Source: Promethearchaeota archaeon
GTDB taxonomy: Archaea > Asgardarchaeota > Lokiarchaeia > Sigyniarchaeales > SOKP01
Length of the DNA stretch: 44,226 bases
Assembly: GCA_048939015.1 (NCBI GenBank)
Contig: JBHLPW010000045.1
Coordinates: 1-44,226 of the forward strand
Reading direction: 5' to 3'
Under the pieces are notes generated by a model. The model made no database searches, was not told where the DNA came from, and worked only from the letters and a program-made list of their open reading frames with translations. Below, piece by piece: positions 1-44,226 of the stretch; position 1 is the first letter of the stretch, and every line of letters begins with the position of its first letter. Made by a program: the position numbers and the translations under genes.

Positions 1-541
1 CCTTGGAAGGCGAACCATTTATCTTTTTTATGAACAAACTTGCTTTATCTCTTATTGAATAAGCTCCAGCACGTCCCTTCCATTCATTAGTTTTAATATA
101 ATTTCTGATTTCTTCATCAGAAAGTTCAAGAAATTCAACAAAAGTAATGTCTGAATCTACAATTATTTTGGATGTTTTAATTTCAGTAATCGCTATTCCT
201 GTTATTAGTTTATGTGTTCTTCCCATCATTTCTTTAAGTATTTCGAAAGCCTCCATTTCATTTTGAGCTTTCCCGATAATTTTTCCATCAAGGACTACAA
301 CAGTGTCTGCTCCAACGATAATAGCATTTTCTTTTTGATTTATTAACTTTTTCTTCGCAAATAGTGCCTTTGCTTTTGCTAATTCCTTTACAAGCTCAAT
401 CTCATCTCGGATTACTAATTTGTATTTTTCTTCGTCTATCTCAGTTGTAAAAGTTTCAAATTTAATTCCTGCTCTATTAAACATTTCAGTTCGATCAATA
501 GATTTAGAAGCTAGAATGATTTTTTTCAAACTTCTTTTCAC
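1..541 (-). CDS. maf: Maf-family nucleoside triphosphate pyrophosphatase (3' end runs off the window)
   Basis: Not in the ORF track. Manual translation from GTG at 541 gives KKIILASKSIDR...AIIVGADTVVVLDGKIIGK...WKGRAGAYSI, which are the Maf motifs. Confidence 0.9.
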   Translation of the reverse strand, partial: MKRSLKKIILASKSIDRTEMFNRAGIKFETFTTEIDEEKYKLVIRDEIELVKELAKAKALFAKKKLINQKENAIIVGADTVVVLDGKIIGKAQNEMEAFEILKEMMGRTHKLITGIAITEIKTSKIIVDSDITFVEFLELSDEEIRNYIKTNEWKGRAGAYSIRDKASLFIKKINGSPSK

Positions 542-703
542 ATTCTTGGAATTTTAAAGCTAAATTTATATAAGAAATATTTTTAATAAACCATTTCAAA
601 AAGAATTCTGGAAAGTTAATAATTTAAGTGGACATGAAATCTAAATATATAATTTACTTTAATTAACAAATATATAATTATTATAAATTTCGCTAGTAAA
701 AAT

Positions 704-1807
704 ATGGATTTTGTTCTAATTTGGTTTTCATTAATTATTTTTTCATTTTTTATTATTTTATATTATTATATTCATTTCTCCTATAAGCCAGATATTTTAA
801 ATAACCTATTCGGTTTTGGTACTCTATTTTTTGTATTCATTCACATTGCTATTTTTCTAATATTGATGAATCACGATATTTTACTTCCTCCAATCATAGT
901 TCCCTTGTTCTTTTTTGCAGTAGGGATTCCAATACTTTTTGTAGGTATGTTAATGATAATTTCTTCGGTTGTTGTATCAATAAGCAAACAAAAAATAAAG
1001 AGAGATTTTTCAAAACTCAATAATAGATTGATAGAGAAACGTAAGCTTTGGAGTAAGGCTAAAAAGGATACATTCCGAAAGTTAAATCATGTTTTAATAC
1101 TCATTGGCTTATTGGTTGTGTGGTATATTGGATTATATTTAGTAATATTTTTTGCAGGATCCTCATCAGGAATGATTCCTGCTGAAAATGATATGTTACT
1201 AATTTATTTAAGAATCTTGAATGATCCAAATTCATTTAGGGATGTAATGTTTTCTTTTGGGTGGTTTTATTATCTTCTGTTTTTCTTTTTTTATATTCTA
1301 AGTTTATTTATGCTTGCTAATGAGTTTGCACGTAAATCTCGCTTTTTATCATTCCCTTTTACAATTTTCCCAAAATTATATCTTTCTGATGAGGAAAGTG
1401 AAAGCTATGGTACATATCTTTATTTTGCGATTGGTCAAATGTTTGCTGCATTTGTTTGTCCTCCAATGGTATTTTTCACCATTTTAGGTATTAGTTCTAT
1501 AGCCGATTTAGTAACAAGTCAAGTGGGAATAAGATATGGAAGTAGTTATATTTTATGGAATAAAAAGAAGACCTGGGAAGGTTCCTTAGCAGGAATGATA
1601 ATTACCTTTATGATTTGTTTCTTTTTTATTGGAATATATTGGGGTGGATTTTTTTCCTTAACATTTTTAATTATAGATATTTTCACTAATAAACCTATTA
1701 AACTATCGGATAATCTCCTAATCCCCATTGGATGCAGTATAATATACGTACTCCTAAGATTTCTTTTGGAATTGGATTACTCCTCCTTTATCTTACTATG
1801 GTTTTAA
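704..1807 (+). CDS. Integral membrane CTP-dependent lipid kinase (dolichol/phytol/DGK1, cytidylyltransferase-like superfamily)
   Basis: Many TM segments; motifs FRKLNH, ADLVTSQVGIRYG, KKTWEGSLAG, SDNLLIP. Confidence 0.8.
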   Translation: MDFVLIWFSLIIFSFFIILYYYIHFSYKPDILNNLFGFGTLFFVFIHIAIFLILMNHDILLPPIIVPLFFFAVGIPILFVGMLMIISSVVVSISKQKIKRDFSKLNNRLIEKRKLWSKAKKDTFRKLNHVLILIGLLVVWYIGLYLVIFFAGSSSGMIPAENDMLLIYLRILNDPNSFRDVMFSFGWFYYLLFFFFYILSLFMLANEFARKSRFLSFPFTIFPKLYLSDEESESYGTYLYFAIGQMFAAFVCPPMVFFTILGISSIADLVTSQVGIRYGSSYILWNKKKTWEGSLAGMIITFMICFFFIGIYWGGFFSLTFLIIDIFTNKPIKLSDNLLIPIGCSIIYVLLRFLLELDYSSFILLWF

Positions 1808-1877
1808 TTAAGAGAGGAATAAAGTTTAACTGATGCTATAAAACTTTTTAAATTATTCACATTTAAAGGTTAATAAT

Positions 1878-2908
1878 ATGTATTTCTTACCTACAAGCCT
1901 AATATTCATTGGATACTTTATTTTAACATTAGGCTATACTTTAAAGAATAGGAAAGTGAAAATTGAAAATAAACTATTATCAAATGAAATATTAATTACT
2001 CTATTATTTTTAATGACTGGAATTTCTTTCCCATTTATGTATCGTTTCCATTCACCTAATCTGAGTCAACCTTCATTAAATTTCTTATGGTTGTTCACAT
2101 CTTTCTTCTTTTTATTTGAGATGGGAGTTTGGATTATTACATTAGTCTATAATTCTATAATTTCAAAAAGAGATCCTAAAATCATGGCAGAAAGAGATTA
2201 TAGTAAATTCTGCGATGAATTTAATAAAAATTGGAAAGACGATTTAAAAAGCGAAATGGGGAGGAAACTTCTGCATTTGTTCACATCTTTTGTAATTTTT
2301 TTTTTTGGACAATAGGGACAATTCTTAATGAATTAGGTGTTTTAACTCAGTGGGGATTAGATAATTATAGTTTTTCTTATTGGTTAATAGTTACTGTAGG
2401 GTTAGGTTTTGTGATAATGTTTCAGGTTGCTGATTTAGCAAGATTAAATCGCTTTTATTTGCTTCCAAAATGGGCAATAAAGTGGTATCAAGATATGAAA
2501 CAAGGAGAATTACATACATTCATCGCCTCTACACCACTAGTCTTATCTTTTGTTCCGTTCCTTTTTGCACCCTTTCCAATTTTCGCATCAGTATCTTTAA
2601 TAACTACAGGAGCAGATGCTGTAGCTTGTATTGTAGGGAAAAAATATGGAAAGCACAATCTTAAAACAAATACTAAAAAAACAGTTGAAGGATTAATAGC
2701 TGGTGGATTTACAACTTTTATAATAGTTTTTTTGATATCTATTTTTTATAATCCTTGGATGTCGGTGAGTATTCAAAAAATTATTCTAATGAGTTTAGTA
2801 GCAACAATTCTATTTTTATTAGTAGATGCATTTGCCAAGAACATTTCAGATAATATATTGAATCCGATATTAACAGGACTAGGTATGTGGCTGATATATC
2901 TGCTTTAA
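1878..2908 (+). pseudogene. Second dolichol/phytol kinase-like paralog, split by a frameshift at a T11 tract (2296-2306)
   Basis: The 5' ORF ends ...GRKLLHLFTSFVIFFF. The 3' ORF continues FFFWTIG...GADAVACIVGKKYG...KKTVEGLIAG...SDNILNP. One extra T joins them. Confidence 0.8.
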
Positions 2909-2950
2909 AATATTTTTAGTTAAGAAGTTTTAAAGTATAATTATGAAAAA

Positions 2951-3241
2951 TTATCCTCCAAAATAAACATAAATAAAAACTATCTCGTCTCCATCTTTAA
3001 TTATAGTTTTTAAAAAATTATCATCTCTATAACTTCTTCCATTAATAATAATAGATAATAATTTGTTGAAATTTCCCTTTTCTCCATTCTGCCAAATTAG
3101 CTCAATAAATTTATTTCCATATTTCTTCCCAAAAAATTCTATTAATTCATCTAACGTCATTTCTTTATCGAATTCAAGAGATTCGAACAGATTTTTAGTT
3201 ACTTCATTAAATGGCGGAGAAAATTCGAGATTTACTTTCAT
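2951..3241 (-). CDS. MoaD/ThiS/SAMP ubiquitin-like (beta-grasp) protein
   Basis: 96 aa; IIING, IKDGDEIVF and a C-terminal GG. Confidence 0.88.
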   Translation of the reverse strand: MKVNLEFSPPFNEVTKNLFESLEFDKEMTLDELIEFFGKKYGNKFIELIWQNGEKGNFNKLLSIIINGRSYRDDNFLKTIIKDGDEIVFIYVYFGG

Positions 3242-3360
3242 ATTTAAATGGAGACTCTTTAATTTATATTTTCTAAAAATTTAATATGATCTAATAATTA
3301 AAAATGTAATTATAATAAAAAATAAAAGGAGAGTTAAGATTTTAAATTTTCAAGTTAAAG

Positions 3361-3558
3361 TTAATCATCTTCCTTTGCTTCTTTAATTCCCTTTTTAATT
3401 CCTTTTTTTAAACTTCCAGATTTTACAGCTTTCTTAGTTCCTTTACCTGCTGCTTCTGAACCTGTAACTCCTTCCACAAGTTTACCTAAACCTTTTGCGA
3501 AACCTTTCTTTATGCTCTTTCCAAGTTTACTTTTTTTCTTTTTTTCATCGTCTCCCAT
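3361..3558 (-). CDS. Small Lys/Gly-rich basic protein of unknown function
   Basis: ATG start with an SD-like AGGTTGA upstream; coding-like composition; T-rich tract downstream. Confidence 0.65.
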   Translation of the reverse strand: MGDDEKKKKSKLGKSIKKGFAKGLGKLVEGVTGSEAAGKGTKKAVKSGSLKKGIKKGIKEAKEDD

Positions 3559-3836
3559 TCTATATCAACCTAAAGTATGTTCATAAGTTTATAATTGTAG
3601 GTTATATTCTTTAAAATTTATTCGGGTAAATTAATCGTTTATTTTTATATTAAAATAATGAAAACTCGGGTATTATAAATGTTATGAAAAAGTATAATAG
3701 TCCTATTCATCAAAAATAAAAATTAACATTAATCAATAGGACTTTATTAATTTTTTAACAATTATATTCTAATATTGTAATTATAAAATAACCTATATCA
3801 ATAAAAATTGTTAATATTTATTCGAGTTGTTCAAGT

Positions 3837-4841
3837 ATGGCTAAAGTTTTTTTCATATCAAAAAATAACGTACGTGATGCTTGGCTTTCAGCTGTAGGGA
3901 AAGTGTTATTCAATGGAGATAATATAAAAACGGAATATGACAATCCTGAAGATCCACCATCTAAAGATGCAACAGTATTAATAGAAATTCTTCATCCTTT
4001 CAGTAACCCTATTATGCGAAATGATAAAATTTTGAAAATTAAATCTAAATTTGGAAATTCTTATGAGATCTATGGAAGTATGGCTGACACTTATTTAATT
4101 GGATCGATTCAAAGTGGGTATATTGAGGAGATTTTAGAAGGAATTAATGATCATTTCTTATCTGAATCCGGTTTAAGTTTTCCATATTCATATCATGATA
4201 GAATATTTAATTATACACCATTTTCTCTTGAGGATACTATTCATCGATATTATGATGTGGATTTTGTAAGTGCTAAATATGTAAGAAATCATCAGAAGTT
4301 GATAAAAGCAGAAAAGATAAAAAGTTCAGAATCAACAGATATATGGGAATTAAGAGATGGCGTAAAAATTGAATTGGACAAAAAAATTTCGGATAAATTT
4401 GGTATAGAAAAATTGCCATTGGGGATTTTAAATTTGCCAAGAATTAATCAAATTGAGTATATAATTCAGAAATTGAAAGAACGACCATATAGTCGTCGAG
4501 CACAAGCAATAACATGGAGACCTTTAATTGATCCTTTCCATGTAGATCCTCCCTGTTTACAACGTATTTTTATGCGTATAAAAGAAGGAAAATTATTAAT
4601 GCAAACAACTTGGAGAAGTAGAGACTTATTTCGGGCATGGGAAGCTAATGTAAATGGGATGATAAGGATTCAAAAAGCAGTTGCTGATCAGTTAGGTGTG
4701 GAAATGGGTCATTATTTAGATTTTAGCAATTCACTACATATATATGGAAATACGATTATTGAAGTAAAAGATATGTTAGAACGCATGAAAAACAAAGGAA
4801 CATTACCTCAAGAGATTATTAAAAAGATGGAAGGAATTTGA
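3837..4841 (+). CDS. thyA: Thymidylate synthase, archaeal type, with an internal insertion
   Basis: YSYHDR, SRRAQAITW, DPPCLQ (catalytic Cys), WRSRD, AWEAN, SNSLHIY. Confidence 0.88.
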   Translation: MAKVFFISKNNVRDAWLSAVGKVLFNGDNIKTEYDNPEDPPSKDATVLIEILHPFSNPIMRNDKILKIKSKFGNSYEIYGSMADTYLIGSIQSGYIEEILEGINDHFLSESGLSFPYSYHDRIFNYTPFSLEDTIHRYYDVDFVSAKYVRNHQKLIKAEKIKSSESTDIWELRDGVKIELDKKISDKFGIEKLPLGILNLPRINQIEYIIQKLKERPYSRRAQAITWRPLIDPFHVDPPCLQRIFMRIKEGKLLMQTTWRSRDLFRAWEANVNGMIRIQKAVADQLGVEMGHYLDFSNSLHIYGNTIIEVKDMLERMKNKGTLPQEIIKKMEGI

Positions 4842-4873
4842 TAATCATAAAACACGTTGTTTAAAATATAGAT

Positions 4874-5488
4874 TTAATTTATGCGTAAATAATTCAAAGA
4901 AAAAATAACTAAGTTTGAAAGAAAATCAATAATTTTTTCATCAGTATCAAATAATTCCATTATAGTTAAATGATGATATAAAATCGCATTGATAAGATTA
5001 TAGATAAAGATAAAAATTTCAACCAATTTATTCTCAGGTATTTGCTTAAAGCTTTCATTTATTATTCTCAATTGTTGTGCCATATCTTTGAAAAAATTAA
5101 AAACTTCCTCTTTCTGTGACTTAAGCAGATTTTTATCAGATTGTATAGCAGATCTAAAAGCGATTATGTATCCTTTGTTTTCAAGGTGATTCTTATATAG
5201 TTCCAAAATAAAATGATTAAGAAATTCTTTAATGTTTTCATTGTTGATGTTTATTAAATTAATTCTTTTGAAAAATTGTTTCATTGACTCTTCAAAATAT
5301 TTTCTTATTATATCTTCTTTCCCTTTAGGAAAATATTTATATATAGTACCTATACTAATCTTGGCTGATTTTGCTACATGATTTGTGCTGGTTTTGTGAT
5401 ATCCGTCTTTTAAAATTAGTCTGAAAAATGTTTTATAAATCAAATTTATTTTTTCTTGTTTATTTCGTGAAAATTTTTTATGTGACAT
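4874..5488 (-). CDS. TetR/AcrR family transcriptional regulator (start moved to ATG 5488)
   Basis: HTH motif GYHKTSTNHVAKSAKISIGTIYKYFPKGKEDI. The longer track start runs through the operator palindromes. Confidence 0.9.
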   Translation of the reverse strand: MSHKKFSRNKQEKINLIYKTFFRLILKDGYHKTSTNHVAKSAKISIGTIYKYFPKGKEDIIRKYFEESMKQFFKRINLININNENIKEFLNHFILELYKNHLENKGYIIAFRSAIQSDKNLLKSQKEEVFNFFKDMAQQLRIINESFKQIPENKLVEIFIFIYNLINAILYHHLTIMELFDTDEKIIDFLSNLVIFSLNYLRIN

Positions 5489-5502
5489 TATAAAGACAAT
5501 AA

Positions 5503-5549
5503 ATGAGTAATTGCTCATAAAGTTTATAAGTGAGTAAATACTCACTTAT
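5503..5549. promoter_or_regulatory. Two TetR-type operator palindromes in the divergent promoter region
   Basis: ATGAGTAATTGCTCAT (5503-5518) and the perfect inverted repeat ATAAGTGAGTA-AA-TACTCACTTAT (5526-5549) share TGAGTA-NN-T(A/G)CTCA. Confidence 0.8.
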
Positions 5550-5578
5550 TATAATATAATTATAACAAATATTTAAAC

Positions 5579-6475
5579 ATGACTCAAGAAATTGTTATCG
5601 AATTTGACAAATCCAATGATCAAAACGATCTTTCTAAGGTAGAAAGTATTATTTCTCCAATATTTTCTGGAAAAGATAAAAAAAAAAAGCAGTTTCGCGA
5701 AAAAATAAAGATTTTATTATTGGATGCTATGAAAAATACGGGAACTAATTCTTTTAAAAGAAATGCTTTTTGGTTTTTTGTAAATAAAACAATTACTAGT
5801 GGCTTAAAAAAGGGAGAGCCATTAATAAAAGTTGAAGGGAGTTTACGAAATTTTATTAGAAAACGCGTGGATAGAGAAAAAGATATTAAGTCTCAAGAAT
5901 TCAAATTTGCCAAAAAGAGGTTTGAAAATATTAAAAACTACATTGTGGGAAATAAAATACTTGATCTGGGTGCGGGAAATGGTCTTTTAGCATTAGAAAT
6001 TAAGAAAGGACTTGAAAAAGAGGTTTTATTAGTTGATGTAGTAGATTATAACTATACAGATCTTCCAATAATAATATATAATCCCAAAGATGCCCTACCT
6101 ATAGCTAATGAGGAAGTAGATACTACTATTCTATACAATGTTTTACATCATGCAAATAATCCTGAATATCTATTACAAGAAGCAACAAGAGTTACTAAAA
6201 GACGTTTAGTAATTAAAGAAAGCTACATTGAGGAAGAGAATATCATGATAACTAATAGTTTTGTTGATTGGTTTTATAATCGAGTAATTGGTGATGAAGA
6301 TATAAATGTACCACTTAATTTTCTTAAAATTAAAGCATGGAAAAGTCTTCTCAAATCATATGGTTATACTGTAATTGAAACCAAATATGTTGGTATAGAT
6401 GAACCAGCAGTCCCGGAACATCATGTATTTATTATTGCTGAAAGATCTAATTTTGTGTATTCTAATTATCATTAA
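5579..6475 (+). CDS. Class I SAM-dependent methyltransferase
   Basis: ILDLGAGNG motif I; YNVLHHA; LQEATRV. Confidence 0.88.
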   Translation: MTQEIVIEFDKSNDQNDLSKVESIISPIFSGKDKKKKQFREKIKILLLDAMKNTGTNSFKRNAFWFFVNKTITSGLKKGEPLIKVEGSLRNFIRKRVDREKDIKSQEFKFAKKRFENIKNYIVGNKILDLGAGNGLLALEIKKGLEKEVLLVDVVDYNYTDLPIIIYNPKDALPIANEEVDTTILYNVLHHANNPEYLLQEATRVTKRRLVIKESYIEEENIMITNSFVDWFYNRVIGDEDINVPLNFLKIKAWKSLLKSYGYTVIETKYVGIDEPAVPEHHVFIIAERSNFVYSNYH

Positions 6476-6814
6476 GTTGAATTCGAGAATGCTTTTGAAT
6501 TTATAAAGAAATTTTTGTAAAAATTTCTTGGGAATTCTTCTCAATTTGTAGTACTAATTCTTTTGATTTAATACTCTTTAGCTTAGAGATTTTATTTAGT
6601 TAGGGGCAGAAATTGGTCATTATTTAGATTTCAATAACATTTTTCACATATATGGCAATTTTATCTCTGAAATAAAAGAGGTGTTAAATCGGATGAAAAA
6701 TGAAGAAGAATTCACAGAAGAAATAATTAAATTAATGCAAAAAGATTATATTATATCAAGAAAAATTTTTCCTATAATTAAATTAATCTATTTATAAAAA
6801 TCTGTGAGATAGAT

Positions 6815-7666
6815 ATGAATTTTCCTTTAAAGATCAATTTAAAGGATAAAGTAGCTATAATAACGGGAGGTGCCGGAGTTCTATGTGGATATTTTGCGGA
6901 AGCTCTAGCAGAATGTGGAGCTAAAGTAGCAATAATTGATATTAATAAAGACGCGGCAGAGAAAATTGTTAAAAAAATTCTTAAAAATGGTGGTACTGCT
7001 ATAGCTGTAAAAGCGGACGTATTAAATAAAGAAAGTTTACAGCAAGCAGAAAACATTATTTCAGAAAATTTCGATTCATGGAGTATATTAATAAATGGAG
7101 CTGGGGGAAATCACCCAAAAGTTACAACATCAAAAGAATTCTTAACCAAAGAGGATTTATTAGATAAAAAAATCTATACGTTTTTTGATTTAGAAAAAGT
7201 AGGTATTGAATTTACCTTTAATTTGAATTTTATTGGAACCTTTTTATCAACTCAAGTATTTGCAGAAAAAATGATAAATGAAGAGGATGCAATAATCATA
7301 AATATATCATCAATGAACGCAATTCGTCCATTAACCAAAATCCCTGCCTATAGTGCCGCAAAAGCTGCAGTAAGCAATTTTACTCAATGGTTAGCTGTAC
7401 ATATGTCTAAAGTTAATATCAGAGTTAATGCTATTGCACCAGGCTTTTTTTTAACTGAACAAAATCGTTCCCTATTAATTAATAAAGATGGTTCATTAAA
7501 CTCTCGAGCTCAAAAAATTCTTAGTCATACTCCACTAGAACGTTTTGGAAAACCGGAGGATTTGCTAGGTACGCTTTTATGGTTAATTGATCATAGAGCG
7601 TCTGGCTTTGTTAATGGTGTTGTAATTCCTGTTGATGGGGGATTTTCAGCATATTCAGGAATCTAA
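6815..7666 (+). CDS. uxuB: SDR-family D-mannonate oxidoreductase (fructuronate reductase)
   Basis: TGGAGVL, LINGAGGNHP, RPLTKIPAYSAAKAAVSNFTQWLAVH, PVDGGFSAYSG; directly upstream of uxuA. Confidence 0.85.
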   Translation: MNFPLKINLKDKVAIITGGAGVLCGYFAEALAECGAKVAIIDINKDAAEKIVKKILKNGGTAIAVKADVLNKESLQQAENIISENFDSWSILINGAGGNHPKVTTSKEFLTKEDLLDKKIYTFFDLEKVGIEFTFNLNFIGTFLSTQVFAEKMINEEDAIIINISSMNAIRPLTKIPAYSAAKAAVSNFTQWLAVHMSKVNIRVNAIAPGFFLTEQNRSLLINKDGSLNSRAQKILSHTPLERFGKPEDLLGTLLWLIDHRASGFVNGVVIPVDGGFSAYSGI

Positions 7667-7692
7667 AATTTAATTTTTATAGGTGAATCAAA

Positions 7693-8745
7693 ATGGAAAT
7701 GACTTTCCGTTGGTATGGCGATAATGATCCCATATCTCTAAAGTATATTAAACAGATTCCAAGGGTAAAAGGAATAGTTAGCGCATTATATGATGTACCA
7801 GTCGGGGATATTTGGCCAATCAAAAAAATTCAGGCTCTTAAAAATAAGATTGAATCGGTAGGTTTAAATTTTACAGTAATAGAAAGTATTGCTGTCCATG
7901 AAGATATCAAACTTGGACTTCCAACTCGAGATAAATATATTGATAACTATTGTCAAAGTATTCGAAATATGGGCTCTCTTGGAATAAGAATTTTGTGCTA
8001 TAACTTTATGCCTGTGTTTGATTGGACTCGTACCGAACTTGATTTTGAGATTTCTGATGGATCAAATGTTTTAAGTTATGATCATGAACAACTAAAAAAT
8101 ATAGATCTTAGAGAAGAATCATTAGAACTACCCGGGTGGGCAACTCATTATAATAAGAAAGAATTAGACACGTTATTAAAGAAGTATTCTAATTTTGACG
8201 ATGAAAAATTATGGGAAAATCTAGAGTACTTTTTGAAGAAAGTGATTCCCGTAGCCGAAGAATATAAAGTAAAAATGGGTATTCATCCTGATGATCCCCC
8301 ATGGTCTATACTAAATTTACCTCGGATAATTACTGATGAAATAGCTTTAGAGCGGTTTATAAATATAGTTGATAGCCCATCAAATGGGATAACTTTTTGC
8401 ACTGGTACTCTTGGGGCAAATAAAAAAATAGATTTGATAAAAAGTATCAGAAAATTTGGTGCTATGGAAAGAATTCCGTTTGCTCATTGCCGAAATATTA
8501 AGCACACTGGTGAATATAGTTTTCATGAAGTTGAACACCCTACTGAGTTTGGTGATATAGATATGTATGAAGTAATCAAAGCTCTTGTAGAAGTAGAATT
8601 TAAAGGGGCAATCCGTCCTGATCATGGAAGAATGATATGGGGGGAGAAAGGCCGTCCTGGATACGGGCTGTATGATCGAGCTCTTGGTTCAATTTATTTA
8701 TCTGGTCTTTGGGAAGGAATAGAAAAGACTCTTAAAGGTAAATAA
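7693..8745 (+). CDS. uxuA: Mannonate dehydratase
   Basis: MEMTFRWYG, CYNFMPVFDWTRT, IHPDDPPW, RPDHGR, PGYGLYDRALG; SD AGGTGA. Confidence 0.97.
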   Translation: MEMTFRWYGDNDPISLKYIKQIPRVKGIVSALYDVPVGDIWPIKKIQALKNKIESVGLNFTVIESIAVHEDIKLGLPTRDKYIDNYCQSIRNMGSLGIRILCYNFMPVFDWTRTELDFEISDGSNVLSYDHEQLKNIDLREESLELPGWATHYNKKELDTLLKKYSNFDDEKLWENLEYFLKKVIPVAEEYKVKMGIHPDDPPWSILNLPRIITDEIALERFINIVDSPSNGITFCTGTLGANKKIDLIKSIRKFGAMERIPFAHCRNIKHTGEYSFHEVEHPTEFGDIDMYEVIKALVEVEFKGAIRPDHGRMIWGEKGRPGYGLYDRALGSIYLSGLWEGIEKTLKGK

Positions 8746-8752
8746 TGATAAT

Positions 8753-9508
8753 TCAAAATATACTAGGAAAAATTTTCTTTGTATTTTCTTCTATTTGAAG
8801 TTCTAATTCGTTAGAATCAAGTTTTTTAAGTTGAGAAATAATCTTTAATACATTTCTAATCATAGAGGGAGCACCAGTTTTCCCCGAATATTTAACTGGT
8901 CCATCACTTTCAAGTAAAAGATGCTCCTTTTCAACTTTTATAGCTGTTTTTTTAACTGCTGGAGAATATTCTATCGCGGGGGTTATTGAAAAATAGTAGC
9001 CTCTATCAATCCCTACATCTAAGAGTTTTTCTGGACCAGAATACCAATGAATGTTAATATTTGGAATTTTATATGAAGGAAGTAAATCAAATATTAGTTT
9101 TTCTGCTCCTTTAGTGTGTAGATTAATTGGTAACTCTAATTCTTGTGCTAATGAAAGCATTTGTTCAAAAATCTTCTTTTGAAGTGGATATAACTCTTTT
9201 TCTTTAATAAAATGATGATCCAAACCGATCTCTCCTATAGCACAGATTTTATCTCTATTTTCCTTAATTAGAGTAATTACCGTTTCTATTTGACCTTCAA
9301 TCTTCTCGTTCATTTTTACTTCTTCGGGATGGATACCTAATGCAGGATATATATTATCAAAACTATTGGAAATTTCTAAGATCCTTTTTAAACTATTATG
9401 ACTCATTCCAACAGAGATTATTTTTTGTACGCCAACATTTTCCGCTTCTTTTATGATTTCATCAAGAACCAAATAGAGATTAGTATGACAATGTACATCT
9501 ATCAACAT
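8753..9508 (-). CDS. tatD: TatD family DNase
   Basis: IDVHCH, LGIHP, AIGEIGLD, LLLESDGP. Confidence 0.93.
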   Translation of the reverse strand: MLIDVHCHTNLYLVLDEIIKEAENVGVQKIISVGMSHNSLKRILEISNSFDNIYPALGIHPEEVKMNEKIEGQIETVITLIKENRDKICAIGEIGLDHHFIKEKELYPLQKKIFEQMLSLAQELELPINLHTKGAEKLIFDLLPSYKIPNINIHWYSGPEKLLDVGIDRGYYFSITPAIEYSPAVKKTAIKVEKEHLLLESDGPVKYSGKTGAPSMIRNVLKIISQLKKLDSNELELQIEENTKKIFPSIF

Positions 9509-9543
9509 TATAAAACACTTTTAATATATAAAAATCAAAAATC

Positions 9544-9882
9544 TTACATATTATTTACTTGCTCTCTTAGTAGAGCAATTTTTTTTACTAATTCAAATTT
9601 TCTTCTCCTGTTATAATCAGAAGAATCTAATAGATCTTGTAGAGATTCTAATTCTTTAAGTAAATAATTCTTAAGATCTTTTTTCGTGAAATGACCTATA
9701 TGCTTTGGAAGAGGTTCAATTTTCTCAGCTCTTTTAGATCTTAGATCTATAATTGCCTTCGCCATTTGTGCTTGGAATCCTTTAGCTTGGGTTGGATCAA
9801 TATTCTCTAAAGTATCAAATGAATCTTTCAATCCATTAATAAATGCTTCTAAGTCTTCAATTTCGATTTTATCTTGTCCCAT
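9544..9882 (-). CDS. Hypothetical helical protein
   Basis: 112 aa ORF with ATG start, co-oriented with tatD; no motif recognised. Confidence 0.7.
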   Translation of the reverse strand: MGQDKIEIEDLEAFINGLKDSFDTLENIDPTQAKGFQAQMAKAIIDLRSKRAEKIEPLPKHIGHFTKKDLKNYLLKELESLQDLLDSSDYNRRRKFELVKKIALLREQVNNM

Positions 9883-10019
9883 TTAAAATCTCAGAATATC
9901 AATTATTATAGAAATATAAGTTCTAGAAAGAAATTAAATATTTATTATTGATTATTTCTCTTTAAATCGTGTTTACTCTTGTAGTACCAATATTATTGAT
10001 ATAAGAAAAAAAGACATTT

Positions 10020-10035
10020 AAAAAAAAAAAAAAAA
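10020..10035 (-). terminator. Oligo-T (T16) archaeal terminator of MCP1
   Basis: A-run on the + strand about 40 nt past the MCP1 stop. Confidence 0.6.
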
Positions 10036-10074
10036 GTGAGAAATATATATTTAATTTTCTTCGGAAGTCTCGTT

Positions 10075-11781
10075 TTACCTAACAGATTTTATAGCTACCA
10101 ACTTCTTTTTTAGACCAATTTTCTGTTTCTCTCTAGATTGTTTCTCTCGTACTTTTCCATTTTCTGCTCCAGATTTTGCTAATTCATTCTTTAATTCTTC
10201 TGCCAGTACACCCAATTTATTTGCTGTAGCTGTTATTTCTTCCATTGAAGCAGTTTGTTGTTCTGATGAGGCACTAATACCTTCAAGTGCCCGTGAATTT
10301 TCCTCACCAGCTGCAGTTGTGGATTCAATGTCTTGAGTTATAGCTGCAATTAGTTCAACTGTAGATTGAATGCGGGTTGTAATATCCTTTACTTGTGCAC
10401 CTGTATCATCAGTAGCATTTTTAGATTCTTCAGCAAGTTTTCGAACCTCATCTGCCACTACAGCAAAGCCTCTTCCATATTCACCAGCTCTTCCTGCTTC
10501 AATACTGGCATTAAGTGCCAATAAATTCGTTTGATCTGAAATACTTGTTATTAGATCCATTATTCTATTGATATCTGTAGTTGATTTCATAATTTCATGG
10601 GAGAGATCATTGATATTACTTGACATTTTACTGATTTCTACAAGTGAATTAACTTGACTCTGAGTATTCATGGAAACCTCCTGAGTAGTAGAGGCGATTT
10701 CCTCTGAAGCAGCATTAACTTCACTCGCACTTGCAGCTAACTCTGTGGCCATATTTGAGACATTCACACTTGCATTCGATCCTGCTTTTAATATATTTTC
10801 CATGTTGTTAGTAACACCTGTGATACTTCTTACAGTTGGAACCGCTACAGCTATACCAAGCGCAATTGCTATTACTATAACAGCAACTATTACGATATAT
10901 GAAGTAGTTATTGCAGATCGCGCTGCTGCCTTATTTGCTTCAATATGAGTATCTACTTCCTGATCTAGAGCATTTAAATCTGCCACTAATTCATCAGCGG
11001 TGACATTTATTGTGTTGATATCTGCTTCCAGTTTGTCATAGTCATCAAAAACTCCGTGTCCGGGCTCAATTGCTAAATTTGAAAAGTTCACATGGTGAGT
11101 TTCTATCTCATCAAGAACATTTTCAATAGTCGTATTTCCAGTATAAAATGTAGCAATGTTATTAATACAACTATCGAACAAAGTTAAAGATGCGTTAAAC
11201 TCATTACGTGTTTCTTCATCTTGATTAGAAATATACTCATAAACGAAGAGCATTTGTTCGGCTATACACATTTTCATAAGTGAAGCATTTAGGTCCATTA
11301 CTGGATCTTCAATATATCCTAGTAAGATATTAATTTCTTCATCGATATGTTCATGTAATTCAAAGATCATATCTACATGCCCTAAAATTTCATCTTGATG
11401 AGCAAGTATTCCTTCAGTTCCATTAACGATGAATCCCATTATCTCTTCATGATGCTCTTCTAATTCATCGATTTCTAAGGTATACTCTGGAACCAATTGT
11501 TTTAATTCATCAGCATGTTCATCAAATTCTTCAGTTGCAGATATAATTTCAGTTCTTTGATGACTAGTATCTCCTCCTAAGTATTCCCACATTTCTCTCA
11601 AAGCATAATCCATATGAAATTTCATATCATTCATGATTTCCATTGCAATAGAATCTACATTAGCTAAATCAGTGTATCTTTGATCTAAATTATTAAGTTG
11701 AAAGAAGCTAACTCCTCCTAGCACGCATGTAAACGTAATTAAACATGCAAATCCTATTGTCATTCTTCTTCCTATATTCAT
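10075..11781 (-). CDS. Methyl-accepting chemotaxis-like receptor MCP1 (2 TM, helical extracellular domain, no obvious HAMP)
   Basis: [40 protein letters not shown] hairpin tip. Confidence 0.95.
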
Positions 11782-11925
11782 TTTTTTTAAATCCCTTCCT
11801 AAATATCACTGTTTATTGTAACATATAATTCACTTAACGAAAGGTTATAATTGCAAATCCCTTAATATTTACAATAAGTGAATTTTGATACAAAAAACTT
11901 CTTAACTTAGTAGTTTTAGCACAAT

Positions 11926-12033
11926 TATTTAAACTTTTTTTATTCAAACATTGTTCTTGAACGCGATAGTATGTAAAAAACTGCAGAAATTTATTCTTTT
12001 TTATGTAAATCAATATTTTTTTGTACAAAAAAA
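11926..12033 (-). promoter_or_regulatory. MCP1 promoter block (BRE/TATA plus upstream motifs)
   Basis: TATTTAAACTTTTTTTATTCAAA (11926-11948) is identical to 16921-16943. It is followed by ATGTAAA twice and the palindrome T7-GTAC-A7 (12016-12033). Confidence 0.75.
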
Positions 12034-12298
12034 CAATTAATTACAGTATTTAATAATTAGACGATAAAATTAGAGCATCTTAAAAATATTGGAAATAGTT
12101 TTTTTTACTGAATAAAACAGTAATTCAATAAATAATCTATTTTCTGTAAGCATAATTGGAATCTTCAAATTATCTTAAAAAAAATGTATAAATAGAAGTA
12201 ATATCTTTAACTTGTTGAAGTGTCTTCATTTGAGATTAAGATCTTAAATATAATTCATAAATAATTAACCAAAGCATTTTAGGAGGAGTTTTCACCTA

Positions 12299-13627
12299 AT
12301 GAATAAGCCAACCTTAAATTTATACAATAAATTTGCCAATTTGAAGGAAAAATTTATTGAAAACAGAATTGTAATTATTGCAATTATTATTTTTTTGATT
12401 TATTGGATTTTAGAGTCAATTATGGATACTTTTTTATTTCAATCCAATAAAAATTTTATAGAAAACCTATTTTTCTTAGAGATCCATGAAAGTTGGCATC
12501 GTTTTCTTATTTTTGGATTTTTCATTTTTATTGGGTTATATTCTCAAAATATAATTACAAGGAGGAAAAAAGCTGAACTAAAAATCATTGAATTAGCAAG
12601 ATATACATCTGAAAATCCAAATCCTATTTTGAGAATATCTAAAAATCAAATTGCATATATTAATGAAGTTGGTCAAGAACTATTTAATCTAAGTGAGAAT
12701 AGTGAAACCCCAAATTTTTTGCGAGAGAAAATAACAGATTCAATGAGTAAAGAGAAAAGAGAATTAGTTGAAGTAAAGTTTAAAGATCGATTTTATTCAT
12801 TTGTTATCTCACCAAATAAGGAAGCAGATTACACTAATATTTATGGAATGGATATTACAGAACGTAAAAAAGCAGAAGATTTAATTTTAGAAGAATATCA
12901 AAAATTATCAGAACTTAATCAAATGAGAAAAGATTTAATAATAAGAGTTTCTCATGAGTTAAAGACTCCTTTGAATGCAATTTATGGTGCTTCACAGAGA
13001 TTATTCGAGTATCATGAAAATCATCCCCATTCACATCTCAACAAATATGTAGAAATCATAAACAGAGGTGGGAATAGACTAAAAAATCTTATATCCAATA
13101 TAATTGATGCCTCAAAAATAGACTATAATAAAATGGAATTGAAAATGAAAAAAGAAAATTTGGTTGAACTTATTAAGGAATGTATTGAAGATTTGATTTT
13201 TTTTGCTAATGAAAGAAAAGTCTTTTTAAATATTAATCTCCCTCAAGAATTATTCATTAAAATAGATAAATTTAGGATTGAACAGGTTTTCACTAATATC
13301 CTATCAAATGCCATAAAAAATACTCCATCAGGGGGTTTGATTTATATTAGATTATTAGAAATGGATAAATCATTTGACATTTCTATAAAAGACACAGGGA
13401 TTGGCCTAACAAACGAAGAAATGAAGAAATTGTTTAAAAGATTTGGAAAAATTGAAAGATATGGAAGATCGTTGGGTGTAGATATTGAAGGTTCTGGATT
13501 AGGTTTATATATTTCCAATGAAATAGTCAAATTGCATAACGGTGAAATTCTGGTAAAATCAGAAGGGAGAAATAAAGGAGCTGAATTTACAATTAGATTG
13601 TATAAGAATCACTCAAGTAATAATTAA
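12299..13627 (+). CDS. Membrane-anchored class I sensor histidine kinase (2 TM, PAS-like, HisKA, HATPase)
   Basis: SHELKTPL H-box, NILSNAIK, DTGIG, EGSGLGL; SD AGGAGG. Confidence 0.95.
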   Translation: MNKPTLNLYNKFANLKEKFIENRIVIIAIIIFLIYWILESIMDTFLFQSNKNFIENLFFLEIHESWHRFLIFGFFIFIGLYSQNIITRRKKAELKIIELARYTSENPNPILRISKNQIAYINEVGQELFNLSENSETPNFLREKITDSMSKEKRELVEVKFKDRFYSFVISPNKEADYTNIYGMDITERKKAEDLILEEYQKLSELNQMRKDLIIRVSHELKTPLNAIYGASQRLFEYHENHPHSHLNKYVEIINRGGNRLKNLISNIIDASKIDYNKMELKMKKENLVELIKECIEDLIFFANERKVFLNINLPQELFIKIDKFRIEQVFTNILSNAIKNTPSGGLIYIRLLEMDKSFDISIKDTGIGLTNEEMKKLFKRFGKIERYGRSLGVDIEGSGLGLYISNEIVKLHNGEILVKSEGRNKGAEFTIRLYKNHSSNN

Positions 13628-13659
13628 TAATCAAAATCTAATAAAAATAGAGACTTTGT

Positions 13660-14508
13660 TCATTTTAAATGATTAAATATTGTTTCGAATTTAGAAAAAT
13701 CAAAAGGTTTCAAAAAGTAACCATTGGCTCCTGTTTCATTCATTTTTTCTTCGACTTCAGAATGTGGAACAGCTGTTATAAAAAAAATAGGCACTTTTTT
13801 CAGAGTATTCGATAACCTCATTTTTTTACATATTTCATATCCATCAATATCTGGAAGGAGTATATCAAGTAAAACTAATTTAGGAACATACCTGTACATT
13901 TCTTCAATCGCTTCTAAGCCAGATGTAAGATATTTACAGACATATCCTTTACCTCTAAAATAGTCAGTTAGTAAATTAATCGTTAAGAAATCATCTTCAA
14001 CAATCAGAATATCATACAAATTATTTTCGACATCAGATTTTTCTAAATCTTTGATAATTTTTTCTTCTAAAATTAGACTTTGATCATATATTGTTTTCAA
14101 TTTTAAAGCTATGTCCCAATCTAACTTATCTTTATAATTTTCCAACAAAATCTGTGAATACCCTTTAATTATTGTAAGAGATTCTTTTAAATCATGGGAT
14201 ATCTGAGAAATTGCTTTAAAGGAACGAGATTTCTCTTTTATCTCTATAAAAGAATTAACAGCTTCCCTTACAAGTTTTGAAATCGTTGGATAATCATAAT
14301 TTTTAATAAAATCTTGCCATTTTGATTTAGTTTCTTCAGAGACTAAAATCATTATTCTTTCTTTATTTTTTTCATAAATTTTTTCACCTTTTTGCCATTT
14401 TTTAAATCCCTCTGTTATCCGATCTCTCCAAATAGCAAATTTTCCTGTCTCTTTCTCATATTGTTCCATCTCTTTAGTTTTTTTCAAATTTCCTGAGATA
14501 AGATCCAC
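13660..14508 (-). CDS. Response regulator RR1: N-terminal micro-domain, RHH-like, HisKA (DHp only), REC
   Basis: RIMILVSEETKSKW...TISKLVREAV (RHH pattern); SHDLKESL (H-box); ILIVEDD, LLDILLP, FITA, LKPF (REC). Confidence 0.85.
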   Translation of the reverse strand: MDLISGNLKKTKEMEQYEKETGKFAIWRDRITEGFKKWQKGEKIYEKNKERIMILVSEETKSKWQDFIKNYDYPTISKLVREAVNSFIEIKEKSRSFKAISQISHDLKESLTIIKGYSQILLENYKDKLDWDIALKLKTIYDQSLILEEKIIKDLEKSDVENNLYDILIVEDDFLTINLLTDYFRGKGYVCKYLTSGLEAIEEMYRYVPKLVLLDILLPDIDGYEICKKMRLSNTLKKVPIFFITAVPHSEVEEKMNETGANGYFLKPFDFSKFETIFNHLK

Positions 14509-14811
14509 CCTATTATAATAATTGAGAACTTTTTTTAATTTAAACCTTTTAATTTGTTATTTTATGAATAAAATATCAAATCCTAAAGATTTGTTAACTT
14601 TTATCAATTGAATATAAAATATTTTATTTAGAAATTTTATATTAACGGAAATAAATTTTTATTCAAAAAAAATTTCTTTTTGAATAATATAAAATCACTC
14701 ATATTAAAAATTATTACAATTTCTATGAACCTATCTAAATCCATTTTAGATGATTGATCAATTATCTATACCCTTAAAATGTGATTCTATTTCTAAAAAA
14801 ATTAAAATTAA

Positions 14812-14843
14812 AAGGGGGTTATCTTTAAAAGATAAGCCCCCTT
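14812..14843. repeat. GC-cored inverted repeat (hairpin) between MCP2 and RR1
   Basis: AAGGGGG-TTATCTTT-A-AAAGATAA-G-CCCCCTT: 15 bp stem with one bulge. Confidence 0.7.
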
Positions 14844-14989
14844 AGGGATTTAAAAATTTAAGGGATTTGCTAATAAATTATATTATCATAATATTTTAAA
14901 CTAAAAAATTAAAAAGTTAAGTGGAATTTAATCCACAATTTAATTCTCATTATATTTTTTTAAAGGGGATATATAGATTTACACTTATA

Positions 14990-16750
14990 TCATTCTTCTA
15001 ATGATTCAGCCTGTCGAATAGTCTTTAAGACTGCTAGTTTCTTCTTAAATCCAGATTTCTCCTGCTTTTTGGGTAATTCAGTCGTACTTATTTTCTTTGT
15101 TTTTCCATTATCTCCTCCAGATTTTGCTAATTCATTCTTTAACTCTTCTGCTAGCACTCCTAGTTTATTAGCTGTAGCTGTAATTTCTTCCATTGAGGCA
15201 GTCTGTTGTTCTGAAGAAGCACTAATACCTTCAAGTGCTCGCGAATTCTCTTCTCCCGCTGCCGTTGTAGATTCAATGTCTTGAGTTATAGCCGCAATTA
15301 ATTCAACTGTAGATTGAATGCGGGTTGTTATATCCTTTACTTGTGATCCTGTATCATCAGTAGCATTTTTAGATTCTTCAGCAAGCTTTCGAACCTCGTC
15401 TGCCACTACAGCAAAGCCTCGACCGTGCTCACCTGCCCTACCTGCCTCAATACTTGCGTTTAAAGCTAATAAATTAGTTTGATCTGATATGCTTGTTATA
15501 AGATCCATGATTCTATTAATATCTGTGGTTGATTTCATGATTTCATGCGATAGATCATTGATATTACTTGACATTTTACTGATTTCTACAAGCGAATTAA
15601 CTTGACTTTGAGTATTCATGGAGACCTCTTGGGTTGTTGAAGCAATTTCTTCAGATGCTGCATTTACTTCACTAGCACTCGCCGCTAACTCTGTCGCCAT
15701 ATTTGAGACATTCACACTTGCATTTGATCCTGCTTTTAAAACATTCTCCATATTTTTTGTAACTCTTACAATCCCTCTAACCGTAGGAACTGCAATTACT
15801 ATCCCTAGAACTACTGCAATTACTATCACTGAAATGATAATTATATATGATGTAAAAATTGTTGATTGCGCATTAGCTTTATTTAATTCTATATGTTCAT
15901 CGACTTCATAATTCAAAACATCTAATTCTCCAACCACTCCTTCGAAGGTTGCATTAATCTCACCAATTTCGACTAATAAAGTATCATAATCTCCAAAAAT
16001 CCCGTGTTCTGTACCCTCTGAGTAGTCAGAAAAATTAACATGATGAAGTTCTATAAGATCCAGCAAATTTTCTATTGTGCTATTTCCAGAGTAAAAAGTT
16101 CTTATAGTATCAATACACGTATCAAATTCAACATTTGCAGCATCAAATTCATTAACAGTATCAGGATCTGGATTTGTGATATATTCATATACAAAAAGCA
16201 TCTGTTCAACAAGATACATTTTCATTATTGAAGCATTTAAATCCATCACCGGATCATTAACAAGTGCTAATAGTGTGTCTATATCGTCATCAACCTCTTC
16301 GTGTAATTCAAAAACGATATCGAGATGTTCTAAGATTTCATCTTGATGAGCCAAAATTCCTTCAGTATCATTTACAATATGACTTATAATAAAATCATGA
16401 TCAGCTATAATTTCTTCTATTTCAATAGAAAATTCAGGGAGTAAGTCTGCTAGTTCCTCTGCATGCAAATCAAATTCAGTTGCACGTGCATTTATTTCAT
16501 CCTGTTGATGAGAAACATCTCCCTCTAAATATTCCCACATTTCACGTAATACATAATCTATATCATATTGCAGATCCATCATTAATTCCATTGCAATTGA
16601 ATCTACATTAGCCAAATCTTTATATTCTTGATCTAAACTGTTTAATTGAGTGAAACTAATAACACCTAAAGCAACAGAAATGATCATAAGGCATGCAAAT
16701 CCAAATGTCATTCTTCTTCCAATATTCATATTTTTTCTCCTTATTTTCAT
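14990..16750 (-). CDS. Methyl-accepting chemotaxis-like receptor MCP2 (paralog of MCP1; start may be MNIGRR at 16729)
   Basis: Same hairpin-tip motif; collinear with MCP1 over its whole length. Confidence 0.95.
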
Positions 16751-16920
16751 ATATTATTTGATTTATTTATGTAAATAATCATAGATTTCTGTATATTGAA
16801 TCTCTTAAATTATGTAATAGTATTCATATTTTTATTTTTTATATTAAGAAGTTTGTATACAAAAATGATTTTTACATATTTTTATATTTTCAAATATTAG
16901 TTTTATAGTCAAAAAATTTA

Positions 16921-17028
16921 TATTTAAACTTTTTTTATTCAAAAATTGTACGAGAGCCACGATATATGTAAAAAAAGTTGTGGAATTTTATCCTTTTTTA
17001 TGTAAAACTTTTCTTTTTATACAAAAAG
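16921..17028 (-). promoter_or_regulatory. MCP2 promoter block, homologous to 11926-12033
   Basis: Identical 23-mer with TATA; ATGTAAA at 16966 and 17000; CTTTTT-ATAC-AAAAAG at 17013-17028. Confidence 0.75.
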
Positions 17029-17229
17029 TGATTTTTTTTTTTAAAATTGTATAATTTAGCACTTTTATATATGAATTAAATTATTTGAAAGATCCTTGAA
17101 TATTGAATTAAAATCTAATTTTTGATTTTATTCGAAAAGTAAAGTATCTATTTTTATTGTATTTTCATTAAATATTTAAAATTCGATAAGAATTAATTCA
17201 TATATTATATAGAATAATAAGGTGATTAA

Positions 17230-19137
17230 TTGCCACTAAATCAAAACCAAAATATTTCTGATTTATTGGAAAAACATAGTAAAAAGCAAATATCATTAGA
17301 CGATATTATTACGAAATATGTTAAACCTGGAAGTCGGATTTTTATCGATTCTGGTTGTGCTGAACCAATCGATCTTACTAAAAAATTAATTGAACTTGGT
17401 TTAAACCTTCCAGATATAGAGATATTACACTTTCTCAGTCTAAGTGATTTGGATTATTATGAAACTGCCGGTAGTATAGAAGATCTATTTAGGCATAATG
17501 CATTTTTCATTGGAAAATCACTTCGTAAATATGTTGAACTTGGTCAGGCAGATTATTCTCCAATGTTACTTTCGGAGATTCCGAGATTATTTAAATCTGG
17601 AATGATGCATTTAGATACTGCGTTAATTCAAGTGAGCTTACCTGATCAATATGGATTCTGTAGCTATGGGATTAATGTAGATATCGCAAAGCCAATAGCA
17701 GAATCTGCTGAATATGTTATAGCTGAAATCAATCCTAAAATGCCACGTACTTTGGGAGATTCTTTTATTCACATAAATGACTTAGATGCATTTGTTTTAA
17801 GTGATCATGATATTATTGAATTTAGTTATAGTGAACTCGATGAGGTTTCCATTAAAATAGCTAAGTTTGCCGCTTCTTTAATTGAAGATGAATCAACTAT
17901 TCAAATGGGAATCGGAGAAATTCCTAACGCAGTTACTAAGGAGTTGGTAGAAAAAAGGGATTTGGGGGTGCATAGTGAAGTATTTTCAGATGGAATTGTA
18001 GATCTTGTAGAAAAAGGTGTAATCACATGTAAAAAAAAGACACTTCACAAAGATAAGATTATATGCTCATTTGTTATGGGTTCTAAAAGATTATATGATT
18101 TTGTTGATGACAATCCTATGGTCGAATTTCATCCATGTGATTATACAAATGATCCATATATTATTAGCAAAAATAAGAAACAAGTAGCTATAAATGCCGC
18201 TTTAAGTGTTGATCTAACAGGTCAAGTGAATTCAGATTCTTTAGGTCACAGATTTTACAGTGGAATCGGTGGACAAGTTGATTTTGTAAGAGGGGCAGGA
18301 AGATCTATCGACGGAAAGCCTATTATGACTTTACCTTCTACAGCAACATTAAAAGATGGTACTGTGGTGTCAAGAATAGTTCCTTTCCTTCAACCTGGCT
18401 CTGGAGTAGTAATAACAAGAGGTGATATCCATTATGTAGTTACAGAATGGGGTATTGCTTATCTTTATGGAAAAAGTATTCGAGAAAGAGTACTTGAAAT
18501 GATAAATATAGCTCATCCTGATTTTCGGGAAGAATTATTAGACCATGCTAAAAAGTGGAAGTATGTATATTCAGACCAAAAGTTGCCCATTTCTATAGAT
18601 GGAAGGATAAGTATATATCCTGACAAATATGAAACTATATTAAAGCTTGAAAATGGAAAAACAATTAAAATCCGTCCTATAAAACCCACAGATGAGAGAT
18701 TAATCCAAGAACTCCATTATTCTTTGGATGATAAGGATAGATATCTAAGATTTTTCACTCCTGTCAAAGATTTCCGTCATAAGAAGATACAACCACTTGT
18801 AACAATTGATTATACTAATGATATGATTTTAGTGGCAGAAGTTCATGAAAAAGCAGAAGAACAAATTGTAGCTCTTGGAGCATTTTTTAAAACTATTCAA
18901 CCTTCTATTGGAGAGTTAGCTTTTGTTGTTCACACTGATTGGAGAGGACTTGGAATTACCAAGTTTTTATTAAACTATTTAGTCCAGATTGGAAAAGAAT
19001 TAAATTTCAGAACTTTTACAGGCTCTATTCTACTTGAAAATAAACCGATGCTTCACATTATTAACAACTCTGGATATTCACTTAATTTGAAAAGAATTGA
19101 AGGAAATGTTACAATTTTTGCTTTTGATCTTACCTAA
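17230..19137 (+). CDS. Acetyl-CoA hydrolase/4-hydroxybutyrate CoA-transferase fused to a C-terminal GNAT acetyltransferase
   Basis: IQMGIGEIPNAV, DLGVHSE (catalytic Glu), SGIGGQVDFVRGA, IAHPDFRE; GNAT part IRPIKPTD, YLRFF, ELAFVVHTDWRGLGI. Confidence 0.92.
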   Translation: MPLNQNQNISDLLEKHSKKQISLDDIITKYVKPGSRIFIDSGCAEPIDLTKKLIELGLNLPDIEILHFLSLSDLDYYETAGSIEDLFRHNAFFIGKSLRKYVELGQADYSPMLLSEIPRLFKSGMMHLDTALIQVSLPDQYGFCSYGINVDIAKPIAESAEYVIAEINPKMPRTLGDSFIHINDLDAFVLSDHDIIEFSYSELDEVSIKIAKFAASLIEDESTIQMGIGEIPNAVTKELVEKRDLGVHSEVFSDGIVDLVEKGVITCKKKTLHKDKIICSFVMGSKRLYDFVDDNPMVEFHPCDYTNDPYIISKNKKQVAINAALSVDLTGQVNSDSLGHRFYSGIGGQVDFVRGAGRSIDGKPIMTLPSTATLKDGTVVSRIVPFLQPGSGVVITRGDIHYVVTEWGIAYLYGKSIRERVLEMINIAHPDFREELLDHAKKWKYVYSDQKLPISIDGRISIYPDKYETILKLENGKTIKIRPIKPTDERLIQELHYSLDDKDRYLRFFTPVKDFRHKKIQPLVTIDYTNDMILVAEVHEKAEEQIVALGAFFKTIQPSIGELAFVVHTDWRGLGITKFLLNYLVQIGKELNFRTFTGSILLENKPMLHIINNSGYSLNLKRIEGNVTIFAFDLT

Positions 19138-19227
19138 ATTAAATATTATAAGTATAGATATTTTTTATAAACCAAAATTTCTTTTTCTTATAGATGTTAG
19201 ATCATCTTAGTTTTTAATTATCAATTT

Positions 19228-20112
19228 TTGATGTCTAAAATTAGTGAAAATATATTCATTACTGACTTCTATAAACTTTATAAAAAAGTAGGATTAGCCC
19301 TAGAAATTATTCAATCATTCCAGAAAATAATTTATGATTATTATAGAAATCATAAGAGGAAATTTCCTTTTAGAGAGAATATCACACCTTATAATGTTTT
19401 AGTTTCAGAAATTATGCTACAACAAACACAAACAAGAAGAGTAGTAGAAAAATTCTTAAAATTTACAAAGAAATTTCCAGATTTTTTAACTTTATCTCAA
19501 GCTCCACTGGATTTAATTCTTAAAGAATGGAAAGGCTTAGGTTATAATAGGAGAGCTATAGCTTTAAAAAAGATTGCAGAAATCGTTGTTAATGAATATG
19601 AGGGAAAACTTCCAGAATCTTTAGAGATATTGAAATCTTTCCCACAAATAGGACATAATACCGCATCTTCCATCATAACTTTTGTCTTTAATAGACCAAC
19701 GATCTTTATTGAGACGAATATAAGAAGAGTTTATATTTATTTCTTCTTTCCTAAGAAAAATAATGTAAATGACAAAGATATTTTGCCAATATTGAAAAAA
19801 ACAGTTGATAAAACCAAACCTCGAGATTGGTATTACGCACTTATGGATTACGGCGTAATGCTAAAAAAAGCATATCCGGATCTAAATAAGAGAAGTTCTC
19901 ATTATCGAAAACAAGCCCCGTTTAAAGGATCTTCGAGGCAAATAAGGGGACAAATTCTAAAAATGTTAATTTCAAATGTTAAGATGGAAATCACTGAGAT
20001 TAGCAATAAAATAAAAAATGTTGAATTAAATAGAATAAAATCTATTCTTTTTCAATTAGAGAAAGAAGGTTTTGTAGAAATAACAGGTAATCAAGCTAAA
20101 ATTGTTGATTAA
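19228..20112 (+). CDS. mutY: A/G-specific adenine glycosylase, short form without the Fe-S cysteines
   Basis: TPYNVLVSEIMLQQTQ, WKGLGYNRRA, FIETNIRRV, ALMDYG. Confidence 0.88.
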   Translation: MMSKISENIFITDFYKLYKKVGLALEIIQSFQKIIYDYYRNHKRKFPFRENITPYNVLVSEIMLQQTQTRRVVEKFLKFTKKFPDFLTLSQAPLDLILKEWKGLGYNRRAIALKKIAEIVVNEYEGKLPESLEILKSFPQIGHNTASSIITFVFNRPTIFIETNIRRVYIYFFFPKKNNVNDKDILPILKKTVDKTKPRDWYYALMDYGVMLKKAYPDLNKRSSHYRKQAPFKGSSRQIRGQILKMLISNVKMEITEISNKIKNVELNRIKSILFQLEKEGFVEITGNQAKIVD

Positions 20113-20114
20113 TT

Positions 20115-21416
20115 TTAAGTTGGGTACATTTTATTCAAATATTCAGCAATTCTGATTGCTAATCTTTCTTGTTTCTTCCAATCTCCGAATGCTAATCCTT
20201 TTGATATAAGTGATTTAATTTCTTTCTTATATAGGTCTTTTATTCTTTTAACTGGGGATTTAGCAAAGGGAGTTTGTGGTAAAGGAATAAAGGAATGTGC
20301 ATGTACACGTGCTCCCTTATCAGCTAATTCGTTCATCATATTTATTGTAAGAATTATATCTTCTACTTCCTCTCCAGGCAGACCAAATATAAAATCAACA
20401 TTAATTTTCAATTTGTTTTTTATTGCTAAATTCACTGCATTATATATATCTTCTATGGAATGATCTCTATGACATAGATCTAAGATTTTTTGACTCCCAG
20501 ATTGTGCTCCAATAGTAATATTATCATTATCAGCATAATTTAAAATAAGATCTATTGTCTCATATCTAACATGTTCAGGGCGAACTTCTGAGGGAAATGT
20601 TCCTAAAAAAATTCTTCCATTTTTTCCAATAATTTCTCTTACTTTTATTAATAACTCTTCCAATTTTGATAGATTTAATACCTTTCCATCCAAGGAACCA
20701 TATGAAAAAGCGTTTGGAGTAATAAATCTTATATCAGCAAGATCACCATAATAATTTTTCAATACTTTCACATATTGACATATTGATTCTATAGTCCTAT
20801 GTCTAGGTTTTGTACCCAATATATAGGGAGTTTGACAAAAGTAACACACGTAAGGACAACCTCTTGTTATTTCAATTGCCCCAAATCTTCGATTTTTTAA
20901 TGGAAAAGGAGGATAATCATCTAAATTTATAGGACTTCTTCTTACGGTAGAAATATATTTACCATCTTTGTTAATAAAAGCAATTCCTTTTATACTTCCG
21001 AACGAATCATTATTTACTATTCTCTGCATGAGTTCTATAATAGTTTCTTCTCCTTCACCTGTAATGACAATATCACTACCCATTTTAAGAGTTCCAAAAG
21101 GATCTCCGGTTGGATGAGGTCCTCCAGTAATTATTAATAATTTTTTTGGAAACTTCTTTTTTATCATTTGGATTAAATTTTGAGTTTCAAATAGTTGGGT
21201 TGTATAAAATGAAATTCCTACAATTGTTTTATTATATTTTCTGACAGTTTCACTTAGAGCTTCTAAAAGTTTATCTTGTGATGGAGCAAAATAAAATTCT
21301 ATACTTTCAAATACTTTATCTGTTTCAAGTGCCCCTGCTATAGCATTTAAACTATAAAAGTTGTCTTTATGATAATAAATAATGAATGCTATTTTTTCCA
21401 ATGAAAAATTACCCAA
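20115..21416 (-). CDS. B12-binding domain radical SAM protein (TIGR04013-like)
   Basis: GGPHPTGDP, GEGEET, EITRGCPYVCYFCQTP, GTFPSEVRPE. Confidence 0.9.
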   Translation of the reverse strand: MGNFSLEKIAFIIYYHKDNFYSLNAIAGALETDKVFESIEFYFAPSQDKLLEALSETVRKYNKTIVGISFYTTQLFETQNLIQMIKKKFPKKLLIITGGPHPTGDPFGTLKMGSDIVITGEGEETIIELMQRIVNNDSFGSIKGIAFINKDGKYISTVRRSPINLDDYPPFPLKNRRFGAIEITRGCPYVCYFCQTPYILGTKPRHRTIESICQYVKVLKNYYGDLADIRFITPNAFSYGSLDGKVLNLSKLEELLIKVREIIGKNGRIFLGTFPSEVRPEHVRYETIDLILNYADNDNITIGAQSGSQKILDLCHRDHSIEDIYNAVNLAIKNKLKINVDFIFGLPGEEVEDIILTINMMNELADKGARVHAHSFIPLPQTPFAKSPVKRIKDLYKKEIKSLISKGLAFGDWKKQERLAIRIAEYLNKMYPT

Positions 21417-21598
21417 AAAAATGTATATTTTGGTAATTAAATCTTTTATATTACATTAATTTTTAAATTAAATTTATGATTCGTTATTTTATAATAATAT
21501 ACTCATGAATTATGGACTCCCATGATTATTTATTTTATTTTTTTTATTATTAATTTATGAAATTTAAAAAAAATTAAAAGTGTAAAAAGGAGTGCTCA

Positions 21599-22063
21599 AT
21601 GTTATTTAATCAATTTTTTGCAACAACTGTAGATGAAGTAGGAATTTCTTGGTTTGACTTTTATTCCATTGGTCATATTTGTTTTGGAATTGGCATTTTC
21701 TTATTTTTTTCGTTATTTTATACAATTCCAAAAAAGAAGGGAAAGATTCCAATATTCTCATTACTTTTCGTCTTTATACTTACAGTTATAATAGCAATAG
21801 TATGGGAAATCCTCGAAAATGTGTGGTTTCTAGAAATGGGTTGGAAGTTTGAAGGACGATTGGATAGTTGGCCTAATATGATTACAGATGTTCTTTTAGG
21901 TGCTGTTGGTGGTCTTGGAGCTTGGCTCTTCGCATACCTAATATTTGAGAAAGAAAAGAGCGTTTTTGGATATTATGCATTTGGAATAATTGGATTTGGA
22001 GTTTGGATAAGTATTTTTATAATACTTCGATATTTAACTCTGCAAAACTCCCCTATATTTTAA
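21599..22063 (+). CDS. Four-TM membrane protein (DxxxxxH...WE..E...N...D; DUF2238/DUF2585-like)
   Basis: DFYSIGH, VWEILEN, DSWPNMITD; SD AGGAG. Confidence 0.65.
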   Translation: MLFNQFFATTVDEVGISWFDFYSIGHICFGIGIFLFFSLFYTIPKKKGKIPIFSLLFVFILTVIIAIVWEILENVWFLEMGWKFEGRLDSWPNMITDVLLGAVGGLGAWLFAYLIFEKEKSVFGYYAFGIIGFGVWISIFIILRYLTLQNSPIF

Positions 22064-22100
22064 TTTTTTTTTTATTTTTATTGTCTACGTACTTTGAACT

Positions 22101-22865
22101 ATGGTTGATCTTAGAAATTATCTTGAATGTAAGGCAGGTAATATTCCTTTAATTATATCTGTTCCACATGGAGGATTGTTTGATTGTACTAGTATTCCAC
22201 GAAGACAAATTGGGATTCTAGGTATTGATAAAGGAACGATAGAATTTTCTAAAAATCTTATAAACCATATTAATCAGAAATTTAAAAATGAATTATCAAA
22301 AGATAAAGTTCCTTCTTATATTTACTCTAAGGTTCCGCGTAATAAATTAGACTTGAACCGTAATAAGGCTTTAGCATATAATCAAAATTCCTTCCTTGCC
22401 AGAGAAATATATAATTATTATCATTATAAAATTAAGGAATGGATATTAGGTAATGTAAAGACGTTCAATCGATCATTATTGATCGATATTCATGGTTTTG
22501 AAAGTGACAAACGGCCCTCTGGATTTCGAGATGTTGATGTAATTTTAGGCACAAATAATTTAGCATCTTTATTTTATGAACCAGTTCCTAAGAGGAATTG
22601 GGGAAAAAACATCCGTGGAAAAATCATTCAAAAATTTCTTGATATTAATATTCCTATAGCTCCAGGACATCCGAGAAGAAGAGAGTACGTTTTAACAGGA
22701 GGGTACATAACACGAACATATGGTGCGGTAAATATCCCAAAAAGTCAAACAATCCAAATTGAACTTTCTGATAGAATCAGAATGTATGACGAAGAATTAA
22801 AAGATGAGGTTATTATATTACTAACTGATATTTTTTTTGAAGAATTAAAGTATTTCCTAGATTAA
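22101..22865 (+). CDS. N-formylglutamate amidohydrolase family protein
   Basis: LIISVPHGG, LDLNR, LLIDIHG, TGGYITRTYG, IQIEL. Confidence 0.85.
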   Translation: MVDLRNYLECKAGNIPLIISVPHGGLFDCTSIPRRQIGILGIDKGTIEFSKNLINHINQKFKNELSKDKVPSYIYSKVPRNKLDLNRNKALAYNQNSFLAREIYNYYHYKIKEWILGNVKTFNRSLLIDIHGFESDKRPSGFRDVDVILGTNNLASLFYEPVPKRNWGKNIRGKIIQKFLDINIPIAPGHPRRREYVLTGGYITRTYGAVNIPKSQTIQIELSDRIRMYDEELKDEVIILLTDIFFEELKYFLD

Positions 22866-23485
22866 ACTTTGTCTTTTGAGGAGATGATTAGCTTAACTAT
22901 TCGATTTATAAACTTGCTTTTTTGAATTTTACAAATATGAGCAACTTTGTTATAATTGAAAGATTCTGCTAATGTATCAAGATAAGATATATTATATAAA
23001 ATAGAAATATTATTATCATTTCTCATGAACAATGTATCAATCGCATTTTGAAGCTTGTGTTCACTCATTTTTGATTTCTTTAATACTCGTCTTTTTATCT
23101 CCCTGATAGATTCTCCAAAATTAAGATCTCGAATACTTGAAATAAGAGAATTTAAAACGAGAGAATATATTATGACCATATTAATGTTTTCAGCTTCTTT
23201 CAGTGTTTCAAATTTAAGTTGAAGGTCCTGATATATTTCTCTTATATAATTTTCGTCCATCCCTTTTATTTTTTTAAAAAGACTAAGAAATTCAAGATAT
23301 TTACCTTCAATGAATAATTTCAAATTCTGATTAAATAAATCTTTAAACTTCCTAATTATTTGTCCCGAATTGCTTATCTTTAATGAAACTTCAGGTGTTC
23401 TACCAATAATTAAGTCTTGACCTCCAGCATAAAACTGTTGATTTATTAAATTATCGGTTGCATTATATAATTGCTTTAAACGCAC
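22862..23485 (-). CDS. Hypothetical protein
   Basis: 207 aa ORF; SD-like AGGTG upstream; no motif recognised. Confidence 0.7.
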   Translation of the reverse strand: MRLKQLYNATDNLINQQFYAGGQDLIIGRTPEVSLKISNSGQIIRKFKDLFNQNLKLFIEGKYLEFLSLFKKIKGMDENYIREIYQDLQLKFETLKEAENINMVIIYSLVLNSLISSIRDLNFGESIREIKRRVLKKSKMSEHKLQNAIDTLFMRNDNNISILYNISYLDTLAESFNYNKVAHICKIQKSKFINRIVKLIISSKDKV

Positions 23486-23797
23486 GCTTATTATAAAACA
23501 CCTATTACCAAAATTTGTCGATATTTATCCTAACCAAACTATAAAAACACCATGTTTTAATTTTTTGCTTTTACACTTAAATTTTCTTACGTATGGTTTT
23601 AAGAGAAAATATTATGAGTATATCATACTTTTTGATTTTAAATTCAACCAACTAATATATTCAATCGCTTTTTATTCAGTTTATCAAAAAAAAGAAATAA
23701 AACCTTTTTATATCATTATAACCTTTTAATATTGTTATTTTATGTAATATATTTTTAAATAATTCTTAAAAATAAGTGTTAAAATTACAAAAGAAGG

Positions 23798-24244
23798 TTG
23801 AAAATTAAAATGGTTGACGAAGATTTATTAAAGAAAATTAAATCAGCTCAAGATGCTGGAGCGTCCGCAGCATCAGTAGAGGAATTAAAACTGATGTATG
23901 AATTTGTTAAGCAGATCTCGACTGAAAACGAGGATCTGAAAGAAGAACTCGAAGATATGGACATAGCCATAAGTCAGATATTAACAGATGTTGATAAGAA
24001 GTACTGGCTAACAGTTAAAGAAGGAGACTTGGAATATGGAGAGGGGGATGTTGATAATCCTTCATTCACGATGTCTTCCACACTCGAAGTAGGAGCTGGT
24101 ATTCTTATGGGAGAAGTAGATGCAACTTCTGCATATATGGCAGGAGATATTACAGTTGAAGGAAATCTTCAAGATGCTATGGCATTTCAGGAAATTATCG
24201 AGCTAGCATTAGAAGCATATGAAGATTTAGCCGAAGATTTATAA
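23798..24244 (+). CDS. SCP2 sterol/lipid-binding domain protein, acidic (start likely ATG 23810)
   Basis: GEVDATSAYMAGDITVEGNLQDAMAF. Confidence 0.88.
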   Translation: MKIKMVDEDLLKKIKSAQDAGASAASVEELKLMYEFVKQISTENEDLKEELEDMDIAISQILTDVDKKYWLTVKEGDLEYGEGDVDNPSFTMSSTLEVGAGILMGEVDATSAYMAGDITVEGNLQDAMAFQEIIELALEAYEDLAEDL

Positions 24245-24391
24245 GTAACTTAAGTTAACCTCTCTATTCAACGTATTACATTTATACATTTCTTTTTTTT
24301 TATTATCTTTGTTATTATTTTAGTTAATGATTGTTTTTCTTAATTATAGAAGTAGATTTAATGATCTAATTAAGGAAATTTTAAAATAAAA

Positions 24392-24469
24392 TGGCGCGGC
24401 TAGCGGGATTTGAACCCGCGTCGCAGGAGTGACAGTCCCGAATGCTAGACCGGGCTACACTATAGCCGC
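24392..24469 (-). tRNA. tRNA-Asp (GTC), CCA encoded
   Basis: Reverse complement GCGGCTA...CGGGA-CT-GTC-AC-TCCTG...GGTTCAAATCC...TAGCCGC-G-CCA folds as a cloverleaf. Confidence 0.96.
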
Positions 24470-24675
24470 AATTTCAAAAGAGAAGTAATATATTTTTTAT
24501 TATAATAAATTTATATTCTCAGAATAGTAAATAAAGGAAAATATAAAAATTTTATTCCTTTCAGCTTTTAAACACCTAATAGAAACATTTAAATGCTTTA
24601 AAGATGATGTAGATAATAAGGAATATTTAGGTATAACAATATTATATATTTGAATTAGTATCAAGATTAGACAGT

Positions 24676-25113
24676 ATGCTCAATTCAAAAAGCTACAGTT
24701 CTGTTATTCATTCTTTGGAAAATCATGATGGGGAATTTATTGCAATTCTAGAAAAAATCATAAAATTTGCTGTTAACAAGTTCAATAGTACTGAAGAATT
24801 ACGAGATGAGATTTTAGATTTTGATGATATATATCAAATCATAGTAACTGATGTAAATTTTAACTTTTGGCTAAAAGTTTCTAATGGTTCAATACTATAT
24901 AGAAAAGGGATTAATAGAAGTGAATCAGTTAAAATTATATACACTAAAGATATATTTGTTAGAAGTCTAAAGTGTGAGATGTCTGGAATTGATGCTTTTA
25001 TGAAAGGAATAATAAAAGTTGATGGAGATCTTTCTCAAGGATTAAGATTTACAAAATTATTTCGATTATTTATGAAATATCTAAATAATGGTTTTCAAAA
25101 AGAAGATCTTTAA
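24676..25113 (+). CDS. SCP2 domain protein, second paralog
   Basis: MSGIDAFMKGIIKVDGDLSQGLRF. Confidence 0.82.
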   Translation: MLNSKSYSSVIHSLENHDGEFIAILEKIIKFAVNKFNSTEELRDEILDFDDIYQIIVTDVNFNFWLKVSNGSILYRKGINRSESVKIIYTKDIFVRSLKCEMSGIDAFMKGIIKVDGDLSQGLRFTKLFRLFMKYLNNGFQKEDL

Positions 25114-25238
25114 ATTTTTTCTGCTTTTCTTTTATTTTTAGATAATTTTAATTTGTCCTAAATTATAATTCAATAAGATTTTTTATAAATAATGAATGAA
25201 AGTATTATAACTTACTTTAGTTATTTTATTTTTGATAG

Positions 25239-25313
25239 GGGCCTGTAATCTAGTCTGGATAGGGTGCCCGGCTTCGGACTGGGATGTCGCAGGTTCGAAT
25301 CCTGCCAGGCCCA
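25239..25313 (+). tRNA. tRNA-Arg (TCG)
   Basis: Acceptor stem GGGCCTG/CAGGCCC; anticodon arm CCCGG-CT-TCG-GA-CTGGG; A20 in the D loop; GCAGGTTCGAATCCTGC T arm. Confidence 0.92.
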
Positions 25314-25320
25314 TTTCTTA

Positions 25321-27231
25321 CTATTTAAATAATCTTACTGTAAATAGAGCGCCCTTATGCCGTCCTTCTGATTCGACGAGGATCTGACCACCATGTAAAT
25401 CAATAATTTCTTTTGAGATATATAATCCCAGACCAGATCCTTCAATATCAACCCCTAAATCCATTCCATAGTGTTCAATTTTACCAAATTTCTCAAATAA
25501 CAGCCCTTTTTCTTCTTTAGTTATACCTATTCCCATATCCTTTATTTTAATATCAACTTGATTTTGATTTTCAAGAAGATCTACATAAATCGAACCATTT
25601 TTGGGAGTATTTTTTATCGCATTTGATAAAATATTAGTAATCACTTGTTGAAGTCTAATTTTATCAACATTCAAACAGGTTTCTTCAGGCAATTCTAAGT
25701 GTATCGTTTGATTACGATTATTAGCGAAATAATTCATGTCCTCAACACATTCTCTCACTATTTTGATAATATTTTCATTGCTTAATCTCAAATCCAATTT
25801 TCCAGTTTCTATTCTGGAAGCATCAATTAGATTTTCTACTAGTTTTTTTAATCTTAAAGCCCCCCTATGAAAAATTTCTATGAAACTTAATACATCATCA
25901 TCAATTTTCTCAATAAGATGTTTTAGAAGTATCTGAGATGCCCCATACATTGAAGTTAAAGGTGTTTTTAACTCATGAGAGACTCGTGTTATTATGTCTT
26001 TTCTCATCTTATTGAGTTCTAGTAGTTTTTTATTTTCTTCAAGAATAAGCCTTTGTGCTTCAATTTTTTCAGAAATATCTAATGTTGCCACTAAATCTGC
26101 CAGCATTCCTTCAAAAGTTATTGTTTTAGAAATTATTTCCAACCAAATTGCTTTTCCTGTTTTTTTAATAACCCTGAATTGAAGATTTGCTAAAACTCCA
26201 TCGGTACCATAATATTTTTCTTCTGCCAAGATTTGGACCATTTCTCTATCTTCTGGATGGATAATCTGAAAGAATTCTCTTGGTTTCCATCTTAGAATCT
26301 CATCAGATGAAAAGCCTAAAGTATCTGAGAATTGTTTATTAACATATTTAAAGGTAAAATCCTGTAAAATAGCAATTCCAATGAATGATTGTTCTGTAAT
26401 CGTTCTGAATTTTTCTTCAGATTCTATTAAATTTTGTTCAGAAAGTTTTCGATCGGTTACATTTTCAACTATAACTTGAACAGAATTCACATCTCTTAAC
26501 TTTATCGGAGATACATGCAAGAGAGTCCAAATTAAACTTCCATCCTTCTTTATCAATTGAATTTCCTTTGGAACAGGAGTTTCTCCATTGTATAATTTCT
26601 TAAAGCCATACATAATCAAGGGAAGGTATTCTTGAGGAACAATATTTAGTTCAAGGAAATTTTTTCCTTTCATTTCCTCCTTTTCATATCCAAAAATTTC
26701 TTTAACATAGGAATTGCATTCTAAAAAAGTACCATTTAAGTCCATTAGGGCTATTGCAAAAGGAGAATGTTCGAACAGACAGCGAAATTTTTCTTCTGAT
26801 TCCTTTAATTTTAATTCAGAATTCTTCCTTGAGGTAATATCGTCAAATACAGTAATGAATTCCCCTTTTCTAGGGGAAATTACTGAAATTTTGAAATGAG
26901 ATTCTATTGGCGGAAAATATGTTTCAAAAGTAACTGATTCCTGTGTTTCTGCTACTTTTGAATATATTTCTATATATGGCGCTTTATCGAGATTATATAC
27001 TTTTGTTGCAGTTTGATTTATTACATTTTCTTTTTTAATATTCAGAATTTTTTCGTATTGGGGATTTACATCTGTGATAATGTAATTTACTGGATTTCCT
27101 AAAATGTCATAGACAACTTTATGGTAAGCAATTCCACTAGTTGAATTATTAAATAAAACTTGAAAGGTCGTTTCAAGATAATTCTTTTTGGTTTTTTGTT
27201 CTAATTCTTGCATTAAAAATACCTTAACCAT
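25321..27231 (-). CDS. Cytoplasmic multi-PAS class I histidine kinase (3 PAS, HisKA, HATPase)
   Basis: ESEEKFR linkers, IIHPEDRE, SHELKTPL, NILSNAIK, EGSGLGL; kinase core closely similar to 12299-13627. Confidence 0.95.
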   Translation of the reverse strand: MVKVFLMQELEQKTKKNYLETTFQVLFNNSTSGIAYHKVVYDILGNPVNYIITDVNPQYEKILNIKKENVINQTATKVYNLDKAPYIEIYSKVAETQESVTFETYFPPIESHFKISVISPRKGEFITVFDDITSRKNSELKLKESEEKFRCLFEHSPFAIALMDLNGTFLECNSYVKEIFGYEKEEMKGKNFLELNIVPQEYLPLIMYGFKKLYNGETPVPKEIQLIKKDGSLIWTLLHVSPIKLRDVNSVQVIVENVTDRKLSEQNLIESEEKFRTITEQSFIGIAILQDFTFKYVNKQFSDTLGFSSDEILRWKPREFFQIIHPEDREMVQILAEEKYYGTDGVLANLQFRVIKKTGKAIWLEIISKTITFEGMLADLVATLDISEKIEAQRLILEENKKLLELNKMRKDIITRVSHELKTPLTSMYGASQILLKHLIEKIDDDVLSFIEIFHRGALRLKKLVENLIDASRIETGKLDLRLSNENIIKIVRECVEDMNYFANNRNQTIHLELPEETCLNVDKIRLQQVITNILSNAIKNTPKNGSIYVDLLENQNQVDIKIKDMGIGITKEEKGLLFEKFGKIEHYGMDLGVDIEGSGLGLYISKEIIDLHGGQILVESEGRHKGALFTVRLFK

Positions 27232-27710
27232 TATCCCGAATATCTTAGAAAAGTTACAATTATATTTTCCTACTCGCCAATAATTTTAGAGAATCTAATT
27301 TAACTCAAAAATACTATATGATCGGTTAAATAATTTAAATTTCTGTTGTACCGAGAATTAAAATCGTTAATATATTTTATAATAATTAAAAAAAAAATAT
27401 CAATTTTATATAATCTTACATAACTTTACAAAATTTTGATATTTAAATCTATTTCTTTTTTGATTTTTCTATTAAGCCGTAAGGTTGATTTCATAAATAT
27501 TTCTTGAAAAATCCCACTTTTTAAAGCATTAATTTGATGTATTTTTTTGTACATAATATCTCAAAAAATGGTGTAAAAATAAATGTTTATATACAAAAAT
27601 TTTTATTAATTATAAAAAAGTTCTATTAAAGTTATTTTATGAATATTGGCTGAAAGGGATTTAACTTTTATAGATTACTTTAGAAAAAACGTTTTGGAAG
27701 TGATTAATAA

Positions 27711-28025
27711 ATGCCTAGTTTAGAAATAAATGAATTAACAGTTTTAATAATTTTAGCTATTCCAGTAGCTTTTTCTCCATACCTTTTAAAGAAGAGGAGG
27801 GACATCATGAAGTGGTTTCCGGGGTATTATTGCATTTTTATAACTTTTCTATCTACAAACTTAGAAGCAGCAATTTTACCCGATACTTTCAACTTCATGG
27901 AGCACTTTTTTGCTATGATGGCAGGGATTTTATTCTGTGTTGCAGCATTTTATGAATACTACAGTAAGGTTATAAAAGGGAAAGAAATCAAACTTAATAT
28001 CAAAAAAAAGTCGGTGAGTAATTAA
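27711..28025 (+). CDS. Small 3-TM membrane protein, putative partner of MCP3
   Basis: Three hydrophobic segments; its TAA directly abuts the MCP3 ATG in the same frame. Confidence 0.75.
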   Translation: MPSLEINELTVLIILAIPVAFSPYLLKKRRDIMKWFPGYYCIFITFLSTNLEAAILPDTFNFMEHFFAMMAGILFCVAAFYEYYSKVIKGKEIKLNIKKKSVSN

Positions 28026-28856
28026 ATGCTATTACAAATAGATCCAGCTGATCTCCTTGATGGAGGCTTTAATTTTGTTGGTATGATTTTCTTTTTTTTA
28101 GCAATAATAGTAACTGTTTTTATATACTTTAAAAAAAGAACACCAACTAATGCAATTTATGTATTTTCTGTCATTGGAGGTTTTCTATATACTATGGGAA
28201 ATCTTCTTGACAAGTGGCAACTTTGGAATCCAGATTATGCAGATGCTTTTGGAGAAAGTTTTGCATTGTTTATGGGAACGGTAGCATTATTTTTTGCCGT
28301 AATTCCTTTCTTAGAACAAAAGTTTGAAAAATCAGCTAATAACATGAAAGGAATTATAGAAGCTGCTTCAAATGCGAGTATTAATGTCGCAAATATTGCA
28401 AATGAATTGGCTGCAAGTGCGAGTGAAGTTAATGCTGCTTCAGAGGAAATTGCCTCTTCAACACAAGAAATGACTAATAATACTGAGGACGTTATTCGTT
28501 CCACTAATGAGATTAATAATGTAATGAGTATCATTACTAACATTTCTGATCAAACTAACTTACTAGCTTTGAACGCCAGTATTGAAGCAGGAAGAGCTGG
28601 TGAGCAAGGAAGAGGCTTTGCTGTAGTTGCAGATGAAGTTAGAAAATTAGCAGAAGAATCAAAAGATGCTGTAAGAAACACAAATGATAAAATTAAAGAT
28701 GTAATTAATAAGATTAATTCCTCATTTAGTGCAATGGAAGGAATAAGTGCTTCTGCAGAACAGCAGACCGCATCAATGGAAGAAGTTACATCTACTGCCC
28801 ATAAGCTAGGGACCTTAGCAGAAGACTTAAAGAGTTCTTTAATATTGGATGAATAA
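28026..28856 (+). CDS. Short methyl-accepting chemotaxis-like receptor MCP3 (3 TM, shortened signalling domain)
   Basis: [40 protein letters not shown]; T-tract downstream near 28890. Confidence 0.93.
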
Positions 28857-29023
28857 TTCAATTATTAGGAGTTAATATTTTTAACCTAATTTTTTTTTTC
28901 TTCTTTTTAATAACAATTTTATTCATTTTTCAAATAGTATTAAATTTTAGGTAAAAAAAAAAATATAAATATGTAAAACCTAATAAATATCTATAAAAAG
29001 TACTAATTATAATCTAATTAAAG

Positions 29024-29917
29024 GTGGGCAATATCCCTAATGATTTAAAAAAAACTAAAGAAATGGAAGACTTTGAGATAAAAACCGGGAAGAGGGCTAT
29101 TTGGCGTGGAAGTGTTACAGAAAGCTTTAAAAAATGGCAGAAAGGTAAAAATGATTTCGATGTAGATAAGGAAAGAATTTCATTATATGTATCGAAAGAT
29201 ATTAAAGAAGAGTGGCTGAATTTTGCTAACAGTAATGATTATTCTACTTTATCAAAATTAATTAGAGAAGCTTTGAAATTCTTTATTGAATATAAGTCTA
29301 AAATTACAATTAAAGATAAAAAAGTTGATATAGATCTTCTTTCTATTTTATCACATGATTTAAAGGAACCTTTAACTTCTATTAAAGGGTATTTACAGCT
29401 TATTATTGAATCCTATGGAAAAAATATAGAAGATAAGTTATTATCAATAATAAAAAATGTTTTAAGTCAATGTTCAGTCCTAGAAAACAAAATAGTTAAC
29501 TATTTAGATACATTTGAAACAAATAGAGAAGTTGAAATCGAGGAGATGGTTAAATATGATTTATTATTAATTGAGGATGATATCGAAACGGTCAATCTTC
29601 TATCCAGTTATTTCGAATCATTAGGAATCTCATGTAAAGGCGTTTCAAGTGGTTTTAAAGGGCTAAAGGAACTGAAAAAAAGACAACCCAAACTTATTTT
29701 ACTTGATATTATTTTACCAGATATTAATGGTTATGAGTTTTTGAAGAGAGTTAAAACGGATAGTAAGTTAAAGAAGATCCCGGTATTTTTCTTAACAGCA
29801 ATTCCTCGAGTAGAGATAGAAGAAAAAATTCAAGATTTAGGTGCCACCGGTGCAATTTTAAAACCATTTAATTTATCTGATTTTGAAGTTATTCAGAAAT
29901 ATCTAACTGATACATAA
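29024..29917 (+). CDS. Response regulator RR2, same architecture as RR1
   Basis: KTGKRAIWRGSVTESFKKW; RISLYVS...TLSKLIREAL; SHDLKEPL; LIEDD, LLDIILP, FLTA, LKPF. Confidence 0.85.
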   Translation: MGNIPNDLKKTKEMEDFEIKTGKRAIWRGSVTESFKKWQKGKNDFDVDKERISLYVSKDIKEEWLNFANSNDYSTLSKLIREALKFFIEYKSKITIKDKKVDIDLLSILSHDLKEPLTSIKGYLQLIIESYGKNIEDKLLSIIKNVLSQCSVLENKIVNYLDTFETNREVEIEEMVKYDLLLIEDDIETVNLLSSYFESLGISCKGVSSGFKGLKELKKRQPKLILLDIILPDINGYEFLKRVKTDSKLKKIPVFFLTAIPRVEIEEKIQDLGATGAILKPFNLSDFEVIQKYLTDT

Positions 29918-30165
29918 GAGAGTATTTATCTTTTATATTATATAGGCTGTAATTTCTTATTTCTTAAAAAGAATAAAAAATCAATTAAAAAATCGAAAAA
30001 ATATATAATCTTATAGATTTCCACTAAACTAAAAAATTTAAGTACTAATAATTTTATTTGTTATCAAAAAGAATGCTATTTGATCAAAAAATAAATTTAA
30101 ATAGTAGAATTATAATATTTTTATTAACACAAAACTAACATTTTGTACAAAAATTTTACCGATCT

Positions 30166-30987
30166 ATGATTATTTTAAATGAAAACCAATATAATATAAT
30201 GGAAAATTTCCAAAAGTTTCAATTAAGAGGCTTTTCTGTTTCAGAGATTAATACTGAGGGATATATTGAGATTATATTCCAAAAAGGAATTGGAATTTCT
30301 CTTACAACTAAAATTATTGATCTATATAGGGAATCTTTTGTTAATAGAAGACAGGGATATATTAACGATACTATAGGCAATCTTACAGTATATATTCACT
30401 TTTTTGAAAAAGAGAATAATAGTAAACTCATAATAATGTATATAGATAAGATAGAGAATTTAATGAATTTCACAGAACTTTATCATTTATCAAAAAGAAT
30501 ATATGATGGTATAAATCCTAATATTTCTAAAACAGAAGTTAGAAAAATATGTGATAAATTAGTTGATATTCCCATAGCAAAAGGAATTGTAGGTTTATTT
30601 ATTATAGATAAAGCAGGATTTTTGTATTTTTCAAAGGTAAATAAAGATAGAGAATATATGGCTAACAATAATTTCCAAATAGCGGGTTTTATTTCAGCAA
30701 TTTTAATTTATTCTCAGGACTTTATTGCCGGAGGGGAATATGGTTTAAAACTTACAGATATAAATCTTGGAAATGGGTGTCAAATGTTTATAAAAACCAA
30801 GCAAAATGTCATTTTCGCATATATAGTCGAAAAACCAAATTGTTCAGAAAATATCAAAAGATATATGCAATTACTAGTAGAAGAGTTCTTATTTAGGTAT
30901 TATTCATCATATGTAGTTGGGTTTAATGGAGATTTAGCTCCTTTTCACAGTTTTGAGGAAGTAATTGATCGGTATTTTGAAATATGA
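30166..30987 (+). CDS. Longin-like domain protein (possibly tandem longin)
   Basis: C-terminal half GLFIIDKAGFLYFSK...IAGFISAILIYSQ...VIFAYIV...EEFLFRY...FNGDLAPFHSFEEVI follows the longin beta-beta-alpha-beta-beta-beta-alpha pattern. Confidence 0.65.
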   Translation: MIILNENQYNIMENFQKFQLRGFSVSEINTEGYIEIIFQKGIGISLTTKIIDLYRESFVNRRQGYINDTIGNLTVYIHFFEKENNSKLIIMYIDKIENLMNFTELYHLSKRIYDGINPNISKTEVRKICDKLVDIPIAKGIVGLFIIDKAGFLYFSKVNKDREYMANNNFQIAGFISAILIYSQDFIAGGEYGLKLTDINLGNGCQMFIKTKQNVIFAYIVEKPNCSENIKRYMQLLVEEFLFRYYSSYVVGFNGDLAPFHSFEEVIDRYFEI

Positions 30988-31146
30988 CTGATTTTTTTAA
31001 TATATTTTAGATAATTAGTAAATTATTCATATCAACATCCCCATAATAGTTTTAACTATAAAGTCATAATATATATCAATGTTTCATGTATAAACTACAA
31101 AATGTACCTAAAATTATAAATTAGAAAACCAATAAATTATATCATA

Positions 31147-31503
31147 ATGACTGCAACACTTCAGCTTGATTTAGTATTAGATACATTAATAAAAGAATTA
31201 GGTGAGTCTGGATTATATTTTATACTCATTACTTCCGAAAATGGTGCTGTCATAAAATCTCACATCAATCAAGAATTTAATAAGTCATCAATAGGTTTGA
31301 ATATGTCGCAATTATACGAATTGGCTGAAGAAATAACGACAGAAATCGGAGTTCATAGCCCAGATTTCAATGTAATTCATTCAGATAACTTTTATATTCT
31401 TTCAATTAAAATTTTAGAAAATATAATTATCCTACTTACTGAGGATCAAGTTGATTTCTCTACTGTTTTTGAAATAATAAATAGGTGCATAATTACCAAT
31501 TAA
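31147..31503 (+). CDS. Roadblock/LC7 domain protein
   Basis: 118 aa; helix, then FILITSENGAVIKS, helix and three strands. Confidence 0.7.
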   Translation: MTATLQLDLVLDTLIKELGESGLYFILITSENGAVIKSHINQEFNKSSIGLNMSQLYELAEEITTEIGVHSPDFNVIHSDNFYILSIKILENIIILLTEDQVDFSTVFEIINRCIITN

Positions 31504-31651
31504 TTGGTAAAGAATTATTCTCATTCATATTTCATTTCTATTTTCCTCTCCCAAAATTAGAAATGTATAAATATAAAGTAAAAATTTATAAAGTGTTTTA
31601 CAATTATTTAGTGAAATCTTTTGAAAATAATAGAAAATTTTGTGATTTAAT

Positions 31652-32134
31652 ATGAAATATGAAAAAAATCAATATTCTGAGGGTTTCTCAATATGCGCGT
31701 TGATAATTGCTGGTGCTTTCTTTTATTGGGGAATTAGTTCATTTATCCCTTGGAACAAGTGGAGTTTTTGGGGTTTCATAAGTATTGGAATCGGGATTGC
31801 TATTTTATTGAGTCAGATATTTGCAATAACTAATAGAAGCAAATTGAGAAATGTTGTTTTATCAGAATTTCAAGTGAATCCAGAAGCAACGGTAGATGAT
31901 ATTAGTACAAGCACCAGAATTTCCCGAAAGGATGTGTATGCCATTATATTAGATTTAAAAGCTTCTGGTCAATTACAAGGAAAATTTAATACAACCACAG
32001 GACAAATAAAACATTTATCAATACCAAAAACACAAGAGGTTGTTGAAGAACGAGCTAAATATTGTCCTAATTGTGGTACACCTATCACTAAGGATGCCGC
32101 ACAATTCTGTTCATATTGTGGAGCAAATATATAA
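31652..32134 (+). CDS. Membrane protein with 2 TM, a wHTH-like segment and a C-terminal zinc ribbon
   Basis: C-terminal YCPNCG...FCSYCG. Confidence 0.8.
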   Translation: MKYEKNQYSEGFSICALIIAGAFFYWGISSFIPWNKWSFWGFISIGIGIAILLSQIFAITNRSKLRNVVLSEFQVNPEATVDDISTSTRISRKDVYAIILDLKASGQLQGKFNTTTGQIKHLSIPKTQEVVEERAKYCPNCGTPITKDAAQFCSYCGANI

Positions 32135-32217
32135 ATTTTATAATTTTTTTTTCCTTCATTTTAGAAGCTTATCTGATGAAACACAAATATAGTCTTTTCT
32201 GTTCCAATCAAAATAAT

Positions 32218-32230
32218 AAAAAAAAAAAAA
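32218..32230 (-). terminator. Oligo-T terminator of iolN
   Basis: A-run on the + strand immediately after the iolN stop. Confidence 0.55.
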
Positions 32231-32232
32231 TT

Positions 32233-33204
32233 TTAAGGAGGGTATCTTAGTTCATAAATACTTTTTCCACCATTTAGAGGTCCTTTTATGTAAGGTTCAA
32301 TTTCTTTCGGGTCTCTTTGAGTAATTCCTTCAATAGGGGGTAATTTTCCAGGAGGAAAAGTGTTTAGTATATCATTAACCAGTTTTTCAAGGTAATCGAG
32401 AAATGCTTCCATACCAGGTTTACCTTTTTCAAAAGTTGCTTTACTAGGGCATCCTACATGACCCTCTGGATAAGCAGATACTTCAATAGGACCAAATCCA
32501 ACTTGTCCATACCATTTAATAGGCCGTTGATAAATATTTCCCGCTTTATCTACATGTCCTTCTGGCATCCAACCTATTGGAGTATTATCATTACATTCAT
32601 CTATTTTTTTCACCATTTCAGGAAATAGTGTCATTGAGAAAGATGTTTCAGCTTCATCAGCGTGAATAAATGGTGTTTCAAATGGACCACTATGTTCTTG
32701 ATCCATACAATATTGTGGAATTGCATGGTACCAATTAACATTACATACAACCATAGGTAATTGATAATTCTTTGCAAATTCATGTATAGCACTTGGAATA
32801 ACATATTCTTGGCCATGTCCGTTTAGTAATATCATTTTTCTAAAACCCATATTCCAACATCCAGCCATTACTGATCTTAATAGAGATTTAAATGTTTCTT
32901 CGGGGACTATGATAGTTCCAGGCATTCCTACGTGATGATATGGATGTGATCCATACCAAGTTGGTTGAGCAACTGTACATCCAGTTTTCTGTGCCACTAA
33001 TTCTGCCATTCGTGTGACTAAGAATGTATCTTCTCCAATGCAAGCTGCTGGACCATGATTTTCAGTAGAGCCACAAGGAATAATAATAAGATCATTCTTT
33101 TTTACCCTTTCTTTAATTTCTGCGATAGACATTGTTTGAAGATAGATACCACTTGGTTTGTCCATGTGACCAAATTCTTTGGGAGGTAGATTCCAATCTG
33201 TCAT
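32233..33204 (-). CDS. iolN: 3-dehydro-scyllo-inosose hydrolase (creatininase family)
   Basis: GIYLQTM, GSTENHGP, GEDTFLVTRMAE, HPYHHVGMPGT, TPFIHADEAETS; closely resembles Thermotoga IolN as I recall it. Confidence 0.9.
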   Translation of the reverse strand: MTDWNLPPKEFGHMDKPSGIYLQTMSIAEIKERVKKNDLIIIPCGSTENHGPAACIGEDTFLVTRMAELVAQKTGCTVAQPTWYGSHPYHHVGMPGTIIVPEETFKSLLRSVMAGCWNMGFRKMILLNGHGQEYVIPSAIHEFAKNYQLPMVVCNVNWYHAIPQYCMDQEHSGPFETPFIHADEAETSFSMTLFPEMVKKIDECNDNTPIGWMPEGHVDKAGNIYQRPIKWYGQVGFGPIEVSAYPEGHVGCPSKATFEKGKPGMEAFLDYLEKLVNDILNTFPPGKLPPIEGITQRDPKEIEPYIKGPLNGGKSIYELRYPP

Positions 33205-33249
33205 ATTTAATCACAAAAATTTGTCTATAGAATAGAATGAATTATCAGT

Positions 33250-34068
33250 TTAAACTTTTAAAGTTATTGGCTTTATTCCCCCTTTTTTGCCAAATGTTGG
33301 AATGAACCAAATATACGAACAAAATTTCAGATTTTTATAAAAAGGTTTAGCAAAATTAATATGCCCTAAGTGTCCTGGAAAAAATAACCCATCACCATTT
33401 GAGAGATCCTTGCAAACAGATTGTCCTTTAGAATTTATTAAATATTGGGTGATAGCATAATTATCATCATCAATAAGAAAAATATAAACTTCAGGAAAAT
33501 CTGGATGAACATGAGAGTAGATTTCAACATTTTTCATTTTCTTATTCGTTTCTAAATTGACACTAGTAACTACACCTGTTTTTAGAGATTCATTAGGAAT
33601 ATTTGTAATACCGGACATGAAATACTCATCATTAAAAGCAGTCCATACAGTTCTAAATGTTGCCATTTTTTCATTTGAACAAGGTTCACCTCGAGGGACA
33701 AATTTTTCTAGATCATATCTTTGAATTTCAAAGATTTTATCAACCGTCTTTTCAATAGTATTGAAGATTAATATAATTTTACACTCTGAATTGGATTTCC
33801 CAATAATCGAAAATTCTTTTCCTGGAGGAATAAAAAAAATGTCAAATTGATTTAAATGGGATTCTACTTCATTAATTATCAAAGAACCATCACCCAATAA
33901 TAAACTTCCATTTAAAATTTGATTTTTTTCTGTTTTTATCTTTATCTTTGAGTTGAAATAATAGTACAGTACTTTTACCCTATACATTTTTCTATCAATG
34001 GCTTTTTGTTTTGGATCTTCAAAGAAATAAGAAACCATATCTGATTTAGTTAAAGAACTCCCTTTCAT
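33250..34068 (-). CDS. Bicupin protein, IolB/KduI-like sugar-acid isomerase
   Basis: Cupin metal ligands HVHPDFPEVY and GDGLFFPGHLGH; lies inside the iol cluster. Confidence 0.6.
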   Translation of the reverse strand: MKGSSLTKSDMVSYFFEDPKQKAIDRKMYRVKVLYYYFNSKIKIKTEKNQILNGSLLLGDGSLIINEVESHLNQFDIFFIPPGKEFSIIGKSNSECKIILIFNTIEKTVDKIFEIQRYDLEKFVPRGEPCSNEKMATFRTVWTAFNDEYFMSGITNIPNESLKTGVVTSVNLETNKKMKNVEIYSHVHPDFPEVYIFLIDDDNYAITQYLINSKGQSVCKDLSNGDGLFFPGHLGHINFAKPFYKNLKFCSYIWFIPTFGKKGGIKPITLKV

Positions 34069-34207
34069 TTTTCAGATCTCACTAGTTATTTAACTTAATT
34101 TAAGGAGAATTTATTTTTCTTTTTTTTCTATTTTTAGACATTATTACTTAATATTATTATATAGGTAAAGTATTATCCTATTCAAATTTCAAATTGAATA
34201 TTAAATT

Positions 34208-35020
34208 ATGAAACTAAGTATTGTTTCAGGATTAAATGAATTCAAAAAAACTCAAGATGAAGTCTTAAAGCAATTTGCAGAATTATGTGATTTTTTAAAT
34301 TCTTTGAACTATAATGGAATTGAATTATCTCTTCTTGAACCAGAGAAAATCAATATTGACAAAATAAATGATATTAAGGAATCATATGATTTTGAGATTT
34401 CTGCTATTGGGACTGGCAGTACTTATATACGTTTTGGATATTCACTAGGTCATCAAAATGAGCAGATAAGGCAAAAGGCAATTCAAAGAATTCAGCGTTA
34501 TTTAGATTTTGCACAAAAAATTGAATCAAAAGTTATAATTGGATTAATTCGGGGAAGGTATAATTTTGAGAGTAGTTTAAAAAAGGAAAAAAATTATGTT
34601 AAAACATCTCTTACGGAATGTTGCCGTTTAGCAGAAAATTTTGGAGTATTATTATTATTTGAACCAATTAATAGATTTGAATTAGATTCATATAATACAA
34701 TATCGGAATCAGTAAAGTTAATAGAAAAAATTGGTTCAGAGAACTTAAAATTATTAGTAGACTCATTCCACACATATTTAGAGGAGGATCCCGGCTATAT
34801 TTGGGATTATTTGGAAGAAATAACTCCTTATGTGGCACACATACATCTAGCAGATTGCACTCGTAGAGCTCCGGGAACTGGTCATTTTGATTTTAAAACT
34901 TTTCTTAATATTTTTAAAAAGTCAGGATATGATGGTTTTGCTTCAATAGAAACAATAATGAAACCTTCATTCGAAGATGTTGCGAAAGAATCATCAGAAT
35001 ATTTACATTTAATCATATAG
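34208..35020 (+). CDS. iolO: 5-keto-L-gluconate epimerase (xylose isomerase-like TIM barrel)
   Basis: SAIGTG, VIIGLIRGR, EPINRFE, DSFH, HIHLAD, RRAPGTGH. Confidence 0.82.
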   Translation: MKLSIVSGLNEFKKTQDEVLKQFAELCDFLNSLNYNGIELSLLEPEKINIDKINDIKESYDFEISAIGTGSTYIRFGYSLGHQNEQIRQKAIQRIQRYLDFAQKIESKVIIGLIRGRYNFESSLKKEKNYVKTSLTECCRLAENFGVLLLFEPINRFELDSYNTISESVKLIEKIGSENLKLLVDSFHTYLEEDPGYIWDYLEEITPYVAHIHLADCTRRAPGTGHFDFKTFLNIFKKSGYDGFASIETIMKPSFEDVAKESSEYLHLII

Positions 35021-35108
35021 AAAAGAATTAACAAATAAAAAATAAAGAATTATCAGGTTTAGAAGTTATTTTATTTCTATTACTTTTTTCACACTAGTTT
35101 GAGTAGTA

Positions 35109-36287
35109 TTAAGCTATCTTTACTGAAATTTTACAGTTTTCTTTATCTGTTTGTAAAATTTTTAGGAATTCAGGCACTTTATCAAGAGATATTTCTTTTG
35201 TAATCATTGGTGTCATATCCATTCCAGCAGCCATACAATTTATTACATTTGGAAAATTACCGTGACCAGAATGACCTTGAGATCCTACAATACGAGCTCT
35301 CCTTACTTGGAAATATTCACCACAAACTGGCATATTTTGTTCTGCTCTAGCTACAATAACTACAGTGCTATTCACAGTTTTACATTCCCATATAGCATTT
35401 TGGATGTCACTTGTTACAATATCTGGTAATCCTGTTGCTTCAAGATATATCGCAGCTCCTTCATTATCCGTGTATTCTTTTACTTTTTCAACAAAATTTT
35501 CATGAAGAGGATTAATAACATAATCAGCGCCCATTTTTTTAGCTAATGAAGCTCTACTCTTTTCAGGTTCTGATACAATTGATACTGCAGCTCCAGCAGT
35601 TTTCAGAATTTTTACAGCTGCCAAACCAATTGGTCCAGCTCCTAAAATTATTACATTCTCCCCTGGACGAATTCCGCCACCTCTTTCAATAACTGCGTTA
35701 TACGCCACTGAAGTTGGTTCTACTAAGCTGCCTATTTTAAAAATATCATCATATTTATCCTCTAATTTTTTTAAACTCCAACACAATTTCGCGGGAACTG
35801 CTATATATTCAGCATAAGCACCATCGATCGAAAATCCAATTTCTTGCAATCTTTCACAATGATTTGGATATCCATCACAACAAGGCTTACATTCGCCACA
35901 CCAAACCATTTCTTCAACTGTTACAGGTTCTCCCTTCTCATATAGTTTACCCGTCCTTTTATTAATAGCTGAAGTTCCAACCTCAACAACTTCCCCTGCA
36001 AACTCATGTCCAAGAGTTACTGGAAAAGCTGTTAATCCTGGGTAATAAATATATCCATCCTCATATGTCTGTGCCATGTGTACATCACTTCCACATATGC
36101 CACACCGCTTAACCTTAATAAGGACTTCATTAGATTTGATTTGAGGTTTTTCTCTTTCCACAACCCTAACTACAGGTTTTTTCCAAACCTGAGAACCTAA
36201 ATATGTTAACTTATGTTCAATATCCTTACTTCCGAGTTTAAAAGTCGATTTAGGATCCCATTCTGCTGACAATTCAACTGCTTGCAT
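35109..36287 (-). CDS. iolM: scyllo-inosose 3-dehydrogenase (Zn-dependent MDR)
   Basis: WDPKSTFKLGSKDIEHKLTYLGSQVW, CGICGSDVH, GHE, CGECKPCCDGYPNHC, GSQGHSGHG. Confidence 0.92.
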   Translation of the reverse strand: MQAVELSAEWDPKSTFKLGSKDIEHKLTYLGSQVWKKPVVRVVEREKPQIKSNEVLIKVKRCGICGSDVHMAQTYEDGYIYYPGLTAFPVTLGHEFAGEVVEVGTSAINKRTGKLYEKGEPVTVEEMVWCGECKPCCDGYPNHCERLQEIGFSIDGAYAEYIAVPAKLCWSLKKLEDKYDDIFKIGSLVEPTSVAYNAVIERGGGIRPGENVIILGAGPIGLAAVKILKTAGAAVSIVSEPEKSRASLAKKMGADYVINPLHENFVEKVKEYTDNEGAAIYLEATGLPDIVTSDIQNAIWECKTVNSTVVIVARAEQNMPVCGEYFQVRRARIVGSQGHSGHGNFPNVINCMAAGMDMTPMITKEISLDKVPEFLKILQTDKENCKISVKIA

Positions 36288-36363
36288 CTTTAAATCAAAC
36301 TCATTGACTATTTAATATAATTATATTATATTTACAATAAGAAAAAAAAAATAAAGAAATTTA

Positions 36364-37569
36364 TTATTGATTTTTTGGTTCTTTTATGAAAAATGTTATT
36401 ATTAAAGCAGATAAAAGTAAAACTGCTTGAATTAATAAAGCAGGCCAATAATCGCCATTTATTGTGACATCTTCTAAACCAAGAATAAGTAAAATACCTC
36501 CAACCTGTCCTATCATCATTAGCATTCCATTTGAACTTGCTTCTGGTACTGGTTTTGTTAAATCGACGGCAAATTCAAGCCCTACTGGTCCTGCTGAAAG
36601 TATGCCAAAACCTAAAAGAAATCCAAATGCATTCAACATTAAGCTGTCAGAAGTGAATGTTATTATGAATAGAGAAATCGACGCTATTAAAAGTGAAATA
36701 ATCAGTAGTATTTTTCGTATTTTATATTTATCTGATATTGTTGACATAACAATACATCCTACAATTCCTCCTAATAACATTAAGGCCCCCATTATACCTG
36801 CAAAATTAGGATCATAACCTCTTGGTCCTACAATTCCTTCAATATAAGTAGTAATTGTATTGAAAATTCCGAGTCCTAAGAAGAAAAGAATAAACAGAAT
36901 GATAAATTGTTTATTTATAAATAATTTCTTCAAGCCTTCGGATATTAAAACTTTCTCTTCTATAATTTCTTTGGTAGGCGGTGTTGGTGGTTTATCTTTT
37001 GCGAATAATGTAAATAAGATCCCCATAGCTAAAGATATAATTCCATAAGTTAACAACATTGGCAATAAGTTATTTGTAGTAGTCAGGATTGGAGTAATAA
37101 ACATGCCTAAAGCAATTCCAAGAAATTGGGAGATTAAGGCTAGACCTGTAGAGGTTGTTCTTTCATCATCAGGAAACCAGTTTGCCGATAATTTTGTCAC
37201 TGCATTTAAAATAAAAGGTTGTCCGACACCAATTCCTATTTGATAAATTAATACCAATGAATAGTCATTATATGCAGTAAATCTTAATAGACCAAAAATT
37301 CCAGCTATAAGTGCTCCTATACCAGCACCTATTCTAAATCCATACTTATCAATAACCCATGTTGATAAGAAGGTAATTGGAATATATACAATCATAAAAC
37401 TCATGGCCAATAAATCAATTAAAAGCGCATCCACACTGTAAAAAGTTACAGCTATGCTTCTTACTGGTGCAAAACTTATCCATAGCATTTGTAGTATAAT
37501 ATTTTCTAACATAAACAACAAAAGAACTATCCAACGAAATCCATAAATTTGAATATTAGTCTCACTCAT
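36364..37569 (-). CDS. MFS transporter, SLC49/FLVCR-like N-terminus
   Basis: About 12 TM; YGFRWIVLLLF...MLWISFAP, GQPFILN, SANWFPDDERT. Confidence 0.85.
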   Translation of the reverse strand: MSETNIQIYGFRWIVLLLFMLENIILQMLWISFAPVRSIAVTFYSVDALLIDLLAMSFMIVYIPITFLSTWVIDKYGFRIGAGIGALIAGIFGLLRFTAYNDYSLVLIYQIGIGVGQPFILNAVTKLSANWFPDDERTTSTGLALISQFLGIALGMFITPILTTTNNLLPMLLTYGIISLAMGILFTLFAKDKPPTPPTKEIIEEKVLISEGLKKLFINKQFIILFILFFLGLGIFNTITTYIEGIVGPRGYDPNFAGIMGALMLLGGIVGCIVMSTISDKYKIRKILLIISLLIASISLFIITFTSDSLMLNAFGFLLGFGILSAGPVGLEFAVDLTKPVPEASSNGMLMMIGQVGGILLILGLEDVTINGDYWPALLIQAVLLLSALIITFFIKEPKNQ

Positions 37570-37727
37570 TAAGCTAACACTTTTATTTTTTGATAATAAC
37601 TTTTAATTAATTATTTCAATTTAGACTTACATAAATATAAATCTATAATTCTTAATTAGGAACTTTGCGACAATTATATTTATCTAATTTTCTAAATTTG
37701 TATTTTTAAGGTTTTGAGTGATTTATA

Positions 37728-38753
37728 TTGACAAAAAAGTTTACCGTAGGAGTGATTGGGGCAGGTAGAATTGGAAAAATACATATTGAAAATCTGTTGC
37801 GTAAAGTAGCACATGTCAAGTTAAAAATTGTAGCTGATATACAAATAAATGATAAATTGAGAAAATGGGCAGAAGAAATTGGTGTACCAAAATTAACTAA
37901 TGAACCAAGGGAAATCTTTAATGATTCTGAAATTGAAGTAGTGATAATTTGTTCACCAACAGATACTCACTCTAAATTTATTCAGGAAGCTGCTAAGGTT
38001 AAAAAGCATATATTCTGTGAGAAACCAATTGATACTGATATAAAAAGGATTAAAGAAACCCTTTCAATTGTTAAAAACGCAGGGATAAAACTCATGGTGG
38101 GATTTAATCGACGATTTGATCGTAATTTCATGAGATGTTACGAATCTGTCGCTTCTGGTCAAATAGGTGAACCACAAATCATTAAAATTACTTCTAGAGA
38201 TCCTGCGCCCCCTCCAATAGAGTATATAAAGGTATCGGGAGGTATATTTCTTGATATGTCTATACATGATTGGGATATGGCAAGATTCCAAGCGAGTAGC
38301 GAAGTAGAGGAAGTCTATGCAACTGGATCTGTACTGATTGATCCGAAAATTGGAAAGGCAGGAGATATAGATACTGCTGTTGCAGTTTTGAAATTTAGAA
38401 ATGGAGCTATAGGAATCATTGATAATACTCGTCAAGCTGTATATGGGTATGATCAACGTGTTGAAGTTTTTGGATCTGAAGGATGTATTATAGCAGATAA
38501 TGAAGCAACAAATACAGTTCGTATTTATACTGCTGAATGCACTAATATTGACAAGATTCCATATTTTTTCATGGAAAGATATATAGATTCTTATTCAACT
38601 GAATTGAAATACTTTTTTGATTGCCTAATTAAAGATGTAAATCCTAAACCAGACGGAGAAGATGGCTTACGAAATGTTTTGATCGCATTAGCTGCTCAGA
38701 AATCATATGAAGAGAATCGTCCTGTAAAGATTTCTGAGGTAGAAAACTATTAA
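37728..38753 (+). CDS. iolG: myo-inositol 2-dehydrogenase
   Basis: GVIGAGRIGKIH, HIFCEKP, GFNRRFD, ITSRDPAPP, DMSIHDWDMARF, YGYDQRVEVFGS. Confidence 0.93.
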   Translation: MTKKFTVGVIGAGRIGKIHIENLLRKVAHVKLKIVADIQINDKLRKWAEEIGVPKLTNEPREIFNDSEIEVVIICSPTDTHSKFIQEAAKVKKHIFCEKPIDTDIKRIKETLSIVKNAGIKLMVGFNRRFDRNFMRCYESVASGQIGEPQIIKITSRDPAPPPIEYIKVSGGIFLDMSIHDWDMARFQASSEVEEVYATGSVLIDPKIGKAGDIDTAVAVLKFRNGAIGIIDNTRQAVYGYDQRVEVFGSEGCIIADNEATNTVRIYTAECTNIDKIPYFFMERYIDSYSTELKYFFDCLIKDVNPKPDGEDGLRNVLIALAAQKSYEENRPVKISEVENY

Positions 38754-38801
38754 TTAATAGAAAGATTATAAGTCCATAACAAATTAGAAGGTTGAGTTGT
38801 C

Positions 38802-39344
38802 ATTTCATACGACTTATCTGCATTTAAAGTTCTGATAAGGAAGATTTTTCCACCAAATAAGAGTATTTTCACTGTAGATAGCACTGGTGATGGAAAAACT
38901 GATTCTCTACAAATAAAATTCATTAATCTACTGATACCATTCGTAATTCCTAAAGAAATTGAAATAGGAGATTTCAATATTAAAGAATTTGATCCTACTA
39001 GCCTTGATCTTTCAAATTATGGTAGATTTTTCTTGGATGATATAGAATTGAATTTTTCAAAAGAAAGTGTTAATTTAGATATAATAGAGAGCCGCTTGTC
39101 CATCTTTCATAAAGGAGAATCATTTAATATAAATGATATTATTGGAGGAAAACTAAGTGGTAGGACTATTAAATTAAATGATACTATTAGTCTTCTTATT
39201 AAATTAGAGGATGATACTTTAAAGAAATTTACTAAAGGGTCTCACTACTTCAAAATTGAAAGCGATTTAGTATCAAATTTAAAGATTAATTTCGTATTAG
39301 ATGAGAATAATATGGATATAAAATTTGATCCAGATAATGCATAA
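38802..39344 (+). CDS. Hypothetical protein (about 180 aa, probable ATT start)
   Basis: The frame of track ORF 39033-39344 is open back to 38796; SD-like GAAGGTTGA precedes ATT at 38802. Confidence 0.65.
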   Translation: MSYDLSAFKVLIRKIFPPNKSIFTVDSTGDGKTDSLQIKFINLLIPFVIPKEIEIGDFNIKEFDPTSLDLSNYGRFFLDDIELNFSKESVNLDIIESRLSIFHKGESFNINDIIGGKLSGRTIKLNDTISLLIKLEDDTLKKFTKGSHYFKIESDLVSNLKINFVLDENNMDIKFDPDNA

Positions 39345-39465
39345 TAAGGTATAATAATAAATTACTTAGTAGTTAATGTCTCCCATCTTAAATCTCATCA
39401 TTAGTTTTATGAAATAAATGGGGTTTTTAATATTATTTTTTTAATAATTTTAAGAAGGTGTCATA

Positions 39466-39993
39466 ATGGCAATTACAGAAGCAAAAAATAAGGTAAATAT
39501 TAATACTTCGAAAGTAGAATTTATTTGTCCAGTGTGTAAATCAAAAAAATTAATGGATGTTCCTAATTCTGTTATTGCTGAAGCAAAACAATTAACTACG
39601 ATGTCCATAGCCAGAGGTTTGGTCTGTGATCATCAATTTCAAGCTTTTGTAGATAAAAATTTTCAGGTTCGAGGCTATCAAAGAGTAGATTTCGAATTGG
39701 AATCTAAGGAAAAGAATCAAACCCAATCAAATCTACATCATCATATTAACGATGAAAAGGAACTTTTTGAGAATTTAATTTTAGAGGGTAATTATCTTGA
39801 ATATGCTCTTAAAGGATCTATTAAAAATAAGAAAATCTTCATTGATAAACAAAAAAATTCATCCAATATAAAAGAAATGACTCTTGAAGAAATATATTAT
39901 GAATTTCGGGAATTTATAGATAAAAATAACGAAAACTTTAGAGATTTTATCAATCAAGATTTAAGACAAAATGAACTACAGCTAACTTATTAA
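39466..39993 (+). CDS. Zinc-finger protein (CxxC...CxH)
   Basis: FICPVCK...VCDHQFQAFVDKNFQVRGYQRVDF; SD AGGTG. Confidence 0.75.
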   Translation: MAITEAKNKVNINTSKVEFICPVCKSKKLMDVPNSVIAEAKQLTTMSIARGLVCDHQFQAFVDKNFQVRGYQRVDFELESKEKNQTQSNLHHHINDEKELFENLILEGNYLEYALKGSIKNKKIFIDKQKNSSNIKEMTLEEIYYEFREFIDKNNENFRDFINQDLRQNELQLTY

Positions 39994-40021
39994 TAAAAAT
40001 ACCAAATGAAGAATAATATTA

Positions 40022-41227
40022 CTAAGATCTTTCTTTTAAGGCATTTACTATCCTTTTCATACATTCCTCCAATATAGATCTTGGACATGCTACATTAATT
40101 CTCTCAAATCCTTCTCCACCCGAACCGAATATTTTTCCATCATCCAATGCAATTTTTGCTCTTTTCAACATAAATTCACTAAGTTCTTCATCATTCATAC
40201 CCAATTTATTGCAATCTAACCACGCTAAATAAGTCCCTTCTGGATCGATGAAATCAATCTTAGGGATTGATTCATTGATAAATTGTTTTAAGTATTTAAA
40301 ATTTGATTCAATATACCTCAAGGCTTGATTTAACCATTCTTCTCCTTCATTATAGGCAGCAATTAATGCAACAATACCAAATACATTAGGACTCATAACA
40401 CTATTTTTATGAGATATTGTATTTATGAAAGATTCTCTCATTTTTTCGTCTGGAATAACAATATTAGATGTATTTAAACCAGCAATATTAAATGTTTTAC
40501 TAGGTGCTGTACAAATTATCGTATTTCTTTCAAAATCTTCTGAAATTGTCGAAAAGAGAGTATGTTTATATCCCGAAAGAATCAAATCATGGTGAATTTC
40601 GTCAGAAATTATTAAAACATCATTTTCTATACAAATATCTCCAAGTCTTCTAAGTTCTTTTTCATTCCATACACGTCCCACAGGGTTATGAGGACTACAT
40701 AGAATAAACATTTTAGTTAATGGATCCTTAGCTTTCTCTTCAAAATCTTCGAAATCAAAGGTATATCTCTTATTTTCATAATATAATTTATTTTCCAATA
40801 GAATACGTCCATTACTCTTTACAGCTGAAAAAAAAGGATAATATACCGGTGGTTGGATTATTACTTTCTCTCCGACATTTGTAAAAGTTTGAACTAACAT
40901 TTTAATAGCTGGAACAATTCCAGGACTAAATACTATCCATTCGTTGTCTATTTTCCAGTTGTGTCTTCGTTTCATCCAGTTTGAAACTGCATCTAAATAA
41001 GTTGCAGTTTTATACCAGCAATATCCATAAACCTCTTTTTCAACTCTCTTTTTTAAAGCATCTATAACCGGTTGAGGACATTGGAAATCCATATCCGCAA
41101 CCCAAAGAGGTAAAACATCATCTGTTTTAAATTGTTCTTTTAAAAAGGCTCTATCCCATTTAACAGAATAGGTATCACTTCGATCGATAACTCTATCAAA
41201 ATCATATTTCATTTTGAATCTAAACAT
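40022..41227 (-). CDS. patB: PatB/MalY family PLP-dependent C-S lyase
   Basis: LPLWVADMDF, LCSPHNPVGRVW, ISDEIHHDL, APSKTFNIAGL, GFERINVACP. Confidence 0.93.
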   Translation of the reverse strand: MFRFKMKYDFDRVIDRSDTYSVKWDRAFLKEQFKTDDVLPLWVADMDFQCPQPVIDALKKRVEKEVYGYCWYKTATYLDAVSNWMKRRHNWKIDNEWIVFSPGIVPAIKMLVQTFTNVGEKVIIQPPVYYPFFSAVKSNGRILLENKLYYENKRYTFDFEDFEEKAKDPLTKMFILCSPHNPVGRVWNEKELRRLGDICIENDVLIISDEIHHDLILSGYKHTLFSTISEDFERNTIICTAPSKTFNIAGLNTSNIVIPDEKMRESFINTISHKNSVMSPNVFGIVALIAAYNEGEEWLNQALRYIESNFKYLKQFINESIPKIDFIDPEGTYLAWLDCNKLGMNDEELSEFMLKRAKIALDDGKIFGSGGEGFERINVACPRSILEECMKRIVNALKERS

Positions 41228-41257
41228 CTAAATTAAAAGTCTTTTTTAAATATTTAT

Positions 41258-42805
41258 TTGGATAATTGGGATGTCGGAACGAAAAGTGAGATTAGAAATT
41301 TGGATGGAAAGGTAAATTCAGAGTCCGATTCCAATGAAAATTCCTTTGAAATGAAAATACATGAAGCTCGGAATAGAGGGGAAGGATCATTTTTGGTATT
41401 TGTAGAAGGTCTATCGATGTATCCATTATTTGAACCAGGTTCTCGAGTTCCGGTAAAACTCATGCCCAAGGGGACTGAATATGAAGTAGGAGACATTATC
41501 GTGTTCAAAAGCTTTGATTCCTACGTCATCCATGCGGTTATAGATAGCTATGTTTATAAAGGCAAGACTTATTATGTTACAGGCGGATTAAATCAAGAAA
41601 CGAATCCTTATGTAGATTGTACGACCATTTCTAGCGACCACATCTTAGGATTAGCCGATCTTTCCGAAGAGTTCCTAGCCGGGATTCCAGCACTAGAAAG
41701 CCAAGGATTGCTTTTTGAAATTGAAGTTCTAGGAATGTCAAATCAATTTGATTTATTAAATAATAAAATGCTAGAACTTGAGGAATTAACAACTGAAATT
41801 GACGAAAATAACAAAGAAGAGAAATTTGATAGAATCTTGAAAATAATGTATGAGGTAAGCACTACTGAACATGCTGAAATTCAAAGGTTCGCAGAATATA
41901 GAGGAAAAGATGGTTTTAATAGATTCAACCAAATGAAACGAGAAATATTAAAATCTTGTCATGATTTTATTGTCTCTCACATTTTCACTGGTTATTCCGC
42001 TGAAATTTTTAAAGTAATATTCAATGAAAGGCTTGGGATGTTATTTAGAACGACATTGCTTCCCTCTGGAGCCGATTTACTTGGATTTGATCTTGACGAT
42101 TTGATGATTAGTTATAAAGATGTGAATGTTCTGATAAAATTACAGGAATTCATTTCTGAGGATTCTCAATTTGAAAGTAAATATGGGGAATTAACTGGAG
42201 AGCTTGAAAACAAGATAGAAAATGGTATTGAAATAACAAGAGACGATTTAAAAGAGATTTTTAGTGAAATCAGCAAAGATTTCGACTCTCTTAAAGGTCA
42301 TAAGAGATATCAAGAATTGATAGAAGCAATGGCGGAGCACTCACCTTATTTCTGGCTTGATTTAGATGCGAAGGAGATTAAATATGTTGAAGAAATTGAC
42401 CCGAAATTGAAAAATACCAACTATGATAGTTGGTTGCAAGATGAAGAAACTAAGAAAATACAACTAAGTATTCTTAAGAAACAATGGGGTGGTAGATGTG
42501 CTCTTGTAGGAATCTTAATTGAGACTCAAATAATAACAAGGCATCATCTCCGATTAGGAAATACAAATAAACGTGACTGTAGTCTTTCTGCATTAGTACC
42601 GGTTTTAAATGAATTTCATAAATTTTATCCAGGCGGAGCACCACATACGGAACTGTGGACGAGGAGATTTGAAGATGCAAAATCTTATATTGAAAAGGGA
42701 TTTGCTTATATACCATCTTGGTGGGATGAAAATGAGAGAATAGAATATCAAGAATGGTTAGTAGGAAAACAAATCCCTTTTGTACTGGGAGATGATATTA
42801 ACTAA
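41258..42805 (+). CDS. S26 signal-peptidase-like domain, helical region and C-terminal HNH-like nuclease (toxin-like fusion)
   Basis: VEGLSMYP, VGDIIVF, VIHAVI, YVTGGLN in the N-terminal part; GRCALVG...RHHL...NKRDCSLSALVPVLNEFH near the C-terminus; no TM. Confidence 0.65.
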   Translation: MDNWDVGTKSEIRNLDGKVNSESDSNENSFEMKIHEARNRGEGSFLVFVEGLSMYPLFEPGSRVPVKLMPKGTEYEVGDIIVFKSFDSYVIHAVIDSYVYKGKTYYVTGGLNQETNPYVDCTTISSDHILGLADLSEEFLAGIPALESQGLLFEIEVLGMSNQFDLLNNKMLELEELTTEIDENNKEEKFDRILKIMYEVSTTEHAEIQRFAEYRGKDGFNRFNQMKREILKSCHDFIVSHIFTGYSAEIFKVIFNERLGMLFRTTLLPSGADLLGFDLDDLMISYKDVNVLIKLQEFISEDSQFESKYGELTGELENKIENGIEITRDDLKEIFSEISKDFDSLKGHKRYQELIEAMAEHSPYFWLDLDAKEIKYVEEIDPKLKNTNYDSWLQDEETKKIQLSILKKQWGGRCALVGILIETQIITRHHLRLGNTNKRDCSLSALVPVLNEFHKFYPGGAPHTELWTRRFEDAKSYIEKGFAYIPSWWDENERIEYQEWLVGKQIPFVLGDDIN

Positions 42806-42901
42806 ATGGATATATTTTTTAAATTAAGCCACTCTTAAATTTAAATATGATATCTACCAATAAAGAATTATATAAAAAATAAATGTTAAAAGTGTAAATA
42901 G

Positions 42902-43456
42902 ATGGAAGGAAATACAGGTCTAAAAAAAGAAGAAGATGGTGAATCAATTATATCAGAAATTATAGATAAAAAAATCTATGAAGTTAATATTGAAGGATTT
43001 GATTTAAAGGATAAAGGTAAACGATCAATGGATATTGCATTTTGGGCAGATGAATGGAGTCAGGATATAATCTATAAATTATTTAAAATCATTCAATCAG
43101 AAGTAAGCTTCATTAAAATTTTCATAGCGCACCAAGACAAAGATTCTGGACTTAAAGACCTTCTTTTTCAAGGATTTCATCGAGACTTTATGAATAATAA
43201 AGATTTAGAAGAATCCCTTGTCACAAAAATTAAAGAATTAGAAACTTATGAGTTTCAATCTCCAAAAAGTTTGTATAAGAAATATAAGATTATAAAAGAT
43301 GGATTGGAAAATATATCATTTAATGAACTTAAAAACATGATTTTATCAATAAGAGAAAGACGTATAAAAATATATAAAACACTTTTGAATGAATTTAAAA
43401 AGGATAAGGAAAAATATCTAGACTATATGAAAAGCCGTGATTATACTTATGTTTAA
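42902..43456 (+). CDS. Hypothetical protein, candidate immunity/partner protein
   Basis: 184 aa, co-oriented and 96 nt downstream of the nuclease fusion; no motif recognised. Confidence 0.6.
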   Translation: MEGNTGLKKEEDGESIISEIIDKKIYEVNIEGFDLKDKGKRSMDIAFWADEWSQDIIYKLFKIIQSEVSFIKIFIAHQDKDSGLKDLLFQGFHRDFMNNKDLEESLVTKIKELETYEFQSPKSLYKKYKIIKDGLENISFNELKNMILSIRERRIKIYKTLLNEFKKDKEKYLDYMKSRDYTYV

Positions 43457-43484
43457 TATAATACTTTCTTCTAATCACATTTAA

Positions 43485-43640
43485 CTATTTGAAACTCAAG
43501 TGGTTGATTTGAGCAATTTTGTATAATAAACACTCTTTAAATAGTGCTATATCTTCTGTTTCATGGTAAATTGATTTATAAAAACTACAAGAGCTTATCG
43601 GGCAATCATTTCGATACGGACACCTATCTGAAGTAATTAT
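43485..43640 (-). CDS. Small Cys-rich protein (51 aa, ATA start)
   Basis: GGAGGTGA 7 nt upstream of ATA; (M)ITSDRCPYRNDCPISSCSFYKSIYHETEDIALFKECLLYKIAQINHLSFK. Confidence 0.55.
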   Translation of the reverse strand: MITSDRCPYRNDCPISSCSFYKSIYHETEDIALFKECLLYKIAQINHLSFK

Positions 43641-43784
43641 TTCGAATTCACCTCCATATTTTTAAGTTATATCAAAAGCTAATTAACATATTGAAAATTT
43701 TATGCATTCATTAGAAATTCTTTATTTTACCTCCCTCCCCCGTGGTGCCCCCTCCTGAAAAAAGTCTTATTAGAAGCACTGGGA

Positions 43785-44195
43785 TCAACTTAAATTTGAA
43801 GTTATTAAACCCTTAAAATGTTTATCAAAAGTAGCTAAAAAATTACAATTTAATCGTGTACAATGGGTTAAAATTGCACAATCTGTGAATGATAGTCTTT
43901 TTTCCTTATATTTTATAAATGTCTCCCAAGAATTTTTAAAATCATCATCTGTAAGACTTATCAGCTTAATCTTTCTACTTTTCAAAATGTAATTACCCAG
44001 ATTTATGGCAAAATCAGAACGTTTTATTCTTACTAATGCCAGAGTTACTAATTCATTAAACACTAATGTAGATGTAATGATTTCCCCGAATTCATTTTTT
44101 AGGAAACGTCTCATCCAAGATTGGGCAATTTCGAAATTCATATCATCTCTATTCTTAACCGCTAATAAAAATCCCGTATCTAGAAAAACGACCAT
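43785..44195 (-). CDS. vapC: PIN-domain VapC toxin
   Basis: VFLDTGFL, VFNELVT, LSFTDC, LATFDKHF. Confidence 0.92.
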   Translation of the reverse strand: MVVFLDTGFLLAVKNRDDMNFEIAQSWMRRFLKNEFGEIITSTLVFNELVTLALVRIKRSDFAINLGNYILKSRKIKLISLTDDDFKNSWETFIKYKEKRLSFTDCAILTHCTRLNCNFLATFDKHFKGLITSNLS

Positions 44196-44196
44196 C

Positions 44197-44226
44197 TTAT
44201 TCTTCCTCGTTTAACTGATATAGAAT
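44197..44226 (-). CDS. 3' end of a probable antitoxin gene (partial)
   Basis: Reads ...ILYQLNEEE* and stops 1 nt before the vapC ATG. Confidence 0.5.
   Translation of the reverse strand: MLYQLNEEE

Follow-up and report, generated by a model that had tools for sequence, protein, structure and literature searches.

Several chemosensory pathways with non-motility outputs are known, among them Wsp of Pseudomonas and Che3/CrdA and Frz of Myxococcus xanthus. In these pathways, as in the archaeal locus described here, genes for receptors and for response regulators with non-flagellar outputs are linked, and the Frz-MglA/MglB gene sets likewise combine roadblock-type proteins with Ras-like GTPases. 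However, the Wsp, Che3/CrdA and Frz clusters carry their own CheA and CheW, whereas the present modules contain a class-I kinase and neither CheA nor CheW. As in classical two-component systems of the OmpR/PhoB and NarL types, a HisKA/HATPase_c kinase adjoins a REC-containing, putatively DNA-binding protein that probably regulates its neighbours. Compared with those systems, the domain order of the regulator is reversed (output N-terminal, REC C-terminal), the output is of RHH rather than winged-helix or HTH type, a DHp-like dimerisation hairpin is built in, and most kinase and regulator gene pairs converge instead of forming one operon.

The regulator architecture has been described before. 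Galperin et al. 2018 (J Bacteriol, PMC5847659) list four proteins of RHH-HisKA-REC architecture (GC14_75), from the same lineage (Lokiarchaeia/Promethearchaeota) and with the same order of RHH, HisKA-type DHp without ATPase, and REC, and name the N-terminal domain Arc-type RHH; the two regulators of the present locus, RR1 and RR2, are members of this family. Kinase partners, MCP or GTPase neighbours, subfamilies and the 35-aa micro-domain treated below are not mentioned there. The suggestion of a first-pass annotation, made from the sequence, that the locus is an undescribed system is thereby weakened, although the linkage of RHH-DHp-REC regulators to MCP genes does appear to be undescribed. 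Liu et al. 2020 (preprint, 10.1101/2020.10.19.343400) reported Asgard domain fusions that join an NPRL2-like longin domain with two-component signalling. Comparably, the putative longin/roadblock proteins orf273 and orf118 adjoin a two-component pair here and one regulator subfamily adjoins Arf/Rag-like GTPases; the word chemotaxis and the RHH-DHp-REC regulator family are absent from that text.

The window, i.e. the whole stretch of 44,226 nt that was analysed, contains three MCP genes, two class-I histidine kinases and two RHH-DHp-REC regulators, identified by Pfam scans. These genes and their neighbours are as follows.

10075–11781, minus strand: MCP1, chemoreceptor (MCPsignal 1e-34, 4HB_MCP_1 2e-8)
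12299–13627, plus strand: HK1, class-I kinase (HATPase_c 7e-23, HisKA 1e-13)
13660–14508, minus strand: RR1, regulator (REC 5e-21; HisKA 9e-5, below cut-off)
14990–16750, minus strand: MCP2, chemoreceptor (MCPsignal 3e-35)
25321–27231, minus strand: HK2, class-I kinase (PAS_9 5e-24, HisKA 3e-13, HATPase_c 1e-22)
27711–28025, plus strand: orf104, 104-aa membrane ORF
28026–28856, plus strand: MCP3, chemoreceptor (MCPsignal 4e-33)
29024–29917, plus strand: RR2, regulator (REC 7e-19; HisKA 2.6e-7, above cut-off)
30166–30987, plus strand: orf273, tandem longin/roadblock protein (AF2 model and structural matches)
31147–31503, plus strand: orf118, probable Roadblock/LC7 protein (Robl_LC7 E 0.032, below cut-off)

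The scans bear out the first-pass annotation in its description of the locus: two clusters of the three gene types, a kinase divergent from an MCP unit (HK1/MCP1 and HK2/orf104-MCP3), and an MCP directly upstream of and co-oriented with the regulator (MCP2 with RR1, MCP3 with RR2). The stated absence of che genes from the 44 kb also held, all CheA, CheW, CheY, CheB and CheR genes lying on other contigs; whole-genome searches for CheW, CheR and CheB domains gave no match on the contig of the window. HK1 and RR1 are arranged tail to tail, with 32 nt between their 3′ ends.

MCP1 (568 aa) is a transmembrane chemoreceptor that combines a four-helix-bundle sensor with an MCP signalling domain; its paralog MCP2 (586 aa) is 73 % identical. 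MCP3, directly 5′ of RR2, is a short membrane chemoreceptor of 276 aa whose orthologs in two relatives (G195 and G192) are 86–90 % identical and retain the gene order. The preceding orf104 ends at an in-frame TAA (28023–28025), with the MCP3 ATG immediately next, and resembles the N-termini of single-ORF MCPs on contigs C9 and C2; it seems to be the N-terminal membrane portion of MCP3, detached as a separate ORF, and the same split is present in G195. HK1 has two TM helices (17–35 and 69–87), and HK2 is a cytoplasmic kinase with a PAS-PAS arrangement and no TM segment.

RR1 consists of a 35-aa Trp micro-domain, an RHH-like domain, a DHp-like helical hairpin without ATPase and a REC domain. In its AF2 model (ma1971d4c812d, pLDDT 82) the strand-helix-helix pattern continues directly into the DHp helix. 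The Pfam scan of the regulator returned no RHH family match, and the N-terminal profile gave weak matches, each in the correct register, to four different RHH proteins of solved structure (E 0.16–1.7). Across an alignment of 41 homologs D215 and K267 of REC never vary, T245 and the acidic pair hardly do, and the RHH-like segment (K49, R51, W64, S77, R81) is among the best-conserved parts of the protein.

Ten such regulators, 21 MCPs and 28 class-I kinases are encoded among the ~3,986 genes of the genome. The first-pass annotation had proposed quantifying their co-localisation, and adjacency exceeds chance: the immediate neighbours of the regulators include an MCP in 6/10 cases, a kinase in 6/10 and both in 5/10, and none of 20,000 gene-order label shuffles reached any of these counts, a result that overstates significance because paralogous modules are not independent events. 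A class-I kinase lies within the module of 7 of the 10 copies and is tail to tail with the regulator in 5, the 3′ ends being a few to ~50 nt apart. The same pairing is found at 11 of 80 loci from the relatives' genome contigs and occurs at L008, L009, L016, L018, L023, L030 and L034. A class-I kinase is thus the constant partner of the regulator family, in most cases positioned tail to tail. Tandem-pair regulators, the most widespread members of the family, have no nearby kinase or MCP. Of 40 genomes sampled from the same taxonomic family, 39 encode such regulators, including some that have neither MCP nor CheW; the regulators are therefore independent of the receptors.

In the regulator tree the GTPase clade has an SH-aLRT of 100 and the MCP clade, which includes RR2 and has an adjacent MCP in 8 of 9 members, an SH-aLRT of 96; Hdr/FlpD and tandem-pair regulators form further clades. 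Subfamilies thus track the type of neighbour (MCP, small GTPase, Hdr-like), as one would expect of transcription factors that act locally on their targets.

The genome does possess che genes: CheA, CheW and CheY are encoded on contig C108, CheB on C77 and CheR on C34 and C90. MCPs were found in 18 of 46 related genomes, 17 of which also have CheW-domain genes, the single exception being a genome that is 69 % complete; no CheW-domain gene occurs in the 28 relatives without MCPs. One canonical kinase-binding hairpin tip is common to all 21 MCPs, regulator-linked or unlinked. The first-pass annotation had set against its own proposal a complete che system elsewhere combined with a lack of MCP/kinase/regulator synteny in relatives; CheA, W, Y, B and R are indeed present, but the synteny recurs in two further genera, three in all. 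It had offered two readings, of which a che-independent, non-chemotactic receptor pathway is unsupported, given these che genes, the tracking of CheW by MCPs and the common tip, whereas receptors as the regulon of a two-component system fit best.

We therefore favour, with slightly better than even confidence, an ordinary two-component system in which an unusual regulator acts on neighbouring chemoreceptor genes, the receptors themselves using the genomic CheA/CheW/CheY. The class-I kinase would sense a signal, HK1 via a small membrane or extracytoplasmic segment and HK2 via its cytoplasmic PAS domains, and would phosphorylate the receiver Asp of the adjoining regulator. The DHp-like hairpin may keep the regulator dimeric, as the RHH fold requires for DNA binding, and phosphorylation of the C-terminal REC could alter the seating of the RHH pair on operators in the long nearby intergenic regions. 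Operator occupancy, in whichever direction it acts, would set the transcription of the module itself as well as that of the chemoreceptor genes beside it; in module 2 the regulator probably also governs the downstream longin/roadblock genes. With the receptors signalling as usual through the one CheA/CheW/CheY set of the genome, the role of the module would be to determine which receptors are present, not to transmit their signal.

Candidate sites for such a regulator, all unstranded, are the following palindromes.

12019–12030: exact palindrome TTTTGTACAAAA, in the MCP1/HK1 divergent intergenic region, 238 nt upstream of MCP1 and 269 nt upstream of HK1
14660–14686: TATTCAAAAA-N7-TTTTTGAATA, ~150–180 nt upstream of RR1
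17015–17026: variant TTTTATACAAAA, 265 nt upstream of MCP2
27545–27556: variant TTTTGTACATAA, in the HK2/orf104 divergent intergenic region
30141–30152: exact palindrome TTTTGTACAAAA, 14 nt upstream of orf273

The TATTCAAAAA-N7-TTTTTGAATA palindrome, which in exactly this form is unique in the genome, is a candidate autoregulatory operator of RR1; a half-site, TTATTCAAA, also lies 5′ of MCP1 (~11940) and MCP2 (~16935). Scored at ≤1 mismatch for genes with upstream regions of ≥200 nt, TTTTGTACAAAA precedes 6 of 20 MCP genes and 19 of 1,525 other genes (Fisher p 3e-7), and 4 of 18 MCP genes when the window used for motif discovery is removed (p 1e-4). In three relatives, sites of this type also lie ~75 nt 5′ of regulator genes, and such sites precede the che operon as well. 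Sites related to TTTTATACAAAA (≤1 mismatch) precede the orthologous MCP of G195 and G192, at distances of 223 and 244 nt. Two of the orthologous sites in G195 and G192 have not kept the palindrome: the TTTTGTACATAA site is not conserved at the G195 ortholog, and only the right half, CACAAAA, of the site upstream of orf273 is conserved in both. A different factor could bind the palindrome, since it is found 5′ of MCPs without an adjacent regulator and is missing from three regulator-linked MCPs (C51, C99, C101).

Closer ties between receptor and regulator have to be weighed. Under the control of receptor arrays, CheA might phosphorylate the REC of the RHH-DHp-REC protein encoded next to the receptor, making the regulators che outputs, with transcription as the end point of chemosensing and the class-I kinase as a second input or phosphatase. 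Archaellin was not found in 46 genomes of the family, nor CheF in this one, which leaves room for such a tie; an MCP is directly 5′ of and co-oriented with the regulator in three modules, and MCP-REC pairing is common, single-domain REC genes lying 6–66 nt downstream of three other MCPs (C2, C64, C96). We nevertheless regard it as unlikely, as the regulator family and its kinase partner exist in che-less genomes, the che cluster holds CheY genes of its own, and the MCP–regulator gaps of 167–481 nt have their own conserved promoter-like block. That the receptors bypass CheA/CheW and address the class-I kinase or the DHp bundle of the regulator directly, in a self-contained membrane-to-gene circuit, seems very improbable. 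The tight three-gene linkage is kept in three genera, and the DHp-like four-helix bundle of the regulator would resemble in overall shape the dimerisation domain beneath receptor tips, but linked and unlinked tips are identical, MCPs without CheW are confined to the one incomplete genome and HK1 and HK2 each possess sensor parts of their own. A HisKA kinase driven by an MCP is, to our knowledge, without precedent.

The regulator could also be mainly a phosphorelay or phosphatase component, its DHp His serving in His-Asp transfer with the partner kinase (split-kinase or Spo0B-like) and its N-terminus binding protein. All ten copies in this genome retain the H-box SHxLKEPL, as do 34 of 41 homologs, which hints at a role in phosphoryl transfer or as a phosphatase that is superfluous to the favoured model, and the 35-aa micro-domain recurs on an LRR protein and a 396-aa protein family, like a mobile interaction module. 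Against this, the His is replaced by Y, R or Q in 7 of the 41 otherwise intact homologs while the REC Asp never varies, and the strongly conserved RHH-like segment is kept in four paralogs that lack the micro-domain; such a role is quite unlikely. Equally doubtful is that adjacency has no functional meaning and reflects accumulation of signalling genes in variable regions and duplication of whole blocks. This genome does have the most regulator copies (10–11, compared with 1–6 in its kin), module 1 is missing at the corresponding site in G195 and G192, and the paralogous modules are not independent. However, the MCP-associated clade spans two genera and adjoins both short and long receptors, the linked module of a third genus (L030 in G220) has a regulator from another clade, and gene-order shuffles never approach the observed counts.

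The genes downstream of RR2, which in the favoured reading are probably also under its control, appear to belong to longin/roadblock families. The orf273 model (AF2, m1f5d0dc6de7c, pLDDT 82) matches MglB, Sec22b longin, TRAPP and Lokiarchaeal Roadblock-Longin structures with VIA Z 11–12, both halves being matched. The nearest Atlas clusters of orf118 are Roadblock/LAMTOR2 (score 0.94), and its position after the orf273 ortholog is conserved in G195 and G192. Additionally, the che operon of the family begins with a tandem longin/roadblock gene, the paralog of which, orf273, follows RR2; orf273 is 40 % identical to the product of C108:3807–4619, the gene upstream of cheW-cheY-cheA.

Pfam scans of the window bear out the gene list of the first-pass annotation, with three chemoreceptors (MCP1–3), two class I kinases (HK1, HK2) and two RHH-DHp-REC regulators (RR1, RR2) lying in two modules:

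10075-11781, (-) strand, MCP1, chemoreceptor (Pfam)
12299-13627, (+) strand, HK1, class I kinase (Pfam)
13660-14508, (-) strand, RR1, regulator (Pfam)
14990-16750, (-) strand, MCP2, chemoreceptor (Pfam)
25321-27231, (-) strand, HK2, class I kinase (Pfam)
27711-28025, (+) strand, orf104, 104-aa membrane ORF in the Pfam-scanned region, in-frame TAA and then the ATG of MCP3
28026-28856, (+) strand, MCP3, short chemoreceptor (Pfam)
29024-29917, (+) strand, RR2, regulator (Pfam)

Each kinase gene diverges from an MCP unit; MCP2 shares its orientation with RR1 and MCP3 with RR2, as had been described from the sequence; positions 17230-25113 hold unrelated metabolic genes. The arrangement is real, and the case for it is stronger than the window alone could show. 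The pattern is genome-wide. The window is the whole of contig C22 (44,226 b). The genome sampled comprises 4.86 Mb in 125 contigs, with about 28 % G+C and 94.9 % completeness; the source names of close homologs are Promethearchaeota or Lokiarchaeota. Phmmer searches against all of its ORFs gave totals of 10 full RHH-DHp-REC paralogs, 21 MCPs and 28 class I kinases. A class I kinase is present in the module of 7 of the 10 regulators, and 5 of those 7 kinases lie tail to tail with the regulator, the 3′ ends overlapping or no more than about 30 nt apart. An MCP directly adjoins 6 of the 10 regulators, and 7 of the 21 MCPs are accounted for in this way. None of 20,000 gene-label shuffles reached six MCP neighbours, six kinase neighbours or five of both; the paralogs are not independent, however, and recurrence in other genomes is thus the more telling evidence.

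The co-localization recurs in three genera. One genome of another genus (G209) has the orders HK<>MCP-MCP-RR and MCP,MCP,HK,MCP<>RR, and one of a third genus (G220) has HK,HK-> <-RR<-MCP. Within the genus, the gene order of module 2 (HK2, orf104/MCP3, RR2) is kept in the relatives G195 and G192, while the site of module 1 (MCP1, HK1, RR1, MCP2) is occupied in both by one long MCP, without kinase or regulator. MCP1, MCP2 and this long MCP share about 72–76 % identity in all pairs; module 1 reflects either a gain in this genome or a loss in the two relatives. The kinase adjoining the regulator is of class I, with HisKA and HATPase_c, and this adjacency is conserved in relatives, as for a cognate pair.

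The regulator type itself is already published, as the RHH-HisKA-REC architecture (Galperin et al. 2018, PMC5847659), and more than 1,000 relatives of the family are present in databases, annotated merely as ‘response regulator’. No RHH family was found in RR1 or RR2 by Pfam at E<=0.01; a profile of 24 N-termini gave weak matches to the solved RHH structures 2k9i, 3gxq, 6x0a and 5ceg (E 0.16–1.7), at positions 47–95 and in register. The AF2 monomer model of RR1 (pLDDT 82) starts with a small N-terminal helix-hairpin-helix and an unstructured strand segment, followed by a helix, a long helix running from the putative RHH into DHp helix 1, DHp helix 2 and the REC; the long helices span residues 76–124 and 131–156, with the REC directly after. 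Foldseek searches with the whole model returned receiver domains alone and were uninformative on the N-terminal part. HisKA scores 31.0 bits in RR2, above the 26.9 cut-off, and 22.9 bits in RR1, below it; HATPase_c has no Pfam match in either, and both regulators have a HisKA-type DHp hairpin without this domain. The C-terminal REC (Pfam, E 5e-21 in RR1 and 7e-19 in RR2) carries the phospho-acceptor Asp, Thr and Lys: across 41 homologs D215 and K267 never vary, and position 245 holds T or S. Of these homologs, 34 have H at the DHp His position and 7 have Y, R or Q; all 10 copies of this genome keep the His.

With the N-terminal-plus-DHp part of the regulator as query against a 201-genome sample of the phylum, matches to the regulator family came from 39 of 40 same-family genomes, some of them devoid of MCP and che genes, and from almost nowhere else. 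Conservation is highest for a tandem pair that lacks a nearby kinase and makes up 59 of the best 80 loci; these loci are hence a poor sample of the MCP-linked subfamilies, and the order R>H< accounts for 11 of them. A quick maximum-likelihood tree (IQ-TREE, with SH-aLRT support only) groups the regulators by genomic context. One clade (support 100) lies beside genes of an Arf/RagA-like GTPase of about 490 aa (Pfam), another adjoins Hdr-like/FlpD genes (loci L014 and L015) and others consist of the tandem copies. A further clade (support 96), from two genera and including RR2, has 8 of its 9 members adjoining an MCP; RR1 groups more loosely with MCP-linked copies from contig C51 and G220 and with kinase-only copies. 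Subfamilies thus follow neighbour type, the pattern expected of local regulators with their target genes. The best-supported model, which we favour by slightly more than even confidence, is that a two-component system with a putative RHH output controls the genes next to it, here chemoreceptors.

The intergenic DNA offers possible sites of such control. With one mismatch at most, the window contains 5 copies of the palindrome TTTTGTACAAAA where 0.96 would be expected, and 4 of these fall in intergenic DNA of the modules (12019, 17015, 27545 and 30141). The genome as a whole has 30 intergenic sites, of which 7 are upstream of MCP units, 1 of the che operon and 1 of orf273, a gene following RR2. 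The palindrome is present in 6 of 20 MCP upstream regions versus 19 of 1,525 other genes (p 3e-7), or in 4 of 18 MCP upstream regions once the window is left out (p 1e-4), and control palindromes with other G/C-containing cores have no such enrichment. In relatives, sites precede three Hdr-clade regulator genes by about 75 nt and, in G195 and G192, also occur upstream of the long MCP. Conversely, two of the window sites are half conserved or not conserved in orthologous regions, and some regulator-linked MCPs have no site. The 19 non-chemotaxis genes downstream of the palindrome are probably background, given their mixed annotations (radical SAM, sulfatase, AMP-binding, PAP2, glycosyltransferase and others). 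Upstream of RR1 is a second palindrome, TATTCAAAAA-N7-TTTTTGAATA, whose half-sites also occur ahead of MCP1 and MCP2. When TTCAAA-N-TTTGAA palindromes were sought across the genome, no regulon emerged and only the single site upstream of RR1 stood out; a census of palindromes with at least two G/C per arm found none, and 10–12-mers common to 16 module intergenic regions were mostly A/T runs. Judged by sequence, TTTTGTACAAAA and TATTCAAAAA-N7-TTTTTGAATA are candidate operators, as leads and not as proof.

The first-pass annotation had favoured a different idea, that the receptors serve a che-independent pathway ending in transcription. CheW, CheR and CheB domains are indeed without match on the window contig, and no CheW-domain match lies beside any module. 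The argument from missing che genes to a new pathway nevertheless fails, as CheA, CheW, CheY, CheB and CheR are all encoded elsewhere in the genome. Contig C108 carries genes for a 270-aa protein, CheW, CheY and a full CheA (Hpt-P2-dimerisation-HATPase-CheW), and its end falls inside the next gene; CheB is on C77, CheR on C34 and a CheR-CheD fusion on C90. The CheW-CheC and CheC of the usual cluster were not found in the genome, C108 ending inside the che cluster. Of 46 same-family genomes, 18 encode MCPs; CheW-domain genes are present in 17, every one of which belongs to those 18; the single MCP genome without a CheW domain is 69 % complete. The window MCPs match MCPsignal at 1e-33 to 1e-35 (Pfam), and the hairpin tip is essentially identical in 21 of 21 MCPs, with or without an adjacent regulator. 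Because the tip is common to all 21, CheW tracks MCPs and che genes are present, the MCPs almost certainly use CheA and CheW, and the main argument for a separate pathway is therefore removed.

The main rival to control of neighbouring genes by the two-component system is a link from the che proteins to the regulators. Two further genes, orf273 and orf118, follow RR2. The product of orf273 consists of two longin/roadblock domains, with Z 11–12 to MglB, Sec22b, TRAPP subunits and Lokiarchaeal Roadblock-Longin; residues 14–135 and 137–273 each align to longin/roadblock (Z 10.5–12.2, rmsd 2.4–3.5 Å, 100–128 residues), with the alpha-beta-alpha sandwich of this fold. The neighbouring orf118 probably encodes a Roadblock protein, by weak matches (Pfam E 0.032, Atlas 0.94). 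The che operon on C108 begins with a gene (L003, 3807-4619) whose product is 40 % identical to that of orf273 and is likewise a tandem longin/roadblock protein, of 270 aa (LonginX); cheW is immediately preceded by a gene of this family in 14 of the 17 sampled genomes with che genes (further loci are L036, G209 contig C3 335-14950, and L060-L069). The fixed core of the cluster is LonginX, CheW, CheY, CheA, a DUF11 protein, a 278-aa protein, a CheW-CheC fusion and a 189-aa protein; a relation of the orf273 family to the 278-aa protein was considered, and hhalign shows none. A Roadblock-Ras GTPase fusion is also part of the cluster in four genomes of three genera. Archaellin (PF01917) was found by Pfam in 0 of 46 same-family genomes, although divergent archaellins could escape detection, and CheF (PF04283) is absent from this genome (94.9 % complete); a small-GTPase switch is a reasonable candidate for the che output of same-family genomes.

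Taken further, the chemosensory network would feed a small-GTPase switch and not a rotary motor, with the MCP-kinase-regulator modules as its transcriptional branch. This scheme, which we consider rather unlikely, would build on a che operon whose first gene encodes a tandem longin/roadblock protein and which often includes a Roadblock-Ras GTPase fusion, and on one module that carries paralogs of the operon's longin/roadblock genes. A likeness to Frz-MglA/MglB of Myxococcus is proposed, with environmental sensing steering GTPase-based behaviour. Dedicated chemosensory clusters of the Wsp, Che3 or Frz type carry their own CheA and CheW, whereas the modules here have neither. If the scheme is true, environmental cues would act through GTPases on polarity, membrane or cytoskeleton behaviour in the prokaryotes closest to eukaryotes.

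To our knowledge, little is known of how Asgard archaea sense their surroundings or of their routes from signal to gene expression, and DNA-binding outputs are rare among archaeal response regulators. Under local control by the two-component system, a lineage-specific, probably DNA-binding regulator family gains a clear partner, the kinase, along with a candidate operator and candidate targets (chemoreceptors, small GTPases and Hdr-like genes). The receptors are not orphans, given a full che set in the genome. No archaellum was found, yet the che operon comes with longin/roadblock and Ras-like GTPase genes, which raises the concrete question of what chemosensing controls in relatives of the eukaryotic ancestor. 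In the literature searched we found no description of the conserved MCP linkage, the context-specific subfamilies or the che-longin-GTPase association; no paper joining Asgard chemotaxis, longin and roadblock was found, in a coverage that is incomplete and no proof of novelty.

Several further features accompany these genes. At 27711-28856, MCP3 is parted from its N-terminal membrane piece, orf104, by the in-frame TAA, with the ATG immediately after. In G195 the two pieces are likewise separate, but they overlap in different frames; MCPs related to MCP3 on C2, C9 and C99 are single ORFs, and the split reflects a conserved two-piece receptor or else repeated decay. Blocks of ~45 nt upstream of RR2 (28960-29010; AAAATxTAxATATGTAAAACCTxxTAAATATxTATAAAAAG) and orf104/MCP3 (27575-27625; ATGTTTATATACAAAAATxTTTATTAATTATAAAAAA) are near-identical in three species with diverged flanks (orthologs in L021 and L022), and are longer than a TATA/BRE element requires. 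RR1 and RR2 open with a 35-aa Trp-containing micro-domain, ETGKxAIWRGxxTEGFKKWxKGEK (window 14370-14480, RR1 residues about 10–45), which four paralogs lack and which is found at the start of an LRR protein and of a conserved family of ~396-aa proteins too (loci L027 4706-6037; C20 10717-11895).

Single-domain receiver genes follow three further MCPs at 6–66 nt as MCP-REC mini-operons (C2 45654-47218; C64 51279-52837; C96 1684-3453); counting the RHH-DHp-REC cases too, about half of the 21 MCPs adjoin a REC gene. Regulators of the GTPase clade are encoded directly downstream of the Arf/RagA-like GTPase gene in several genera (L009 8751-10223; L012 6379-7875; C116 152-1645), and a 272-aa Ras-like GTPase fused to a NikA-like RHH is encoded directly upstream of CheR (L058, C34 3513-5549). 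Cognate two-component pairs are normally co-transcribed; kinase and regulator genes of this family are almost always convergent, an unusual order, with 3′ ends overlapping or a few to about 50 nt apart (window 13627-13660; C51, C99, C112 and C41; in relatives L008, L009, L016, L018, L023, L030 and L034), and overlapping 3′ transcripts are possible.

Follow-up and report, generated by a model that had tools for sequence, protein, structure and literature searches.

The window, as we call the 44,226-nucleotide stretch of Promethearchaeota archaeon DNA analyzed here, contains two paralogous genes for response regulators built from a ribbon-helix-helix (RHH) domain, a DHp hairpin, and a receiver (REC) domain. 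Paralog 1 occupies positions 13660-14508 of the reverse strand and encodes 282 amino acids from a GTG at 14508; its database copy (P0001) starts at the TTG at 14487 and has 275 amino acids. Paralog 2 lies on the forward strand (29024-29917) and encodes 297 amino acids, and the two products align over their full length with 45% identity (E = 2e-88). Both genes sit among signaling genes. A HisKA+HATPase histidine kinase (12299-13627, forward strand) is arranged tail-to-tail with paralog 1 across a gap of 32 nt, and an MCP gene (4HB + MCPsignal; 14990-16750, reverse strand) is found directly upstream of paralog 1 on the same strand, 481 nt away. Paralog 2 has no tail-to-tail kinase; the gene directly upstream of it, on the same strand and separated by 167 nt, encodes a short MCPsignal protein (28026-28856, forward strand), and its nearest kinase, with PAS-HisKA-HATPase architecture, is encoded on the opposite strand 1.8 kb upstream (25321-27231, reverse strand). 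Beyond the first MCP gene, an acetyl-CoA hydrolase/transferase gene with a fused C-terminal GNAT acetyltransferase domain was observed at 17230-19137 of the forward strand.

Domain limits were taken from a 38-sequence alignment and an AF2 model (pLDDT 82; all AF2 structures here are monomer predictions), and the domain coordinates and the His and Asp codons were verified by translation. In paralog 1, these sources delimit a mini-module (residues ~8-45), a strand-helix-helix segment (46-97), a helical hairpin (100-124 and 131-154), and a receiver (167-281). The first-pass annotation, made from the DNA letters, had read the proteins as a mini-module, an RHH domain, an ATPase-less DHp, and REC, and this reading agrees with our Pfam, AF2, profile, and fold searches. 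At the two junctions flanking the hairpin (residues 94-98 and 157-162), the pLDDT of the model falls below 50 and the alignment contains indels, a combination that favors domains on tethers, acting by docking or by pairing of receivers, rather than a rigid relay through helices.

The RHH domain spans 14218-14373 in paralog 1 (reverse strand; residues 46-97, with the recognition strand KERIMILVS) and, together with a linker, 29159-29332 in paralog 2 (forward strand; KERISLYVS). Searched singly against Pfam, the paralog 1 segment yielded no match; among 20 family members, RHH_1 was the most frequent Pfam match (6/20, best E = 4.4e-4), and a profile search of the PDB with this segment returned seven weak matches, four of them RHH proteins, with RHH at E values of 0.5-0.9. 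As a Foldseek query, the full-length model retrieved receiver domains alone, ordinary receivers being the structural neighbors of that domain, and we therefore modeled residues 46-97 separately (pLDDT 89). With this model, the top Foldseek matches had TM scores of 0.65-0.77 and included CopA, PrpA, MazE, PutA, ParD, NikR, and CopG. With VIA-align, ~40 of the top 42 matches were RHH proteins, among them TacA, NikR, PutA, Arc, and omega, at Z scores of 5-6.8 and rmsd values of 1.0-2.5 Å over 43-51 of the 52 residues. What had been a guess is thus borne out by a model that retrieves RHH proteins almost exclusively and by RHH_1 matches in several members. Conserved features of the fold include R51 (134/143 members), a hydrophobic I52/L54/V56 pattern, and S77 and R81 at helix B.

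The N-terminal mini-module (14374-14487, reverse strand, residues 8-45 of paralog 1; 29045-29158, forward strand, in paralog 2) comprises ~35 amino acids, is modeled in paralog 1 as helix, β-hairpin, and helix, and carries the motif [FY]E.ETGK.AIW.G..T.GF..W. The "micro-domain" suspected at this position is real and conserved in the alignment. Relatives found with an N-terminal query indicate that it is a mobile repeat, occurring between one and five times per protein in Asgard proteins that are otherwise unrelated (P0184, P0202, P0217, P0223, P0181, P0206, P0224). Among the contexts observed were its joining to an Arf-like GTPase and REC in one protein, five copies within a single protein, two copies at the cytoplasmic tail of a NosD/β-helix membrane protein, and one copy at the C terminus of a phage Mu F-like head protein. 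Neither PDB profiles nor the ESM Atlas gave a match, or in the latter case a usable match, to the module; one repeat protein showed a weak match to the RNase H1 N-terminal domain (E = 0.003). Four of the genome's paralogs (C51:10479-11198, C41:2845-3579, C101:7578-8357, and C112:56770-57546) begin directly with the RHH domain, and so the mini-module, on the evidence of these genes, is an optional add-on.

The receiver is encoded at 13666-14010 of the reverse strand in paralog 1 (acceptor Asp215, codon 13864-13866) and at 29564-29905 of the forward strand in paralog 2 (Asp228, codon 29705-29707), with matches to Pfam PF00072 at E = 4.8e-21 and 7.3e-19, respectively. As had been noted from the translations, all catalytic residues are kept in both paralogs: alignment and translation show E171-D172-D173, D215, T245, and K267-P268 intact in paralog 1, and paralog 2 has the corresponding residues, D228 among them. 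Across 143 members, these residues vary little or not at all, and 280 of 280 family sequences retain the acceptor Asp.

Between RHH domain and receiver lies a HisKA-type DHp hairpin (14029-14217, reverse strand, in paralog 1; 29333-29521, forward strand, in paralog 2). Against single sequences, Pfam HisKA fell short of its gathering score of 26.9 in paralog 1 (22.9 bits) and exceeded it in paralog 2 (31.0 bits); a 20-sequence profile matched the DHp of Thermotoga HK853 over both helices (E = 5.4e-10), with the family His aligned to the kinase His. Both paralogs keep this H-box His within SHDLKE, as the first-pass annotation had stated (His105, codon 14194-14196; His111, codon 29354-29356), and in both it is followed by an acidic residue at H+1, forming an H-D dyad. 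No ATPase stands behind the hairpin: Pfam finds no HATPase in either paralog, and the AF2 model passes from a single helical hairpin to REC. The His is separated from the first receiver strand by 62 residues in paralog 1 and 70 in paralog 2, and this spacing, together with the single modeled hairpin, upholds the earlier argument that there is too little room between H-box and REC for a HATPase. A pseudo-CA α/β domain is likewise absent, REC beginning 12-20 residues behind the second DHp helix. The H+4 position, occupied by Thr or Asn in the HisKA phosphatase motif, is Glu in 141 of 143 members and Thr in HK853. The DHp positions that bear on covariation with REC are almost invariant, and the covariation signal is dominated by the three clades described below.

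More than 1000 full-length relatives were found, and every source name given is Asgard; species-representative genomes of Loki-, Thor-, Hod-, Odin-, and Hermod-type lineages hold 441 copies, and among 1.84 billion representative proteins the N-terminal half is limited to 109 clusters. The full-length matches, all Asgard, include LCGC14_1224520 (69% identity); for P0013, a protein from marine sediment (LCGC14), the identity to paralog 1 is 69%. This genome alone carries 10 family copies. Of 80 fetched loci, 61 contain a same-strand tandem pair whose upstream and downstream members fall into two old clades, A and B, with the label changing just three times on the tree; a third, divergent clade, C, holds both window genes. 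The A/B pair occupies a conserved position, oriented divergently to a TFB gene that is its direct neighbor in 34 loci; genomes of the Loki, Thor, Hod, Odin, and Hermod types share this arrangement, as does the genome of the window. Directly downstream of the pair, 46 loci (L038:1638-2126 and 45 others) encode a 162-aa protein that matches a JAB domain weakly (E = 0.0013), and a DUF2110 gene comes next on the opposite strand. Genomes of the same genus offered no true ortholog of paralog 1; what matched best in them, at 58% identity, was the A/B pair. Paralog 2 shares its KERISLYVS ribbon strand with the A/B clades, whereas that of paralog 1 differs; the DNA targets of the two paralogs, to judge from this difference, are probably not the same.

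Gene neighborhoods distinguish the clades. A convergent HisKA+HATPase kinase within 200 nt accompanies 11 of 20 clade C genes vs 0 of 123 A/B genes. Among ~18 metagenomic loci encoding relatives of paralog 1 (48-89% identity), a convergent kinase is immediately downstream in 16, and an MCP gene is directly upstream on the same strand in 10; the window repeats this triad with its MCP gene at 14990-16750, paralog 1, and the kinase at 12299-13627. Gene order alone leads us to presume that this kinase is the cognate partner of paralog 1. Adjacency to MCP genes was not general among loci from the genome collection, but common among the closer metagenomic relatives; in the window's own genome, which has 21 MCP genes, 6 of the 10 regulator paralogs have one no more than 2 kb away. 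Clusters of MCP, class I kinase, and RHH-DHp-REC genes were observed repeatedly in this genome, in the window at 10075-16750 and 25321-29917 and on contigs C51, C99, C101, and C112. The genome's only CheW and CheA-like genes reside elsewhere, on contig C108, and the MCPs therefore need not signal through the RHH-DHp-REC regulators.

In the divergent region between TFB and the A/B pair, a heptamer, TTGTTAT/ATAACAA (extended form tTTGTTATAA), is abundant. Across 41 such loci among L002-L078, which represent related genomes and not independent samples, these regions contain 83 copies in 25.5 kb (3.26 per kb), compared with 25.7 ± 4.8 in shuffles and with 0.35 per kb in intergenic DNA elsewhere in the same loci. 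At least two heptamers occur in 34 of the 41 loci, often bracketing TATA-like boxes, and in the window's own genome (L083:957-1497, contig C43) an inverted pair is located 60-108 nt upstream of the TFB start. We regard this repeat as a candidate operator of the TFB-A/B region.

The window itself yielded less. TTGTTAT is not enriched there (22 found vs 18 expected), and a k-mer comparison of the regions upstream of paralog 1 and 16 relatives revealed none enriched and no operator. A palindrome, ATTCAAAAA-N7-TTTTTGAAT, at 14661-14685, ~165 nt upstream of paralog 1, was considered as an operator and set aside as uninformative, being identical only in the 89%-identical ortholog locus L123 and absent from more distant orthologs. 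Between the MCP gene and paralog 1, ~150 nt past the MCP stop codon, a hairpin rich in G+C (GGGGGCTTATC...GATAACCCCC) and the T run behind it resemble a terminator (~14808-14842, reverse strand), and paralog 1 therefore probably has its own promoter.

We favor, with somewhat better than even confidence, an interpretation in which both genes specify RHH transcription factors that are switched by phosphorylation and belong to a response-regulator family specific to Asgard archaea. Each would be an ordinary response regulator fed by a kinase, with the DHp serving as a dimer scaffold. An RHH monomer is unable to bind DNA. The DHp hairpins would form a dimeric four-helix bundle that joins two chains, allowing their N-terminal strands to pair into a DNA-reading ribbon. 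The neighboring kinase (12299-13627 for paralog 1) would phosphorylate the receiver Asp directly, and the phosphorylated receiver, on its flexible 12-20 residue linker, might then change its docking or pair with other receivers, with an effect on DNA affinity or on cooperativity between dimers. Likely targets would be the promoters of the regulator itself and of the adjacent MCP gene. The DHp His would be an inherited kinase feature on which the core switch does not depend, perhaps adding a side reaction such as back-transfer, a phosphate sink, or receiver docking.

The principal alternative follows the first-pass annotation, which had proposed a single-chain phosphorelay transcription factor: the DHp His would be an obligatory carrier of the kind found in Spo0B and ChpT, it would take phosphate from a receiver, its own or a partner's, and hand it on, and the His/Asp phosphorylation state would set DNA binding. 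Several features speak for such a relay. The DHp closely matches that of a working kinase, HK853, and the window copies keep the H-D dyad, so that phosphorylation of the His, and with it a single-chain relay, may occur in these two proteins. Among unique family sequences, the His is retained in 253 of 281, including 100% of the ~160 A/B-clade sequences, and its conservation in these clades and in the window proteins, read from the alignment, is greater than a pure scaffold requires. The receiver is tethered where a CA domain would sit, such that His-Asp contact appears geometrically possible in the model, and the tandem A/B pairs (61/80 loci) could heterodimerize and relay phosphate between partners.

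The pattern of His loss argues against this relay as a family-wide property. In the remaining 28 sequences, another residue stands in place of the His (Tyr in 16, Arg in 7, Leu in 2, Gln in 2, and Lys in 1), through at least ~11 independent events on the tree, all within clade C, the clade of both window genes; one protein 74% identical to paralog 1 (P0007) has Tyr in this position. The remaining H-box and REC are kept in the His-less clade C sequences. Kinase adjacency could be checked for them at three examinable loci, and a kinase is present at each: L115 and L119 keep the convergent, tail-to-tail kinase, and at L122 the next gene downstream encodes a kinase in the same direction. With the His lost this often and the receiver Asp retained, the replacement pattern indicates that the lineage of the window genes can do without the His, and an obligatory internal phosphorelay is accordingly unlikely on these sequence grounds. 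Conservation of the His across homologs, which the first-pass annotation had made one yardstick for its proposal, thus does not hold for the family, although both window copies keep the residue.

Other observations point the same way. The proteins have neither an ATPase nor a pseudo-CA domain; the acidic H+1 residue, Asp in the window proteins, is missing from most A/B members, which have Ala or Thr; and a complete HisKA+HATPase kinase lying tail-to-tail with paralog 1 could donate phosphate directly to the Asp, making an internal His step unnecessary. Taken with the repeated losses, the adjoining kinase leaves the relay unsupported as a family property, and we consider it improbable as the basis of the switch.

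Still less probable, in our judgment, is a role chiefly in modulating the neighboring kinase, with the ATPase-less DHp heterodimerizing with the kinase's DHp or docking phospho-receivers and the RHH domain being secondary. Both modes have precedents: RetS heterodimerizes with GacS, and DivL, with Tyr in place of the His, is a docking platform for phospho-receivers. By analogy with DivL, the prevalence of Tyr among the His replacements could be read in this sense, and paralog 1 is both tightly tail-to-tail with a HisKA kinase and equipped with an H-box closely resembling that of its neighbor. Against this, the DNA-contact features of the RHH domain are conserved family-wide, including in A/B members with no kinase nearby. 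We hold it very improbable that the RHH domain, in place of binding DNA, mediates protein interactions or acts like an antitoxin module, which would make the protein an adaptor outside transcription, working for instance with the MCP/Che machinery: MCP genes adjoin 6/10 paralogs, a CheA/CheW set exists elsewhere in the genome, and no operator was found in the window, but the domain matches DNA-binding RHH domains over its full length, the Arg on the ribbon strand and the Ser/Arg at the helix B cap are conserved, and the related A/B pair lies beside a strongly enriched repeated heptamer.

The kinase-fed, DHp-scaffolded transcription factor thus remains the reading we prefer. A bolder reading, which we think unlikely, would see in these proteins a histidine-kinase core run backwards, in which receiver and DHp His exchange phosphoryl groups, buffering or relaying phosphate from a partner kinase while the protein reads DNA. 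On this reading, A/B heterodimers would bind TTGTTAT repeats at the promoter of a TFB paralog, and the clade C copies, those in the window among them, would place the expression of individual chemoreceptors under dedicated kinases. If true, it would amount to two-component control of a basal transcription factor in Asgard archaea.

DNA-binding response regulators are rare in archaea, and the Asgard lineage comprises the closest prokaryotic relatives of eukaryotes. The RHH-DHp-REC family is one of a small number of candidates for connecting two-component sensing with transcription in that lineage. Its architecture is itself not a discovery, and the caution in the first-pass annotation that it might already have been published was justified: Galperin, Makarova, Wolf, and Koonin (2018; PMC5847659) named RHH-HisKA-REC in Lokiarchaeum (GC14_75), in one sentence and without analysis. 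Our literature search for this architecture found no other treatment of it; a 2023 paper lists one such protein merely as HisKA/REC, beside a PAS kinase. The proteins named by Galperin et al. share domain order and lineage with the window paralogs, the homology being established via the marine-sediment protein. Their entry does not cover the mini-module, the three clades, the kinase/MCP gene order, or the loss of the His, and the added value of the present analysis is the family structure, the kinase/MCP wiring, and the His-loss pattern. A one-line census entry becomes a set of testable statements about which kinases and regulators form pairs, the dispensability in nature of the stalk His, and where operators may lie.

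Several better-known systems invite comparison. With class I histidine kinases (HK853 DHp; PDB 2c2a, 3dge, 4jas), they share the HisKA-type two-helix DHp and its H-box; unlike HK853, they have no CA/HATPase domain, carry the receiver directly after the second helix, and have Glu instead of Thr at H+4, and relative to class I kinases, their input and output ends are reversed, with the DNA-binding domain at the N terminus. Spo0B and ChpT likewise possess a His-bearing helical hairpin that derives from kinases but has no kinase activity; they differ in having a pseudo-CA domain and an essential His and in lacking both REC and a DNA-binding domain, whereas here the His is dispensable in many relatives. 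NikR, PutA, AmrZ, Arc, and CopG have an N-terminal RHH domain of the same fold (Z 5.4-6.6), with output controlled by the C-terminal domain; in the window proteins, the regulatory part is a DHp and a receiver, responsive to phosphorylation, in place of the metal-binding ACT domain, enzyme, or nothing found in proteins of the NikR/PutA type. The archaeal "HisKA, no HATPase" and REC-(PAS)n-HisKA proteins (Galperin et al. 2018, PMC5847659) also have an ATPase-less HisKA with a conserved His, and those authors ask whether such modules act as phosphoacceptor or phosphatase; they differ from the window paralogs in having sensor domains, no DNA-binding domain, and another domain order.
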